Shown: positions 1-64,000 of the stretch, piece by piece
How the letters are laid out: each line of letters starts with the position of its first letter
Numbering within the stretch: the first letter of the stretch is position 1
Origin: an uncultured Acidobacteriota bacterium
Lineage (GTDB): Bacteria > Acidobacteriota > Vicinamibacteria > Vicinamibacterales > CAVVIG01
Direction: 5' to 3'
DNA: 64,000 nt
NCBI GenBank assembly: GCA_963840225.1
Contig: CAWIYH010000005.1
Location: 85,750-149,749 of the forward strand
The notes under the pieces: model-generated
Told to the model about the DNA's origin: nothing
The model's database searches: none
The model's input: only the letters and a program-made list of their open reading frames with translations
Position numbers and translations under genes: made by a program

Positions 1-14
1 AAAAGACATCGCCT

Positions 15-3000
15 ATGTCCGCACAACTCCTCGTCGGCATCGACGTCGGGTCCACGACGGTGAAGGCGGTGGCCGTGGACGCGGCCACCGATCAGATCGT
101 CTGGTCCGATTACCAGCGGCACGAGACGAAGCAGCCCGAGAAGACACTGGAATTCCTGCAGCGGCTCGAGCGCGACCTGACCATCTCCCACGACACCTGT
201 CGCGCCTTCATCACCGGGTCGGGCGGCAGCGGGCTCGCGCAGCTCATCGGGGCGAAGTTCGTCCAGGAGGTGACGGCCGTTTCGCTGGCGGTCGAGAAGC
301 TGCATCCCGAAGTGCTGTCGGTGATCGAGCTGGGCGGACAGGACGCCAAGATCATCGTCTTCAAGCCGGATCCCGAGACCGGGCGCAAGAAGAAGATTCC
401 GTCGATGAACGACAAGTGCGCGGGCGGAACCGGCGCGGTCATCGACAAGATCAACGCGAAGCTGAAGATCCCGACCGACGAGCTCGGCAACCAGGGCTAC
501 CTCGGCATCAAGCTGCACAAGGTCGCTGGCAAGTGCGGCGTGTTCGCCGAGACCGACATCAATGGGCTGCAGAAGGAAGGCACGCCGCCCGACGAGCTGA
601 TGGCGTCGCTCTTCGACGCCATCGTGCTCCAGAACCTGACGGTGCTGACGCGGGGTCATACGCTGCGCCCCCACGTCCTGCTGCTCGGCGGACCGAACAC
701 GTTCATCCGGGGAATGCGCGAGGCCTGGCAGCACAACATTCCGAAGATGTGGGCCGAGCGCGGCGTGGAAATTCCCGCCGGCGAGTCGCCGGAGACCCTG
801 ATCAAGACGCCGGAGAACGCCCAGTACTTCGCCGCGCTCGGCGCCATCGAGTTCGGGAAGGACGAGGACGATCGCGTCGGCCGCTACTGTGGCACCGCGG
901 GGCTGGAGCGCTACATCACCGTCGGCCGGCTCGAAGAGAAGGCGGCGTCGGGCGGCCGTGGCCTGAGCGCCTCGGTCGAGGAGCTCGAAGCATTCAGGCG
1001 GCAGTACACGCCGCAGCGCTTCGTCGCGGCGCCGTTCCGCGCCGGCGAGACGGTCCGTGCCTTCGTCGGCATCGACGGCGGATCGACGTCGACCAAGGGC
1101 GTCCTGCTGTCGGAAGAGGGTGAGGTGCTGTCGAAGGCCTACCAGCTCTCGAAGGGCAACCCGATCCAGGACACGATCGACATCTTCGACGAGCTGCGGG
1201 ATCAGGTGGAGAGCTCCGGCGCCTCGCTCGAGGTGCTCGGCGTCGGCACGACCGGCTACGCGAAGGACGTTCTCAGGGACGTGCTCGCGGCCGACGCGGC
1301 CCTCGTCGAGACCGTGGCGCACACCGAGTCGGCGGTCAAGTACTACAAGGATCCGCACGTCATCGTGGACGTGGGCGGCCAGGACATCAAGCTGATCGTT
1401 CTGAGCAACGGTCGCGTCAAGGATTTCAAGCTGAACACCCAGTGCTCGGCCGGGAACGGTTACTTCCTGCAGTCGACGGCGGAGATGTTCGGTATCCCGG
1501 TGAAGGAGTTCGCCAACCACGCGTTCACGGCGACGGCGATGCCGATGTTCGGTTACGGCTGCGCGGTGTTCATGCAGTCCGACATCGTCAACTTCCAGCG
1601 GCAGGGATGGGCCCCCGAGGAGATCCTTGCCGGTCTGGCTGCCGTGCTGCCGAAGAACATCTTCCTCTACGTGGCGAGCATCCCGAACCTCGCGAAGCTC
1701 GGGACGAAGTTCGTCCTCCAGGGCGGCACCCAGCACAACCTCGCGGCCGTGAAGGCCGAGGTCGACTTCATCCGCTCGAATTTCCGCGGCTCCGACGTCG
1801 AGCCGCAGATCATCGTCCACGAGCACTGCGGCGAGTCGGGGGCGATCGGCGCGGCCGTCGAGGCGCGGCGCCTCCACGCCAGCGGCCACCGGACCCGCTT
1901 CATCGGGCTCGACGCCGTCCGCCGCATCACGTACCGCACGACGCGCAACGAGTCGACCCGGTGCAACTTCTGCAAGAACAACTGCCTGCGGACGTTCATC
2001 GACATCAAGATGACCGCGGGCGGACATCCCGTCGGCAGCGGCGCGCCCGCCGCCCTCGCCGAGAAGCCTGAGCTCAGGGCGGCGCCCGTGAAGTTCCTGT
2101 CCAAGGTGCCGAAGGCCGACGACGAGCAGCGGCTGATCATCGCGACCTGCGAGAAGGGCGCCGTCGAGGACGTGAATGCGATGCGCGGCATCAAGGCCGG
2201 CCTCGATGCGGTCAAGAAGTCGAACCCGAACTTCGTCGAGATGGCGGCCAGGGAGGTCTGGAACCCCCGCAAGCCCTCACGAGTGGCGGATTCGATCCCC
2301 TCACGCGGCTGGACCCGACCTGCGCGGCGTCGGATCGAACTGATGCAGCGCCGCGACCACCTCCGCATCGGCATGCCGCGCGTGCTGAACATGTACGTGT
2401 ACGCGCCGTTCTTCAGCGCCTACTTCGAGTCGCTCGGCGTGCCGGGCGGCAATCTCGTGTACTCGGACTTCACGAGTCCCGAGCTGTACCGGGAGGGATC
2501 GGGCCGCGGCGCCATCGACCCGTGCTTTCCCGCCAAGATCGGCATCGCGCACGTCCACAACCTGCTGTTCGCCAAACACGCGAAGAAGAAGCTCGACCTC
2601 ATCTTCTTCCCGATGATCGACAAGCTGCAGACGCCGCTCGTCAACCTGCAGGGCTCGAATGCCTGCCCGACGGTCACCGTCACGCCCGAAACGGTGAAGG
2701 CGGCGTTCACGAAGGAGGGCAACGTCTTCGCCGACCAGGGCGTCGAGTACCTCGATCCTCTGCTCGACCTCGGCGACCGAAAGCTCCTCGGCCAGCAGCT
2801 CTTCCAGGCGCTGGAGCCGTGGCTGGGCCTGTCGCCCGAGGAGAACGCCCGCGCCATCGACGTCGCCTTCCGCGAGCTGGCTGCCTGGGAGGCCGACATC
2901 CGTGGACGGGCGCGCGCCGTCATGGACCAGCTCGAGCGCGAGAACCGTCTCGGCATCGTGGTGCTGGCGCGTCCGTATCATCACGATCCCGGCCTCAACC

Positions 3001-3606
3001 ACGAGATCCTCGAGGAGTTCCAGAAGCTGGGCTATCCGGTGTTCTCGCAGACCACGCTGCCCCTCGACGTTGATCTGCTCGAGCGGCTGTTTGGCGACGA
3101 GGTTCGAAGCGGGGCGATCACCAGTCCGCTCGACATCCAGGACGTCTGGAAGAACAGCTATTCGACCAGCACCAATCACAAGGTCTGGGCGGCCAAGTTC
3201 ACCGCGCGGCATCCGAATCTGGTCGCGCTGGAGCTCTCCAGCTTCAAGTGCGGCCACGACGCGCCGATCTACACGACCGTCGAGTCGATCATCGAGCGCT
3301 CGGGCACGCCGTACTTCTCGTTCAAGGACATCGACGAGAACAAGCCGACCGGATCGATCAAGATCCGCGTCGAGACGATTCACTACTTCCTCAAGCGCTA
3401 TATCGAGCACATGAACGAGCCGGCGGGGCACGAGGAGATCGAGCGCCAGATCGCCCAGTACCGAGCAGCGCCTGCGCCAGGAGCTCCTGCGCGAGCAGCA
3501 GCTCGCCGAGCTCGCCGTGGCCCAGCGGCAGCAGGCGAAGACCAGGAGGTTTCTGCCCATGGCCGGCGCTCCCAGCTCCTCCGCCGACCTTCGCGCCGCC
3601 ATCTAG
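15..3606 (+). CDS. CoA-substrate-specific enzyme activase (two BadF/BadG/BcrA/BcrD ATPase domains + DUF2229), PlsA/Ger-like; apparent +1 frameshift near 3461
   Basis: Two ASKHA activase domains (GIDVGSTTVK...ELGGQDAK...KCAGGTG...KCGVFAE; GIDGGSTSTK...DVGGQDIK...QCSAGNG...GCAVF), then a DUF2229-type region (IGMPRVLN, DPCFPAK, CPTV, LARPYH, SFKCGHD). Removing one C at 3461-3462 gives a coiled-coil tail EQRLRQELLREQQ... ending at TAG 3604-3606; the ORF track reads through to 3773. Confidence 0.85.
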
Positions 3607-3614
3607 GGGGCAGC

Positions 3615-4867
3615 ATGCCGTCATTCCCTCTCGAAGTCCGTCTGAGCGGCAGATTCGGCGGCGACCTGCGGCCGGCGCCGCCGCCCATCAGGCCTCCGCT
3701 GGCAGGCAGGACACTCCCCGAGCCGGTCTTTCCGCAACACCCGGAGCTGCTGACCGACGCACCGTGGCCGTGAGACGGCGAGCGCCACTGGCCGCCGTCG
3801 AAGATCTATCACGCGATGCGCGGTGGGCGTTTCCCTTCCTCAAGTCGCGCGTTCTGCCCGGCGACTTCCACCCGATCATCGCGTATCTGTTCACCGAGTA
3901 CAAGTGCAACCTCGACTGCCACTACTGCTACTCCTTCGACAACCGCGTCAAGGGGATGAGCGAGGAGGTGGCGCGCGCCTCGATCGACTGGCTGCATTCG
4001 ACGACGTGCCGCGTGCTCGCGCTGATGGGCGGGGAGGTGGTCCTCCGGCCGAAGTTCGTGCAGAAGGTCGTCTACTATGCGGCGAAGCAGGGCTTCTGGA
4101 TCTACATACCCACCAATGGCCGCCTGCTCAAGCCGTACGTCATCGATCGCCTCGCCGACGCCGGCGTCGCCACCTTCAACCTGGCGGTCGACGTCGTGGA
4201 CGAGAAGCCCGGCCTGCCCAAGGCCCTTACCCCCATCCGCTCGCACTTCGAGCACCTGGTGAAGAAGCAGTACCGCTACGGATACACGGTCTTCTTCAAC
4301 ATCAACATCTGCCGCAACAACCTGGACGACGTGCGGCAGCTCACCGAGATCGCCCACGAGAACAGGATCTCGACCGACTACCACATCAACGAGGAGCCGC
4401 TCGTCGAGCAGCCGCACTTCAAGCACCTGGCCGACAACCCGACGTACTTCCGCCCTGAGGATCACCCGAAGGTGGACGAATTGCTCGACTGGCTCATCGA
4501 GAAGCAGCGTTCCGGGTACGGGATGTTGAACTCGGTGGAGCGGCTGGCCGAGATGAAGCGCTTCCTCAGAGGGGCGCACCACGAGCCGTGGAATTGCCGC
4601 GCGGGGCAGAACACCGTCATCATTCGCGTGGACGGCACTCTCGCGCCCTGCTTCCCGATGTACTCCGCGTCACACGACTGGGGGACGGTCGGGTCCCCGA
4701 AGTTCGACACGGCGCAGCTTCGGGACATGAAGACAGACTGCGAGCCGAACTGCTTCTCGACGCTCAACCACATTGTCGGCTGGTGCTACAACGACGCTCG
4801 CGTGGTCAGATGGCTGTTCAGACAGGCGCAGCACGGTTTCCAGGGGGTTCGGGGCAACTTCGAGTGA
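3615..4867 (+). CDS. Radical SAM protein with C-terminal SPASM/twitch-like Cys motifs; 5' part interrupted (TGA 3771, frameshift ~3823)
   Basis: CNLDCHYC (CxxxCxxC), MGGE, PTNG, CRAGQN...DGTLAPC...CEPNC. ATG 3615 follows the AGGGGG of the upstream stop; the core is intact from ~3824. Confidence 0.8.
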
Positions 4868-5690
4868 ACGCGCCACCGGGGGCCGGCGGGCTCGCCGCCG
4901 CCGCCTGATCGCCAAACCAGTTCCTGATGCGGGCGGCGGCTTCCGTAGTGACCGCGGCCTCGCCGCCCCGGACGGCCGGCAGCAGCCCCTGGCGCGGTGA
5001 CCACAGTGAGCCGGTGTGCGCCATGCGGGGTCGGAGCCAGACGGTCCTCGCATCGGTTGCCGGCACCGACCCGAACCACCGGCAGTCTGAGACGATCACG
5101 TGTGTTGCCGACAGCGGCGGGCGCCGCGCGAACGCCGTCGGCACCGCGTCACTGAGTCCGCCGTCGGTGAGGCGCAGCTCTTCAGCGTCCACGAGCACGG
5201 TCACGGGCGGGAATAGCAGGGGAATCGACGCGCTCGCGCGGACGACGTCCGCCAGCCGCGCGCCGTCGCTGCCGCCTGTGTGGAAGTAGCGCGGCCCGGC
5301 CGAGCGGACATCATGGCAGACGATGCCGAGGCCGCGGACGCCGTGGTGGAGCCGGTCGAAGGTCGCCGCCTCGAGCTGGCGGAGACGATCCGGGATCACG
5401 CCGCACCAGGGCCGCAGCCGGTGCTCGTGGCGATACCCCAGGTGCACGTTCACGCTGTAGCTGAGGAGGTGGCGGCCCCGAAAGCTCGCCGCGTCGCCGA
5501 GCAGTTCGTCGATCTCCAGGCCGACCCCCGCGTAGTAGGCCGCGACGACTGCCCCGGCGCTCACGCCGACGATGATGTCGACGGGGATCCCGAGACGGGC
5601 CAGCTGCCGGAGGACCCCGACGTGCGCGGCGCCGCGCAATCCCCCGGCGCTGAGGACCAGCCCGACGCGAACGCCAGAGTCGTCTTGCAT
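4818..5690 (-). CDS. Patatin-like phospholipase
   Basis: LSAGGLRGAAH oxyanion motif, GVSAG nucleophile elbow, ASASIP, DGG catalytic Asp motif. Confidence 0.9.
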   Translation of the reverse strand: MQDDSGVRVGLVLSAGGLRGAAHVGVLRQLARLGIPVDIIVGVSAGAVVAAYYAGVGLEIDELLGDAASFRGRHLLSYSVNVHLGYRHEHRLRPWCGVIPDRLRQLEAATFDRLHHGVRGLGIVCHDVRSAGPRYFHTGGSDGARLADVVRASASIPLLFPPVTVLVDAEELRLTDGGLSDAVPTAFARRPPLSATHVIVSDCRWFGSVPATDARTVWLRPRMAHTGSLWSPRQGLLPAVRGGEAAVTTEAAARIRNWFGDQAAAASPPAPGGAFTRSCPEPPGNRAAPV

Positions 5691-5842
5691 GATCGCGGTC
5701 TTGCCGCCCGGGCGCCGGGCCGCCGTGAACGGAGAGCGACGTCGATTGCAAGGGCGGGACCCGTTCACCCTAGCTCGTGGACAGGCAGTGGCTTCTGCTC
5801 AGATATGTAAGATGCTGGCAGGGAAGCACATAGGCTAGGTAC

Positions 5843-5892
5843 TTGCGTCGCGAGTGGATCGGCGTTAATATACGACCAATTGAGTCGTATAT
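5843..5892 (+). promoter_or_regulatory. sigma-70 promoter of the suf operon overlapped by an IscR/Rrf2-like operator
   Basis: TTGCGT(5843)-N17-TAATAT(5866); inverted repeat ATATACGAC-N7-GTCGTATAT at 5868-5892. Confidence 0.7.
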
Positions 5893-5934
5893 GGACGGGC
5901 CGGTTCGGCCGGTCCGGACCTCAGAGAGCAGGGG

Positions 5935-6294
5935 ATGATTCAACTGACGTCGAATGCCGCCGCCCAGATCAGGCGCATGCTCGCCAAGCGCGGTCAGGGT
6001 GAGACAGGCCTCCGGATTGGCGTCAAGGCCGGGGGCTGTTCGGGCTTCGAATACATCTTCGCGTGGGAAACGGCCCGGAAGGACACCGACGCGGTGTTCG
6101 AGGGAGAAGAGGGCGCGACGGTCTTCGTGGACCCGCGCAGCCTTCGCGTGCTCGACGGCACGGTGCTCGATTACGACACGAGCCTGCTGAGCAAGGGGTT
6201 CATCCTCAACAACCCGCACGCCAAGAACACGTGCGGATGCGGCGCGTCCTTCAGTATCGAGGGAGGCGGCGAACGCGACGCTTCCCAGGGATAG
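5935..6294 (+). CDS. sufA: A-type Fe-S carrier (IscA/SufA/HesB family)
   Basis: GGCSG and CGCGASF motifs. Confidence 0.92.
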   Translation: MIQLTSNAAAQIRRMLAKRGQGETGLRIGVKAGGCSGFEYIFAWETARKDTDAVFEGEEGATVFVDPRSLRVLDGTVLDYDTSLLSKGFILNNPHAKNTCGCGASFSIEGGGERDASQG

Positions 6295-6297
6295 CAC

Positions 6298-7743
6298 ATG
6301 AGCACATCGACTGCGGTCATCCAGGATCTTGCGAACCGCGACTACAAGTACGGGTTCGTCACCGACGTGGAGCAGGAGGCGGTCCCTCGCGGCCTGAGCG
6401 AGGAGATCGTCCGGCTGATTTCGGCGAAGAAGCACGAGCCGGGCTGGCTGCTCGACTGGCGTCTGAAGGCCTACCGCGCGTGGCTGACGATGACGGAGCC
6501 GACCTGGGGCAACATCAAGTACGGGCCGATCGACTACCAGAACATCATCTACTACGCCGCGCCGAAGCGGAAGCCGGCCGTGCAGAGCCTCGAGGAGATC
6601 GACCCGGAGATTCGGAAGACGTTCGAAAAGCTCGGCATCCCGCTCGACGAGCAGAAGCTTCTGTCGGGCGTCGCGGTCGACGCCGTGTTCGACAGCATCT
6701 CGGTCGCGACGACCTTCAAGGAGAAGCTGGCGTCGCTCGGCATCATCTTCTGCTCGTTCTCCGAAGCGGTCCAGCAGCATCCCGATCTCGTCCGCAGGTA
6801 TCTGGGGAGCGTCGTTCCGTATTCCGACAACTTCTTCGCGACGCTGAATTCGGCGGTGTTCAGCGACGGCTCGTTCGCGTACATCCCGAAGGGCGTACGG
6901 TGCCCGATGGAGCTGTCGACCTACTTCCGGATCAACGCGCGCGACACCGGCCAGTTCGAGCGGACGCTGATCATCGCCGAGGAGGGCGCGTCGGTCAGCT
7001 ATCTCGAGGGCTGCACGGCGCCGATGCGCGACGAGAACCAGCTGCACGCGGCGGTCGTCGAGCTCGTCGCCCTCGACGCGGCCACCATCAAGTACTCCAC
7101 GGTTCAGAACTGGTACCCCGGCGACAAGGACGGTCGCGGCGGCATCTACAATTTCGTTACGAAGCGCGGCAAGTGCCTCGGGGCGGGATCCAAGATCACC
7201 TGGACGCAGGTCGAGACCGGATCGGCCATCACCTGGAAATATCCGGGCTGCATCCTGCAGGGCGACAACTCGGTGGGCGAGTTCTACTCGGTGGCCACCA
7301 CCAACAACTGGCAGCAGGCGGACACGGGCACGAAGATGGTGCACCTGGGCCGCAACACGAAGAGCACCATCGTCTCGAAGGGCATCTCGGCCGGCCACGG
7401 CCAGAACACCTATCGTGGGCTGGTGAAGATTGCCAAAGGGGCCGCCGGCGCGCGCAACTACTCCCAGTGCGACTCGCTGCTTATCGGCGACCTGTGCGGC
7501 GCCCACACGTTCCCGTATCTCGACATCAAGAACTCGACCGCGAGGGTCGAGCACGAGGCCTCGACCTCGAAGATCGGCGAGGACCAGATCTTCTATTGCC
7601 GGCAGCGCGGCCTCTCGACGGAGGACGCCGTGAACCTGATCGTCAGCGGCTTCTGCAGGGAGGTCTTCCGGCAACTGCCGATGGAGTTCGCCGTCGAGGC
7701 GCAGAAGCTCCTGAGCGTCAGCCTGGAGGGCAGCGTTGGCTAA
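6298..7743 (+). CDS. sufB: Fe-S cluster assembly protein SufB
   Basis: YKYGF N-terminus, [33 protein letters not shown]. Confidence 0.97.
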
Positions 7744-8509
7744 TCCCCTGCTGGTCGTCGAAAACCTGCACGCACGGGCCGCGGGCCGCGAAATCCTCCG
7801 CGGCGTGGACCTGACGATGGACACCGGAGAGGTGCACGCGATCATGGGGCCCAACGGCTCCGGCAAGAGCACGCTCGCACGGGTCCTGTCGGGTCATCCC
7901 GAGTACGGGGTCACGGGCGGGTCGGCGCGCTACAAGGGCCGGGATCTGCTGGCCATGGATCCCGAAACGCGCGCGCGGGAAGGGATGTTCATGGCGTTCC
8001 AGTATCCAGTCGAGATCCCCGGCGTGAACAACGCCTATTTCCTGAAAGCCGCGCTCAACGCCCTTCGCAGGCACCGCGGCGAGGAGGAGCTCGACGCGAT
8101 GGACTTCATGGCGCTCGTGCGCGAGCGTATGAAGTGGCTCGACATGGACGAGACATTGTTGAACCGCGCCGTCAACGAGGGCTTCTCCGGCGGCGAGAAG
8201 AAGCGGAACGAGATCTTCCAGATGGCGGTCCTCGAACCGACGCTGGCCGTGCTCGACGAGACCGACTCCGGCCTCGACATCGACGCGCTGAAGATCGTCG
8301 CCGAGGGCGTCAACGCGATGCGGAGCGCCGAACGGGCGATTCTCCTCGTCACCCACTACCAGCGGTTGTTGAACTACATCGTGCCCGACGTGGTCCACGT
8401 GCTGACCGACGGCCGCATCGTGCGGTCGGGCGGCAAGGACCTGGCACTCGAGCTCGAGGAAAAGGGCTACGCGTGGACGCAGCCGGAGCCTGCAGGCCGG
8501 GCCGTCTAG
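7736..8509 (+). CDS. sufC: Fe-S cluster assembly ATPase SufC
   Basis: [39 protein letters not shown]. Confidence 0.97.
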
Positions 8510-8555
8510 CAGCGGTCGGGCCCCGAACGGCCCGCGCGATCGATTGTCGAGTGAC

Positions 8556-9920
8556 ATGCCCACACTGACCAATTCCTACGTCGCCGAAGCGGAGCGGGCC
8601 GGACTCCAGCGTCCCAACGAGGCCGAATGGCTGACGAGAGTCCGCCAGGCGGCGCTCGCCCGGTTCGACGCGCTCGGCTTCCCGACGACCCGTGACGAGG
8701 AGTGGCGGTTCACGAGCGTCGCTCCGATCGCCGAAGGACGGTTCGTGATCGCGCGGGACGGGGCGGATACGGAGCCGATCGACCGCGCGCCCTTCGAGTG
8801 GGACGGTCCACGGGCGGCGACGCTGGTGTTCGTCGACGGGGGCTACGCTCCGGCCGCAAGCGACGAAGGCACGCTGCCCGAGGGCGTGTACGTGGGCAGC
8901 CTGGCGCGCGCGCTGGTCGATCGCCGGCCATCCGTCGAGGCGCAGCTGGCGCGTCTGGCGAACGCCGACCGGCACGCGTTCACGGCGCTCAACACGGCGT
9001 TTCTCGCCGACGGCGCGTGCGTGTTCGTGCCCGAGGCGACCGCCATCGACGCGCCGATCCACCTGCTGTTCCTCTCGCGCGGGGGCGCGGCTCTTCCCAT
9101 GGCCCATCCTCGCGTGCTCGCGGTGATGGGCGCGAGAAGCCAGGCCACCATCGTCGAGACCTACGGTGCCTCGCGCGACGGGCAGTACTTCACGAACGCT
9201 GTGACCGAGCTGGTGGCCGGGCAGGAGTCCACTCTGAACCACTACAAGGTGCAGCGTGAACACCCGGCGGCCTTCCACATCGGCGCGATGTATGTGCGCG
9301 TCGCCCGGAACGCGGCGGTCGCCTGCCATTCCGTCGTGCTGGGTGGCGGGCTCGTCCGCAACGAGGTCGACGTGGTGCTTGACGGCGAGGGCGCGACGTG
9401 CACCCTGAACGGTCTCTACCTGACCGACGGGACGCGCCTGGTAGACAACCACACGACCATCGACCACGCCCGTGCGCACTGCGCGAGCCGGGAGCTCTAC
9501 AAGGGCGTCCTCGCGGACCGCAGCCGCGCCGTGTTCAATGGCAAGATCGTGGTCAGGCCGGACGCGCAGAAGACCGACGCCAAGCAGACCAACAAGGCGC
9601 TGCTGCTCTCCGGCGACGCGCAAATTCATGCCAAGCCGCAGCTCGAGATCTTCGCCAACGACGTGAAGTGCACGCACGGGGCGGCTGTCGGCCAGATTGA
9701 CGAGGAGGCGGTCTTCTACCTGCGCGCCCGCGGCATCGGCGAGCGCGAGGCGCGCCATCTGCTCGTTCGGGCCTTCGCCAGCGACGTGCTCAATCAAATG
9801 CCGCTCGCGGAGCTGCGGGCGCGCATCGACCGCGATCTGCTCGATCGCCTGCCCGGGGCGCCGGCGCCCTCGACGGCACCCGGTCGCGCCGGCAGTCGGG
9901 CAGAAGGGAGGCGGTCATGA
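8556..9920 (+). CDS. sufD: Fe-S cluster assembly protein SufD
   Basis: EEWRFT, KPQLEIFANDVKCTHGA, FYLRARGI. Confidence 0.95.
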   Translation: MPTLTNSYVAEAERAGLQRPNEAEWLTRVRQAALARFDALGFPTTRDEEWRFTSVAPIAEGRFVIARDGADTEPIDRAPFEWDGPRAATLVFVDGGYAPAASDEGTLPEGVYVGSLARALVDRRPSVEAQLARLANADRHAFTALNTAFLADGACVFVPEATAIDAPIHLLFLSRGGAALPMAHPRVLAVMGARSQATIVETYGASRDGQYFTNAVTELVAGQESTLNHYKVQREHPAAFHIGAMYVRVARNAAVACHSVVLGGGLVRNEVDVVLDGEGATCTLNGLYLTDGTRLVDNHTTIDHARAHCASRELYKGVLADRSRAVFNGKIVVRPDAQKTDAKQTNKALLLSGDAQIHAKPQLEIFANDVKCTHGAAVGQIDEEAVFYLRARGIGEREARHLLVRAFASDVLNQMPLAELRARIDRDLLDRLPGAPAPSTAPGRAGSRAEGRRS

Positions 9921-11164
9921 CGCTGGCAGCCACGACACCCGGGGCCGCCTTCGACGTCCGGGCGGTCCGAGCGGAGTTCCCGCTGCTCGGGCAGCTGACG
10001 CGCGGCCGGCCGCTGGTCTATCTGGACAATGCGGCGACGACGCAGAAGCCGCGAACCGTGATCGATCGGCTGGTGCGGTTCTACGAGCAGGAGAACGCGA
10101 ACGTCCACCGGGGCGTCTACCTGCTGAGCGAGCGGGCCACCGACGCGTACGAGGACGCCCGCCGCCGGGTGAGCCAGTTCCTGCACGCGGCCGACCCACG
10201 GGAAATCGTGTTCGTACGCGGAACGACCGAGGCGATCAACCTCGTCGCGGCGTCCTACGGCCGCGCGCACGTCGGGGCCGGCGACGAGATCGTCCTCACC
10301 GCCATGGAGCATCACTCGAACATCGTCCCCTGGCAGATGCTCTGCGAGGAACAGGGCGCGCGCCTCCGCGTCGTGCCGATGACCGATGCGGGCGAGTTGC
10401 AGATGGACGAGTTCGTGAAGCTGTTGTCCGAGCGCACGAAGCTCGTCTCCGTCGTCCATGTGTCCAACGCGCTCGGGACGGTGAACCCGGTCGCCGAGAT
10501 CGTCCGGATCGCCCACGACCTGGGCATACCCGTGCTGCTCGACGGCGCACAGGCCGTGGCGCACGTGGCGGTGGACGTTCAGGCCCTCGGCTGCGACTTC
10601 TACGCCTTCTCCGGCCACAAGGTGTTCGGCCCGACGGGAATCGGCGTGCTCTACGCCCGGGCGCCGCACTTCGAGGCGATGCCGCCCTGGCAGGGCGGCG
10701 GCGACATGATCCGGTCGGTCACCTTCGAGCGCACCATCTACAACGACGTGCCGCAGCGGTTCGAGGCCGGGACCCCGAACGTCGCCGGCGCGGTAGGACT
10801 GGCCGCGGCGATCGACTACCTCGATCGACTCGGCGTCGATCGCGTCCGGGCGTACGAGCACGGGCTGCTCGCGTACGGCACCGACGCGCTGTCGCAGATT
10901 CCGGGGCTGCGCCTCACGGGCACGGCCCGTGACAAGGCGGGCATCCTGGCGTTCGTCATCGACGGGATGCATCCGCACGATATCGGCACGATTCTCGATC
11001 GCGAAGGGATCGCCATCCGGAGCGGACACCACTGTTGCCAGCCGCTCATGGACCGCCTCGGGGTGCCCGCCACCTCGCGCGCCTCCCTCGCGCTCTACAA
11101 CACGCGCGAGGAAGTCGATCTATTCGCGTCGGCGCTCGACAAGGCGCGCAGGATGCTCGCATGA
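9917..11164 (+). CDS. sufS: Cysteine desulfurase SufS
   Basis: YLDNAATTQKP, FSGHK (PLP Lys), RSGHHC. Confidence 0.97.
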   Translation: MTLAATTPGAAFDVRAVRAEFPLLGQLTRGRPLVYLDNAATTQKPRTVIDRLVRFYEQENANVHRGVYLLSERATDAYEDARRRVSQFLHAADPREIVFVRGTTEAINLVAASYGRAHVGAGDEIVLTAMEHHSNIVPWQMLCEEQGARLRVVPMTDAGELQMDEFVKLLSERTKLVSVVHVSNALGTVNPVAEIVRIAHDLGIPVLLDGAQAVAHVAVDVQALGCDFYAFSGHKVFGPTGIGVLYARAPHFEAMPPWQGGGDMIRSVTFERTIYNDVPQRFEAGTPNVAGAVGLAAAIDYLDRLGVDRVRAYEHGLLAYGTDALSQIPGLRLTGTARDKAGILAFVIDGMHPHDIGTILDREGIAIRSGHHCCQPLMDRLGVPATSRASLALYNTREEVDLFASALDKARRMLA

Positions 11165-11607
11165 ACCGCGACCTGCAGGACCTCTATCAGGAGGTGATCC
11201 TCGATCACAACAAGCGTCCGCGGAACTTCCGCGCCATCGACCCGGCGCGGAAGGCCGAGGGCTTCAATCCGTTGTGTGGCGATCGGCTGACCGTGTTCCT
11301 GCGAGTCGAGGACGGGCGCATCCAGGACGCCAGCTTCCAGGGGTCGGGGTGCGCGATCTCGAAGGCGTCCGCGTCGTTGATGACCGAGAGCGTGAAGGGC
11401 AAGACCCTCGAGGAGGCAGGCGAGCTCTTCGACCGCTTCCATCGCATGATCACGCGCGGGCCCGACGAGGCGATCGAGGATCTCGGCAAGCTGTCGGTGC
11501 TGGCCGGTGTCCGCCAGTTTCCGGTCCGCGTGAAGTGCGCGAGCCTGGCGTGGCACACGCTTCAATCGGCGCTCCAGGCACGCGCCGAGACCGTGTCAAC
11601 CGAATGA
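11161..11607 (+). CDS. sufU: SufU (NifU-like) sulfur acceptor
   Basis: LYQEVILDH, NPLCGD, GCAISKASAS, RVKCA; ATGA overlap with sufS. Confidence 0.95.
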   Translation: MNRDLQDLYQEVILDHNKRPRNFRAIDPARKAEGFNPLCGDRLTVFLRVEDGRIQDASFQGSGCAISKASASLMTESVKGKTLEEAGELFDRFHRMITRGPDEAIEDLGKLSVLAGVRQFPVRVKCASLAWHTLQSALQARAETVSTE

Positions 11608-12002
11608 AAGAGCTTCCTGTCGTGCAGCATGCTCCGACCGACGAGAGTCGGCCCGCTTCGTCCCAGACCGACGCGATGTCGAACGATCCGGCCCGGTCGG
11701 CCGAGCTGCGGCCGATGGTGATCGAGGCGCTGAAGAAGGTGTTCGATCCGGAGATTCCGGTCAACATCTACGATCTCGGTCTCATCTACGACATCATCGT
11801 CGATGCATCCGCGGCGATCGGCGTTCGAATGACGCTGACGGCGCCAGCCTGCCCGGCGGCGCAGTTCCTTCCGGGCGAGGTGAGGCAGCGCATCGCGGAG
11901 ATCCCCGGGGTCGGTGACGTGAAGGTCGACGTCGTGTGGGATCCGCCCTGGGATCGCGACCGGATGTCCGACGCCGCGAAGCTCCAGCTCGGGATGTTCT
12001 GA
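11604..12002 (+). CDS. sufT: DUF59/SufT Fe-S maturation protein
   Basis: DPEIPVNIYDLGLIY, MTLTAPACP, WDPPW. Confidence 0.92.
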   Translation: MKELPVVQHAPTDESRPASSQTDAMSNDPARSAELRPMVIEALKKVFDPEIPVNIYDLGLIYDIIVDASAAIGVRMTLTAPACPAAQFLPGEVRQRIAEIPGVGDVKVDVVWDPPWDRDRMSDAAKLQLGMF

Positions 12003-12017
12003 CCGCAGTGCCGGTCG

Positions 12018-12440
12018 CTATCGGCGCTCGGCTGCGCCGTGGCGCGACGCAGGCTTCCGGTGGGCTGCGCCGCCGCCGGCTCCGATCGCCCGCGCAACGG
12101 CGAGGACGACGTCGTTGACGACGATGGGCCGGGTCAGGGTCGGGAATCCCAGGCGCTCCACGTCGGCCTTCCTCAGGGTGCCGGCGGCCATCAGCACCAG
12201 CACCCTGGCCGGCTTCATCAGCACTCGCAGGTCGTTCAGGACTTCCTGCGGATTCTGCAGGCCCTTCAGGTCCACGAGCGCGAGGCGCGGCTTCGAGCCC
12301 GGCCTCAGCTGCCGTCGCATCATCCGCCACGTGCCCGTCGCCACCACGTCGAAGCCTTCTTCGATGAGTTGTGCGCGAATCAGGGCCCGTGGCTGCCACT
12401 CCGTGCCGAACAGGACGACGTCGGCTGGCAGCTCATGCAT
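12018..12440 (-). CDS. Atypical stand-alone receiver-like (CheY-fold) protein
   Basis: VVLFG...RALIRAQLIEEGFDVV...LALVDL...LTRP pattern; TACAAT 7 nt before ATG 12440. Confidence 0.6.
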   Translation of the reverse strand: MHELPADVVLFGTEWQPRALIRAQLIEEGFDVVATGTWRMMRRQLRPGSKPRLALVDLKGLQNPQEVLNDLRVLMKPARVLVLMAAGTLRKADVERLGFPTLTRPIVVNDVVLAVARAIGAGGGAAHRKPASRHGAAERR

Positions 12441-12507
12441 GGGCGTCATTGTACCGCCCCGCGCGCGGTCGTGGGGCGATTTTCCGCCGTCGACCTGTCC
12501 GTGTGGC

Positions 12508-14676
12508 CTATTTGACGACAGTCACCTCGAAGTCACCCTCCTTGCGCAGCACGGTTACGCCGACGTTGAGCGGATGCTGTTCGAAGAGCAGGTCCACCTG
12601 ACCGAAGGGGAGCTCGAGATTGGAGAGACGGATGAAGGTGAGAAACGGCGGCAGGATGGCGCGGTCGACGCACAGCCGGCGAGCCCCGGCCTCGATCGAC
12701 AGCCGGAGGCACGACTGCAGGAGATGGAACACGACGCCGGAGGCCCAGGCCTGCGGCAGGCAGGCGACCGGATAGAGCGTGGGGCCCTCGCCGCCGCGCC
12801 GGTGGAATCCGCAGAAGAGCTCCGGCAGCCGATGCCCGTCCACCTCGACGCTGGCGTCGAAGAGGCCGGCGAAAGGCGCCGAAATCAGATCGTCGAGCCG
12901 ATAGCGGGCGAATCCGGCCGCGATGAGGCCGTTGTCGTGCGGCCAGATCGAGCCGTTGTGGTACGACATCGGGTTGTACCGCCGCTCCACGGAGGACAGC
13001 GTGCGGATACCCCACCCCGAGAACATCTCCCCGCCGACGAGCGTCGCCGCCACCTGCCTCGCACGTTCCGCAGACGCGATCCCGCCGAACAGGCAGTGGC
13101 CGGCGTTGGACGTCCGGACGCGGCACGGCCGCTTGAGGCCGTCGAGCGCCAGGGCGTAGGTCGCTTCGGCGTCACACCAGAACCGATCTTCAAAGCGCTC
13201 GCGCAGGCGCTCGGCCTGCGTCCGCAGTTCGGCCGCCGATCCGTGCTCGCCGACCGCCTCGGCGAGACGCGCACCGCGGACGCGCGCGTCGTACACGTAG
13301 GCCTGCACCTCACAGAGAGCAATCGGAGGCTCGGCGAGCGAACCGTCCGCGTGGAACACCGAATCCTGGGAGTCCTTCCATCCCTGCTGCACCAGCCCGG
13401 ACGACGATCGGCGTGCGTATTCGACGAACCCGTCGCCGTCGCGGTCGCCGTACCGGTCGATCCAGGCGAACGCCCGCTCGACGTGGGGCCACAGCCGCGT
13501 GGCGAACGCCAGATCGGCGGTGCGCTCCAGGTACTCGCCGGCCAGGACGATGAAGAGGGGGGTGGCGTCCACGCTGCCGTAATAGCGGCCGAACGGCACT
13601 TCGCCCAGCCGCGCCATCTCGCTATTGCGCGTCTCGTGCAGGATCTTGCCCGGCTCGGCGTCCTGCTTCGGGTCGATGCGGTCGGCCTGGGTCGCGGCCA
13701 GGTATTCGAGCACGCCGCGCGCGATCAGCGGGTTGATCCAGATCGTCTGCAGGGCGGCGATGATGCCGTCGCGGCCGAACGGCGTGCTGAACCAGGGCAC
13801 GCCCGCGTACGGGTAGGCGCCGTGCGCCGTGTCCGACACCAGCATGCGCAGATCGGCGGCCGAGCGGCGGAGCCATTGGTTGAATCGCTCGCTCGAGGTC
13901 TCGACCTCGGCGTACTGGCTTCGCGCGCGATCCAGCGAGCCGAGCGACGCGGCCTCGGCCAGCTCGTACGCGCGCGGCGCGACCGGCCGGTGCTCGCGCT
14001 CGCAGCGGATGGCCACGCCGAGGAGCGCGGGTGAACGCGGCGCGAGATGGTACTCGAACCGCACCGCGTCGGCCGAGGCCGCCGCCGGCGGTTCCGTCCA
14101 TTCGAACGCGGTCCAGCGCTCCTCGCCGTCGAGCCCGCGATAGCCGAGTCGCACCCAGGTGTCCGACACCAGCGGGTCGAGCCGCGTGCCCCGCCGCCGT
14201 CGTTCCGTCCCGCGCACCTCGAAGATGTCGGCGAAGTCGGCGTCGAGGTCGAAGGTGAGCGAGACGCGCACCGGTCCGCGGCTGTAGTTCCAGAGACGCA
14301 CCCGCTCGTGCCAGGTGCCATCCCACAGGAACCGGGCCCGGAACAGGTGCACCAGGTCGCGCGAGAGGACGTGATCGGTGCCCTCGAGCGGCAGGTCGGG
14401 ATTGGTCAGATCGGCGCTGAACAGCTCGTTGTCCTCCTTCACGCGCGCGCTGAGCAGCAGGGGACGGTGTCCGTTGACCCGGAGGCGAAACCGGCTGAGG
14501 TATCGCGTCCCCTCGTGATACAGCCCCTGTTCGCCGGCGCCGAAGGCGCCGACGTCCCCGCGGTAGTCGAAGACGGCGAACGTGTCGCCGTGCTTGAGGA
14601 CCGCGGTCCGGCCGGCCGCCGTGGAGGCGGTCGCGAGGATGTAGAACTGATCCTGAACCTGAATCACGTCCTCCAT
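12508..14676 (-). CDS. Amylo-alpha-1,6-glucosidase (glycogen debranching enzyme family)
   Basis: LKHGDTF, AGVPWFSTPFGRD, EPGKILHE, QGWKDS, SYHNGSIWPHDN, RLPELFCG; TGATG coupling to the upstream glycosyltransferase. Confidence 0.93.
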   Translation of the reverse strand: MEDVIQVQDQFYILATASTAAGRTAVLKHGDTFAVFDYRGDVGAFGAGEQGLYHEGTRYLSRFRLRVNGHRPLLLSARVKEDNELFSADLTNPDLPLEGTDHVLSRDLVHLFRARFLWDGTWHERVRLWNYSRGPVRVSLTFDLDADFADIFEVRGTERRRRGTRLDPLVSDTWVRLGYRGLDGEERWTAFEWTEPPAAASADAVRFEYHLAPRSPALLGVAIRCEREHRPVAPRAYELAEAASLGSLDRARSQYAEVETSSERFNQWLRRSAADLRMLVSDTAHGAYPYAGVPWFSTPFGRDGIIAALQTIWINPLIARGVLEYLAATQADRIDPKQDAEPGKILHETRNSEMARLGEVPFGRYYGSVDATPLFIVLAGEYLERTADLAFATRLWPHVERAFAWIDRYGDRDGDGFVEYARRSSSGLVQQGWKDSQDSVFHADGSLAEPPIALCEVQAYVYDARVRGARLAEAVGEHGSAAELRTQAERLRERFEDRFWCDAEATYALALDGLKRPCRVRTSNAGHCLFGGIASAERARQVAATLVGGEMFSGWGIRTLSSVERRYNPMSYHNGSIWPHDNGLIAAGFARYRLDDLISAPFAGLFDASVEVDGHRLPELFCGFHRRGGEGPTLYPVACLPQAWASGVVFHLLQSCLRLSIEAGARRLCVDRAILPPFLTFIRLSNLELPFGQVDLLFEQHPLNVGVTVLRKEGDFEVTVVK

Positions 14677-15719
14677 CAGGCCTCCAGCCCGGCGCCTGCG
14701 GCCGCCTCGCGTGAGAGCGCGCGTTCGTACACCTGAAGATAGCGATCGCCCATCGCCGCGAGCGAGAAGCGCGCGGCGACATCGTCGCGGCACGCCGACG
14801 GGTCGATGCCTGGCGCGATCGCGCGGCCGGCCATCTCGACGACGTCGCGGCAGATCCAGCCGTTGACGCCGTCGCGGACGACCTCCTCGACCGCGCCGCC
14901 CGCGAATGCGAGCACCGGCGTGCCGCATGCCATCGCTTCGATCATCACGAGCCCGAAGGGCTCCTCCCATTGAATCGGGAAGAGCAGCGCCCGCGCGCGC
15001 GCGAGCAGCGCGTTCTTCGTGGCGAAGTCCGCTTCGCCGACGTATTCAACCCGACCGCCGAGCAGCGGCACAACCTCACGTTCCCAGTACTCGCGGAACA
15101 TCGGCTGGACCTCACCGGCGAGCTTCAGGCGAACGCCGGCGAGGTGGGCGGCTTTCGCGGCCAGGTGCGGACCCTTGCACGGGACCATCCGGCCGAGGAA
15201 TACCACGTAGTCGTCCTTCTCGGCGGCGAAGGTGTACCGCGACGGCGAGATTCCATGGGGCACGATGTGCAGGTGCCGCATCGGCTCGCGGCGCGCCAGC
15301 CAGGAGGCGATCGCCACGTAGTGGACATCCGGGTATCGCAGATACTGCTCGGAGAGGGCGGCGTCGTGCGGATGGTGGACGGTCAGCACTGCGGGCCGGC
15401 TGACGAATCGCGTGAAGGGCAGTCCAACGACGTCGTTGAGGTGGACCACGTCAGCCCAGCAGGCGGCGTCGCGTACGGCCCAGGCCGTGTGGTCCGCGTT
15501 CTTGAGCTGAGCGCGCACCTCGTCTTCGAGCGGCCATTCTGCGTGCGGGTAGTTCCACTTCAGGCGGCACGGCACGCGGGAATCGCCGTTGCCGTAGACA
15601 GTGACCTCGTGGCCACGCGCGTGGAGCTCGCCCGCCAGATTCGCGATGAACAACTCGGTCCCGCCGTAGCGACGCGGCGGAACCTCGATGAATGGCGGCC
15701 CGATCAGCCCGATGCGCAC
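14676..15719 (-). CDS. Glycosyltransferase family 4
   Basis: PPRRYGGTE, FLGRM...KG, EEPFGLVMIEAMACGTPV. Confidence 0.93.
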   Translation of the reverse strand: MRIGLIGPPFIEVPPRRYGGTELFIANLAGELHARGHEVTVYGNGDSRVPCRLKWNYPHAEWPLEDEVRAQLKNADHTAWAVRDAACWADVVHLNDVVGLPFTRFVSRPAVLTVHHPHDAALSEQYLRYPDVHYVAIASWLARREPMRHLHIVPHGISPSRYTFAAEKDDYVVFLGRMVPCKGPHLAAKAAHLAGVRLKLAGEVQPMFREYWEREVVPLLGGRVEYVGEADFATKNALLARARALLFPIQWEEPFGLVMIEAMACGTPVLAFAGGAVEEVVRDGVNGWICRDVVEMAGRAIAPGIDPSACRDDVAARFSLAAMGDRYLQVYERALSREAAAGAGLEA

Positions 15720-15740
15720 CCGAGGCCCGTTCTCCAGAGT

Positions 15741-17100
15741 TCAAAACCACGCAACCCGGGTGCCAACAACCGGCGGCGCCGGGGCCGCCCGGCGTTCGCC
15801 GTTCAGAACCCCGGCGTCAGGTTGAACTGTAAAGATCCAGCCCTTGCCCGGCCGCTGCAACGGGCGAACGAGAAAGCTCGTGAACTTGACGCTGCCGAAC
15901 GTGGGCGCCCCCTCGATCCGGTAGCGCTGCCCCTGCACGGGGCTCGTCGCGCCGAAGCTCGACGTGTCGCTCACAAAGGCAGGGGCCGACGTGCCCAGGG
16001 TGAGCGAGCGGGCGAGCGAGGTCTCGGCGTGTCGTCGGACATGACTCGACCGGTCGAGAGCGAATACGCCGTTGAGCGCACGATCTGGTCGAATGAGACC
16101 TGAATCACACTGCCGCTCAGCTCCACCTGGTCAGCTCGGCTGAACGGGTACGCCGCGATGTCGGACGCGCTCCGCTTGGTCTGGCGGTAGACGGTGGCCC
16201 GATCGATCTCGACGACCTCTGTCGTGACGCCCGTGCCGATCTGGAAGCCTCCGCTCAGGTACGGCACTTGTCAGCCCACCAGCCCCCAGTTCCAGCGACG
16301 CGCCTGGTTGAAGTAGCCGGCCTGGGCGGCCGTGTCCTTCATGCTGAAGCCGCCGCCGATTCCCGAGCTGAACTGAGCGGCGGTGATCAGCGAGAACAAA
16401 CCAATGTGATCCAGGGTGAGCTCAGCAAGAGCACGGGCTCGATCGAGACGCTCGACCACCCGAGTACTTCCCGTACCGCTGGGGGCAGGCCTTCTGGGCG
16501 TACGTCCGCGGCCGGTGGGGCGACAACGTCATCCACCAGATGCTTGCCGTCGCGGCCGCATGTGGCGACGTCGGCGTTGCCGTCGAGAAGGTGCTGCACG
16601 TCGCGTTCGAGCGACGTCGCAGCCCTGCTGGCAGACCCGGCGTTCGGACTGCCCGAGCCGGTCGCGTACCCGTCGCGGGGATACAGCTCGAGGCTCTCGC
16701 TCGAGGGAGTGGGCCAGCCGGTGATCGCCATCGGGGCCAACCGGTTCGGCACCGCCTTCGGGGGAAGGCTGTCGCTCTATTTCAGCGACATGCTCGGCAA
16801 TCACTCAAAGTCGGGGTGCGAGGCGTACAGCACGAGCGGCTGCCGTCCGCGAAGCTGGTGCTCGCGAATTCGGGACAGCCTCGCGTGCCAGCGCTCGGCG
16901 AGCCGCGCGCTGATATCGACGCCGGCGCGCTCCTCGGGATAGAAGTAGATGTCGAAGTGTTCGGTCACGAGCACCTGAAACTTCATGTCCCTGTACTGGA
17001 CCTTGTTTCGTCCGAAATACTGCGCCGAGGCCGGGCTGCCGAACAGGAGTGCCGAGAGCGCCGCCGCCAGCGCGGCGCCGAGGCCGAAGCCAATGGGCAT
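15741..17100 (-). pseudogene. Remnant of a large peptidase-like/PD40/BamA-type outer membrane protein; deletions, stop codon and internal inversion
   Basis: Signal peptide then AQYFGRNKVQY...HFDIYFY...YASHPDFE on the minus strand; EQTNVIQGEL and FSDMLGNH on the plus strand; SLITAAQ...RWNWGLVG*QVPY and FGATSPVQGQRYR on the minus strand. Confidence 0.8.
15751..15766 (-). promoter_or_regulatory. sigma-54 (-24/-12) promoter of the GT4-debranching operon
   Basis: Minus strand TTGGCACCCGGGTTGC matches TGGCAC-N5-TTGC. Confidence 0.75.
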
Positions 17101-17197
17101 GACGTCTCCTGCCGTGGATGCCGGATTGTCGAGGGGTCGGCGCATCACGTTCCGCAGGGTAGAGGTAGCGGCAAATCGTCGAACAGCGGACGAAATA

Positions 17198-17229
17198 GCA
17201 ATGCGCTTGCCCGACGGCAGCCCGCTTGC
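17198..17229. promoter_or_regulatory. Back-to-back divergent sigma-54 motifs
   Basis: Minus GGCAAGCGCATTGC (17198-17211); plus GGCAGCCCGCTTGC (17216-17229). Confidence 0.6.
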
Positions 17230-17286
17230 ACTGACTGGTCGTGCGCTCGATCAGGCTGAAACCTTGATGCTGCCGCCTTCAGCCCC

Positions 17287-18438
17287 GCCCTTTTCACCGA
17301 CCTGTGCGAGCTCACGATGCTCCAGGCGTATTTCGAGGAGGGGATGAGCGAGACGGCCGTGTTCAGCCTGTTCGTCCGGAGACTGTCCGCGCGCTGCAAC
17401 TACCTGCTCGCCTGCGGTCTGGACGACGCGCTGCGCCTCCTCGAGACCCTGCGGTTCGACCAGCCGGCGCTCGCCTATCTCGAATCACCGGGGCGCTTCT
17501 CGCAGCGCTTTCTCCAGTATCTGGAGCGGCTTCGATTCACCGGCGACGTCTACGCGATCGCGGAAGGCACGCCGGTGTTCGCGAACGAGCCGGTCCTCGA
17601 GGTGGAGGGCCCGATCGCTGAGGCGGAGCTGGTGGAGGCGATGGTCATGAACCAGGTGCACCTCCAGACCGTGCTCGCCTCCAAGGCAGCGCGGGTCGTC
17701 GGAGCCGCGCTGGGGCGGCGCATCGTGGATTTCGGCCTGCGTCGGATGCACGGGATCGACGCGGGCCTCAAGGCGGCGAACCTCGCCGCGGGCGTGCACG
17801 CGACGTCGAACCTCGCCGCGGGACAGGCGTACGGTCTTGAGGTGGCCGGAATCTATGCCACCGAGGATCTCGTGCGAGGAATGGACGCGAAGGTCCACGA
17901 GCAGGTCGCCAACGTCGCGGCGCTGCCGGGTATCGTGCGCGCCTCGTACGCGATGCCAGAGGCGCACTGGGGCTACGGGTTTCCGATCGACGGCGTTGCA
18001 GCATTCGACGCCGACCGCGGCGGCGTCGTGTCGGCCGGTGGCGTGGGGTTCGATATCTCCTGCGGCGTCCGGCTGCTGCACACTGGCCTCACGCTGACGG
18101 AGTTCGCGCCGCTCAAGACGCGCGCGGCCGACGAACTGTCGCGCAGCGTGCCCGCAGGCGTCGGCAGCTCCGGCCGGCTGCATCTCGACGAGCCGGAGAC
18201 TGAGGCGATGCTGGCGGGTGGCGCCCGCTGGGCGGTGGCGCGAGGCTACGGCAGCCAGGACGACCTCCAACGGATCGAAGACCAGGGCTGCATGAGCGGA
18301 GCGGCGCCGGCTGAAGTGTCGCACCGAGCCAAGGATCGCCAGCGCTGGAGATTGACCCAGGTCGTCGACGCGGCCGACCGCGCAGGTCTCTCGCGCAAGG
18401 TCGCGCGCCTCGAACCGCTCGTGTGCATCAAGGGGTGA
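17287..18438 (+). pseudogene. Chimeric ORF: N-terminal nicotinate phosphoribosyltransferase (pncB) fused by deletion to a truncated RtcB RNA ligase
   Basis: ALFTDLCELTMLQAYF...DFGLRRMHG (PncB), then IYATEDL...MPEAHWGYGFPI...VGFDISCGVR (RtcB) and the RtcB C-terminus [13 protein letters not shown]; the middle of both genes is missing. Confidence 0.85.
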
Positions 18439-19139
18439 ACAACGTGTACCGATCCCTTCTCGTTGTCTGCGCCGCCGCCGGCCAGTTGGCGGCGGCGGTG
18501 CCGTTCTCGCCCGCCCGATACGTCGCCGGCGAGGCGCCCGGGCTTCCCACCACGGCGGTCGGCGGCGGCCAGGTGCTCGTCGACCTGACCGTGGACAGCC
18601 GCGGCCGCGTCGCCGACGCGCGGCTGCTGCGCGCGACGCCGCCCTTCAGCGACGTCGTGATGCAGGCCGTGCGCGGATGGCAGTTCACGCCGGCGATGGC
18701 AGCGGCGCCGTCCCGCCCGTCTGGCGAGCCGCCCGTGCCGGTGCCGACGCTGTCGCACGTTCTGGTGGCCGCGGTGTACCGCCCGCCGTCACTGAACGCG
18801 CCGACGCTCGGGGAGCGGCCTCGTGATGTGGCTCGTCCCTCCGACGAGGTCGCGTTCCCGACAGCGATCACCGTACCTGCCTATCCGCCGCGGGCGTTCA
18901 ACGCAGGGGTGGTCGTCCTCGAGGTGCTCGTGGAGCCCGACGGAGCAATCGGCGCCGTGGAGACAGTCCGCTCCGCGCCGCCGTTCGACGAGGCGGCGCG
19001 CTCGGCGGTGCGCGCGTGGCAGTTCCTCCCGGCGCGCGAGCGAGGTGCGCCGGTCGCGGCGTTCGTCTACGTGGTCTTCGGGTTCCCGGTTCCCGTCGGG
19101 CCTGGCCGACCGGCTGTTGCCGACCGGCGGGCCGGTTAG
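18435..19139 (+). CDS. Secreted protein with tandem TonB C-terminal domains
   Basis: Two repeats of G-x-V-x-V/L...V...G-x-V...PPF...AVR-x-WQF-x-PA; N-terminal signal-like segment. Confidence 0.75.
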
Positions 19140-19396
19140 TCGAGACCGGTTCCCCCGGTGTGGGGACCGCCGTCGCGAAGCTCGTGGAGGAAGCGCGAGC
19201 GCGACTCGATTTCGGTCAGCTTCGTGGACGCATACGTCGACGCGTCCCCGAGCACCGCGGCCCGCTCCGACGGCGGCAGCGCGTCCAGCCGCGCAGCATC
19301 GCAGCCTCTCGCCCGGAGGTACTCGTCGATGAGCGCCTGCTCCAGTCGGTTGAGCGAGGCCTCGACGCGCGGCATATCGGGTCGATCAGGGCTCAT
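19136..19396 (-). CDS. Small hypothetical protein
   Basis: GGAGGG RBS before ATG; helical 86 aa ([14 protein letters not shown]...[15 protein letters not shown]); sigma-54-like motif at 19443-19456. Confidence 0.7.
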
Positions 19397-19504
19397 TTTC
19401 CACCCTCCTGCGGCGCGCCGCGAGCCGCCTGCCGCCCGAGAAGCACGTACCTTGCCCGGACTGGTCGCCGTCTGTCGAATCCGTGCGCCCGCCGCCTCCC
19501 GCAG

Positions 19505-19519
19505 TGGAACCGCAATTGC
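19505..19519 (+). promoter_or_regulatory. sigma-54 motif upstream of the sigma-70 gene
   Basis: TGGAACCGCAATTGC, 24 nt before ATG 19544. Confidence 0.65.
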
Positions 19520-19543
19520 GTGAACCCGATGCGAGGCCTCGCC

Positions 19544-21097
19544 ATGACCGCGCGCCTGGAGCTCGTCGATCCGATCGCTCTCCGGATCAATCGCGGACAG
19601 GTTCGAACGCCCGACCCGTCGCGATCCCTCGGCGGGGCTCCCACCGATCCGACCCTTGGCGATCCGGACCTGCCCGAGGGTCTCGCCATTGCCCTCGAAC
19701 CGGGGTGGGAAGACTGGGACCGGGCCGAGTCGACCATCGGCGAGGACGAGGAAGGGGCGCCGGCCGACGTCGAGCCGATTCGGACCTATCTCAACGAGAT
19801 GGCGCGCGTGCCGCTGCTGACGCGGGCCCAGGAGGCCGACGTCGGGCGCCGGATTGAAACGGCGCAGCGGAATCTGCTCGGCGCGCTTGCCACCATTCCG
19901 TTCGCGGTCGGGCGTCTCGTGGAGCTCTCGAGCCGCGTGCGGCGCCAGCAGGCGGCGTTCGAGGATCTGATCGTGTTCCCGGAAGGGCGCGACGTCGAGG
20001 TTGCCGAGGCGCTGTCGATCCTTCGCGTGTTCGGTCGCATCGGCCGGCTCGCGCAGCGCGCGCGCGCGTCCGATCTCAAGGCACACGATCGGCGACTCGC
20101 CACGCCGACGCGCGCCAAACACGCGCGACAGGCGACGCACGCGAGGGACGAACTGCACACGCTGCTGCTCGGGCAGCACGTCAAGCCTGCCGTGCTCGAC
20201 CGGCTCGTTGCCGAGCTGCGTGTGCTCGTCGGGGACCTCGACGCGGCCGAATCGATTTCCGATGCGGCGACGCGCGCCGAGCGCGTCCGTGCGCTCGAAG
20301 AGCGGCTCGAGATGCCGCGCCGAGTGTTCCGCGGGGCGCTGGCCCGTGCGCTGGCCCATGAGGAGGAGGCGCGCCGGGCCAAGCAGGCGCTCATCGAGGC
20401 GAATCTGCGGCTGGTCGTGTCGATTGCCAAGAAGTACACGGGGCGCGGGCTGTCGCTCCTCGACCTCATTCAGGAGGGCAATCTCGGCCTGATGAAGGGC
20501 GTCGATCGCTTCCAGTACCGGCGCGGGTTCAAGTTCTCGACCTACGCCACCTGGTGGATCCGGCAGGCGATTACCCGGGCGATCGCCGACTTCGGGCGCA
20601 CGATCCGGCTGCCGGTTCACGCGGTCGACGCGCTCAACCAGGTAGAGGCGGCGCGGCGCAGGCTTCGTGACGAGCTGCATCGCGAGCCGACGGTCCACGA
20701 GATCGCCGAGCGCGTCGATATCCCGCCGGATCGGCTGGAATTCCTGATGCGCGCGCGGAAGGAGCCGTATTCGCTCGACATGGCGATTGGCGACGAGACG
20801 CCGCTGGGCGCGTTCCTGACCCTCGAGGGGCCTTCGCCCGAGGAACTGGCGCTCGGCCGCGACCTGCAGTCGCGCGTCGGCCGCTATCTCGCGCGCCTCT
20901 CGGCCCGCGAGCGCAGCGTCATCTGCCTGAGGTTCGGCATCGGCACCGGCCGCGAGCACACGCTCGAGGAGATCAGCCGGCGGTACTCCCTCAGCCGCGA
21001 GCGCATCCGCCAGATCGAAGGCACGGCGATGAAGAAGCTCCGCAGGTCGCCCGTCGTCGGGTCGCCGCGGGGCCATAAGCTCCGCAGGATCGGCTGA
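19544..21097 (+). CDS. RNA polymerase sigma-70 factor (RpoD-like, group 2 type, lacking region 1.1)
   Basis: [17 protein letters not shown] (1.2), [41 protein letters not shown]...RERIRQIE. Confidence 0.93.
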
Positions 21098-21289
21098 CTC
21101 GCGGTCGAAATCATCACGAGTTCCCGGCATCGCGCCGGAAACTCGTCCCGCCAGAACGGCGGGCGCAGGCTCAATCGATCGCGCGCACCCTTCGGACGCT
21201 TCCGGCGAACCGATTGCCGTCGCGCCGGATTGCCGGCATCCGACAGCAAGGATTCGATGATGCCGATCGGCCGCGCCGCCCACGGCTGG

Positions 21290-21771
21290 CACGGCGGCGC
21301 TGTCGTGAGCCGCGCCCTGCTGCACAACCGTCGCGAAATCGCGTGCAAGGACCTGCGTGTCGGCGATCTCGTGCGCGTCATCCTGGCCGGCGACGTCATT
21401 CCGGACGTGGTCGCGCGCGTTCCGAACGGCCGTGCGCGGCGTCATCGGTCGTTCGTGATGCCGGCGCGCTGCCCGGCGTGCCACGCGCCGGTCGTCCACG
21501 AGGGCCCGTTCGACCGGTGTCCGAACGGTCTCGCGTGCCCGGCGCAGCTCGCACGGGCGCTGCAGTATTTCGGTTCGCGCGCCGCGCTCGCCAGGAGGCT
21601 GAGGAGCGCGCCAGGGCGAGTGGCGCGCGTACGTCGAGATCGGTCGGCGCCGACACGGATCTGGTCGTGGCGGGCGCCGAGCCGGGGACGAAATACGATC
21701 GGGCGCGCGCGATCGGCATCCCCGTCGTCGATGAGGGCCGGTTCGCGAAGCTCGTCGGCCTGCACATGTGA
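21290..21771 (+). pseudogene. ligA: C-terminal remnants of NAD-dependent DNA ligase (OB fold, Zn finger, BRCT)
   Basis: VSRALLHN...DLRVGD...AGDVIP, CPAC...CPNGLACPAQ; in another frame TDLVVAGAEPGTKYDRA...VVDE; adenylation domain absent. Confidence 0.85.
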
Positions 21772-21849
21772 GGCACGCGGTCATGGAGAACATCCATAGT
21801 CTCGCCAGATGACGCCCAGGCCCGGTGAACGGTCCGCCAGGCGGGCGTC

Positions 21850-22323
21850 AAGGCCGAGCTCGTGTTCGACGAGGGCGATCCCGCGCGGCGCATCGTGGAG
21901 CGGGCCGGAGCCCTCTCGGCCGACCTGATCGTGAGCTCGCGGGGCTTCGCTTCGCGTTCTCGCTGGCGGAGGAGTCCGACGCCGAGCTGACGCTTCTGCA
22001 ACGTGTTCGACTGGCCGGCGGACGACGAGCTGCTGGTGCAGCAGTTCGACGTACCGGAGTTCCGACGCGTCGTCGAGAAGGAGGCGCGCGAGCGGCTCGA
22101 CGCCCTGGTGACCGACGACGTCCGTCCCTGGTGCCGCCCGAAGACGACGGTTGCCTACGGGAAGGCGTACGCGGCGATTCTGGACGTCGCCGGACACGAA
22201 GCGGCCGATCTCATCGTGATGGGCGTGCGAGGACGGAATCCGCTCGATCTCGCCCTGTTCGGATCGACGACCAATCACGTCGTCCGGCGGGCAGCGTGCC
22301 CGGTCCTGACGCTGAAGCAGTAG
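21850..22323 (+). pseudogene. Fragmented tandem universal stress protein
   Basis: GDPARRIVERA...ADLIV fragment, AFSLAEESDAELTLL in a shifted frame, and ADLIVMGVRGR...FGSTTNHVVRRAACPVLT. Confidence 0.8.
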
Positions 22324-22332
22324 GCACGAGGG

Positions 22333-23184
22333 TCACGAAGCGAGCGGCGAGTGCCTGCGCCCGTCGTCGGTCTCGCGCCCGCGCACCAGACGACGGCCGG
22401 CCGACGAACCGTCATCGGCGGTGACGACCGTGCACTGCCGCTCGCCGTGGCCGTCATCCCAGTAGATGATGACCCAGTCGTGGGTCCGGCCCAGACGGTG
22501 CGCGAGCGCCGTGTTGGAGAAGAGCGCCGTGTAGTGCCGCGGGCCCCGGGTGGTGTGCAGGATGGGCAGCCACGCCGTCCGCGACGGGTTGAAGCGTCGG
22601 GGTGCAATCATCACGAGCGCTCCGGAAGCCGCCTTCTCCCGGTATTCACGATCGACGTCGAGGAGTTCGCTGGTCGACGGCGGCCGCGTGCCGTCGGGCG
22701 TCGGCGGGCGGACGCGCTGCAGCCGGTGCGCCAACGAGTCGCGGATGCCGGCCAGCCGCTTCGGACCGAAGCCGAGCACGTGCTCGAGACAACCGTCGTG
22801 CGCGGCCGCTTCGAGCTCCTCGAGCGTGCCGATGCCGAGATCGTGGTAGAGCCGATCGGCCAGGCCGCGGCCAATGCCGGAGACCGACGCCAGAACGCGC
22901 GTCGGGTCGCCTTCGCCCCGAAGACGATCCAGCATCGCCAGGCGGCCGCGGGCCAGCAGATCACGGATGGCGCGCGCGATGCTGTCGCCGACGCCGGGCA
23001 GCGCACGAAGACCGTCGAGCCCCTCCTTTTCCAGGATCTCGGACACGGGTCCGGGCAGTCGGCGAACGTTGTCGGCAGCCTGGCGGTACGCGCGGACGCG
23101 AAAGCGGTTCGCGCCCTGCGCGTCCAGGAGCTGCGCGACCTCGTCGAGCCTGTCGGCCACGTCCGCGTTGAGCCGTTCGGCCAT
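22333..23184 (-). CDS. PolX N-terminal (8-kDa/HhH) domain protein with an uncharacterised C-terminal domain, no polymerase palm
   Basis: NADVADRLDEVA...ANRFRVRAYRQAA, LPGVGDSIA, VSGIGRGLA...LGIGTLEEL, GFGPKR; sigma-54 motif GGTATCGCGTTTGC at 23201-23214. Confidence 0.85.
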   Translation of the reverse strand: MAERLNADVADRLDEVAQLLDAQGANRFRVRAYRQAADNVRRLPGPVSEILEKEGLDGLRALPGVGDSIARAIRDLLARGRLAMLDRLRGEGDPTRVLASVSGIGRGLADRLYHDLGIGTLEELEAAAHDGCLEHVLGFGPKRLAGIRDSLAHRLQRVRPPTPDGTRPPSTSELLDVDREYREKAASGALVMIAPRRFNPSRTAWLPILHTTRGPRHYTALFSNTALAHRLGRTHDWVIIYWDDGHGERQCTVVTADDGSSAGRRLVRGRETDDGRRHSPLAS

Positions 23185-23519
23185 CCGATCGAACGGGGAC
23201 GCAAACGCGATACCGACCTCGTCGGCGATCGGCACTTGACAGAAGAGGGGAGTCGGCGTATTCGTACTAGTGAACCACGCAAGACAAGACGTGGAGGTTC
23301 TCGGATGACAGAGCCACCGGGCTTGAGGCGCGCGTCCTCGGAGGACTGAATCCTTCGACCACGCGCCAGCGACCAGCGGCACCGGAAGGAAAGTCCAAAA
23401 ATAATCCGGGCACTCGCCCGGATGCGTGTGAATCCCACACGCGTGAAGCGCCCGGCTCCCTGGCTCCCGCCAGAGACCGGGCGTTTCTAATGTACGCCGG
23501 CCTGCTTCCGCCTATTTCT

Positions 23520-23698
23520 TCCCCGACGCCCCCCCGGCAATCTCGAGACGACGCCGGCGGCGCACTTGTTCGGGCGGCGCTGGCATGACGATCTCGAGCA
23601 CGCTGTCTTTGAACCTCGCCTTCGCCTGGTCGGTCAGCGCTCCCTCGGGGGATGACTCGACGGAAGCTGCCGTAGCTGCGCTCCGAGCGGTACACGGC
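23520..23698 (-). pseudogene. C-terminal fragment of an Hsp20/alpha-crystallin small heat-shock protein
   Basis: YRSERSYGSFRRVIP, then after a frameshift PEGALTDQAKARFKDSVLEIVMP...RRLEI. Confidence 0.8.
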
Positions 23699-23726
23699 GC
23701 CGGAACCGGAAGGGTGTGGCGGCAGG

Positions 23727-24335
23727 CTACGTCGTCGGCTCGAACCTGAACGGCCAGTCACCCCAACTGGCGAATGTCGCACCGGCTGCGCGCATTTCGT
23801 CGATGGCGCGGCTGACGTCGCCGCGACGAACGTCGATGCCGGCGATCGCATCGTCGAGAACCGTGACGCTGAGTCCGTAGCGGCGTGCGTCCAGCACCGA
23901 TGCGCGCACGCAATACTCGGTCGCCAGCCCGCCGACGTGCAGGTGATCGATACGCCGGTCGCGCAGCTCCTGCAGCAGTGGCCGACCGTCCGTCGTGTGC
24001 CCGTCGAAGATCGAATAGCCGGGGTGCGCGGGATCGTCGCCCTTGCTGATGACGACCATGGACGATGGGAGCCTGAGGTCCGGATGGAACGCCGCTCCCG
24101 CGCTGTGCTGTATGCAGTGCGGCGGCCACTTGCCGCCGTGGGTGTTGAAGTGCGAGGTCACTTCCGGATGCCAGTCGCGCGACGCGTAGATGACGAGCCC
24201 ATGATCGGCTGCGCCTGCCGCATAGCGATTCAGCACCGGGACCACGCGGCCGCCGTCGGGGACCGGCAGCGCGCCGCCGGGACAGAAGTCCCGTTGGACG
24301 TCGACGATGACAAGAGCCGAGCGAGAAGCTTCCAT
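23727..24335 (-). CDS. pncA: Nicotinamidase/pyrazinamidase
   Basis: VDVQRDFCPGGAL, RDWHP, WPPHC, SKG...YS, GLATEYCV. Confidence 0.93.
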   Translation of the reverse strand: MEASRSALVIVDVQRDFCPGGALPVPDGGRVVPVLNRYAAGAADHGLVIYASRDWHPEVTSHFNTHGGKWPPHCIQHSAGAAFHPDLRLPSSMVVISKGDDPAHPGYSIFDGHTTDGRPLLQELRDRRIDHLHVGGLATEYCVRASVLDARRYGLSVTVLDDAIAGIDVRRGDVSRAIDEMRAAGATFASWGDWPFRFEPTT

Positions 24336-24546
24336 CGGGTCGGTGCCGCTTCTTCCAGCCACCGCCCAAACGTACTTCCCCGGTCGGGGCGAGCGCAACC
24401 GCGCCGCGTCCGTGCCGGCCGTCGCGCGTCGTGACCCGGCTGCCGGGCGCCGGAATAGCGCCGGGACAGCGCCGGGTTTCCGGCAGAGATTCTCCTCTTG
24501 GCTCGGTAATCCTTCGCAAAAGTCGACATTTCTCATCCTCGAGGCC

Positions 24547-24560
24547 GGCACGCTGGTTGC
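24547..24560 (+). promoter_or_regulatory. sigma-54 motif
   Basis: GGCACGCTGGTTGC. Confidence 0.7.
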
Positions 24561-24614
24561 GGAACGTGTCTCAGGGACAGCCGGTGCGCTGTCCTTCGAC
24601 GCGGAGGATGCATC

Positions 24615-24974
24615 ATGAGCGACACGAAAACTGGCCTCGTCGATTCGAATGGGGTCGCGGATACGAGCCACGTCGGCGCGGAGCAGCTGATGACGCTCGC
24701 GGCAGCCGGGCGGCTGACCAAGCCGGTGATGGCGGCGCTGCTCGCGCAAGGCGCGCGCCAGCGCTTCCTGGAGTCCTGTGCGCACATCGAGCGCCGGTAC
24801 ACCGACGCGTGCGCGGCGAAGGGCGACCCGTGTCTCGAATCCGGCTGCTCGCTCGAGGGCGGCGACGAGATCTGCCTGCAGCCGCTGCTCGAGGCGGGAG
24901 ACGAATACAACCGGGCGTGCGCCGCCGAGTGGGTCAAGCTCTTCCAGCAGCCCGAGAATCGGCTCGGCGTATAA
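24615..24974 (+). CDS. Small Cys-rich hypothetical protein
   Basis: GGAGG RBS; 119 aa with six Cys (CAHIE...CAAKGDPCLESGCS...ICLQP...RAC). Confidence 0.75.
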   Translation: MSDTKTGLVDSNGVADTSHVGAEQLMTLAAAGRLTKPVMAALLAQGARQRFLESCAHIERRYTDACAAKGDPCLESGCSLEGGDEICLQPLLEAGDEYNRACAAEWVKLFQQPENRLGV

Positions 24975-25005
24975 CGCAACCGCGCGCGCGGTCGAACTGG
25001 CGATC

Positions 25006-25019
25006 GGCACGCTCGTTGC
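25006..25019 (+). promoter_or_regulatory. sigma-54 motif upstream of cfa
   Basis: GGCACGCTCGTTGC, 13 nt before ATG 25033. Confidence 0.7.
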
Positions 25020-25032
25020 CTCTGCCGTGCAC

Positions 25033-26253
25033 ATGCCGGACGGCCGCTGCCTCTACCCGGCCCCGACCTTTCCCACTCGTACGGCGACGTCGCCGGCCAC
25101 GGCGATCGATCGCTGGGCGGTGTCCCGCATCCAGCAGCGGGTCGCGCGCGGGCGGCTGCGCTTCCTGTTGTGGGACGGCTTCGAGGTGCCCTCAACCGCC
25201 GGTCCTTCCGTTGGCGCTATCCTCTTCAAGAACCGGCGGGCGCTTTACAGCTGGCTGTGGGATGCCGATCTGAACTTCGGCGAGACGTACATGTTCGGTT
25301 CGGTCGAGGTCCGGGGCGATCTGCTCGCGACTCTCGAGGAGGTCTACCGAGCCCTTGCCGAGTCCGGGCCGCCGCGGCCGCGCTGGTGGAGGGAGAACGA
25401 CGTCTCGAGGGCGAAGGCCAACGTCCACCACCACTACGATCTGGGCAACTCCTTCTACCGGCTGTGGCTCGACCGGCAGATGCTCTACACGTGCGCGTAC
25501 TTCCCGACCAGGGATTGCACGCTCGAGGAGGCCCAGCACGCCAAGATGGATCTGGTGTGCCGCAAGGTCGCGCTGAAGCCGGGCGAGCGCGTGGTCGAGG
25601 CGGGGTGCGGCTGGGGCGCGCTGGCGCTGTTCATGGCGAGGCACTACGGCGTCACGGTGCGGGCGTACAACGTCTCGCGCGAGCAGATCGCGTTCGCGCG
25701 CGAGCGCGCGGCGCGTGAAGGGCTCGCCGGACGGGTGGAGTTTGTCGAGGACGACTACCGCAACATCCGCGGCCAGTACGACGTGTTCGTGTCGGTGGGT
25801 ATGCTGGAGCACGTCGGATTGCCCGACTATCCCGTCCTCGGAGCCGTGGTCGATCGCGCGCTCGATCAAGAGGGCCGCGGCCTGCTGCACTTCATCGGCC
25901 GTGACGTGCCCGCGCCGCTCAATCGCTGGATCTGCAGGCGAATCTTTCCCGGCGCCTACCCTCCGGCGCTGCGGGAGGTGTTCGAGGGCGTCCTCGAGCC
26001 GAGCGCGCTGTCGGTCCTCGACGTCGAGAACCTCCGCCAGCACTATGCCGCGACGCTCGAGCACTGGCGCCGCCGGTTCGACGATTCGGCCGACCGCGTC
26101 GCCGCGATGTTCGACGAGAACTTCGTCCGCGCCTGGCGGCTGTACCTGGCCGGTTCCCACGCCGCGTTCACGACGGGGAGCATGCAGCTCTTCCAGGTCG
26201 TGTTCGCGCGCACCGGCAGCAATCGGATTCCCTGGACCCGCCGCGCCGGGTGA
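25033..26253 (+). CDS. cfa: Cyclopropane-fatty-acyl-phospholipid synthase family methyltransferase
   Basis: NVHHHYDLGN, YTCAYF, EAGCGWG, SVGMLEHVG, IFPG, HYAATL, WRLYLAG. Confidence 0.92.
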   Translation: MPDGRCLYPAPTFPTRTATSPATAIDRWAVSRIQQRVARGRLRFLLWDGFEVPSTAGPSVGAILFKNRRALYSWLWDADLNFGETYMFGSVEVRGDLLATLEEVYRALAESGPPRPRWWRENDVSRAKANVHHHYDLGNSFYRLWLDRQMLYTCAYFPTRDCTLEEAQHAKMDLVCRKVALKPGERVVEAGCGWGALALFMARHYGVTVRAYNVSREQIAFARERAAREGLAGRVEFVEDDYRNIRGQYDVFVSVGMLEHVGLPDYPVLGAVVDRALDQEGRGLLHFIGRDVPAPLNRWICRRIFPGAYPPALREVFEGVLEPSALSVLDVENLRQHYAATLEHWRRRFDDSADRVAAMFDENFVRAWRLYLAGSHAAFTTGSMQLFQVVFARTGSNRIPWTRRAG

Positions 26254-26276
26254 CGGGCGTCCGCCTGGGTTCCGGC

Positions 26277-27395
26277 ATGGTGAGCTGCGACGTGGTGGTG
26301 GTCGGCGGAGGGCCCGCCGGATCGACCTGCGCATGGAGGCTTCGACAGGCCGGCGCCGACGTCGTCGTGGTGGATCGGGCGACGTTTCCCCGGGACAAGG
26401 TCTGCGCCGGCTGGATCACGCCTCCCGTCGTGGACGCCCTGTGTCTGGACGTCGACGACTACCGGCACGGTCGCACGTTTGAAGCGATCTGCGGATTCTC
26501 GATTGGTATGATCGGTCGGACCAGGTCCATCAAGGCGGCATACGGCCATCCCGTCAGCTTCGCGATCCGCCGGTGCGAATTCGACGACTACCTGCTGAAG
26601 CGATCGGGCGCACGGCTGCTGCTGGGAACGGCAGTGACCTCGACTCGCCGCGCCGCCGGCGCATGGATCGTCAACGACACGATTCGGGCGCCGATGCTGG
26701 TCGGCGCCGGCGGACATTTCTGCCCTGTGGCCCGATGGCTCAACCAAGGCGAGCAGCCTCGTCGCGAGGCCCCGCTTGTCGTCGCCCAGGAAGCCGAATG
26801 GGCGCTCTGCGGGCGCCAGAGCCGGGGCGATGCCGACGACCTCCCGCAACTGTTCTTCTGCCGGGACCTGAAAGGGTACGGATGGTGCGTGCGGAAAGGC
26901 GGATTCGTGAACGTCGGTCTTGGCCGCGTGGACCCTCATGCGCTGCACGGCGCGCTCGAGGAATTCGTGGCATTTCTCGTCGACCGCGGGGCGCTTCACG
27001 CCGCCGCCCCCCGGCGCTGGAACGGTCACGCGTACCTTCTCGCCGACCGACGCCACCGCCGCGTCGTCGGCGACGCCGTCCTGCTCGCGGGCGATGCGGC
27101 AGGCCTGGCCGACAGCCGGAGCGGAGAGGGGATTCGGCAGGCGATCGAGTCCGGCCTGGCCACCGCGTCGGCCGTGGTCGACGCGGGCGGGCAGTACACA
27201 CGCGACCGGCTCGAGTCCTACGAGGCGCGGCTCTTCAGGGCGGCGCCCTCGACGGATGGCCTGGCGGCCCGGGCGGCGGCGTCGTCGGTTGCGCAGGCGC
27301 TGGGCAGGACGCTGCTGCTGGTTCCGCCGTTCGTGCGGCACGTCGTCATCGAACGCTGGTTCCTCCAGCGCGTGCCGCTTCCATCGCGAGCGTGA
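26277..27395 (+). CDS. Geranylgeranyl-reductase family FAD-dependent oxidoreductase
   Basis: DVVVVGGGPAGS, FPRDKVCAG, RRCEFD, GYGW, GDAAGL...GEGI. Confidence 0.9.
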   Translation: MVSCDVVVVGGGPAGSTCAWRLRQAGADVVVVDRATFPRDKVCAGWITPPVVDALCLDVDDYRHGRTFEAICGFSIGMIGRTRSIKAAYGHPVSFAIRRCEFDDYLLKRSGARLLLGTAVTSTRRAAGAWIVNDTIRAPMLVGAGGHFCPVARWLNQGEQPRREAPLVVAQEAEWALCGRQSRGDADDLPQLFFCRDLKGYGWCVRKGGFVNVGLGRVDPHALHGALEEFVAFLVDRGALHAAAPRRWNGHAYLLADRRHRRVVGDAVLLAGDAAGLADSRSGEGIRQAIESGLATASAVVDAGGQYTRDRLESYEARLFRAAPSTDGLAARAAASSVAQALGRTLLLVPPFVRHVVIERWFLQRVPLPSRA

Positions 27396-27533
27396 GGTCC
27401 CGCCCGTGCAGCCTGCCGCCGGGCCGGCGTAAGGCAGTGATTGAGCGACCCGTACACTCCAACCGTGATCTCGCTCATCCGACCATGAGCCGACGCATGA
27501 AGCGTCGGGTTTCGTATGATAGCGTGACAGAAT

Positions 27534-29201
27534 GTGTCTGGGATGAGACGGAGCGCGAGCGCGGCCGACCCACTGTGGTACAAGGACGCGATCATCTACG
27601 AGGTGCCGGTCAAGTCGTACTGCGACGGTAACGGCGATGGCATCGGCGACTTCCAGGGCCTGCAGGGGAAGCTCGACCATCTGCAGACCCTCGGCGTCAC
27701 CTGCCTGTGGCTGCTGCCGTTCTTCCCCTCGCCGCTCAAGGACGATGGGTACGACATCGCCGATTACGTGAACGTCCACCCGAGCTATGGGACCCTGGAC
27801 GATTTCAAGCGGTTCCTCGACGCGGCCCACCAGCGGCAGCTGCAGGTGGTCGTCGAGCTCGTCCTCAACCACACGTCCGACCAGCATCCCTGGTTCCAGC
27901 GGGCACGATCGGCGGCGCTGGGCACGCCGGAGCGCGACTATTATGTCTGGAGCGACACCGACCAGCGGTACGGCGACGCCCGCATCATCTTTGTCGACGC
28001 CGAGCGCTCCAACTGGACGTGGGATCCGGAGGCGCGCGCGTACTACTGGCACCGGTTCTTTCATCACCAGCCGGATCTGAACTACGACAACCCCGCCGTC
28101 GTGCGCGAGATGGTGGGCGTGCTCGATTTCTGGCTCGATCTCGGCGTGGACGGCTTCCGGCTCGACGCCGTGCCGTACCTCGTCGAGCGGGACGGCACCA
28201 GCTGCGAGAACCTGGACGCGACGCACGCCATCATCAAGGCGATCCGGCAGCATCTCGACGCGCGCGGCCCTGGGCGGCTGCTGCTGGCGGAGGCGAACCA
28301 GCCACCGGCCGAGGTCCGGACGTACTTCGGGGACGGCGACGAATGCCACATGGCGTATCACTTCCCGCTGATGCCGCGCATCTTCATGGGGCTGCATCTC
28401 GAGGACCGCAAGCCGATCGTCGACGTGATGGAGCACACGCCGCAGATTCCGCCGACCTGCCAGTGGGCCCTGTTCCTGCGCAACCATGACGAGCTGACCC
28501 TCGAGATGGTCACCGACGACGAGCGCGACTACATGTACCTCGCGTACAGCCTGGATCCGCAGGCGCGCCTGAACCTGGGGATCCGGCGTCGTCTGGCGCC
28601 GCTCGTCGGCAACAGCCGGCGCCGCATCGAGCTGCTCAACGCGCTCCTGTTCTCCTTTCCCGGCACGCCGATCCTCTACTACGGCGACGAGATCGGGATG
28701 GGTGACAACCTGTACCTCGGCGATCGTAACGGCGTGCGCACGCCGATGCAGTGGACGAGCGACCGCAACGCGGGCTTTTCGCGTGCCGATCCGGAACGCC
28801 TCTACAGCCCGATCATCATGGACGCGGTCTACGGCTACCAGGGGGTGAACGTCGAGGCCCAGGAGAGCGACAACGCGTCGCTCCTGCACTGGATGCGCAA
28901 CATGATCCGCCTGCGCCGGCTGTTCAAGGTCTTCGGCCGCGGCGCGATCGAATTCCTGCAGCCGGAGAACCTGAAGGTCCTCGCGTATGTCCGCCGGTTC
29001 GACGAGGACGTGATCCTGTGCGTCGCGAACCTGTCGCGGTCGGCGCAGCCGGCCGAGCTCGATCTGCAGGCGTTCGTCGGGTCGGTGCCCGTGGAGATGC
29101 TCGGCTACACCGAGTTTCCGCCGATCACGGCGGCGCCCTACTTCCTGACGCTTGGCCCCTATGGCTTCTACTGGTTCGAGCTCCAGCGTCCACGGGACTG
29201 A
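27534..29201 (+). CDS. treS: Trehalose synthase (maltose alpha-D-glucosyltransferase), GH13
   Basis: [52 protein letters not shown]. Confidence 0.95.
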
Positions 29202-30432
29202 CGCCGGGACGGTCGACCGCGCCGAGGCCGTCGTCGCCGTGATCACGCACAACGACGTGCGGACGATCGGCGCGGTGGTGTCGGCGGCGCGGGAGGCGCT
29301 GACGGCGCGGTTCGGCGCCGAAGGTGCCCGGATTCTCGTCGCCGACTCGGCGTCGACCGACGGGACGCGGGAAGCGGCGCGCGAGGCGGCCGGCCGGACG
29401 CTCGTGGAGGTCACCTGCCCTGTGCCGGCGACCCTAACCGAGCTGCCGTACCATGGGCAGCCGGGACGCCACACGGCGCTCAAGGCGGTCCTGCAGACGG
29501 CGCAGCAGCTTGGCGCGCGGGCGTGCGCGGTCCTCGACGCCCGGCTCGAGTCGCCGGCGCCGGATCGGATTGACCGCCTCATCGGTCCGGTCGTTGCCGA
29601 CGGCTTCGACTACGTGTCGCCGTACTACACGCGGCGGCCGCACGAAGGCGCGATCACCAAGGGCATCGTGTATCCGATGTTCCGTGCGCTCTATGGCGTC
29701 CGCGTCCGGCAGCCCTCGGCGGTCGAGTTCGCCTGTTCGGCGATCGCGATGGCGCACTATCTCGAGCAGGACTTCTGGGAGATCGAGCACGCGCAGTACG
29801 GCATCGATCTCTGGCTGGCGGTGGAGGCCGTCTGCCGGGCGTTTCGGGTGTGCGAGACGCCGCTCGGCGTGTACCGGATCGCGGCGCGCGACCCCGTGGT
29901 CGACGTCAGCACGACGCTGGCGCAGATCGCCGGCGCGCTCTTCGCGGACCTGGAGTACCGCGTCGACTTCTGGCAGCGGAGCCGCGGGTCGACCCCGCCG
30001 CCGATCGTCGGAACCGCCGCAGCGGCGGCCTCCGACGAGTCGCCGATTCCGGTCGACGGGCTGATCGACTCGTTCCGGCTGGGGTACCGGGAACTGCGCG
30101 AGATCTGGACGTGGGTGCTGCCCCCGCGGCCGATCGTGGAGCTGCGGCGGCTGACCGGGGAACCGCCGGAGCGCTTCCGGTTTCCCGACAGACTGTGGGC
30201 GGAAATCGTCTACGACTTCGCGCTCGGGTACGCGCTGCGCGTGATGCCGAGAGACCACCTGCTTCGCTCGCTGGCGCCGCTGTACAGCGGCTGGCTCGCG
30301 TCGTTCGTGCTCGAGACGGCCGGCCTGACGGCAGCCGCCGTCGACGAGCGCGTCGAACGGATCGGGCTCGGGTTCGAGGCGGAGAAGCGACATCTCATCT
30401 CGGGATGGCGGTGGCCCGAGCGCCTGCGATAG
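29161..30432 (+). CDS. GT-A fold glucosylglycerate-synthase-like protein (start uncertain)
   Basis: [49 protein letters not shown]...[15 protein letters not shown]. Confidence 0.75.
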
Positions 30433-30479
30433 CGCGCCGGCCGGGACGGCCCCGTTTCATTCAGCCGTGAGGAGCAGTC

Positions 30480-31178
30480 ATGTGGGCACAAATTGACCGA
30501 ATTCTGCGGCAGGCCACCGGTCAGATCGTCGACAACGTGGCGAACTTCCTGCCCGGCGTGCTCGTCGCGCTGTTGCTGATCGTCGTCACGGTCATGGTCG
30601 CAATGGTGGCGCGCTTCATCGTCGTGCGCGCCCTCCGGGGCCTGGAGTTCGACCGTCGGGCGGACCAGTTCGGGCTCGCGGCGCTCGCCGGGTGGCCGCC
30701 CTCGGCCAGCCCGTCGATGACCGTCGGACGGATCGTCGCCTGGACGATCCTCGTGCTCGGTCTGCTGATGAGCCTGACGGCGCTCAACGCGACGATTCCG
30801 TCGCGCCTGGCGCTGTCGGTCTTCGGCTACGTCCCGCACCTGCTGGCGGCGTTCGTCATCCTGATCGTGGGCGCGATTGCCGCGCGGTTCATGGCGCGAT
30901 CGGTGCTGATCGGCGCCGTCAACATGCACCTGCGGTCGGCGCGTCTCCTGAGCCTCACGGTCAAGTGGCTGGTGCTGCTCGTGGCGATTGCGATGGCGCT
31001 CGAGCACCTCGGCATCGGCCGCTCCGTCCTGCTGCTGGCCTTCGGGATCGTGTTCGGCGGGATCGTTCTCGCGGCGTCGCTGGCTGTCGGGCTCGGCGCG
31101 CGCGAGGTCGTGGCCCGGGCGCTCGAGCGTCAGCTCCGCGACACGGCGCACGAGGGCGAGCACATCGATCACGTGTAG
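30480..31178 (+). CDS. Conserved TM-helix repeat membrane protein (CmpX/MscS-associated)
   Basis: FLPGVLVAL, YVPHLLAA, ALEHLGI, LAVGLGAREV; several TM helices. Confidence 0.8.
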   Translation: MWAQIDRILRQATGQIVDNVANFLPGVLVALLLIVVTVMVAMVARFIVVRALRGLEFDRRADQFGLAALAGWPPSASPSMTVGRIVAWTILVLGLLMSLTALNATIPSRLALSVFGYVPHLLAAFVILIVGAIAARFMARSVLIGAVNMHLRSARLLSLTVKWLVLLVAIAMALEHLGIGRSVLLLAFGIVFGGIVLAASLAVGLGAREVVARALERQLRDTAHEGEHIDHV

Positions 31179-31312
31179 GCGGCCGACGCCGTCCCTCTTC
31201 CGCGCTCGCCGAGCGCCCGCAGCGGGTCCGACCGGTCACCACCCCTTTCGAGGCGCCCTGCGACGACGTCACGAACAGCAGGTGATGGTCGCGCCGGTCG
31301 TCAGCCGTGAAC

Positions 31313-31371
31313 GTCGGGATGATGCGGGCGTGTCCGCCGGTCGCCTCGGCCACGAAGACGACCGCGGTCAC
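31313..31371 (-). pseudogene. Short remnant of a second ClC-family gene
   Basis: VTAVVFVAEATGGHARIIPT resembles the ClC helix P-Q motif. Confidence 0.5.
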
Positions 31372-31373
31372 GA

Positions 31374-33212
31374 TCAGATCATACGAGTGGATTTGCGTGT
31401 CGACGCGTTTGTATCAGATGACTTCCGTTCATGGTCTTCTTCTTCCATCAACCAGCGACGCAGTTGCAGGATGTCGTTGGCGCGAACGATACCAACGGGC
31501 TTCGAGCTTTCGTGAGATTCGACGACAATGACATTTTCGACATTCTTCAGCAGCATTTCCCGATTCACCCGGTCGACCAACTCACCCGGGTAAGCCAGGA
31601 CGTAGTCCTGCCGGGCCAGCTCTCGCATCGTGAAATGGTGGTCCTGAGTATCGACCTTCAGCAGGTCGTGAGGCTCGACGATTCCTACGAGGGCCCCGTC
31701 TCTCTCCACGACCGGCAGCAATTCCACATTTTCCGGCGCCGACCTTTGCAGGATCGTACGCAGTTCCACATCGGCCTGAACCACCGAGAACTGGTTGCGC
31801 ATGACGTCATCGATCCGCGCCCGCATCAACACCGGTACCGAGTAGTCCTGAAGCACAATCAGGCCTCGTTTCACGAGCTTCCCCGTCATGATGGAATCCG
31901 GGCTGAACAGACGCACGAATCCATCGGATACCATGACGCAGACGATCAGTGGAAGCAGCGAATTCGGATTGTGGCTCAGCTCGAACAGGAACACGATGCT
32001 GGTGAACGGAGCGCGAGCTATCCCGCCGAACACCGCCCCCATTGCCACCAACGCATAGAAGGTCGGATTGCTGACCAGATGCGGAACGAAATGCTGGCAC
32101 GCGATGGCGTAGGCTCCTCCGATGCCGCCCCCGACGATCAGCGAGGGGGCGAAGACCCCGCCGGTGGTCCCTGAGCCCAGCGAGATCACCAGTGCCCAGA
32201 ACTTGGCCACGGAGACGCCCAGCAGGTCTGCTGCCATCAACCGACCATTCAGCATATCCCGGATCGTGTCGTATCCCGTGCCGAACACCTGCGGATAACC
32301 GTATCCAAGAACGCCCAAAACGACGGCTCCGATGGCGGGCGACCAGATGAGCGCACGCTTCATGGGAAGGTGATCGAACAACTCCTCGATCCAGAAGAGC
32401 GCTCGGATCATCGCGATGCCGACGATCCCCATCAGGATGCCCATCGCACCGAATAGCCACAGTTCAGTCATGCCGGTAATCTGATAGGCGGGCGTGGGGA
32501 ACAGGGGCGCCCACCCGGCAAAGTGGATGCGAACTCCGGTCGCGACGGCCGCCGCGAGAGACACTGGAATGAAAGAGCGAGCTCGGAACTCAAAGAGCAG
32601 CAGTTCGATCGCCACCAGAACTCCCGCCAGTGGTGCCGTAAACGTCGCCGCCATTCCAGCGGCCGCTCCCGCCGCCAGCAACACTCGCCGATAGTATGGC
32701 GTGAGACCGACCAGCTGTCCGAACAGGGATCCGCACGCGGCTCCCGTCTGAATGATGGGGCCCTCGGCCCCGAACGGGCCGCCGGTTCCGATAGCAAGAG
32801 CGGTCGCCAACGGCTTCAGAAAGGCCACCCGAAGCCGCATTCTGCTGCGGCTGAACAACACGGCTTCCATCGCTTCCGGGATGCCGTGACCCTTGAGTGT
32901 GGGTTCCCAGTAGTGGACCATGATTCCGACGGCCAGGCCGCCGATGGGGGGGATCAGTATCACCCACGGTCCCAGATGATGGTGCGCCGGGCTGGCGACG
33001 GCGAAAGAGAGCCGGCCGTAGAAGCACAGGTTCGTGAAGAAATAGATGAGCTCGAGCAGACCTTCCGCGACCAGACCACCAATCAGACCGATCAGCAATG
33101 CATAACCGGCGATGGTCATGACCTCGGGCTCCAGTGCTATTCCGAAGCTCCCCTTCTTCGGCAGCTGTGATCGTGATTCGGCCGCGCCTGCGGATAACGG
33201 AACATCAGCCAT
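31374..33212 (-). CDS. ClC chloride channel/antiporter with CBS domains (visibly lower GC)
   Basis: GHGIPE, GAEGP, GGVFAP, APFTSIVFLFE, C-terminal CBS pair. Confidence 0.93.
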   Translation of the reverse strand: MADVPLSAGAAESRSQLPKKGSFGIALEPEVMTIAGYALLIGLIGGLVAEGLLELIYFFTNLCFYGRLSFAVASPAHHHLGPWVILIPPIGGLAVGIMVHYWEPTLKGHGIPEAMEAVLFSRSRMRLRVAFLKPLATALAIGTGGPFGAEGPIIQTGAACGSLFGQLVGLTPYYRRVLLAAGAAAGMAATFTAPLAGVLVAIELLLFEFRARSFIPVSLAAAVATGVRIHFAGWAPLFPTPAYQITGMTELWLFGAMGILMGIVGIAMIRALFWIEELFDHLPMKRALIWSPAIGAVVLGVLGYGYPQVFGTGYDTIRDMLNGRLMAADLLGVSVAKFWALVISLGSGTTGGVFAPSLIVGGGIGGAYAIACQHFVPHLVSNPTFYALVAMGAVFGGIARAPFTSIVFLFELSHNPNSLLPLIVCVMVSDGFVRLFSPDSIMTGKLVKRGLIVLQDYSVPVLMRARIDDVMRNQFSVVQADVELRTILQRSAPENVELLPVVERDGALVGIVEPHDLLKVDTQDHHFTMRELARQDYVLAYPGELVDRVNREMLLKNVENVIVVESHESSKPVGIVRANDILQLRRWLMEEEDHERKSSDTNASTRKSTRMI

Positions 33213-33576
33213 CGACAGCTCCTAGGCGTCGTTGATCGCCGCCCTCGAAGGATGGCGGACAAGGATTGGACGAGTCATGTGCACACGGGACGATGGCGTA
33301 TGCCATCGACCGACGTCACCGTGGCAGCTGACGACCGCACGGTGCCCGAGCGCCTGGCACACCGGCGTAAGCGGCGCGCCGACGTGGCGATCCGCGCCCA
33401 ACGGATCGTGCAGCTCGTGGACGGGGCGTGAGTGTGATCGGTTTTCTATCTCAACCCGCCGCGGCAGGCGGCCTGTTCGCCGTTCGTGAAGAGACGGCCA
33501 TTGAAGGCACGCAAGGGCGATTATATATTGGATGCCATATAAGTGGCGAGTCGCGGCCGGAGCGGCCTGGCGGCGG

Positions 33577-33987
33577 CTATCGGCCCGTTTCGAGCGCCGC
33601 CAGCACGCCGCGGAGCCTCCGGTCGGCCTCCTCCGCCACGGCCTGCAGCTCGGCGTTCGACCCGACGACGCCGAGCGCAGCCAGGGGCGCCATCGCGGCG
33701 ACCACGCTGGCCTCCGCGCCGCTCTCGTAGACGATGACGTTGCAGGGCAGGAGCAGCCCGATCTCGAGCTCCGCGTGCAGCGCGCGGTCGGCGAGCGGCG
33801 GGTTGCACGCGCCGAGAATCACGTATTTCCGGAACGTGCGATCGAGCTTCGCCTTGAGCGTCTGCTGCACGTCGATGGTCGTCAGAACGCCGAACCCTTC
33901 CGCCTTGAGCGCGTCTTTCGTGCGTTCGACGGCCGCGTCGAACGGGATCGCCAGGGTCACGCGCAGTCCGTAAGCCGTTTCCTGCAT
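33577..33987 (-). CDS. DUF302 domain protein
   Basis: EGFGVLTTIDV, YVILGACNP, IGLLLPCNV. Confidence 0.92.
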   Translation of the reverse strand: MQETAYGLRVTLAIPFDAAVERTKDALKAEGFGVLTTIDVQQTLKAKLDRTFRKYVILGACNPPLADRALHAELEIGLLLPCNVIVYESGAEASVVAAMAPLAALGVVGSNAELQAVAEEADRRLRGVLAALETGR

Positions 33988-34149
33988 GCTGCACCTCGTC
34001 CAGGAAGGGTCGAGCGGGGGACCGAGCCTCCATTGTCCGCCAAAGGGCCCGCTGCCGACGAGCCCACTCCACTTGAGATGCCAGTGATAAGTGCCGGCAT
34101 GCCGCGTGCGCGTCCTTCGTCGATGCCGGGTTGCGATCGAACGCCGGGC

Positions 34150-34330
34150 CCGGCGCGTCGGCGGCGCTCCTCCGGGACGCCGCGCGCCAGATCGAGCCGC
34201 AGGCCACGCTCTACAACGTCGCGGGCATGACGCGCATCGTGTCGAACGCCATCGTGCAGCCGAGGCTCGACGCCGTCGTGATGGGCGTGTTCGCCGGCGT
34301 GGCCCTCAGGCTGGCGGCGATCGGCGTCGC
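34150..34330 (+). pseudogene. Fragment of an ADOP/MacB-type ABC permease
   Basis: LRDAARQIEP...YNVAGMTRIV...QPRL...GVFAGVAL.LAAIGV.G. Confidence 0.65.
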
Positions 34331-34391
34331 GGGGGGTAGCGGCGCTGGCGGAACTCCGGCAGCCAGGGTCACAGCGGCCGCGAATTGGCCT

Positions 34392-34405
34392 GGTCCGTAT
34401 CTTGC
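34392..34405 (+). promoter_or_regulatory. sigma-54 motif upstream of the USP gene
   Basis: (T)GGTCCGTATCTTGC. Confidence 0.6.
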
Positions 34406-34420
34406 ACTTTCGGCACTGAC

Positions 34421-34867
34421 GTGGCGCGTCTGCGGCGGATCCTCTTCGCATCGGACTTCTCGCCCGCTTCCCGGCGGGCCTTTGCAACGGCCATCCGGCT
34501 GGCGCGTATGGATCGCGCCGCGTTGACCATCCTGCACGTCGTCACGCCGGTCGCCACGATTCCGGTCGACCCGTTGGCGGCGGTGACGCTTTGGCAGGAA
34601 ATCGAGCGGAGTACGCGCGCGTGGGCCAGGGGCCAGGTCAAGCGGCTCGTCGCCCGCGCCCGGAAGGCCGGCGTCGGCGCAGAGGGGCTCGTTCGCGACG
34701 GGAACCCCGCGGACGTTGTCGTCCGGACGGCGCGGACGGCACGCGCCGATCTGATTGTCATCGGAACCCACGGGCGCACCGGCTTGTCGCGGATGTTCGT
34801 CGGCAGCGTCGCCGCGCGGGTCGTGGCCACCGCGTCCTGTCCGGTCGTCACGGTCCGCGGTCGCTGA
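34421..34867 (+). CDS. Universal stress protein
   Basis: RILFASDFS, GNPA...ADLIVIGTHGRTG...GSVAARVV...CPV. Confidence 0.93.
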   Translation: MARLRRILFASDFSPASRRAFATAIRLARMDRAALTILHVVTPVATIPVDPLAAVTLWQEIERSTRAWARGQVKRLVARARKAGVGAEGLVRDGNPADVVVRTARTARADLIVIGTHGRTGLSRMFVGSVAARVVATASCPVVTVRGR

Positions 34868-34931
34868 GCGAGCGGCCGCGGCGACTCGTTCCCGCCTATA
34901 ATCGCCTCGCGTCCACACCCGCGAGGTCCAC

Positions 34932-36497
34932 ATGTCCCCGACGCGTTCGCAGTGGTATCACCTGTACGGTCGTCCCGTCAGCCGCCGGGATTTCCTGCGC
35001 GTCGGGCGCGACGTCGCCGGCCTGATCGCGCTGGCATCGCTCTCCGGCGACGCGGTGGCCCAGACACGGTTGAGCGGCAATCCCTTCACGCTCGGCGTCG
35101 CGTCGGGGGATCCCTGGCCCGACGGGGTGGTGTTGTGGACGAAGCTCGATCCTGCGGTGGTCGGACAGGCGAAGGCCGCGTCGGTCCGATGGGAGGTCGC
35201 CGCCGACGATCGGTTCCGGCGGATCGTGCGCCGCGGCTCGAGCCTCGCGCCGGCCGAACTGGGTCATACGGTGCACGCCGAGGTCGGAGGCCTCGCGCCC
35301 GGCCGGGACTACTGGTATCGCTTCTCGACCGGGGGGCAGGTCAGCGCGGCCGCACGGAGCCGGACGGCGCCTGCCGCGGGCGCCGCGGCCGACCGCGTGC
35401 GCTTTGCGTTCATCTCGTGCCAGAACTACGAGCACGGCTACTACACCGCATTCCGCCACCTCGCCGACGAACATCCGGATGTCATCGTCCATCTCGGCGA
35501 CTACATCTACGAGAAGCGGTTCCCCTCGGCTCCCGCGGTTCGCGAGCACAAGGGCGGCGAGGTGTTCACGCTCGATCAGTACCGGGCCCGCTACGCGCTC
35601 TACCGCGCTGACCTGGACCTGCAGTCCGCGCACGCCGCGTGCCCGTGGATCGTCACGAACGACGACCACGAGGTCGCCAACAACTGGGCGGGGCCCTTCG
35701 CCGAGGACACCTCGATCCCGCCCGAGCAGTTCCTGCTGCGGCGGGCCGCCGCCTACCAGGCGTACTTCGAGTTCATGCCGCTGCGGCGGACGTCGCTGCC
35801 ACACGGCCCCCGGATGCAGATCTACCGGCGGCTGGAGTTCGGAGGGCTGCTGCGGTTCCACGTCCTCGACACGCGCCAGTTCCGGTCGGATCAGGCGTGC
35901 GGCGATGGCACCAAGCCGCGGTGCCCCGACGTCTTCCAGCCGCAGCGAACGATGATGGGAGGCGAGCAGGAGCGGTGGCTGGCCGAGGGCCTGCGCGGAT
36001 CTCCCGCGCGCTGGAACGTGCTGGCGAACCAGGTGATGATCGCGCAGACCACGCGCATGGCGAAGGACGAGCCGGTGTTCTCGATGGACAAGTGGGATGG
36101 CTACGTCCCGGCCCGCCACCGGCTGATGACCCTGCTCGCCGACAATCGAGTCTCGAACCCGGTCGTCGTGACCGGCGACATCCACACGAACTGGGTCGCC
36201 GATCTGAAGATGGACTACGACGATCCCGGCTCCGCCGTGGTCGGCGCCGAGTTGGTGGGTACGTCGATGACCTCGGGGGGCGACGGCAACGACGCGGACA
36301 CGAGCCGCGTGCAGGCGCTCAACCCGCACGTGAAGTTCTTCAACGCGCGCCGCGGCTACGTCAGCGTCGAGGTGGCGCCGGCGCGCCTGACGAGCACGTA
36401 TCGCTGTGTGCCGTACGTCAGCCGTCCCGGCGCACCGATCGAGACCGTGGGCACGTTCGTCGTGGAGAACGGCCGGCGAGGGGTCGACCGCGCGTGA
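34932..36497 (+). CDS. phoD: Alkaline phosphatase D, Tat-exported
   Basis: SRRDFL twin-Arg, FTLGVASGDP, HLGDYIYE, DDHEVANN, LDTRQFR, DKWDGY, TGDIH. Confidence 0.95.
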   Translation: MSPTRSQWYHLYGRPVSRRDFLRVGRDVAGLIALASLSGDAVAQTRLSGNPFTLGVASGDPWPDGVVLWTKLDPAVVGQAKAASVRWEVAADDRFRRIVRRGSSLAPAELGHTVHAEVGGLAPGRDYWYRFSTGGQVSAAARSRTAPAAGAAADRVRFAFISCQNYEHGYYTAFRHLADEHPDVIVHLGDYIYEKRFPSAPAVREHKGGEVFTLDQYRARYALYRADLDLQSAHAACPWIVTNDDHEVANNWAGPFAEDTSIPPEQFLLRRAAAYQAYFEFMPLRRTSLPHGPRMQIYRRLEFGGLLRFHVLDTRQFRSDQACGDGTKPRCPDVFQPQRTMMGGEQERWLAEGLRGSPARWNVLANQVMIAQTTRMAKDEPVFSMDKWDGYVPARHRLMTLLADNRVSNPVVVTGDIHTNWVADLKMDYDDPGSAVVGAELVGTSMTSGGDGNDADTSRVQALNPHVKFFNARRGYVSVEVAPARLTSTYRCVPYVSRPGAPIETVGTFVVENGRRGVDRA

Positions 36498-36506
36498 ACG
36501 CGCGGC

Positions 36507-37601
36507 TCATTTCCTGACGTACTTCTTCACGTCCTTCGGCCCGACTTCGGCGCCCCAGATGTTGCCGTCGGCGTCGACCGCCACCCCCTCTGCGGCGCTC
36601 GTGCCCCTGGCGTGCTGGTCGGGGTCCGGAATCAGGAACCTGACCGAGCCGTCCTTCGCGCTGCCGATCCGGATGCCGCGCTTCCAGCCGTCGTGGTTCT
36701 TCGAGACCGATTCGGACTCGGAATCGGCCACGTACATCGTGTCGTCCGGCGTGATGAAGATGCCGCTCGGCCGGCTGAACTGCTTCCATTCGGTGATGTA
36801 GCGGCCGTCCTGATCGAAAATTTCGATCCGGTTGTTGCTGCGATCGCCGATGTAGAGGCGGCCCTTCGAGTCGAGCGCCAGGGCGTGCGGCTGATCGAAC
36901 TCGCCGGGCCCGGTACCGCGCCGGCCCCACGTCTTCAGCAGCTTGCCGTCCTTGGAGAACTTGAAGATGCGATCGACGGGCGCGCCGTGCCCCTGGGCGA
37001 CGAAGATGTCTCCGTTCGGGGCGACCAGCACGTCGTTCGGCTGATAGAAGTAATCGGGATCGGCGGCGCCGCCCTTCTTGCCGAGCGTCATCAGCAGCTT
37101 GCCCTCCGGGCTGAACTTGAAGACCTGGTGGCCGCGCATCACGCCGGGCCGCGGGATCGGCGCGTCGCCCGGCGCGACGCCGCCGCGCGCTCCCCGCGGC
37201 GCGTCGTCGCCGGCGTCGGTCACCCAGACGTTGCCGTCGCGGTCGACGTCGATGCCGTGCGGGAACGCCATGAGCCCTCCGCCGAAGCTCTTCACGAGCT
37301 GGCCCGACGGGTCGAATTCGAGCACGGCCGGCAGGTCGGATCCGGCACAGCTGTTCGCCCCGCACCGCTCCGCGACCCAGATGCTGCGGCCGTCATGGGC
37401 GACGGCCACGGCGCTCGTCGAGCCCCACGTGCGTCCCGCCGGCATCTTCAGGAAGTTCTCGACCGTGCGGTACGGATTCGCCAGGTCGTTGGTCGGCGCC
37501 ACGGCGTCGCTCTGCGCCCACACGGTCGCCCCGACCATCAATACTGCCGCCGCCACGCGAACATAGGCCGCCGACAAATCCGCTCCACCGCCTCGTGCCA
37601 T
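36507..37601 (-). CDS. Secreted NHL-repeat beta-propeller (PAL-like) protein
   Basis: Repeats FPHGIDVD, QPNDVLV, QPHALALD, RPSGIFI; signal peptide. Confidence 0.88.
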   Translation of the reverse strand: MARGGGADLSAAYVRVAAAVLMVGATVWAQSDAVAPTNDLANPYRTVENFLKMPAGRTWGSTSAVAVAHDGRSIWVAERCGANSCAGSDLPAVLEFDPSGQLVKSFGGGLMAFPHGIDVDRDGNVWVTDAGDDAPRGARGGVAPGDAPIPRPGVMRGHQVFKFSPEGKLLMTLGKKGGAADPDYFYQPNDVLVAPNGDIFVAQGHGAPVDRIFKFSKDGKLLKTWGRRGTGPGEFDQPHALALDSKGRLYIGDRSNNRIEIFDQDGRYITEWKQFSRPSGIFITPDDTMYVADSESESVSKNHDGWKRGIRIGSAKDGSVRFLIPDPDQHARGTSAAEGVAVDADGNIWGAEVGPKDVKKYVRK

Positions 37602-37645
37602 CGCCGTCTCCCTCCCAGGTCTGGGGGAGTATATCCCGAGGGGCA

Positions 37646-38836
37646 TCAGATGGCGGAGGGCCGGGCGACGACGCTCGCTTCGCCCGTGCGGAAGAGCGCG
37701 CGTCGCGCGAGGAGCGGTCCGACGATCTCGAAGAGGATGACGCCGGCGAGCACGATGCCGGTGATGCTGGCCGCTTCGGTGGGAAAGAGCGTTCGGATCT
37801 GGATGGTCAGCCCGATCGCCAGAGACGACGACGAGATGAGACAGAGCCCGAGATGGCGGCGCAGGATGTCGGGCACTTCGAGCAGCCGCCCGCCGAGGCG
37901 GGTGCCCAGCACTTTGCCGGCCGAGCGCAGCGTGACGTACGCGAGGCCCGCGACCCCGATGCCGGCGAGGGTCTCGGGGCGGAGCTCGGCGCCCGCGAGC
38001 ACGAAGAACGCCGCATAGAACGGCGGCTCGGCCTGACGCAGCGCGGCCAGCAGGTTTGCGCTGCGCTCCGACGCGTTCACCAGCGTGGCTCCGAGCACGA
38101 GGGTCGTGACCAGGGACGAGAGGTTCAGCCAGCGCGCCGCGCCGACGGCTACCAGCAGGATGCCGAGACCGAGCACCGAGAGCTCGGCGGTGGTGTTCAC
38201 GCGGCGCGTCCAGGTGTCGAGCCCCACGCCGAGCACGGCGCCCAGGGCGACCAATCCCACAATGCCCCACACGGCGCCGAAGATGCCCGCGTAGGCCGAG
38301 ACGGATGGCGCCGGGCCCCCGAAATGACCGATGACGGCGCTCGCCACGCCGAACGCGACCAGCACGAGCATGTTGTTCAGGGCGAGCATCGCGATCAGCA
38401 GGTCGGTGAGGGGCCCCTGCGCGTCGTACTCCCTCAGCACCATGAGGGTCGTCGCCGGCGCCGTCTCCATCGCGATGATGCCGAGCAGGGTTGCCGCCGA
38501 CAGCGGCAGCCCGACGGCGAGCATGCCGCCGAAGACGAGCACCGCCGCGCCCCCGGCCTCGAGGAGCGTCAGGAGCACGACGCGACGGCCGAGGGGCGCG
38601 ATCCGCGAGGCCTCGAAGAACGCGCCGATGCTGAACAGGATCAGGCCGAGGGCGATCTCGCTCAGAAACTGCAGCGCTTCGCGGTTGTCGACGGAGATGA
38701 CATCGAGCACGCCCGGGCCGAGCGCCGCGCCGACCAGGAGATAGCCGGTCACCTCCGGCACGCGCGCCAGCTGGGCGAGATGGCCGGCGGCGACGGCCGC
38801 CAGGAGAATCAGCCCGACCGAGAGGATTTCGTTCAC
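37646..38836 (-). CDS. Cation:proton antiporter (CPA2/Kef-like)
   Basis: About 12 TM helices; PEVTGYLLVG, LILFSIG, TAPATT, FFVLAG, RSAGK. Confidence 0.88.
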   Translation of the reverse strand: MNEILSVGLILLAAVAAGHLAQLARVPEVTGYLLVGAALGPGVLDVISVDNREALQFLSEIALGLILFSIGAFFEASRIAPLGRRVVLLTLLEAGGAAVLVFGGMLAVGLPLSAATLLGIIAMETAPATTLMVLREYDAQGPLTDLLIAMLALNNMLVLVAFGVASAVIGHFGGPAPSVSAYAGIFGAVWGIVGLVALGAVLGVGLDTWTRRVNTTAELSVLGLGILLVAVGAARWLNLSSLVTTLVLGATLVNASERSANLLAALRQAEPPFYAAFFVLAGAELRPETLAGIGVAGLAYVTLRSAGKVLGTRLGGRLLEVPDILRRHLGLCLISSSSLAIGLTIQIRTLFPTEAASITGIVLAGVILFEIVGPLLARRALFRTGEASVVARPSAI

Positions 38837-40098
38837 CGTATCCTTGTGAAGAAACGCTGCCCGCCGTCCTCGACCCACAGGACCGCGCCCGATCGCGGCG
38901 TCTCCTGGGAACCCGGCGTCCTGGCGTTCACCGTCAGCAGGCGCGCGGTGCGCGAGACGTGGGCGGCGGAGAGCCCGGCGGGCAGCCAGTCGGCCACGAG
39001 CGGCGCGCGCTCCGGCGCCTTTCGAGGTACGCCACGCCACCACGCGTCGAGCAGCCGCTCAGGCGTGACCACGATCTCCTTCGTCTGTCTGCCGCGCCGG
39101 ACCGTGAACGTCGCCGGCAGCCACGGTGGAAGCGCCGCGACAATCGCGCCCGCCGTGCCCGAGCTGGACGTCGCCTCGCCGGCGACGTCGACAACGACGT
39201 CTCCGGCACGCAGCCCGGCGGATTCGGCCGGACTGTCGGGCGAGACGTCCGCGACCAGGGCGCCCTCCTCGCCGAACGCCGCGGCGAGGTCGGCGTCGAG
39301 GGGCTGGAAGGTCACGCCGACGCCGCTCGGGTTCCCCCGGCCCTCCGCCGTCAGGCGCCGGAGGCGATCGATCGCGGCCCCCAGGGCGTACGCGCGCCAC
39401 GACCCGGCGGGCCCGGCGATGGCGAACGCCCGTCCGGACACGGTGAAGAGCGGCGCGCCGTCCGCGGCCCCGCCGCTCGTGAGCAGGTAGTCGTCGCCGT
39501 CCCTGCCGGCGACGAACATCGGCGCGATGGTGTCGCTCGCGCCGGCCCGGCCGGCGGCGAAGACCATGTCGCCCGGACCCGGCGGCTCGTCGGCCATCGC
39601 CGCCGGCTGCAGCGCGTCGGCGGCGTCCAGTTTCACGATGACGAGGCCCGATCGCGGATCGTAGACGGTCACATCGCCGCTGACCTCGCGGCCACTCGCG
39701 AGGCGCGCCCGCGCACGGGAGCCGCCCACGGCGCTCGCGAGCGTCAGGACGTCGCTGTCGGTCGAGATCAACAGCCCGGCGCCGCCCCCGGTCGCCCGCG
39801 TGGCGTCGCTCTGCCACTCCGCGTGGAGCTGAGGCGCCGTCGGCGATTGCGCCGGCGGCGTGAAGGTGACCACGGCTCCGCCGACCCGCCGCGCCGCGGC
39901 CTGCACCGCGTCGAGAGTCTGGGGGACGCCGCGCCCCGTGATGAGCTCTTCCAGCATCGGCGCCGGCGCTTCGGTCGAGGGCAGCGAGAAGGACTCGGGA
40001 GCATGCGGCCGCAGCAGCAGGCCCAGTGCGAGCACCGCGATCGCGACGGCGGCGAGGACGAGGCGGGTGGACGGCGACGACAGCAGCTTGGCCGGCAC
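38833..40098 (-). CDS. Degenerate HtrA-like trypsin + PDZ protein (catalytic His/Ser not recognisable)
   Basis: GAGLLI...VLTLASAV, DPRSGLVIVK, DGAPLF; PDZ GALVADV.PDSPAESAGLRAGDVV; N-terminal TM. Confidence 0.75.
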   Translation of the reverse strand: MPAKLLSSPSTRLVLAAVAIAVLALGLLLRPHAPESFSLPSTEAPAPMLEELITGRGVPQTLDAVQAAARRVGGAVVTFTPPAQSPTAPQLHAEWQSDATRATGGGAGLLISTDSDVLTLASAVGGSRARARLASGREVSGDVTVYDPRSGLVIVKLDAADALQPAAMADEPPGPGDMVFAAGRAGASDTIAPMFVAGRDGDDYLLTSGGAADGAPLFTVSGRAFAIAGPAGSWRAYALGAAIDRLRRLTAEGRGNPSGVGVTFQPLDADLAAAFGEEGALVADVSPDSPAESAGLRAGDVVVDVAGEATSSSGTAGAIVAALPPWLPATFTVRRGRQTKEIVVTPERLLDAWWRGVPRKAPERAPLVADWLPAGLSAAHVSRTARLLTVNARTPGSQETPRSGAVLWVEDGGQRFFTRIR

Positions 40099-40177
40099 GG
40101 GTCCTAGTGTACGCCGCGCTGGCCGCGCGCCCGGCACCGGATATCGGGCGCCGCGATCCCCCAGTTAAGATACAGGC

Positions 40178-41320
40178 GTGACCGATTCGCCCCGCGCCCG
40201 TTTCGTCGAGTTCGCCGTCGACCACTCGCTCGTGCTTCCCGTTGGTGCCGTCCTCGCCCTGATCTGGGTCAACCTCGGTCCGGAGAGTTATGAGCGCTTC
40301 GCCCATGCGCTCCATTTCGCTGTCAACGACGTCGCCATGGTGTTCTTCTTCGCCCTCGCCACGAAGGAGGTCGTGGAGGCGACCGCGCCGGGCGGCGCCC
40401 TCCATACCTGGAGGCGCGCGGCGCTGCCCGTCGTCGCGGCGACGGGCGGCATGGTCGGCCCGGCCATCATCTACATCGTCCTGGTCCACGCGTGGCATCA
40501 GCCGGTCCTCACGCGGGGATGGGCGATCCCCTGCGCCACCGACATCGCGTTCAGTTACCTCGTCGCCCGCGGCATCTTCAAGCGCCATCCTGCCATCCCG
40601 TTCCTTCTGCTTCTCGCGATTGCCGACGATGCGCTCGGGCTCGTGATCCTCGCCGTGTTCTATCCGATCGGCGAGCTGCATCTACTCGAGGCGCTCGTGC
40701 TCATGTCGGCGGCGATCCTCCTCTCGTACCTGATTCGCCGGCGCAGGTCGAAGAACTTCTGGCCCTACGTCGTCGCGGGAGGATCCTTTTCCTGGGCCGC
40801 GCTGTACTTCGGCGGACTGCACCCCGCGCTGGCGCTCGTGCCCATCGTTCCGTTCCTGCCCCATGCCGCCCGGGACCCCGGCCTGTTCGTGGAGGCGCCG
40901 CCGACCGCGCACGATACTCTCAGCGAGTTCGAGCACTGGTGGAAGTACCCGGTGCAGGGCATCCTCTTCTTCTTCGGCCTGGCAAACGCGGGCGTGCCGT
41001 TCGAGCAGTTCGGGCCAGGCACGTGGGCCGTCCTGGTCGCGATTCTCGCGGGAAAACCAATCGGCATCATCGCGTCGGTCGTGATGGCCGTGTTCGCCGG
41101 TCTGCACCTGCCGGCGAAGCTGGGGTGGAAGGACCTGGTGGTCGTCGGATTCGCCGCGGCCATCGGCTTCACGGTCGCCCTGTTCTTCGCGACGGCGGCG
41201 TTCCCGGTCGGCCCGCTCCTCGACCAGACCAAGATGGGCGCGCTCCTGAGCGTCAGCGGATCGGTTGTGGCGTTAGGGGCTGCGGCCCTGCTGCGGGTCG
41301 GGCGCTTCGGGCGGACTTAG
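40178..41320 (+). CDS. nhaA: Na+/H+ antiporter NhaA
   Basis: VNDVAMVFFF, GWAIPCATDIAF, LAIADD, GKPIGI, IGFTVALF. Confidence 0.93.
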   Translation: MTDSPRARFVEFAVDHSLVLPVGAVLALIWVNLGPESYERFAHALHFAVNDVAMVFFFALATKEVVEATAPGGALHTWRRAALPVVAATGGMVGPAIIYIVLVHAWHQPVLTRGWAIPCATDIAFSYLVARGIFKRHPAIPFLLLLAIADDALGLVILAVFYPIGELHLLEALVLMSAAILLSYLIRRRRSKNFWPYVVAGGSFSWAALYFGGLHPALALVPIVPFLPHAARDPGLFVEAPPTAHDTLSEFEHWWKYPVQGILFFFGLANAGVPFEQFGPGTWAVLVAILAGKPIGIIASVVMAVFAGLHLPAKLGWKDLVVVGFAAAIGFTVALFFATAAFPVGPLLDQTKMGALLSVSGSVVALGAAALLRVGRFGRT

Positions 41321-41470
41321 ATCAGGGCGCGCTGCAAAATGACGCTGACGGGCCCCGTCCGAGGCCAGCCCCCGAGTGCTCAGGCCGACAAACGTGCATA
41401 CGGCTGACGGCCTTGCGCGCTCGTGGGCGCCCGGCCTCGGCCACCCGTCACCCGCGATCTGACAGTCGAG

Positions 41471-41833
41471 TTAGGGCTTGCCGGGCGGAGGGACGTCCTT
41501 GATGATGAAGACCTTTTCGCCGGGGCGGATGAGGCCCAGCTCGCCGCGCGCCACTTCCTCGATGGCGCTCGGATCCTCGCGCAGGCGGCGGGCCTCCTCC
41601 CGCAGCCGCGCGTTCTCGGCGCGCTCGCGGGCGATGCTGGCGGCCAGGCGATCGTAGTCGCGGCGGGCGCGCATCGTCGCAAGGAGCCCGCGATCGCCGA
41701 CCAGCGTGTTGACGACGATCAGCGCGGCAAAGAAGAGCAGTGACCAGCGGATGATGCGCCGCGTGCGCCCGCCGCCATCGCCGCTCGCCTTGTGGCGGCC
41801 CCGCGCCGTTCTGTCCGCCGCGTGCTTCGGCAC
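41471..41833 (-). CDS. ftsB: Septum formation initiator FtsB/DivIC
   Basis: Single TM, GDRG, coiled coil, IEEVARGELGLIRPGE. Confidence 0.88.
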   Translation of the reverse strand: MPKHAADRTARGRHKASGDGGGRTRRIIRWSLLFFAALIVVNTLVGDRGLLATMRARRDYDRLAASIARERAENARLREEARRLREDPSAIEEVARGELGLIRPGEKVFIIKDVPPPGKP

Positions 41834-41945
41834 CGCTCAAGACAGTACAACAAGCGGGCGGGAAGTACAAGCCGGAAGCGCGGCAGAGCTCCGAGCGCGG
41901 CCGTGCCGCCGTGTTGCCGGACGGGCGCCGCGGTGGAGGTGGAAC

Positions 41946-42278
41946 ATGGAGAGGGAGATGGTCGTCGTTCTCACGACGCTGCCGGCCGGCGATGGCGACG
42001 AGCCGGCACGCCTCGCCCGGACGCTCGTGGACGAGCGCCTCGCGGCCTGCGTCAACGTGCACGCGCCGATGAGCTCGATCTACCGATGGAACAACGCGGT
42101 CGAACGCGCCGAGGAGCGGCAGATCGTGATCAAGACGACCAGGGCTCGGCTCGCCGCGCTCGAGGATCGGATCCGGGCGCTGCACCCGTACGAGCTGCCG
42201 GAACTCCTCGTGTTGCCCGCCGCCGGCAGCGCCGCCTACACCGAATGGGTGGAGGAGGCAGTGGCGGGGAAGGGCTGA
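41946..42278 (+). CDS. cutA: Divalent-cation tolerance protein CutA
   Basis: LVDERLAACVN, SIYRW, HPYELPE. Confidence 0.93.
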   Translation: MEREMVVVLTTLPAGDGDEPARLARTLVDERLAACVNVHAPMSSIYRWNNAVERAEERQIVIKTTRARLAALEDRIRALHPYELPELLVLPAAGSAAYTEWVEEAVAGKG

Positions 42279-42297
42279 TCCGCGGCGGTCCGCCGGG

Positions 42298-42978
42298 TCA
42301 GTCTTCCGAGTGCCTCGTCTCTGGCGGCACTAGCGCGGCGCGATGCCGGCGTGCAACGAGCTCGACCGCCATCGGCAGGACCGACACGATGACGATGCCG
42401 ATGGTCACGAGCGAGAAGTTCTGCCTGACCACGGGCACGTTCCCGAAGAGCAGGCCACCGCCCAGGCAGAGCGTCACCCAGCCGACGGCGCCGACGAGAT
42501 TGTAGAAGCCGAATGCGGGAGGCGACATCTGCGCCGCCCCGGCGACGAAGGGCACGAACGTCCGGACGATGGGCACGAAGCGGCCCAGGATCACCGCCTT
42601 TCCTCCGTATTTCTCGAAGAAGACGTGCGCCCGGTCGAGGTGCTCCTGATTGAGCAGCCGATGCGACCATGCCGAGCGATCGGTCGCGGCGAAGACCCGC
42701 GGCCCCACGGCGCGGCCGATCGAGTAGTTCACCGCGTTGCCCGTGAAGGCCGCCAGCGCCACGAGCGCGAAGGCCAGCGCCGGATTCAGCGCGCCGGTGG
42801 CCGCCAGGGCTCCAGTCGCGAAGAGCAGCGAATCGCCCGGCAGGAACGGCGTGACGACGAAGCCGGTCTCCGAGAAGACGATCCCGAAGAGCAGCGCATA
42901 AATCCAGGTGCCGTACGCCTGGACGAAGTCGAGCAGGTGCCGGTCGGCGTGCAGGAAAAAGTCGAGCAGGTCGCCCAT
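42298..42978 (-). CDS. dedA: DedA family membrane protein
   Basis: FSETG...PFLPGDSLLF, GRFVPIVRTF. Confidence 0.93.
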   Translation of the reverse strand: MGDLLDFFLHADRHLLDFVQAYGTWIYALLFGIVFSETGFVVTPFLPGDSLLFATGALAATGALNPALAFALVALAAFTGNAVNYSIGRAVGPRVFAATDRSAWSHRLLNQEHLDRAHVFFEKYGGKAVILGRFVPIVRTFVPFVAGAAQMSPPAFGFYNLVGAVGWVTLCLGGGLLFGNVPVVRQNFSLVTIGIVIVSVLPMAVELVARRHRAALVPPETRHSED

Positions 42979-44153
42979 CAGACGCGATCGAGCGCCTGGG
43001 CGAGATCGTCCTGCAGGTCCTCGACGTCCTCGACGCCGGCGGAGATCCGGACCAGGCCGTCCGTGATACCGAGCGCCGCGCGGCGCTCAGCCGGCACCGA
43101 TGCATGCGTCATCGACGCCGGATGGGAGATGAGCGTCTCGACTCCGCCGAGGCTCTCGGCGAGGGCGTGCAGCCGCACGTGGTTCAGCAGCCGGCGCGCC
43201 GCCTCGAGCGACCCGAGCTCGAACGACAGCATGCCGCCAAATCCGCGCATCTGGCGCCTGGCCAGCTCGTGTTGCGGATGGCTCGGCAGCCCGGGGTAGA
43301 AGACCTTGCGGACCTTTGCGTGCCCGGACAGGTATTCGGCCAGGGCGAGCCCGTTGGCACTGTGCCGCTCCATGCGGAGCGGCAGCGTCTTGGTGCCGCG
43401 CAGGACCAGCCAGGAGTCCCACGGACTGAGGATCGCGCCTTCGGCGTTCTGCACGAACTTGAGCCACTCGGCATCGTCTTCGCGCGCGGCGACGACCACG
43501 CCCCCGACGCTGTCGCTGTGGCCGTTGAGGTACTTGGTCGTGCTGTGCGTGACCAGGTCGGCGCCCATCTCGAGCGGACGCTGGATGTACGGGCTGGCGA
43601 AGGTGTTGTCCACGACGAGCCGGATCCCGCGCCGGCGGGTCAGCTCGCCCGCCGCCCGCAGGTCCGTCAGCTTGAACATCGGGTTGGTCGGCGTCTCGAC
43701 GAACAGCATCCGCGTCGCGGGCGTGATCGCCCGTTCGACAGCATCGAGGTCGGAGGTGTCGACGTAGGAGAAGGCGAGCTGGTAGCGCGTCAGGACCTTG
43801 TCGAACAGCCGGAACGTCCCGCCGTATGTGTTGTCCGACACGATGACGTGGTCGCCCGACTTGAGCAGGGTTGCGATCGCGCGGATGGCCGCCATGCCCG
43901 AGGCGAAGGCGTAGGCCGCCCGGCCCGACTCGATGGCGGCCAGGTTGCCCTCGAGGGCCAGTCGGGTCGGATTCTGCGTCCGCCCGTACTCGAAGCCCTT
44001 GTGACGGCCGAGCTCTTCCTGGACGTAGGTCGAGGTCGCGTAGATGGGGGTGATGATGGCGCCGGTCGACGGGTCGGGCTCCTGCCCGGCATGCAGACAC
44101 AGCGTACTGAATCGCACCTTGGTCGTCAGCTTCACGATCCCGTTACGATACAT
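42978..44153 (-). CDS. metB: Cystathionine gamma-synthase/gamma-lyase (Cys/Met PLP enzyme)
   Basis: YGRTQNPTR, FASGMAA, ETPTNP, DNTFASP, HSTTKYLNGH, AESLGG. Confidence 0.9.
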   Translation of the reverse strand: MYRNGIVKLTTKVRFSTLCLHAGQEPDPSTGAIITPIYATSTYVQEELGRHKGFEYGRTQNPTRLALEGNLAAIESGRAAYAFASGMAAIRAIATLLKSGDHVIVSDNTYGGTFRLFDKVLTRYQLAFSYVDTSDLDAVERAITPATRMLFVETPTNPMFKLTDLRAAGELTRRRGIRLVVDNTFASPYIQRPLEMGADLVTHSTTKYLNGHSDSVGGVVVAAREDDAEWLKFVQNAEGAILSPWDSWLVLRGTKTLPLRMERHSANGLALAEYLSGHAKVRKVFYPGLPSHPQHELARRQMRGFGGMLSFELGSLEAARRLLNHVRLHALAESLGGVETLISHPASMTHASVPAERRAALGITDGLVRISAGVEDVEDLQDDLAQALDRV

Positions 44154-44179
44154 CTGTTAATATCGCGAAGTCCACGCTC

Positions 44180-46471
44180 ATGCCCGGTTCCCGCCCCCAC
44201 CGCACACGCGGTTCTCTGCCGCCGCCGGATCGTCCCGACGGCTTCCGGCACGCCCTGCTGCGGACGCTGCCGGGCCGCGCCATCGTCGTCGGGCTGGTGG
44301 TGCGCGTGGCGGTCTGGCTGATGGGCCTGGCCATCGGGGGCGTGCCGCCGTTCCTGAGCGTCGTGGACACCGTGGCCGCTCTCGCGATCGCGGCCGGCGC
44401 GGCGTACTTTCTCTTTCTCCTCGGAGTCCTGGCCAAGCGCCGGCTGTTGTGGCGGGTGCGTCGCAAGCTGATCCTGTCCTACATTTTCATCGGTTTCATC
44501 CCGGCAATTCTGATCGTCGCGTTCTTCCTGCTCTCCGGCCTGCTGCTCTTCTACAACTTCAGCTCGTACCTGGTGCAGACGCGGCTGCGGTCGCTCGGCG
44601 ATCAGGCGCGGTTTTTCGCCGAGAGCACCGCGCTCGAGATCCAGCGCGGCGGCGGCCGCGCGGTCGCCACGATCATCGCGCGCAAGCAGGCCAACGCGGC
44701 GACCGAGTACCCGGGCATGTCCATCGCGGTCGTGCCGGTCGCGCGCGACTGCACGGCGACAGGAGCCGGGCCGGCCGCCGGTCCGGACGCGGCGATGACC
44801 GCCGGGCCGTGGGCGCACATGGAAGCCCCGGCGCAGATCCCGTCGTGGATCGGGTGCACCGGCTGGTCCGGCCTGCTGGCCTACACCCATCCGGCCGCGC
44901 CGGGCGCGACGGAGCCCAACCCAATCGTGCTGGGCGGTCAGCGCGTCGCCATCCCGGGGAATCGACAGACCGAGATGCTCGTCCGCGCCGTGGCGTTCCC
45001 TGACTCGTCGCATCCCGGCTACGCGGTGGTGGTGGATCTGCTGGTCAGCGCGGCGCTCAAGGAGCAGCTGCGGCGCGAAACGGGCGTCGAGATGAGGAGC
45101 GTCAGCGCCGCGAGCACCGACCAGACCGTCAAGCCGCTGGAGGGGCGTGCCCCGGCCGGCTTCCAGGCGCCGTCGACCGGCGCCGGGAACACCGGCCCGC
45201 CCTCGGTGAGCTTTCTCGAGTTCCGCGACTGGCAGACCGGCAAGGCGGGGACGCTCGTCGTGTCGACGCAGCTCAGCATCGCGGACATCTACGATCGCAT
45301 CTCGGCCGTGCCGGGGATGAACAACCGCAACTTCGGCGAGGCGCTGCTGTTCGCCCTGCTCGTCGTGGTCGGCGGCCTGTTCCTCGTCATCGAAATCGTG
45401 GCGCTCGTCGCCGGGCTGGCGCTGGCGAGATCGATCACTGGTTCGGTCCACCAGCTGTTCACCGGCACGGAGCGCGTGCGCCAGGGCGACTTCACCCACA
45501 AGATTGCCGTCAAGGCCGAGGATCAGCTCGGCGAGCTGGCCGAGTCGTTCAACTCGATGACGGCGAGCATCGAGGACCTGCTGCGCCAGGCGGCCGAGAA
45601 GAAGCGGCTCGAGGAGGAGCTGCGGATCGCGCACGAGATCCAGATGTCGCTCCTGCCCCAGGGACGGCTGGAGATGGCCGGCCTGTCGGTCACCGCGCTC
45701 TGCGTGCCGGCGCGCGAGGTGGGCGGCGACTACTACGACTTCCTCCCGCTCGGCGAACACCGGCTCGGCATCCTGATCGCGGACGTATCGGGGAAGGGGA
45801 CGTCGGCGGCGCTCTACATGGCGGAGCTCAAGGGCCTCGTGCTGTCGCTCAGCCGGATTTACAGCTCCCCGCGCGAGCTGCTGATCATGGCGAACCGGAT
45901 CATCGCCGAGCACCTCGATGCCCGCAGCTTCATCACGATGACCTACGCCGTCCTCGATCTGCAGGAGCGGACGATGACCTACGCGCGGGCCGGCCACACC
46001 CCGCTCATCTTCGTGCCCGGACCGGGCTGGAGCGGCGACGGCGCGGCGGGCATGGACGGGGTCCCGCGCGCGAACGGCCGCACGGGCGCCGACCGCCGCG
46101 CGCGCATCCTCGCCCCCGACGGCCTCGTGCTCGGCCTGAAGATCGACAACGGCGAGATGTTCGAGCGCCTGCTGGAGGAGGACACGATCCCGCTCCACAC
46201 CGGCGACCTGTATCTGTTCTTCACCGACGGCATCTCCGAGGCGATGAACGATCGCGACGACTGCTTCGGAGAGACCCGGCTCGGCGCCATCGTCGAGGAG
46301 CACGCCCACCTGCCGGCCGACGAGCTGCGCGAACGGGTGCTGCGGGAGATCGAGGCGTTCGTCGGCGGGGCGCCCCAGCACGACGACATGACGATGATCC
46401 TGCTGAAGATCGAGGAGCTCGGCACGCCGGCCGGCCGGCCGTACGCCGAGGCCAGCCATCAAGTTGCCTGA
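44180..46471 (+). CDS. Membrane HAMP + SpoIIE/PP2C phosphatase (RsbU-like)
   Basis: TM helices, DQLGELAESFN, VGGDYYDF, ADVSGKG, FTDGISE, HDDMT. Confidence 0.92.
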   Translation: MPGSRPHRTRGSLPPPDRPDGFRHALLRTLPGRAIVVGLVVRVAVWLMGLAIGGVPPFLSVVDTVAALAIAAGAAYFLFLLGVLAKRRLLWRVRRKLILSYIFIGFIPAILIVAFFLLSGLLLFYNFSSYLVQTRLRSLGDQARFFAESTALEIQRGGGRAVATIIARKQANAATEYPGMSIAVVPVARDCTATGAGPAAGPDAAMTAGPWAHMEAPAQIPSWIGCTGWSGLLAYTHPAAPGATEPNPIVLGGQRVAIPGNRQTEMLVRAVAFPDSSHPGYAVVVDLLVSAALKEQLRRETGVEMRSVSAASTDQTVKPLEGRAPAGFQAPSTGAGNTGPPSVSFLEFRDWQTGKAGTLVVSTQLSIADIYDRISAVPGMNNRNFGEALLFALLVVVGGLFLVIEIVALVAGLALARSITGSVHQLFTGTERVRQGDFTHKIAVKAEDQLGELAESFNSMTASIEDLLRQAAEKKRLEEELRIAHEIQMSLLPQGRLEMAGLSVTALCVPAREVGGDYYDFLPLGEHRLGILIADVSGKGTSAALYMAELKGLVLSLSRIYSSPRELLIMANRIIAEHLDARSFITMTYAVLDLQERTMTYARAGHTPLIFVPGPGWSGDGAAGMDGVPRANGRTGADRRARILAPDGLVLGLKIDNGEMFERLLEEDTIPLHTGDLYLFFTDGISEAMNDRDDCFGETRLGAIVEEHAHLPADELRERVLREIEAFVGGAPQHDDMTMILLKIEELGTPAGRPYAEASHQVA

Positions 46472-47408
46472 TCTCGTCGTCATCTTCCGGACGCAGTCCG
46501 ACGTCGAGGCCAACATCGTGCGGGGTCTGCTCGAGACGCACGGCGTCCCGTCCGTGCTCTCATCCGACGTGCCGCACTCGGTCTTCCCGCTGACGGTCAG
46601 CACGCTCGGCGAGGTCCGGATCTCGGTGCACGCGTCGGACGTCGACGAAGCGCGGCGGATCATCGACAGCCACCGCACCGACCTCGACACGCAGAAGCTG
46701 GTCCGGCTGCGCGACGAGTTCGACTCGCTGCAGCGGGCGGTCGGCTACCGGTTCCGCGACCGCGGCCTCCTCGAGCATGCGATGACGCACACCTCACGCG
46801 CCAACGAGGACGTGTCCGGCGGCGTCCTCGACAACGAGTCGCTCGAGTTCCTCGGCGACGCGGTCCTCGGCTTCGTGATCGCCGACATCCTGTTCCGCGA
46901 GTTCCCGGACTTCGACGAAGGACAGAAGTCGAAGACGAAGGCGTCGCTCGTCTCGACGGCCACGCTCGCGCGGCAGGCCGACCGGCTCGATCTCGGCGAA
47001 CACCTGCTGCTCGGCCGCGGCGAGGAAAAGACCGGCGGCCGCCGCAAGCAGGCGCTGCTCGCCGACGGCTACGAAGCGCTGATCGCGGCGCTGTACCTCG
47101 ACGGAGGCATCGATCAGGCCCGCGCCTTCCTCGCGCGAGAGTTCGGCGACCTGATCGCCGGCATCCGCCGCCGCGGGACCGCGGGCGCCGACGACTACAA
47201 GTCGGCGCTCCAGGAGCACCTGCAGTCCCGGGACTACCCGCTGCCCGAGTACCGGCTGGCCGGCACCCTCGGGCCCGATCACCGCAAGCAGTTCCAGGTG
47301 GAAGTGGTGATTCGCGGCGAGGCGGTCGCCGAGGCGACCGGGGGAAGCAAGAAGGAAGCGGAACAGGAAGCCGCCCGCCTCGCGCTGGAGAAACTCAGAC
47401 AACTGTGA
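46464..47408 (+). CDS. rnc: Ribonuclease III with an N-terminal DUF2007-like domain
   Basis: NESLEFLGDAVL, ADGYEALIAALYLDGG, dsRBD DYKSALQE...SKKEAEQEAA; N-terminal EANIVRGLLETHGV...EARRII. Confidence 0.93.
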   Translation: MPDLVVIFRTQSDVEANIVRGLLETHGVPSVLSSDVPHSVFPLTVSTLGEVRISVHASDVDEARRIIDSHRTDLDTQKLVRLRDEFDSLQRAVGYRFRDRGLLEHAMTHTSRANEDVSGGVLDNESLEFLGDAVLGFVIADILFREFPDFDEGQKSKTKASLVSTATLARQADRLDLGEHLLLGRGEEKTGGRRKQALLADGYEALIAALYLDGGIDQARAFLAREFGDLIAGIRRRGTAGADDYKSALQEHLQSRDYPLPEYRLAGTLGPDHRKQFQVEVVIRGEAVAEATGGSKKEAEQEAARLALEKLRQL

Positions 47409-47432
47409 GGACTCGATTCTCGAATCCTCACA
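47404..47432. terminator. Hairpin between convergent rnc and ATPase genes
   Basis: TGTGAGGACTCGA-TTC-TCGAATCCTCACA, 12/13 paired. Confidence 0.5.
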
Positions 47433-47439
47433 TTCTGCC

Positions 47440-48582
47440 TCAGTCGATCTCGATCAGACCCGACGACGATCCGGCCATCGCATAGGCGTTCTCCTGGGGC
47501 GCGGGCGCCTGCCCCGGCGGGAGGCGCGGCAGCGCGTAGCGGTGGACTTCGCGCGCGATGTCGTCTTCGGTCGGCGCGGTCGGGCGGCAGTGCAGGCGCA
47601 CCCACACGCGCAGCAGCGGATCGGCGAAGCTGTAGCGCTTCTGGCGGGACGTGACCAGGTCGACGTCCTCGAGCCACGACAGGTAGTCCTTGGTCGAGCC
47701 GGGAGTGCGCTGCAGCCGCTGCGAGATTTCGGTCAGCGTCAGCCCTTCTTCCTCGCCGAGAATCTCGAGAATCGCCTTCAGCGCGCCGTAGCCGCGCGCC
47801 CGGTGCAGCCGCAGCTCGTACGAGAAGGCGCACTGGACGGCCAGGCGTCCGTCGCGGCCGAGCAGGGCGGCCAGGGCGCCGAGCGGGTCGGCGATGCCCG
47901 ACGGGCCGCTGCCGCGCATCGTGGCCAGCTCGTCGCCGAGCGCGCGGACGTACGACGGGCGGCCGTCGGCCAGCGCCTGGACGGTGCGGGCCAGGTACTC
48001 CGCGTCGTGGGCGTCGGCGGAGGCGGTCGACCCGCCGATCATGTCGAGCGTGTCCTCCGCGGTCAGTGACGGCATGGGGATGATCTCGAAGCGCGCCGAG
48101 CGGTCGCGCAGCAGCCGCAGCGTGCGCGCCGTGTAGCGGCTGGTCAAGACGAAGCGGTTGCCGCTCTCCGACAGCCCGTCGACCACCTCGTGGAGCACGC
48201 GGCGCAGCCCGGGGAAGCTCTCGAACGTGCGCAGCTCGAGGAACTCGTCGAGCACGAACGTCGCCGTCGCTTCGCTGCCCGTCCGGACGCGTCCGAAGAA
48301 CGACAGCGTCGCATCGAACGCCTGGCGCGCGCCCTGCACCCGCTGGTCGGTCGCCGGGAAGGGAGACGTGGACATCACCGCGCGCAGGAACCGCTCTGGC
48401 GTCGTCGCCGTCCGTTCGACGTCGATGTACTGGGCCATCCCGCGGCCGGCCCGGTCGTGAAGCTGGCGGGCGAGCACCGTGCGGCCCGAGCCGCACCCGC
48501 CGACGAGGACCGGAATCCGCGACGGCGATCCGTCGAACGCGGCCTGCACCCGGCGCAGCAGAGCGGAACGAGGGGTGATCAT
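47440..48582 (-). CDS. P-loop ATPase-like protein with a C-terminal winged-helix domain
   Basis: Variant Walker A GGCGSGRT, Walker B FVLDEF, w[13 protein letters not shown]...[11 protein letters not shown]...YSFADP. Confidence 0.8.
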
Positions 48583-50276
48583 GGACGCTCCTCCCGCATC
48601 GGGATCCGCAGGCCCGCCCGCGCGGCGGCGGCCTGCGCTTCAGGATAGCCCGCGTCGGCGTGTCGGATCACGCCGATTCCCGGATCGCACGTCAGCACGC
48701 GCTGCAGCTTCTCGTCGGCTTCCGCGGTGCCGTCGGCGACGATGACCATGCCGGCGTGGAGCGAGTAGCCGATGCCGACGCCGCCGCCGTGATGGACGGA
48801 GACCCAGGTCGCGCCGCACGACGTGTTGAGAAGCGCGTTCAGTACCGGCCAGTCGGCGATTGCATCGCTGCCGTCACGCATGCCTTCGGTCTCCCGATTC
48901 GGTGAGGCCACCGATCCCGCGTCCAGATGATCGCGACCGATGACGATGGGCGCCCGGATCGCGCCCTCCCGCACGAGCGCGTTGATGCGCAGGCCGAAGC
49001 GCGCGCGGTCGCCCAGCCCGAGCCAGAGAATCCGCGCCGGCAGCCCCTGGAACGCGATTCGCTCGCGCGCCAGCGTGAGCCAGCGGACGAGCGCCTCGTC
49101 CGGCTCGCTGCCGGGCCCGCGGCCGCCCGGGCGGCCGAACAGCTCGAGCGCCGCCTCGTCGGTCACGCGGATGTCCTCGGGATCGCCGGAGAGCGCCGCC
49201 CAGCGGAACGGGCCCTTGCCCTCGCAAAACAGCGGCCGGATGTAGGCCGGCACGAACCCCGGGATCTCGAAGGCGTCGGCGACGCCCGCCTTTTCCGCCT
49301 GCGCGCGGATATTGTTGCCGTAGTCGAAGGTGACCGCGCCGCGGGCGCGCAGCGCGAGCATGGCGCGCACGTGCGTGGCCATCGCCGCCATCGATCGCTC
49401 GATGTAGGCCGCCGGGTTGCTGCCGCGGAGCCGCAGCGCCTCCTCGAGGCTCATCCCGTTCGGCACGTAGCCGTTCAGCGCGTCGTGCGCCGAGGTCTGA
49501 TCGGTGAGGACGTCGGGCACGACGCCCCGTGCCACGAGCGCCGGCAGGACGTCGGCGGCGTTGCCGCGCAGTCCGACGGAGCGCGCGACGCGGTCGCGCG
49601 TCCAGCGGGTGGCCGTGTCGACGGCGTCATCGAGGCTGTCGGTCGCCTCGTCGAGGTAGCCGGTCGCGACCCGCCGCGCGATGCGCTGCGGGTCGACCTC
49701 GACCACCAGCGCGGCGGCGCCGTTCATGGTGGCGGCGAGTGGCTGGGCGCCGCCCATGCCGCCGAGTCCGGCGGTCACCACGAGCCGCCCGGCAAGCGAG
49801 CCGCCGAAGTGCTGGCGCGCGATGGCGGCGAGCGTCTCGTAGGTGCCCTGGACGATGCCCTGACTGCCGATGTAGATCCAGCTGCCGGCGGTCATCTGTC
49901 CGTACATCGTCAGGCCGCGATGCTCGAGATCGCGGAACGTGTCCCACGTCGCCCACGCCGGGACCAGCAGCGCGTTGGCGATGAGGACGCGCGGCGCCCA
50001 CGGATGCGTCCGGAAGACGCCGACCGGCTTGCCGGACTGCACGAGCAGCGTCTCATCGTGCTCGAGCGCGCGCAGCGCGGCGACGATCGCGTCGAAGGCG
50101 GGCCAGCTGCGCGCGGCGCGGCCCGACCCGCCGTACACGATGAGGTCGTCGGGTCGCTCCGCCACCTCGGGATCGAGGTTGTTCATGAGCATGCGCAACG
50201 CGGCTTCCTGCGGCCATCCCTTGCAGGTGATCGCGGTGCCGCGTGGAGCTCGAATGCTGCGGGTGGCGGTGGCCAT
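48579..50276 (-). CDS. hutU: Urocanate hydratase
   Basis: [46 protein letters not shown]. Confidence 0.97.
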
Positions 50277-50369
50277 TCTTCTCGAACGCCGGACCTGATG
50301 CGGACGCGCGCGGCGCGTCCGCGAAAGATTAGACCTTAAGAAGCGACGCGAATGTTGTCAATTTGAAAA

Positions 50370-50383
50370 TGAAAAATTTTTCA
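50370..50383. promoter_or_regulatory. Perfect 14-bp AT-rich palindrome between hutH and hutU
   Basis: TGAAAAATTTTTCA in an AT-rich patch. Confidence 0.4.
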
Positions 50384-51967
50384 CTTGACTCTCACGCCGC
50401 ACGCGTTCTCGATCGCGCTCGTCGCGATCAGTTTGGTGATCGCGGCGATGTCGGGCGCCGGCGAGCGGTCCTCGTCGAGCGTCGGCACGCGCGATCGCAC
50501 CAGCGCGTGCACGCGCGCGAGCGGGGCCGACGTCTCGAGCGGGGCCAGCAGGTCGATCGCCTGGCACGCGCACAGCAGTTCGACGGCGACGACCTCGCGC
50601 ACGCGCGCGACCACGGCCGCCGCCTTGAGCGCCGCCGTCATGCTCATACTGACGTGGTCTTCCTTGTTGGCCGACGTCGGGATCGTGTCGACCCCGGCCG
50701 GGTGCGCCAGGCTCTTCAGCTCGGATGCGACGGCGGCGGCCGTCACCTGCGCCAGCATCAGGCCGGACCGCAGGCCGCCGTCGCGCGTCAAGAACGCCGG
50801 CAGGCCGCTCAGGGTCGGATCGACCAGGCGATCGGTCCGCCGCTCGCTGATCGTCGCCAGCGGCACCAGCGCCGCCGCGACGAGGTCGGCCGCCATCGCG
50901 ATCGGCTGCCCGTGGAAGTTGCCGCCCGACACGATGTCGCCGGTCTCGGCGAACACCATCGGGTTGTCGGTCGCCGCGTTCGCCTCGACCTCGGCGATTC
51001 CGCGCGCGAAGCGGAGCGCTTCGCGCGCCGAGCCGTGCACCTGCGGCGCGCACCGCAGGGAATAGGCGTCCTGGACGCGGCCGCAGTTGGCGTGCGAGGC
51101 GTTGATGCCGCTGCCCTTGATGAGGCGCTCGAGGTTGGAGGCCGACGCCATCTGGCCCGCGAACGGCCGCGGCTCGTGCAGCCGGGCCTCGAAGGGGTGG
51201 TAGGAGCCGCGCAGCGCGTCAATCGACAGCGCCGCGACCACGTCCGCGGCGCGCGCCACCCGCTCGGCGTCGAGGATGGCGAGCGCGAGCACGGCGGTCG
51301 ACACCTGCGTGCCGTTGATGAGCGCGAGGCCTTCCTTGGGCCCGAGCGCGAGCGGCGCCAGCCCGGCGCGCGTCAGCGCGTCGCGTCCGGGGACGACGCG
51401 TCCCCGGCCTGCCGCGCCGTCGCCATGCGCGACCTCTCGCGGCTCCCGATCCCCGCCCGGCCGACCGCGATCCTGGTCCACGGTGGCCCACCCTTCCCCG
51501 ACCAGCACCAGCGCGAGGTGCGCGAGCGGCGCCAGGTCGCCGCTCGCGCCGACCGAGCCGCGCGACGGCACCACCGGGTGCACGCGCCGGTTCAAGAGTG
51601 CGATGAGCGCGTCGAGCGTCTCGGCACGGATCCCCGAGAAGCCCTTGGCCAGGACGTTGGCCCGTAGCGCCATCGCCGCGCGCACGTCGCGTACGGCCAG
51701 CGGATCGCCGACCCCCGCCGCGTGGCTGCGGAGCAGGTTCAGCTGCAGCGCGTCGAGCGCCTCGGGCGCAATCTTCACCTCGGCAAAGGAGCCGAAGCCG
51801 GTGTTGATGCCGTAGACCGGCGCGTCGCCGTGCGCATGACGATCGACCACGGCGCGCGCGGCGCGTACGCGCTCGCGCGCCGGGGGCGCCACGTCGACCG
51901 GTACGCCCTCGTCGGCGATGGCCGACAGCTGTTCGAGTGTGAGCGAGTGGCCGTCGAGGAGAATCAT
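50381..51967 (-). CDS. hutH: Histidine ammonia-lyase
   Basis: YGINTGFG, GSVGASGDLAPL (MIO), KEGLALINGT, QDAYSLRC, SGGNFHG. Confidence 0.96.
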   Translation of the reverse strand: MILLDGHSLTLEQLSAIADEGVPVDVAPPARERVRAARAVVDRHAHGDAPVYGINTGFGSFAEVKIAPEALDALQLNLLRSHAAGVGDPLAVRDVRAAMALRANVLAKGFSGIRAETLDALIALLNRRVHPVVPSRGSVGASGDLAPLAHLALVLVGEGWATVDQDRGRPGGDREPREVAHGDGAAGRGRVVPGRDALTRAGLAPLALGPKEGLALINGTQVSTAVLALAILDAERVARAADVVAALSIDALRGSYHPFEARLHEPRPFAGQMASASNLERLIKGSGINASHANCGRVQDAYSLRCAPQVHGSAREALRFARGIAEVEANAATDNPMVFAETGDIVSGGNFHGQPIAMAADLVAAALVPLATISERRTDRLVDPTLSGLPAFLTRDGGLRSGLMLAQVTAAAVASELKSLAHPAGVDTIPTSANKEDHVSMSMTAALKAAAVVARVREVVAVELLCACQAIDLLAPLETSAPLARVHALVRSRVPTLDEDRSPAPDIAAITKLIATSAIENACGVRVK

Positions 51968-51996
51968 GGGATGTCGGGTAGAATCTTAGTCCGACT

Positions 51997-53298
51997 ATGA
52001 ACCTAGCCGTGCTCGGCGCGCAATGGGGAGATGAGGGGAAGGGCAAGATCGTCGATCTCCTGACGCCGCGCTTTTCGATCGTCGCCCGCTACCAGGGGGG
52101 CCACAACGCCGGGCACACGGTGTACGAGGAGGGCCGGAAGTTCATCCTGCGCCTCATCCCGTCCGGCATCCTCCATCCGGGCATCACGTGCGTCATCGGC
52201 AACGGCCTCGTGGTGGACCCCGAGGCGCTCTTCGCCGAGATCGACGAGCTCGCCGCGCACGGCGTCGACGCGGCCGGCCGCCTCGTCATCAGCGACAAGG
52301 CGCACCTCATCCTGCCGTATCACCGCGACCTGGACCTGCTGTCGGAAGCCAGGCGCGGCGAGCGCCGGATCGGCACGACCTCGCGCGGCATCGGGCCGGC
52401 GTACGAGGACAAGATCGCGCGGCGCGGCATCCGCGTCTGCGATCTGACCGACCCGCACGCCCTCGAGCAGGGCGTGCGCGACAACGTCGCCGCGCGCAAT
52501 CGCCTCGTCCAGGACTCGACGATGGACTGGCGCCCGGTGCTCGAGCGGCTCCTGGCGCTGGCCGACCGCATACGGCCGATGGTCGGCGACGTCTCGCTCC
52601 TGCTGTCGCGCGCCGCGGCGGCCGGACAATCGATCCTGTTCGAGGGCGCCCAGGGAACGCTGCTCGACATCGATCACGGCACCTATCCGTACGTGACCTC
52701 GTCGAACGCGACGATCGGCGGCGTGTGCACGGGCCTCGGCGTCGGCCCGCGCGCCATCGACGGCGTCCTTGGCGTGGCCAAGGCCTACACCACGCGCGTC
52801 GGCGAGGGGCCGCTGCCGACCGAGCTGACCGGCGACGCGGGTACCCGCCTGCGCGACAGCGGCAACGAGTACGGCGCGGTCACCGGACGACCGCGCCGCT
52901 GCGGCTGGTACGACGCGGTCGCCGTGCGCTACGGCGTGCGCATCAACGGGCTCGACGCGCTGGCGCTGACCAAGCTCGACGTGCTCGACGGCCTGGCGGA
53001 GATTCCGGTCTGCACGTCGTATCGCCTGGGATCCCAGGTCATCGTGGAGTTGCCCTCGGACCTGGCCGAGCTCGCCCGATGCGAGCCGGTGTACGAGACT
53101 CTGCCCGGCTGGTCGACGCCGACCCGCGGCGCCCGACGGTTCGCCGATCTGCCCGAGGCCGCACGCCGATATGTCGCGCGGCTCGAAGAGGTGAGCGGCG
53201 TGCCGGCCGCCATCATCTCCACCGGCTCGGACCGCGACGACACGATCGTGCGCGGAGACGTCGTCGCCGCGCGCATGGCGGGATTCGCGCTCGCGTAG
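51997..53298 (+). CDS. purA: Adenylosuccinate synthetase
   Basis: QWGDEGKGK, GGHNAGHT, GTYPYVTSS, TGRPRRCGW, TKLDVL. Confidence 0.97.
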   Translation: MNLAVLGAQWGDEGKGKIVDLLTPRFSIVARYQGGHNAGHTVYEEGRKFILRLIPSGILHPGITCVIGNGLVVDPEALFAEIDELAAHGVDAAGRLVISDKAHLILPYHRDLDLLSEARRGERRIGTTSRGIGPAYEDKIARRGIRVCDLTDPHALEQGVRDNVAARNRLVQDSTMDWRPVLERLLALADRIRPMVGDVSLLLSRAAAAGQSILFEGAQGTLLDIDHGTYPYVTSSNATIGGVCTGLGVGPRAIDGVLGVAKAYTTRVGEGPLPTELTGDAGTRLRDSGNEYGAVTGRPRRCGWYDAVAVRYGVRINGLDALALTKLDVLDGLAEIPVCTSYRLGSQVIVELPSDLAELARCEPVYETLPGWSTPTRGARRFADLPEAARRYVARLEEVSGVPAAIISTGSDRDDTIVRGDVVAARMAGFALA

Positions 53299-53328
53299 CG
53301 GGCCGGCCCCGAGCCGGCCGCCGGCGGT

Positions 53329-53988
53329 TCAGACCTGCTGGTGGTGTTCGCGGTGGCGGAGGCAGAAGGCGTCGACCGACTCGCCGTTGGCGTCGACGAA
53401 TTCGATCCCGGCGCGGTAGCGCGGGCCGCCCTTGGCCGGCATCTCGTACGACGCCCACGCCACGGCCGCGTTGAAGCGGATGCTGCCGTGGTCGTCGGTC
53501 AGGGCCATCCGGACGCGCTGATTCGGCCTCAGGATCGTCGACGACACCACCTGCGCGCCGATGGTCGACAGGTTCACGAGCGTCGCGGCATTCCCGTCCA
53601 CCATCGCGCCGAGCACCCCGGCGATTCGAAAGCGCTGAGCGCGGCGCGTGCCGCGCTGATCGAGCGGGATCGTGGCGGCCGACGACGGGGCCAGCCCCGG
53701 CATCGTGGAGACGTGGAGACCGGTCGACTGGTGCGAGACCACACGGATCTCCGATCCGACGAGCGCCGGATCGGCCTTGATCCGGTTGATGAGCGCCGCG
53801 CCTCGCGGCGTCGCCGCGAACAGGCGCTCCAGCGCCACGACGCGCGGCCGGCGGCGCGTGATCACCTCGAGGGCAGCAAGCGCGTCGGTGTCGGCGAAGG
53901 CCAGCAGTTCGCCTCCGTCCGCCGCGCTGGCGGTCAGCGTCGGCAGCAGATCCGAGGCGGCGATGAGAACCGTGCAGTGACGAGGCAC
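53329..53988 (-). CDS. Receiver-like + PilZ domain protein
   Basis: PilZ motifs RRAQR and NLSTIG, AGIEF; degenerate N-terminal receiver fold. Confidence 0.8.
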   Translation of the reverse strand: MPRHCTVLIAASDLLPTLTASAADGGELLAFADTDALAALEVITRRRPRVVALERLFAATPRGAALINRIKADPALVGSEIRVVSHQSTGLHVSTMPGLAPSSAATIPLDQRGTRRAQRFRIAGVLGAMVDGNAATLVNLSTIGAQVVSSTILRPNQRVRMALTDDHGSIRFNAAVAWASYEMPAKGGPRYRAGIEFVDANGESVDAFCLRHREHHQQV

Positions 53989-54052
53989 AGCGCTTCAGTT
54001 AAGCACAAAGGTCGAGCGGCGGGAAACCGGGGGAGCCGGCCGCGCGCTATGG

Positions 54053-54736
54053 CTATTGGAAGATGCGGGCATCCTGGAGCGGCCACCACCGGACCTTGAC
54101 CTTGCCGACGATGTACTTCTTCGGCACCTGGCCCCAGTGGCGGCTGTCCGAGCTGTTGTTGCGGTGGTCGCCCATGACGAAGTAGTAGCCCTGCTTGATG
54201 ACCTCGGGGCCCCAGTCATCGTGGCTGCGGAACGCGTTGGGTACGTAGTCGTCGCGCAGCGGTTGATCGTTGACGAAGACCTTGCCGTCCACGATGCGAA
54301 CCGTGTCGCCCTCCTTGGCGATGACTCGCTTGACGAACATCTTCTCCGGGTTGAGCGGGTAGTAGAGCATCACGATGTCGCCGGGCCGCGGATCGCCCAT
54401 TTCGTACACCAGCTTGTCGACGATGAGGCGATCGTGATCCTCGAGCGTGGGCGCCATGCTCTGGCCGTCCACGCGCGCGACCTGGAACCCGAACGTCACG
54501 ATGAGCGTCGCATAGACGGCCGCCGACACCAGCGTCTGCAGGCCGGCCAGGATCTCGTGCGCGACGCGCTTCCACGGACCGACGGCCAGCGCGGCCGGCT
54601 CGCGCGCCGGGGCGGCCGCCGGCGGCGGCGAGGCGTCGGGCTCGAGCACGGGCGGGAGCGGCAGGGCGGTGCTGCCGGGGTCGACGACGGGCGAGAGGGC
54701 GGCCGGTGAGAGCTGGTCCGATTCGCTCATGGGCAT
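54053..54736 (-). CDS. lepB: Signal peptidase I
   Basis: GQSMAPTL, FVKRVIA, VMGDHRNNSSDSR. Confidence 0.95.
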   Translation of the reverse strand: MPMSESDQLSPAALSPVVDPGSTALPLPPVLEPDASPPPAAAPAREPAALAVGPWKRVAHEILAGLQTLVSAAVYATLIVTFGFQVARVDGQSMAPTLEDHDRLIVDKLVYEMGDPRPGDIVMLYYPLNPEKMFVKRVIAKEGDTVRIVDGKVFVNDQPLRDDYVPNAFRSHDDWGPEVIKQGYYFVMGDHRNNSSDSRHWGQVPKKYIVGKVKVRWWPLQDARIFQ

Positions 54737-54915
54737 ACCAGGACAATCGCCCATCAGAATAGCAGCCGCGTCCCGTCGTCGCAAACTGCGGGGGAGCGGT
54801 TTTGATTGCACGGGGTCGGGGGCCGACGGTATACTTCGGAGTCCCTTCTCGCTCTGCGGTAGGCCGCCCAGCCCCATCCGCGACAGGAATCCAGCGCCAG
54901 ACGGAGGAGTTGTCG

Positions 54916-55569
54916 ATGAAGCGTGTGGCAGTGATGCTTGTGGTCGTCGTGGCATGCGCCGGCACGGCGCGCGCGCAGTCGGCTCCGACCGCCACGTCGG
55001 ACAGCCGGTGGGACGCCGAATTCACCGTCGGCCCGACCTTCGGCCACAAGGCCAGCGTTTCGCTCGGCGGGGAGATCGGCTGGTGGCTCACCGACAAGCT
55101 CGGGATCTACGGCGAGGGCGGCCGCATCCTGAACGTCGCGAGCAGCGAAATCGAGAGCCACGCGGCGGTCGTCGCCGACTACATCGGCGGTTCGGCCGAC
55201 GTCAAACAGCACGTGAACTACTTCGACGCCGGCGTGAAGTACCGCCTGCCGCCACACGGCCGGCTGCGGCCGTACGCGCTCTTCGGCGTCGGCGCCGGGA
55301 CCGTCTTCAACGACGTGACGTTCAATGTCGCCGGCGCGGACGTGACCGGGTCGCTCCTCGATCAGTTCGGCGTCGCGCTGGGCAGCGACCTGTCGGGCCA
55401 CTACAATCGGGTGTTCATCACCACCGGCTTCGGCACCCGCCTGCCTCTCACCGGTCGCTGGGTCGGCGACCTCAGCTATCGGTACGGGTATGTCGGCAAG
55501 AACGCCGACGCCAATCTCAAGGGAATCAGCACGAACCGGCTGCAGTTCGGCGTCGGACTCACCTTCTGA
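54916..55569 (+). CDS. Outer membrane beta-barrel (OmpW/OmpA-like) protein
   Basis: GGAGG RBS, signal peptide, RPYALFGVG, C-terminal FGVGLTF. Confidence 0.85.
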   Translation: MKRVAVMLVVVVACAGTARAQSAPTATSDSRWDAEFTVGPTFGHKASVSLGGEIGWWLTDKLGIYGEGGRILNVASSEIESHAAVVADYIGGSADVKQHVNYFDAGVKYRLPPHGRLRPYALFGVGAGTVFNDVTFNVAGADVTGSLLDQFGVALGSDLSGHYNRVFITTGFGTRLPLTGRWVGDLSYRYGYVGKNADANLKGISTNRLQFGVGLTF

Positions 55570-55606
55570 TCGCCGGCTGTTTCAACTGATCGCCGGCTGT
55601 TTCAAC
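55566..55606 (+). repeat. Exact 20-bp tandem duplication
   Basis: CTGATCGCCGGCTGTTTCAA x2, spanning the OMP stop codon. Confidence 0.95.
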
Positions 55607-55634
55607 GACGGCTCAGCTGGGTCGACCGAGGCTC

Positions 55635-55648
55635 GGCGTGGCTCTTGC
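55635..55648 (+). promoter_or_regulatory. sigma-54-like motif
   Basis: GGCGTGGCTCTTGC upstream of the lectin gene. Confidence 0.45.
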
Positions 55649-55697
55649 TGTGTCTTCCGATCGACTGTTGAATGAACGGGACGCAGAGGAGGTGATC

Positions 55698-56546
55698 ATG
55701 TTCAAGACAGCCCTCGCGACGACGGCGGTCGTGGTCTGCGCCGCAGGATATGCCTTCGCCCAGGGTGCGCGCGCAACATTCATCCTGACGGACGGCGAGC
55801 GCAAGAGCGGCACGATCGTCGCCCACGGCTCGGACCACGAAAACCTGATCAACGGCTACCTGAACCTCGGCCAGCAGAACGACAAGGACCTGACGTTTCC
55901 GCAAAGCCAGGTGGCCGTGATCGACTTCGTCGGCGGCCAGCCGCCCTCCTCCGAGCTGCAGGCGCTGCCGTCCGGCACCGGCGACATGCTGGCCCTACGC
56001 AACGGCTCCAACCTGAAGGGACAGCTCGCGAACCTCGTCAACGGGGACACGGTGCTGTGGAGAAACCAGGCGGGCCAGACACAGCGCTACGCCATCAGCG
56101 ACGTCAAGCGAATCTACCTGAACCCGGAGAGCGCCCGCACCGCCTACAACTACACGCCGAGCGACGCGGCGGGCGCATCGGCTGGCCAGGCCACGCCCGG
56201 CGCGGTGCAGGTGCTTGCGAACCAGGCCTGGACACCGACCGGCGTGATGGTCAAGAAGGGGGATCGGGTCACGTTCGACGCGAGCGGCCAGATTCAATTC
56301 GGCCAGGGCTCGGGGATGACCACCGGTCCCGGCGGCGGCACCCTGCGCAACGGCGCCTATCCGGTCCCGGCGGCGTCGGTCGGCGCGCTCATCGCCAAGG
56401 TCGGCGCCAGCACGCCGTTTCCGATCGGCACCAACTCCCAGCCGATCGTGATGCCGGCGAGCGGCCAATTGATGCTGGGCGTGAACGACAACGAGGTCAA
56501 CGACAACTCCGGCTCGTTCTCCGTCGTCGTGAGGAAGGTCGGGTAG
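55698..56546 (+). CDS. Secreted protein with a C-terminal LecA/PA-IL-like domain
   Basis: VLANQAWTPTG...ASGQI...GALIAKVG...LMLGVND...DNSGSF; GGAGG RBS. Confidence 0.8.
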   Translation: MFKTALATTAVVVCAAGYAFAQGARATFILTDGERKSGTIVAHGSDHENLINGYLNLGQQNDKDLTFPQSQVAVIDFVGGQPPSSELQALPSGTGDMLALRNGSNLKGQLANLVNGDTVLWRNQAGQTQRYAISDVKRIYLNPESARTAYNYTPSDAAGASAGQATPGAVQVLANQAWTPTGVMVKKGDRVTFDASGQIQFGQGSGMTTGPGGGTLRNGAYPVPAASVGALIAKVGASTPFPIGTNSQPIVMPASGQLMLGVNDNEVNDNSGSFSVVVRKVG

Positions 56547-56609
56547 GGAGAGGTCATCGGCAGGTCGCTGCCCGAGCGCGGACCGCACCTGCCGACCCTT
56601 GGTGGGGCG

Positions 56610-57284
56610 TTACCGGCTCTCGCCCTGCAGCGCGTCGATGAAGGGCTTGGTGGCGGGCGGCGTCGCGATGGTGGTGCCGCTCAACACCTCCTTGGGCGTG
56701 ACGTTGTCGCCGTACAGATCCCCGTTGGCGTCGGTATCCGGCTTCACGACGCCTCCCGACAGGTTGATTCCGGCAAACAGGCCCTGCGTACGGGAGTAGG
56801 AGAGGATCTCCGCCTGCATCTGCGCGTCGGTCGCCGCCCGCGCGTCGCGTCCGACCGGACCGGCCGCGATCGACGCTTCGGCGCCGAGCGAGACCTTGTT
56901 GCCGAGCAGTTTCTGCATCCCCGACTCGTTCATGACGAGCAGGACCAGATCGATCGACTGCGCGCCGATCTGCAGCCCCCAGCTGCCCTTGCCGATCTGC
57001 ATGAACACGGGCGCGGCCCAGCCCTCGCCGCGGCGGCAGCTCATCAAACCGCCGCCGTACTCGCCGCCGAAGACGAAGGCGGCCTTCTTCAGCGACGGCA
57101 CGACGATGACGCACTGCGCCTTGTTCCAGAGATCGCGTGGAATGTCCTTGTCCGGCACCGAGTGAATCTCGCGCAGCACGGTCGCCGCATCCTGAATCCG
57201 CCTGCGCTCCTTGCTCGACAGGTCGGCGTGAAGGCCGACCGTCGCCACGGCCAGGGCAGCCGCGATTCCGATCACTTGTCGCAT
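56610..57284 (-). CDS. Ysc84/SYLF lipid-binding domain protein
   Basis: KKAAFVFGGEYG.G, GSWGLQIGAQ, AAGPVGR, SYSRTQGLFAG. Confidence 0.92.
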   Translation of the reverse strand: MRQVIGIAAALAVATVGLHADLSSKERRRIQDAATVLREIHSVPDKDIPRDLWNKAQCVIVVPSLKKAAFVFGGEYGGGLMSCRRGEGWAAPVFMQIGKGSWGLQIGAQSIDLVLLVMNESGMQKLLGNKVSLGAEASIAAGPVGRDARAATDAQMQAEILSYSRTQGLFAGINLSGGVVKPDTDANGDLYGDNVTPKEVLSGTTIATPPATKPFIDALQGESR

Positions 57285-57340
57285 AGTCCCTCCGGGGAAG
57301 CCCAGTAAGAACGTTACCAGATCATGGTCGAGTCCGGGGC

Positions 57341-58027
57341 TCAAACCCTGCGCAGCCTGCGCGTGCGGTGGCGGTACTGGAAGGCGCCGCATCCGGACGG
57401 GCACTGGTAGTAGTCCCACTGCTCGTCGCTGTGCGAGCTGACGCCGCCCACGTGGCTCCGGGCGTAGGTGAGCCGTCGGTCGCAGTGCGGGCAGGACAGC
57501 ACGGGCGGCGCAAGCGGAGGGCGCGTCGTCTCGCCCCGCTGAATCGCGCGCGCCACGGTCTTCCGATCCTTGCCGCGCTGCGGCGCGCGCAGGCGCGTGA
57601 TCGTCCGGCCGAGCGTCTCGGCGGAGGCCTGGCGGAGGGCGACGAGGCGCTGCAGCTCTCCGAGCAGCGTCTCGGGCAGACAGGGCTTCACCAGGACGCT
57701 GTCGGCCCCGGCCTCGCGAGCGCGCTGGAGATCGGCCGGCTGCGCGTCCCCGGTCACGACCACGAGCATCATGGAAGCCGTGGACGGATCGCCGCGCAGC
57801 AGCCGGCAGAGTTCCGTGCCGTCGATGCCCGGCAGGCGCGTGTCGGTCACGAGGGCGTCGGGACGGCGCGACAGGGCCATGGCGAGCGCTTCGCGGCCAT
57901 CCTCCACCTGAACGACCTCGCATTGCGCCCGCGTGAGGTATTCCGCGTACATGGCGCGCGTGTCTTCGTCGTGGTCGGCGAGCAGCGTCACCGTTGGAGC
58001 CGTCGGCCGCAGCGCGGGTGAGGTCAT
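57341..58027 (-). CDS. Response regulator with a C-terminal Cys4 zinc-ribbon-like domain
   Basis: LLADHD...VTDTRLPGIDG...VTG...KP; CPHC...CPSGC. Confidence 0.85.
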   Translation of the reverse strand: MTSPALRPTAPTVTLLADHDEDTRAMYAEYLTRAQCEVVQVEDGREALAMALSRRPDALVTDTRLPGIDGTELCRLLRGDPSTASMMLVVVTGDAQPADLQRAREAGADSVLVKPCLPETLLGELQRLVALRQASAETLGRTITRLRAPQRGKDRKTVARAIQRGETTRPPLAPPVLSCPHCDRRLTYARSHVGGVSSHSDEQWDYYQCPSGCGAFQYRHRTRRLRRV

Positions 58028-58125
58028 AGGCAAGGGAGGACTGCCTCACCTTATACGGCACGGTTCAGCCGTCGGCAAGCCAAAATTTGTTGACGCGTCG
58101 TGCCGGCCGGCCGTGCGCGTACCGG

Positions 58126-58139
58126 GGCACGGCGCTTGC
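58126..58139 (+). promoter_or_regulatory. sigma-54 motif
   Basis: GGCACGGCGCTTGC, 25 nt before ATG 58165. Confidence 0.7.
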
Positions 58140-58164
58140 ACCGCTTGGCCGTCTGGAGGTGCGC

Positions 58165-58404
58165 ATGGCGCGAAAGTACGGCCCCAAGGCCCAGAAGAAG
58201 GTCGAGAAGACCATGCGTGAGCGCAAGCGCGGCACCCTGCGCTCGGGATCGACCGGACGGAAGGTCACCTCGCGCAAGCAGGCCATCGCCATCGGTCTGA
58301 GCGAGGCGCGCCGCGAAGGCGACAAGGTGCCCCGCAACCGGCGCGGCACGGGGGCCAGGAAGGGCCGCGGGCGAACGAAGAGGAGCAGCGGCCGCAAGAA
58401 GTAG
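58165..58404 (+). CDS. Small basic protein (DUF6496-like)
   Basis: KVEKTMRERKRGTLRSG...VTSRKQAIAIGLSEAR; GGAGG RBS. Confidence 0.85.
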   Translation: MARKYGPKAQKKVEKTMRERKRGTLRSGSTGRKVTSRKQAIAIGLSEARREGDKVPRNRRGTGARKGRGRTKRSSGRKK

Positions 58405-58434
58405 GGCCGCGCCGGCCACGGTATACTCCCGGCC

Positions 58435-59376
58435 GTGCGCTGTCGGGTGAGCATCGGAGCGGCGGCGGTCCTGCTCGGGGCGGTCGTCAGCATTGCCGCG
58501 GCCGCCCGCAACGACGCCTTTGTCATGGGGGTCCTGCGGCGCGACGGCGTGGTCGTGCCCTTCGCGACGTGGGACGGGAAGCGCTGGCGCAGCGACTGGC
58601 CGGCCCCTGAGCAAGACCCCGACGTGCCGATCTCGCTGGCCAGCGTGCCGTTGCGCTGGTGGGGTCGGGCGCAGCCCGACGCTTCGTGGCAGGTCTGGAC
58701 CCGCCAGCCGACTCCTCACCCGGTACGCGTCCGGCAACCGGACTGGTTCAAGGCCCAGTGCCTGCGACAGATCGGCTTGCGCACCGACTATCGTCCCGCC
58801 GAACTTCCGCCCCCGCCCGACGTGCACCCGTATCCCAAGGACGGGCTCGCACTGTCGGCGATGGAGCCGGTCTCGCCGATCCTCGTCCTGCCGTCGGGGC
58901 AGCCGACCCGGGTGATGATCGACGCATTCGAGGACTCCGAGGCGGCCCTGCTCCGGGGCATCGGGCGCAGTCCGCCCGGCGTCTCTCATGACGAGGACGA
59001 ACGCGCCCGCATTCCGCTGACCGTGGAAGCGGAATACGCGTTCGACGGGGCGGCGTCGACCCGGTACTACTACGTCGAGATGAGCCGCGAGTACGGACAC
59101 GACAGAGGCGACCGGTCGTGCAGCGCCGTCGTGTTCGGCGCCGGCTGGTTCGCGCGCGATCCCGACGGGATGCACCCGCTGGGCTTCGACGTGTCGCTGG
59201 CCGACTGCGATCGGTACGGCCTCGCGTACATGCTGCCATTGGGCGCGCTGCGGCTGAACGGGCGTATCTACTGGGTCGGCCAGTGGTCGGGATGGGACTT
59301 CGAGCGCTACACGATCGTCGAGCTGACGCCGAAGAAGGCGCGGCAGGTCCTGAGCGTGTACGGGGGAGGGTGTTGA
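58435..59376 (+). CDS. Secreted hypothetical protein
   Basis: Signal peptide, Trp-rich, ends GGGC; TATACT 7 nt upstream of the start. Confidence 0.75.
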   Translation: MRCRVSIGAAAVLLGAVVSIAAAARNDAFVMGVLRRDGVVVPFATWDGKRWRSDWPAPEQDPDVPISLASVPLRWWGRAQPDASWQVWTRQPTPHPVRVRQPDWFKAQCLRQIGLRTDYRPAELPPPPDVHPYPKDGLALSAMEPVSPILVLPSGQPTRVMIDAFEDSEAALLRGIGRSPPGVSHDEDERARIPLTVEAEYAFDGAASTRYYYVEMSREYGHDRGDRSCSAVVFGAGWFARDPDGMHPLGFDVSLADCDRYGLAYMLPLGALRLNGRIYWVGQWSGWDFERYTIVELTPKKARQVLSVYGGGC

Positions 59377-59437
59377 GGACGACGTTCGCCGGGCTCGCGG
59401 GGTGCTCGGATTCCATTCTCGAGATTGGAGTGGTGAC

Positions 59438-60205
59438 GTGAGGCTGACGAGGCTGTCTGCCGTGCTGCTGGTCGTCGCGTTGGTCGTCATGGGCGCTCGG
59501 ACGGGTGCGCGCGGGGCCGGCGTGGCGCGGCCGCCATGGGACACGGGGACGTTCTCGATCCTCGGGTACGATCCTTCGACCGGCGAGGTCGGTGGCGCCG
59601 TGCAGTCACGCGTCTTCTCGGCCGGCAACGGCGTGTTGTGGGCCGAAGCCAACGTCGGCGTCGTCGCCACGCAGGCGATCGTCGACGTCAGTTATGGACC
59701 GCAAGGCCTGGACCTGCTCCGCAGGGGAATGGCGCCGGCGGCAATCGTGAAGCAGATCTGGGAGCGCGACCCCGACCCGCTGCCGAAGCAGTGGACCAAG
59801 CAGGGCCGGCAGGTCGCCGTCATGAACGCCAAGGGCGAGTACGCGGCGTTCACCGGACCGAAGGCGCCGGACTGGGCAGGCAACAAAGGCGGGAAGTTCT
59901 GCACGGCGCAGGGCAACATCCTGGCGGGCCCGGCGGTCGTCGATGGCATGGTGTCGGCGTTCGAGAAGACGACCGGCCATCTGTCCCAGCGGCTGGTTGC
60001 GGCCCTCGAGGCGGGACAGGCCGCCGGCGGCGACAAGCGCGGCCAGCAATCGGCGGCGCTCATCATCGTCAAGAAGGGCGCCGGTGTCTGGCTGAACAAC
60101 GACGTCGTGCTCCGTCTGCAGGTGGACGACGATCCGGAACCGATCAGGGAGCTGCGCCGCCTGGTTGACAAGTGGAACGAACGCCGACCCGGACCAGCGA
60201 AGTAG
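59438..60205 (+). CDS. DUF1028 (Ntn-hydrolase-like) protein
   Basis: TFSI...GGAVQS, GVVATQA, QGNIL, GGDKRGQQSAA, VDD..EP. Confidence 0.9.
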   Translation: MRLTRLSAVLLVVALVVMGARTGARGAGVARPPWDTGTFSILGYDPSTGEVGGAVQSRVFSAGNGVLWAEANVGVVATQAIVDVSYGPQGLDLLRRGMAPAAIVKQIWERDPDPLPKQWTKQGRQVAVMNAKGEYAAFTGPKAPDWAGNKGGKFCTAQGNILAGPAVVDGMVSAFEKTTGHLSQRLVAALEAGQAAGGDKRGQQSAALIIVKKGAGVWLNNDVVLRLQVDDDPEPIRELRRLVDKWNERRPGPAK

Positions 60206-60208
60206 CGC

Positions 60209-61453
60209 TCAGGTCCGCGCTTCCCAGATCCGGCACAGCTCCACGATCACCTCGGCTGCCTTTTCCATGTCCTCGGCCGATACCCACTCGAGGCGCGAGT
60301 GGAAGTTGTGTTCGCCGGCGAACAGGTTGGGCGTCGGCAGCCCCATGAACGACAGGCGCGAGCCGTCGGTGCCGCCGCGGATGAGGCGCGTCCGCACCTC
60401 CAGGCCCGCGCGGCGGACTGCTTCGCGCGCGTATTCGGCGATCTCGGGCTGCCCTTCGAGCACTTCGCGCATGTTGCGGTACTGCTCCTCGACCGCGAGC
60501 TCGAATCGTGCGCCCGGGTAGCGGCTCACGGCACCTCGCGCGAGATCCTCCAGCAGCGCTTCCTTGTCCTTCAGCCCCGCCGTGACGAAGTCGCGGACGA
60601 TCAGCGTCACCGCCGTGCGTTCCACGCCCGCCTGGACCTGATACGGATGGACGAAGCCGTCCCTGGCCTCGGTCGTCTCCGGCGACAGGCGATCGTCGGG
60701 CAGGCGGTGGACGAAGTCGGACGCCACCTTGATGGCGTTGATCATCCGTCCCTTGGCGTAGCCCGGGTGCGTATTGAAGCCATGGAACGTGATCGTCACC
60801 CGGTCGGCCGAGAAGCTCTCGACTTCGACCTCGCCCCGGCTGCCGCCGTCCATCGTGTACGCGCAGCGCGCGCCGAAGCGCTCGACGTCGAAATGCGCCG
60901 TGCCGCGGCCGACTTCCTCGTCGGGCGTGAACGCAATCCGCACCGTCCCGTGAGGCATCTCCGGGTGCGACTGCAGGAATGCGGCCGCCGTGACGATTTC
61001 CGCGACCCCCGCCTTGTTGTCCGCGCCGAGCAGCGTCGTGCCCGACGCGGTCACGATGCGATGGCCGATCTGCTCGGCCAGCCTCGGGTTGTCGGCCAGG
61101 CGCAGGACCGCGGTCGGATCGTCCGGGAGGACGAGATCCCGCCCGTCGTAGGCGTCGTGCACGATCGTCTTCACGCCGGCGCCGCTCATCTCCGGAGACG
61201 TGTCCACGTGCGCGATGAAGCCGATCGTCGGCACGCCGCTCTTCGTCGTGGTCGCGGGAATGGTGGCCGTCACGTAGCCGAACTCGTTCATCGCGACGTC
61301 GGCGAGCCCGAGCTCCCGGAGCTCGTCGGCGAGCGCGCGCAGCAGGACGAGCTGCTTCGGCGTGCTCGGGTAGCTGGTCGAACGCTCGTCGGACTGCGTG
61401 TCGTAGGTGACGTACCGGAGAAAGCGGTCGAGTACGGAGCTGAAGGTATTCAT
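60209..61453 (-). CDS. pepT: Peptidase T (tripeptide aminopeptidase)
   Basis: RFLRYV, AHVDTS, LLGADNKAG, FTPDEE, IRGGTDG, HNFHS. Confidence 0.95.
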   Translation of the reverse strand: MNTFSSVLDRFLRYVTYDTQSDERSTSYPSTPKQLVLLRALADELRELGLADVAMNEFGYVTATIPATTTKSGVPTIGFIAHVDTSPEMSGAGVKTIVHDAYDGRDLVLPDDPTAVLRLADNPRLAEQIGHRIVTASGTTLLGADNKAGVAEIVTAAAFLQSHPEMPHGTVRIAFTPDEEVGRGTAHFDVERFGARCAYTMDGGSRGEVEVESFSADRVTITFHGFNTHPGYAKGRMINAIKVASDFVHRLPDDRLSPETTEARDGFVHPYQVQAGVERTAVTLIVRDFVTAGLKDKEALLEDLARGAVSRYPGARFELAVEEQYRNMREVLEGQPEIAEYAREAVRRAGLEVRTRLIRGGTDGSRLSFMGLPTPNLFAGEHNFHSRLEWVSAEDMEKAAEVIVELCRIWEART

Positions 61454-61456
61454 GTG

Positions 61457-62677
61457 TCAGGCCGGCGCCTCGATGAACGTGCGGTGCAGCGTCCTGACGG
61501 CGTCGTCCACCGTGGTACGCGGCACCAGCCACGTGATGCGGAACGATGAGGTGGCGACGTCCGACGCCGCGAGGCCGGCGGCGGCGAGCGCATCGCCGCC
61601 GCGGCGGAGGTTCTCGAAGGTGGCGTTGATGCCGGCGCCAATCACGCTGACCGCCGCGACCTCGGCGTCGAGCCGGACGCGCGGGCCGAATCGTGCGCCG
61701 AGACCGGCCCGGACGCGCTCTTCGTCGTGCAGGTTCTCGCGCGAGACGACCAGCGTCAATCGATCGGCGGTGGCGTGGAGCTGCTTGCCCGACACGCCGT
61801 GCGCGTCGAGAAACGCAAGCAGCGCGAGCGGCGATTCCCCGGGGCTGTCGGATGCGCCTGCAGCCGTCATGGCGATGACGTCGCGCTCGCTCGCCACCCC
61901 GACGACGGCGCCCGGCATCCGGGGAGGAAAGCGGCGAACCACCGTGCCGTCGGCGGACGGGTCGGCGCCCGGCAGCGGCGACGCGGTGGCGCGCGCATAG
62001 ATGGCGATGCCCTGCGCCTTGGCGAACTCGACGGCCTGCGCGTTGAGCACCCTCGCGCCGGACTCGGCGAGCTCCTGCGTCTCCTCGTACGACAGCGTCG
62101 GCACCCGGCGCGCCTCGGGCACCACGCGCGGGTCGGCGGTGTAGACGCCGTCGACATCCGAACAGATCTCGCAATATTCCGCGCCGAGGGCCGCGGCCAT
62201 GGCCACGGCGGTCGTGTCGCTGCCGCCACGCCCCAGCGTGGTGACCTCGCGCCGGTACGACACCCCCTGGTAGCCGGCCACGACCACGATCCGGTCCCGG
62301 GCGAGCTCGTCCTGCACCCGGAACGGCCGGACCTCGACGATGCGCGCGTCGACGTGGCGATCGTTGGTGATGATGCCGGACTGGCTGCCGGTGAAGCTGA
62401 TGGCGTCGCCGCCGAGCTCCCGGATGGCCATCGAGAGAAGCGCCATCGAGATGCGTTCGCCTGCCGTGAGCAGCATGTCCAGCTCGCGGCGGTCTGGGTT
62501 CGGCGACACCTGCTTGGCCAGCGCCAGCAGCTCGTCGGTCGAATGGCCCATCGCCGACACGACGACGACCACGTCGTGGCCGGCGCGCCGCGTCGCCATG
62601 ACCCGGGCCGCGACCTGCTTGAGGCGCGAGACGTCGGCCACGCTCGAGCCGCCGTATTTCTGGACGACGATCGGCAT
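61457..62677 (-). CDS. lysC: Aspartate kinase
   Basis: [32 protein letters not shown]. Confidence 0.93.
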
Positions 62678-62697
62678 TGACCCCTCCGCCCGACAAC

Positions 62698-63450
62698 TCA
62701 GGAGAACGTCGCCACGACCGGCGCGTGGTCGCTCGTGCCGACCTCCTTCTGCACGACGCAGGCCGTGGCACGCGCGGCGAGGCGCTCGCTGGCGAACACG
62801 TAGTCGAGGCGCCAGCCGATGTTCCGCTCGCGGAGGTTCCGCCACGGCGCCCACCACGTGAACAGGCCGTCGTTGTCGGGATCGAGGGCGCGTCCCACGT
62901 CCACGAGCCCGCGGCTCAGGATCCGCTCGACCAGCGCCCGCTCTTCGGGCAGCTGGCCGATGGCGCGCGGCTTCCGCTCCTTGGGATGCACGTCGCGCTC
63001 GGTCCGGGCGACGTTCATGTCACCGCAGACAACGAGCGCGCGGCCCGGACAGGCGGCGGGAAACGCGGCGGCGAAGGCGTCGAGCGCTTCGAGAAAGCGC
63101 ATCTTCGCCCGGAAGTCCTTGCCGCCGTTCGGGACGTAGACCGACGCCACGACGCGATCGCCGAGCTCGGCGGTCACGATGCGCGTTTCGTAGTCGAAGT
63201 CGGGATGGGAGAAGCGCGGGCGCTCGGGCGCGATCGCCTTGCAGACGTGCAGCCCGACGCCCGAATAGGCCTTGCCGCCGTGCCAGTAGCACCAGTACCC
63301 CTCGAGCTCGCAGAGAAACAGGGGAATCTGGTCGGATGCGGCCTTGATTTCCTGCAGGCAGACGACATCCGGGCGTTCCCGCGCGATCCATTCCTGGACC
63401 TGCGCCTGACGCGCCCGGATGCCGTTGACGTTCCAGGTCGCGATCTTCAT
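62698..63450 (-). CDS. xth: Exodeoxyribonuclease III
   Basis: [38 protein letters not shown]. Confidence 0.95.
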
Positions 63451-63530
63451 TGCGGATTGCTGACTGCCGATCGCAGACGGTGACGGCGACGACCCGCAGC
63501 CACGCGCGATCCGCAATCAGCAAACGGCAA
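63450..63530. repeat. Degenerate heptamer repeats in inverted arrangement
   Basis: TTGCGGA TTGCTGA CTGCCGA TCGCAGA ... TCCGCAA TCAGCAA ACGGCAA. Confidence 0.6.
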
Positions 63531-63538
63531 TGGGCGCG

Positions 63539-63913
63539 TCAGAACCTCGCGTGCGCGGCCTGGCGCTCCGCGGGCGGGATGGCCATGATGTCGGCGTGCG
63601 AGGCGACGTGCGCCCTGACGATCTCTTCGGCCTTGGCGATGGTCTCGGCGTCGCCGTTGCGATAGATGGCGTTGGCCTCGATGAGATCCTTCTGATGCGC
63701 CGGCGTGGCGTCCACGCTCTCGTAGATGGCGGCCACCGGACACGCCGGCACGCACGCGCCGCAATCGATGCATTCCTCGGGGTGGATATAGAGCATCGTC
63801 GTCTGCGCGAACTCGGGCTCGTCCTTGCGCGGGTGGATGCAATCCACCGGACACACGTCCACGCAGGCGGTATCTTTGGTCTCGATGCACGGGTCGGTAA
63901 TGATGAACGGCAT
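63539..63913 (-). CDS. fdxA: 7Fe (3Fe-4S/4Fe-4S) ferredoxin with a C-terminal extension
   Basis: CIETKDTACVDVCPVDCI and CIDCGACVPACP. Confidence 0.9.
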   Translation of the reverse strand: MPFIITDPCIETKDTACVDVCPVDCIHPRKDEPEFAQTTMLYIHPEECIDCGACVPACPVAAIYESVDATPAHQKDLIEANAIYRNGDAETIAKAEEIVRAHVASHADIMAIPPAERQAAHARF

Positions 63914-64000
63914 GTGTGTGCGTCTCCAGAAGTCGAGCGGTATCGGGCGGCGTGCGACCACCTCCCGAGCCCCGAATAGTATCGAAAACGGACGCGTCGC

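What the first reader, a model, noticed from the sequence alone, without database searches (positions are those of the whole stretch)
15751..58139. Putative large sigma-54 (RpoN) stress/dormancy regulon
GG-N10-GC motifs, nearly all ending TTGC, sit in the correct orientation upstream of at least 11 units: 15751-64(-, GT4), 17198-211(-, OMP remnant), 17216-29(+, pncB), 19443-56(-), 19506-19(+, sigma-70), 23201-14(-, PolX-N), 24547-60(+), 25006-19(+, cfa), 34392-405(+, USP), 55635-48(+), 58126-39(+). Housekeeping genes here show TANNNT boxes instead. The cargo (USP, Hsp20, NAD salvage, cfa, glycogen, RtcB) resembles DosR/SigB-type regulons, suggesting a general-stress programme run by sigma-54 in this lineage. 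Several sites imply very short or absent leaders.
Basis: partly seen in the sequence, partly recalled or inferred. Interest (0 to 1): 0.75.

Follow-up and report, generated by a model that had tools for sequence, protein, structure and literature searches.

The report
Real sigma-54 promoters, several circuits

Summary
All 11 motifs are at the stated coordinates. As bare GG-N10-GC they are no commoner than chance (1523 vs 1470 expected). The extended consensus TGGCA(C/T)-N5-TTGC is very strongly confined to gene-upstream DNA genome-wide.

The genome (Vicinamibacterales-like) has a complete rpoN and about 37 strong activator (bEBP) genes. It has roughly 170-240 predicted sigma-54 promoters.

Of the 11 sites:
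- Six score at least 12 bits.
- Three marginal ones (19519+, 24560+, 34405+) gain support from conservation or an upstream palindrome.
- Two (19443-, 23201-) have no support.

There is no single regulon. Only 24560+ and 34405+ carry the palindrome GCCGGAWWTCCGGC, which marks a sub-regulon of about 35 promoters (hydrogenase, cytochromes, POR, Usp). The other seven share no enhancer. No Hsp20 gene lies in the window, and pncB/rtcB is a deletion remnant.

Start codons peak exactly 14 nt after the -12 GC (19 vs 3.1 expected, p=1e-9), as at cfa, here and in relatives. This implies leaderless sigma-54 transcripts.

Earlier scan notes on other genomes reported similar acidobacterial sigma-54 stress regulons and start-codon-abutting sigma-54 promoters. 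All evidence here is computational.

The parts
15751..15765 (-). Sigma-54 promoter TGGCACCCGGGTTGC, 32 nt before the GTG of the GT4 gene (14676-15719), which is followed by a GDE-like glycosidase gene (12508-14676)
   Evidence: Exact consensus, 12.7 bits. Genome-wide, 14 of 15 exact matches are gene-upstream. One of 4 evaluable orthologues (54% identity or more) has a site of 12 bits or more, L169 at 12.6. No palindrome upstream.
17198..17212 (-). Sigma-54 promoter GGGCAAGCGCATTGC, facing the rearranged remnant (about 15780-17148) of a PD40-repeat protein gene
   Evidence: 15.7 bits. The same-genus genome G001 has a weaker counterpart AGGCAGCGCATTTGC (9.4 bits) before an intact 1019-aa gene. 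Frame-shifting coding signal and an inverted segment relative to G001.
17215..17229 (+). Sigma-54 promoter CGGCAGCCCGCTTGC, 88 nt before the pncB'-'rtcB fusion ORF (17317-18438); back-to-back with the previous promoter, 2 nt apart
   Evidence: 15.2 bits. Conserved in G001 (CGGCAGTCGCTTTGC, 14.8 bits) before a full-length pncB followed by rtcB.
19505..19519 (+). Probable sigma-54 promoter TGGAACCGCAATTGC, 24 nt before the ATG (19544) of a sigma-70-family paralogue (19544-21097)
   Evidence: 9.6 bits. G001 keeps TGGAACCATGATTGC (9.8 bits) with the same 24-nt spacing to its ATG in otherwise diverged DNA. One more orthologue (L298) has a 14.6-bit site; 4 others score 5.1 or less. Pfam regions 1.2, 2, 3, 4.
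24471..24484 (.). Enhancer-type palindrome GCCGGGTTTCCGGC, centred 68 nt upstream of the 24546 promoter
   Evidence: 16.3 bits, against a null 99th percentile of 15.8 for 250-nt intergenic windows. Palindrome plus promoter recurs before the orthologous gene in 5 of 7 relatives, mostly at 67-69 nt.
24546..24560 (+). Sigma-54 promoter CGGCACGCTGGTTGC, 55 nt before a conserved 119-aa protein of no Pfam family (24615-24974)
   Evidence: 10.3 bits. G001 has 12.7 bits at the same place. Four of 7 relatives have 10 bits or more.
25005..25019 (+). Sigma-54 promoter CGGCACGCTCGTTGC with the ATG (25033) of cyclopropane-fatty-acid synthase 14 nt after the C; probably leaderless. Likely operon 25033-31178 (FAD oxidoreductase, TreS-like amylase, unknown, MscS-like)
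   Evidence: 13.3 bits. G001 keeps the motif and the 13-nt spacer length while the spacer sequence differs. Three further relatives have 13.0-17.0-bit sites before cfa.
34347..34360 (.). Palindrome GGCGGAACTCCGGC, centred 37 nt upstream of the 34391 promoter
   Evidence: 12.7 bits, null 95th percentile 7.1. It lies on the preferred helical phase of the genome-wide set.
34391..34405 (+). Possible sigma-54 promoter TGGTCCGTATCTTGC, 16 nt before the GTG (34421) of a Usp gene (34421-34867)
   Evidence: 9.8 bits. Not conserved in the 83%-identical G001 orthologue, best -4.1. Four more distant orthologues have 7.8-11.8-bit sites 36-62 nt upstream.
55634..55648 (+). Sigma-54 promoter CGGCGTGGCTCTTGC, 44 nt before a secreted PA-IL-like lectin-domain protein (55692-56546)
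   Evidence: 14.1 bits. G001 has 11.7 bits. Eight of 29 relatives' loci have 11.3-18.9-bit sites 20-63 nt upstream.
58125..58139 (+). Sigma-54 promoter GGGCACGGCGCTTGC, 26 nt before the ATG (58165) of a DUF6496 small protein (to 58404), with GGAGG in between
   Evidence: 15.6 bits. Four of 16 relatives' loci have 11.5-15.4-bit sites 15-28 nt upstream, and 3 more have 7.1-9.9 at the same place.
19443..19456 (-). Listed motif, not supported
   Evidence: 10.1 bits and ends GTGC. It points at the 3' end of a convergent TonB_C gene, with no ORF of 100 aa or more downstream. The flanks do not align with G001.
23201..23214 (-). Listed motif, not supported
   Evidence: 3.9 bits, a level at which coding DNA holds about 70 hits per 100 kb. 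No counterpart of 7 bits or more before the G001 orthologue. An ATG does follow at 17 nt, just before the HHH_8 domain.

Best explanation
Nine of the eleven motifs are promoters read by RNA polymerase carrying sigma-54 (RpoN). Each is silent until an AAA+ enhancer-binding protein, bound upstream and triggered by its own signal, remodels the closed complex.

They do not form one regulon. They are local members of a genome-wide network of roughly 170-240 sigma-54 promoters served by about 37 activators.

Two of them (24546-24560 before a conserved 119-aa protein, and 34391-34405 before a Usp gene) carry the helix-phased palindrome GCCGGAWWTCCGGC. This palindrome marks a sub-regulon of about 35 promoters: NiFe hydrogenase and HypF, c-type cytochromes, pyruvate:ferredoxin oxidoreductase, ferredoxin, Usp. 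It looks like a redox or low-oxygen survival set run by one unidentified NtrC-type activator.

The other seven promoters have no shared enhancer and presumably answer to other activators. They precede GT4/GDE, the PD40 remnant, the pncB'-'rtcB remnant, a sigma-70 paralogue, cfa, a PA-IL-like protein and DUF6496.

At cfa (and perhaps Usp) the start codon lies 14 (16) nt after the -12 GC, so transcription probably begins on or within 1-2 nt of the start codon and gives a leaderless mRNA.

What is shown here: motif statistics, rpoN and bEBP presence, conservation in relatives, and the palindrome-promoter association. What is inferred: RpoN dependence, transcription start sites, the inducing signals and the identity of the activators.
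For: Machinery:
- rpoN is complete (AID+CBD+DBD) with hpf downstream.
- 48 PF00158 hits, of which about 37 exceed 200 bits.

Motif statistics:
- The consensus is restricted to gene-upstream DNA. Exact matches: 14 upstream / 0 wrong-way / 1 coding. One mismatch: 117/16/89. PWM at 12 bits or more: 169/13/95.
- Six window sites score 12 bits or more.

Conservation in the syntenic contig of the same-genus genome G001:
- 17229+ (14.8 bits)
- 17198- (9.4)
- 19519+ (9.8, identical 24-nt spacing)
- 24560+ (12.7)
- 25019+ (10.9, identical 13-nt spacer length with a different sequence)
- 55648+ (11.7)
- a 10.6-bit site at the place of 58139+

Wider conservation:
- PA-IL-like protein: 8 of 29 loci.
- DUF6496: 4 of 16 strong plus 3 weaker.
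- The 119-aa protein: 4 of 7.
- cfa: 4 of 17 orthologues of 54% identity or more.

Palindrome:
- 35 of 83 intergenic palindromes of 12 bits or more have a sigma-54 site 20-200 nt downstream, against 1 at 320-500 nt and 6 on the wrong side.
- Distances are helically phased: R=0.47, Rayleigh p=0.004 at 10.5 nt.
- It occurs at 24560+ (16.3 bits, 68 nt) and 34405+ (12.7 bits, 37 nt) but scores 2.1 bits or less at the other nine listed sites.
- Members are listed and named through.

Leaderless spacing:
- An ATG/GTG opening a long coding ORF lies at d=14 in 19 cases, against 3.1 per position at baseline (Poisson p=1e-9).
- 16 of 19 have no SD-like 4-mer. By my reading of the printed flanks, 16 of 19 have C at -1.
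- In relatives, my hand tally of the 150 listed matches (200 more were not listed) gives 20 at d=14 and 16 at d=15, against 4-10 at other spacings.
- Leaderless sigma-70-type starts are common too: TANNNT begins at -15 to -12 in 251 of 2818 upstream regions.
Against: - There is no transcript evidence of any kind. No RNA run was listed, so no start site, no RpoN dependence and no inducing condition has been observed.
- Three of the nine sites score under 10.5 bits, a range where about half of gene-upstream hits are expected to be chance.
- The Usp site is absent from the closest orthologue.
- 17198- and 17229+ sit 2 nt apart, which leaves no room for an intervening enhancer, and both face decayed genes, so they may no longer work.
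- GT4 conservation is weak (1 of 4).
- Gene starts come from a home-made caller, and the PWM was trained on this genome.
- The functional label 'redox/low-oxygen' rests on Pfam names only.
- The one kinase-activator pair that carries its own palindrome (C1:213.6-217 kb) was found in only 5 of 40 relatives and not in G001, where the palindrome is conserved. It is therefore probably not the regulator.
Confidence: 0.8

Rival explanations
1. The motifs are chance matches in 69% G+C DNA and have no promoter function.
For: Bare GG-N10-GC is at chance level. Sites 19443- and 23201- behave like background. At 9-10.5 bits roughly half of gene-upstream hits are expected by chance.
Against: The strong intergenic and orientation bias of the full consensus. 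Site-by-site conservation in G001 and further relatives within otherwise diverged spacers. rpoN and many bEBPs are present.
Confidence: 0.05
2. All the sites form one general-stress or dormancy regulon under a single activator, as the first reader proposed (DosR/SigB-like).
For: The cargo includes Usp, cfa, a trehalose/glycogen-type enzyme, DUF6496 and a sigma-70 paralogue. Genome-wide, KGG, BON and YtxH genes often have sigma-54 sites. Earlier scan notes report single-enhancer stress regulons in other Acidobacteria.
Against: Only 2 of the 9 credible sites carry the palindrome; the rest score 2.1 bits or less against a null median of -0.2. There are no shared 12-mers above shuffles and no shared upstream motif among DUF6496 or PA-IL orthologues. 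The genome-wide target list is heterogeneous. Hsp20 0 of 5 and Usp 1 of 6 with strong sites.
Confidence: 0.08
3. The stress-like character comes indirectly. Sigma-54 switches on the sigma-70-family paralogue at 19544-21097, which then runs a general-stress programme, a cascade like RpoN-RpoS in Borrelia (recalled from the literature).
For: A TGGAAC-N5-TTGC site with conserved spacing lies before the paralogue here and in G001, and there is a 14.6-bit site in one further orthologue. The protein has regions 1.2-4 like group 1/2 sigma factors, and the genome holds two other RpoD-like genes.
Against: The site scores only 9.6 bits. Four of 6 orthologues lack it. No promoter motif for the paralogue was sought or found. 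The other window genes have their own sigma-54 sites.
Confidence: 0.25
4. The start codons 14-15 nt after the GC are not the real translation starts, so the transcripts have ordinary leaders and the spacing peak has another cause.
For: Start codons were chosen by my own coding-potential caller. In 5 of 19 cases the frame stays open for more than 300 nt upstream. No start site or N-terminal data exist.
Against: The peak is sharp (19 at d=14, against 1 at d=13 and 3.1 at baseline) and does not depend on the gene caller. 16 of 19 lack an SD. Relatives show the same peak. At cfa the G001 alignment starts at this Met and keeps the spacing. The genome clearly uses leaderless sigma-70-type starts.
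Confidence: 0.15

Closest known systems
Canonical sigma-54 / enhancer-binding-protein promoters (glnAp2 with NtrC, nifH with NifA; consensus TGGCAC-N5-TTGC, recalled from Barrios et al. 1999)
   Same: The same -24/-12 consensus. A complete RpoN, many AAA+ activators, and for two sites a dyad-symmetric upstream site at helix-phased distance.
   Different: The lineage (Vicinamibacterales) has no experimental sigma-54 work in the papers I searched: one search returned 1 paper, not on the topic by its title and abstract start. Seven of nine sites have no recognisable enhancer. Some promoters abut the start codon.
NmpRSTU / NmpR oxygen-utilisation regulon of Myxococcus xanthus (PMC11841059; abstract and passages read)
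   Same: An NtrC-like activator with a dyad site upstream of sigma-54 promoters, in a soil bacterium. The paper's text discusses universal stress and CBS proteins, and its regulon genes are described as related to oxygen utilisation. This resembles the palindrome sub-regulon here.
   Different: The NmpR site is GCGCA-N5-TGCGC, usually in pairs. Here the site is GCCGGAWWTCCGGC, mostly single. No NmpRSTU-like operon was identified, and the regulator is unknown.
Rrp2-RpoN-RpoS cascade of Borrelia burgdorferi (recalled, not checked here)
   Same: A sigma-54 promoter directly upstream of a sigma-70-family stress-type sigma gene.
   Different: The site here is marginal (9.6 bits) and conserved only in the closest relatives. 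The paralogue's regulon is unknown.
RtcR-sigma-54 control of rtcBA in E. coli (recalled)
   Same: In the same-genus relative a sigma-54 promoter precedes pncB-rtcB.
   Different: In this window rtcB is truncated and fused to the 5' part of pncB. No RtcR-type activator lies nearby.
Leaderless mRNAs from -10-type promoters (Actinobacteria, Deinococcus; PMC3160421, seen only in the search listing and abstract start)
   Same: A promoter element at a fixed distance from the start codon and no Shine-Dalgarno. This genome shows the TANNNT signature too.
   Different: Here the fixed-distance element is the sigma-54 -12 box. By my recollection the phyla best known for leaderless genes lack rpoN. Of their representatives in the tool's control set, Deinococcus, Thermus and Corynebacterium gave no Sigma54_DBD hit.
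DosR (Mycobacterium) and SigB/RpoS general-stress regulons
   Same: Overlap in cargo types: Usp, small stress proteins (KGG, BON, YtxH), hydrogenase, storage-sugar enzymes.
   Different: A different transcription mechanism and several independent circuits. Hsp20 genes are not included here.

Membership tests
Sigma-54-dependent (-24/-12) promoter | GG and GC 10 nt apart within the TGGCAC-N5-TTGC consensus | tested here: met
   Six of 11 sites score 12 bits or more and three score 9.6-10.3 on the genome's own PWM. 23201- fails at 3.9. 19443- ends GTGC.
Sigma-54-dependent (-24/-12) promoter | Host encodes sigma-54 with its three domains | tested here: met
   A 476-aa ORF with Sigma54_AID, CBD and DBD.
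Sigma-54-dependent (-24/-12) promoter | Host encodes AAA+ enhancer-binding activators | tested here: met
   48 PF00158 hits, of which about 37 exceed 200 bits. None lies in the window.
Sigma-54-dependent (-24/-12) promoter | Sites lie in non-coding DNA and point at a gene, in excess over coding and wrong-way DNA | tested here: met
   Density at 12 bits or more: 18.9 (upstream) / 1.9 (wrong-way) / 0.9 (coding) per 100 kb. Nine of 11 window sites have a downstream gene.
Sigma-54-dependent (-24/-12) promoter | Transcription starts about 11-14 nt after the GC and needs RpoN and an activator | not testable with these tools
   No RNA run was listed for this DNA.
Sigma-54-dependent (-24/-12) promoter | Upstream activator site (enhancer) | tested here: inconclusive
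   Found for 24560+ and 34405+. Nothing was found for the other seven.
Single-activator stress/dormancy regulon (DosR-like in logic) | One shared cis element in front of all members | tested here: not met
   The palindrome is present at 2 of the 9 credible sites. Shared words are at chance level.
Single-activator stress/dormancy regulon (DosR-like in logic) | Coherent stress cargo | tested here: inconclusive
   The window cargo is mixed and partly decayed. Genome-wide: KGG 2/2, BON 2/5, YtxH 1/3, CsbD 0/1, Usp 1/6, Hsp20 0/5 with sites of 12 bits or more. The families were chosen after the fact.
NmpR-type oxygen-utilisation regulon | NtrC-like regulator binding GCGCA-N5-TGCGC pairs | tested here: not met
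   The enriched dyad is GCCGGAWWTCCGGC. The NmpR consensus is from PMC11841059.
Leaderless mRNA genes | Promoter element at a fixed distance from the start codon, no Shine-Dalgarno | tested here: met
   A peak of 19 at d=14 against a baseline of 3.1. 16 of 19 have no SD-like 4-mer. cfa in the window is at d=14, conserved in G001.
Leaderless mRNA genes | The 5' end of the transcript coincides with the start codon | not testable with these tools
   No RNA data.
RpoN-to-alternative-sigma cascade | Sigma-54 promoter directly before a sigma-70-family gene, conserved | tested here: inconclusive
   9.6 bits here. Conserved with identical spacing in G001 and as a 14.6-bit site in one further orthologue; not found (5.1 bits or less) in 4 others.

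The most novel reading that the evidence does not exclude
In Vicinamibacterales, enhancer-dependent sigma-54 transcription has taken over much of the role that RpoS or SigB plays elsewhere. It would switch on small general-stress proteins (KGG, BON, YtxH, DUF6496, Usp), membrane cyclopropanation, hydrogenase and cytochromes, and even a sigma-70 paralogue. In addition, roughly one sigma-54 promoter in seven is fused to its gene so that transcription starts on the start codon. That would couple an all-or-none, activator-gated promoter to Shine-Dalgarno-independent translation. I did not find this combination described in the papers searched.
Probability: 0.3. Interest if true: 0.7.

Novelty: new variant of a known kind. 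Interest (0 to 1): 0.5.

Why it matters
Acidobacteria of this order are abundant in soil and almost unstudied genetically. This analysis yields three things that can be tested directly once a cultured relative or a soil metatranscriptome is examined:
- a usable sigma-54 promoter model;
- a defined enhancer palindrome with about 35 target promoters (hydrogenase, cytochromes, POR, Usp);
- a list of conserved sigma-54-driven small stress proteins.

The fixed 14-nt spacing between the -12 box and the start codon, seen here and in relatives, suggests that sigma-54 promoters can feed leaderless translation. That would matter for gene-start annotation in these genomes, where many starts are probably miscalled. 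It would also matter for understanding how tightly gated genes are expressed without a ribosome-binding site.

For the finding as written, the practical lesson is that bare GG-N10-GC matches are uninformative in G+C-rich DNA. A cluster of sigma-54 sites near stress-type genes also need not be one regulon.

Tried and rejected
- RNA evidence: no RNA holder was listed for window 24400-27400. One soil-metagenome DNA run held 0.11 of the sampled words.
- Shared enhancer among the nine window promoters by 12-mers with up to 1 mismatch: 18 pairs against 20.6 in shuffles. My first exact-half-site palindrome screen gave only weak hints (GCCGGA-N2-TCCGGC in 4 regions vs 0 in the control). I followed these up only after reading earlier scan notes.
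- Upstream motif shared by DUF6496 or PA-IL orthologues: the best 9-mers were no better than in shuffles.
- The kinase plus NtrC-type activator at C1:213.6-217 kb as regulator of the palindrome set: it has its own palindrome and promoter. However, it was found in only 5 of 40 relatives at E<=1e-60 and not in G001, so it is disfavoured.
- Hsp20 in the window: none found. The 5 genomic copies lie on C2 and C7.
- Systematic sigma-54 control of Usp and Hsp20: 1 of 6 and 0 of 5.
- A 15-mer that I back-guessed for the G001 sigma-70 upstream site was not found.
- Literature: 'sigma-54'+'leaderless' gave 9 papers and 'RpoN'+'leaderless'+'transcription start site' gave 24 papers, of which 15 were listed. 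None was on the topic by title. Passages of PMC3616915 treat the two subjects separately. 'Acidobacteria'+'sigma-54'+'enhancer-binding' gave 1 unrelated paper. PMC3162934 has no occurrence of 'Acidobacteria'. Supplements were not opened.

Full report
**What was checked first.** The window is G000:C5:85750-149749 of a 5.99-Mb, 69% G+C genome in 8 contigs. The nearest named PurA relative is a Vicinamibacterales MAG at 75% identity, which agrees with earlier scan notes that call this genome a soil acidobacterium. All eleven motifs are present at the stated coordinates and strands, and ten end in TTGC.

TGGC-N7-TTGC with one mismatch is only mildly enriched (64 vs 49.3 +/- 6.7).

**Is sigma-54 there, and is the motif real genome-wide?** A 476-aa rpoN has all three sigma-54 domains and the usual hpf gene downstream. 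The genome gives 48 hits to the sigma-54 interaction domain, about 37 of them above 200 bits, and none lies in the window.

I called genes with a simple codon-usage caller (4918 genes). I then classed each motif hit as coding, upstream of and pointing at a gene, or intergenic but pointing the wrong way.
- TGGCAC-N5-TTGC exact: 14 / 0 / 1 (upstream / wrong-way / coding).
- One mismatch: 117 / 16 / 89, that is 13.1 / 2.3 / 0.86 per 100 kb.
- A PWM refined on the upstream hits reads T-GG-C-A-(C/T)-N5-T-T-G-C-(T/C). At 12 bits or more it gives 169 / 13 / 95. At 10 bits or more it gives 241 / 36 / 371.

So this genome has roughly 170-240 sigma-54 promoters. About 90% of upstream hits at 12 bits or more are expected to be real, and about half of those near 10 bits.

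**The eleven sites.** PWM scores:
- 17198-: 15.7
- 58139+: 15.6
- 17229+: 15.2
- 55648+: 14.1
- 25019+: 13.3
- 15751-: 12.7 (an exact consensus; my caller had put a doubtful 77-aa ORF over it)
- 24560+: 10.3
- 19443-: 10.1
- 34405+: 9.8
- 19519+: 9.6
- 23201-: 3.9

The window holds 5-6 strong sites. 48 of 690 sliding 64-kb windows hold 5 or more and 24 hold 6 or more, so it is rich but not exceptional.

**Phylogenetic footprinting.** A same-genus genome (G001) has a contig syntenic with the window at 72-90% nucleotide identity in aligned blocks. The G001 counterparts are:
- pncB: 14.8 bits, matching 17229+.
- The divergent partner: 9.4 bits, matching 17198-, before an intact 1019-aa PD40-repeat gene.
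- The sigma-70 paralogue: TGGAACCATGATTGC, 9.8 bits, with the same 24 nt to the ATG in otherwise unalignable DNA.
- The 119-aa protein: 12.7 bits.
- cfa: 10.9 bits.
- The PA-IL-like protein: 11.7 bits.
- A 10.6-bit site where DUF6496 would be. That gene is missing in G001.

Across 40 relatives:
- PA-IL-like genes have 11.3-18.9-bit sites 20-63 nt upstream in 8 of 29 loci.
- DUF6496 genes have 11.5-15.4-bit sites 15-28 nt upstream in 4 of 16 loci, and 3 more have weaker sites at the same place.
- The 119-aa protein has sites of 10 bits or more in 4 of 7.
- cfa has them in 4 of 17 orthologues of 54% identity or more.
- GT4 has one in 1 of 4 evaluable orthologues.
- The sigma-70 paralogue has one in 2 of 6.

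The Usp site is not conserved in the 83%-identical G001 orthologue (best -4.1). Four more distant orthologues have 7.8-11.8-bit sites at 36-62 nt. 19443- points at the end of a convergent gene and has no counterpart. 23201- has none either.

**One regulon or many?** The first gene downstream of 154 strong sites is very mixed:
- signalling: activators, kinases and response regulators;
- five or six MacB-type permeases;
- envelope functions: glycosyltransferases, PEGA and pilus proteins, LpxC, MreB;
- redox and energy: NiFe hydrogenase small subunit and HypF, five c-type cytochromes, POR, ferredoxin;
- stress-type proteins: KGG, BON, YtxH, Usp, CBS, cold-shock protein, ClpB, AhpC, DksA, gas-vesicle protein;
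- metabolism: GlgX-like amylases, NadE, AsnB.

Family by family, the share of copies with a site of 12 bits or more directly upstream is KGG 2 of 2, BON 2 of 5, YtxH 1 of 3, CsbD 0 of 1 (9.3 bits), Usp 1 of 6 and Hsp20 0 of 5. The baseline is 154 of 4918 genes. So small general-stress proteins lean towards sigma-54, but I picked these families after the fact, and the classic chaperone and Usp families do not follow.

**An enhancer defines one sub-regulon.** My first searches for a shared upstream site were negative or weak. Earlier scan notes on other Acidobacteria mention a 14-16-bp palindrome shared by stress promoters, so I followed up the weak hint GCCGGA-N2-TCCGGC.
- Of 8 exact copies in the genome, 7 are intergenic.
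- With a PWM, 35 of 83 intergenic palindromes of 12 bits or more have a sigma-54 site 20-200 nt downstream in the right orientation. Only 1 does at 320-500 nt and 6 on the wrong side.
- Distances are helically phased (R=0.47, p=0.004 at 10.5 nt).
- The 42 promoter-palindrome pairs include HypF, the hydrogenase small subunit, three cytochrome genes, POR, a ferredoxin, a Usp, a response regulator, a kinase-activator operon and several unknowns.

In the window the palindrome stands before 24560+ (16.3 bits, 68 nt) and 34405+ (12.7 bits, 37 nt), both on the preferred phase. It scores 2.1 bits or less at the other nine listed sites. The null for 250-nt intergenic windows has a median of -0.2, a 95th percentile of 7.1 and a 99th percentile of 15.8.

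Palindrome plus promoter recurs before the 119-aa protein gene in 5 of 7 relatives, mostly at 67-69 nt. It also recurs before cfa in two relatives. This rescues the two marginal sites and shows that the other seven credible promoters answer to something else.

The regulator is not identified. The kinase/NtrC pair that carries its own palindrome was found in only 5 of 40 relatives and not in G001. The nearest described system in logic is NmpRSTU of Myxococcus xanthus, but its site is GCGCA-N5-TGCGC.

**Short and absent leaders.**
- Genome-wide, the distance from the C of the -12 GC to the called start codon peaks sharply at 14 nt: 11 of 169 sites.
- Without using gene calls, an ATG/GTG that opens a long ORF with coding signal occurs at d=14 in 19 of 277 strong hits. 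The figure is 1 at d=13, and the baseline is 3.1 per position (p=1e-9).
- 16 of the 19 lack an SD-like 4-mer, and by my reading 16 have C at -1.
- In relatives the pattern TGGCA-N6-TTGC-N{6,24}-ATG gives, in my hand tally of the 150 listed matches (200 more were not listed), 20 at d=14 and 16 at d=15, against 4-10 at other spacings.
- The genome also shows the classic leaderless signature for -10 boxes: TANNNT starts at -15 to -12 in 251 of 2818 upstream regions, and only 689 of 2818 have an SD-like 4-mer.

In the window:
- cfa has its ATG at d=14, conserved in G001 with a different spacer sequence.
- Usp has a GTG at d=16.
- The sigma-70 paralogue would have a leader of about 12 nt, DUF6496 about 13 nt and GT4 about 19 nt.

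Known sigma-54 start sites lie about 11-14 nt after the GC (recalled from the literature), so d=14 means a leader of 0-2 nt. I found no paper linking sigma-54 and leaderless transcripts. An earlier scan note reports the same spacing in a myxobacterium.

**State of the cargo.** Compared with G001, the stretch 15.8-24 kb is decayed.
- The PD40 gene is rearranged, with one segment inverted.
- pncB and rtcB, two full genes in G001, are one 373-aa ORF joining pncB residues 1-182 to part of rtcB.
- A tandem Usp with its own 13.7-bit promoter in G001 is cut down to a 106-aa fragment without a promoter.
- About 8 kb after the sigma-70 gene is missing.
- The two divergent promoters at 17198/17229 are 2 nt apart here, whereas in G001 their GC positions lie 83 nt apart.

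These may be real deletions or assembly faults in a metagenome-derived genome.

**Verdict.** Sigma-54 is real and widely used, and a stress-type subset exists. But there are several circuits and not one regulon, some of the named cargo is absent or broken, and two sites fall away.

The mechanism is the ordinary sigma-54/activator switch. The unusual feature is the fixed abutment of many such promoters to start codons. Everything rests on sequence statistics and comparison; no transcript data were available.

Noticed in passing
window 17317-18438 (+): One 373-aa ORF joins the N-terminal 182 residues of nicotinate phosphoribosyltransferase to about 170 residues of RtcB. In the same-genus genome these are two separate full-length genes about 1.3 kb apart, so this is a deletion fusion or an assembly fault. 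An intact pncB paralogue lies at G000:C5:154537-155097.
   Followed up: partly
window about 15780-17148 (-): The coding signal jumps between three reading frames, and one segment (16442-16806) is inverted relative to G001, where a 1019-aa PD40/DPPIV_N beta-propeller protein is intact.
   Followed up: partly
window 21100-22323: The Usp gene at 22003-22323 covers only profile positions 60-140. G001 has a tandem-Usp ORF with a 13.7-bit sigma-54 site at the matching place and about 8 kb of extra DNA after the sigma-70 gene.
   Followed up: partly
window 55567-55606 (+): Two perfect tandem copies of the 20-mer TGATCGCCGGCTGTTTCAAC end about 28 nt upstream of the PA-IL promoter. They are not present in G001. 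Possibly an activator site or a recent duplication.
   Followed up: no
window 58422-58437 (+): TATACT lies 7 nt before the GTG of the 313-aa unknown protein (58435-59376) and is conserved in G001. This is a likely leaderless -10-type promoter inside what would otherwise be read as the DUF6496 operon.
   Followed up: no
whole genome G000: TANNNT hexamers start 12-15 nt before called start codons in 251 of 2818 upstream regions, and only 689 of 2818 have an SD-like 4-mer. Leaderless translation seems common in this lineage.
   Followed up: partly
L204, L209, L210 (and further upstream in L202): relatives' PA-IL loci: A motif CAG(A/G)ATACCA sits within about 10 nt upstream of the -24 element in three relatives' PA-IL promoters. 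It is absent from the window's copy.
   Followed up: no
G000:C2:1.43-1.55 Mb and C1:176-272 kb: These stretches hold the densest clusters of strong sigma-54 sites (7-9 per 64 kb). The C2 cluster carries Hsp20, Usp, CBS, cytochrome c and FeoB genes, two activator genes and several palindromes, so it may be the core of the palindrome regulon.
   Followed up: no
window 24615-24974 (+): A 119-aa protein with no Pfam family is found in 7 of 40 relatives, nearly always behind palindrome plus sigma-54 promoter and next to cfa in the two closest. Its function is unknown.
   Followed up: partly
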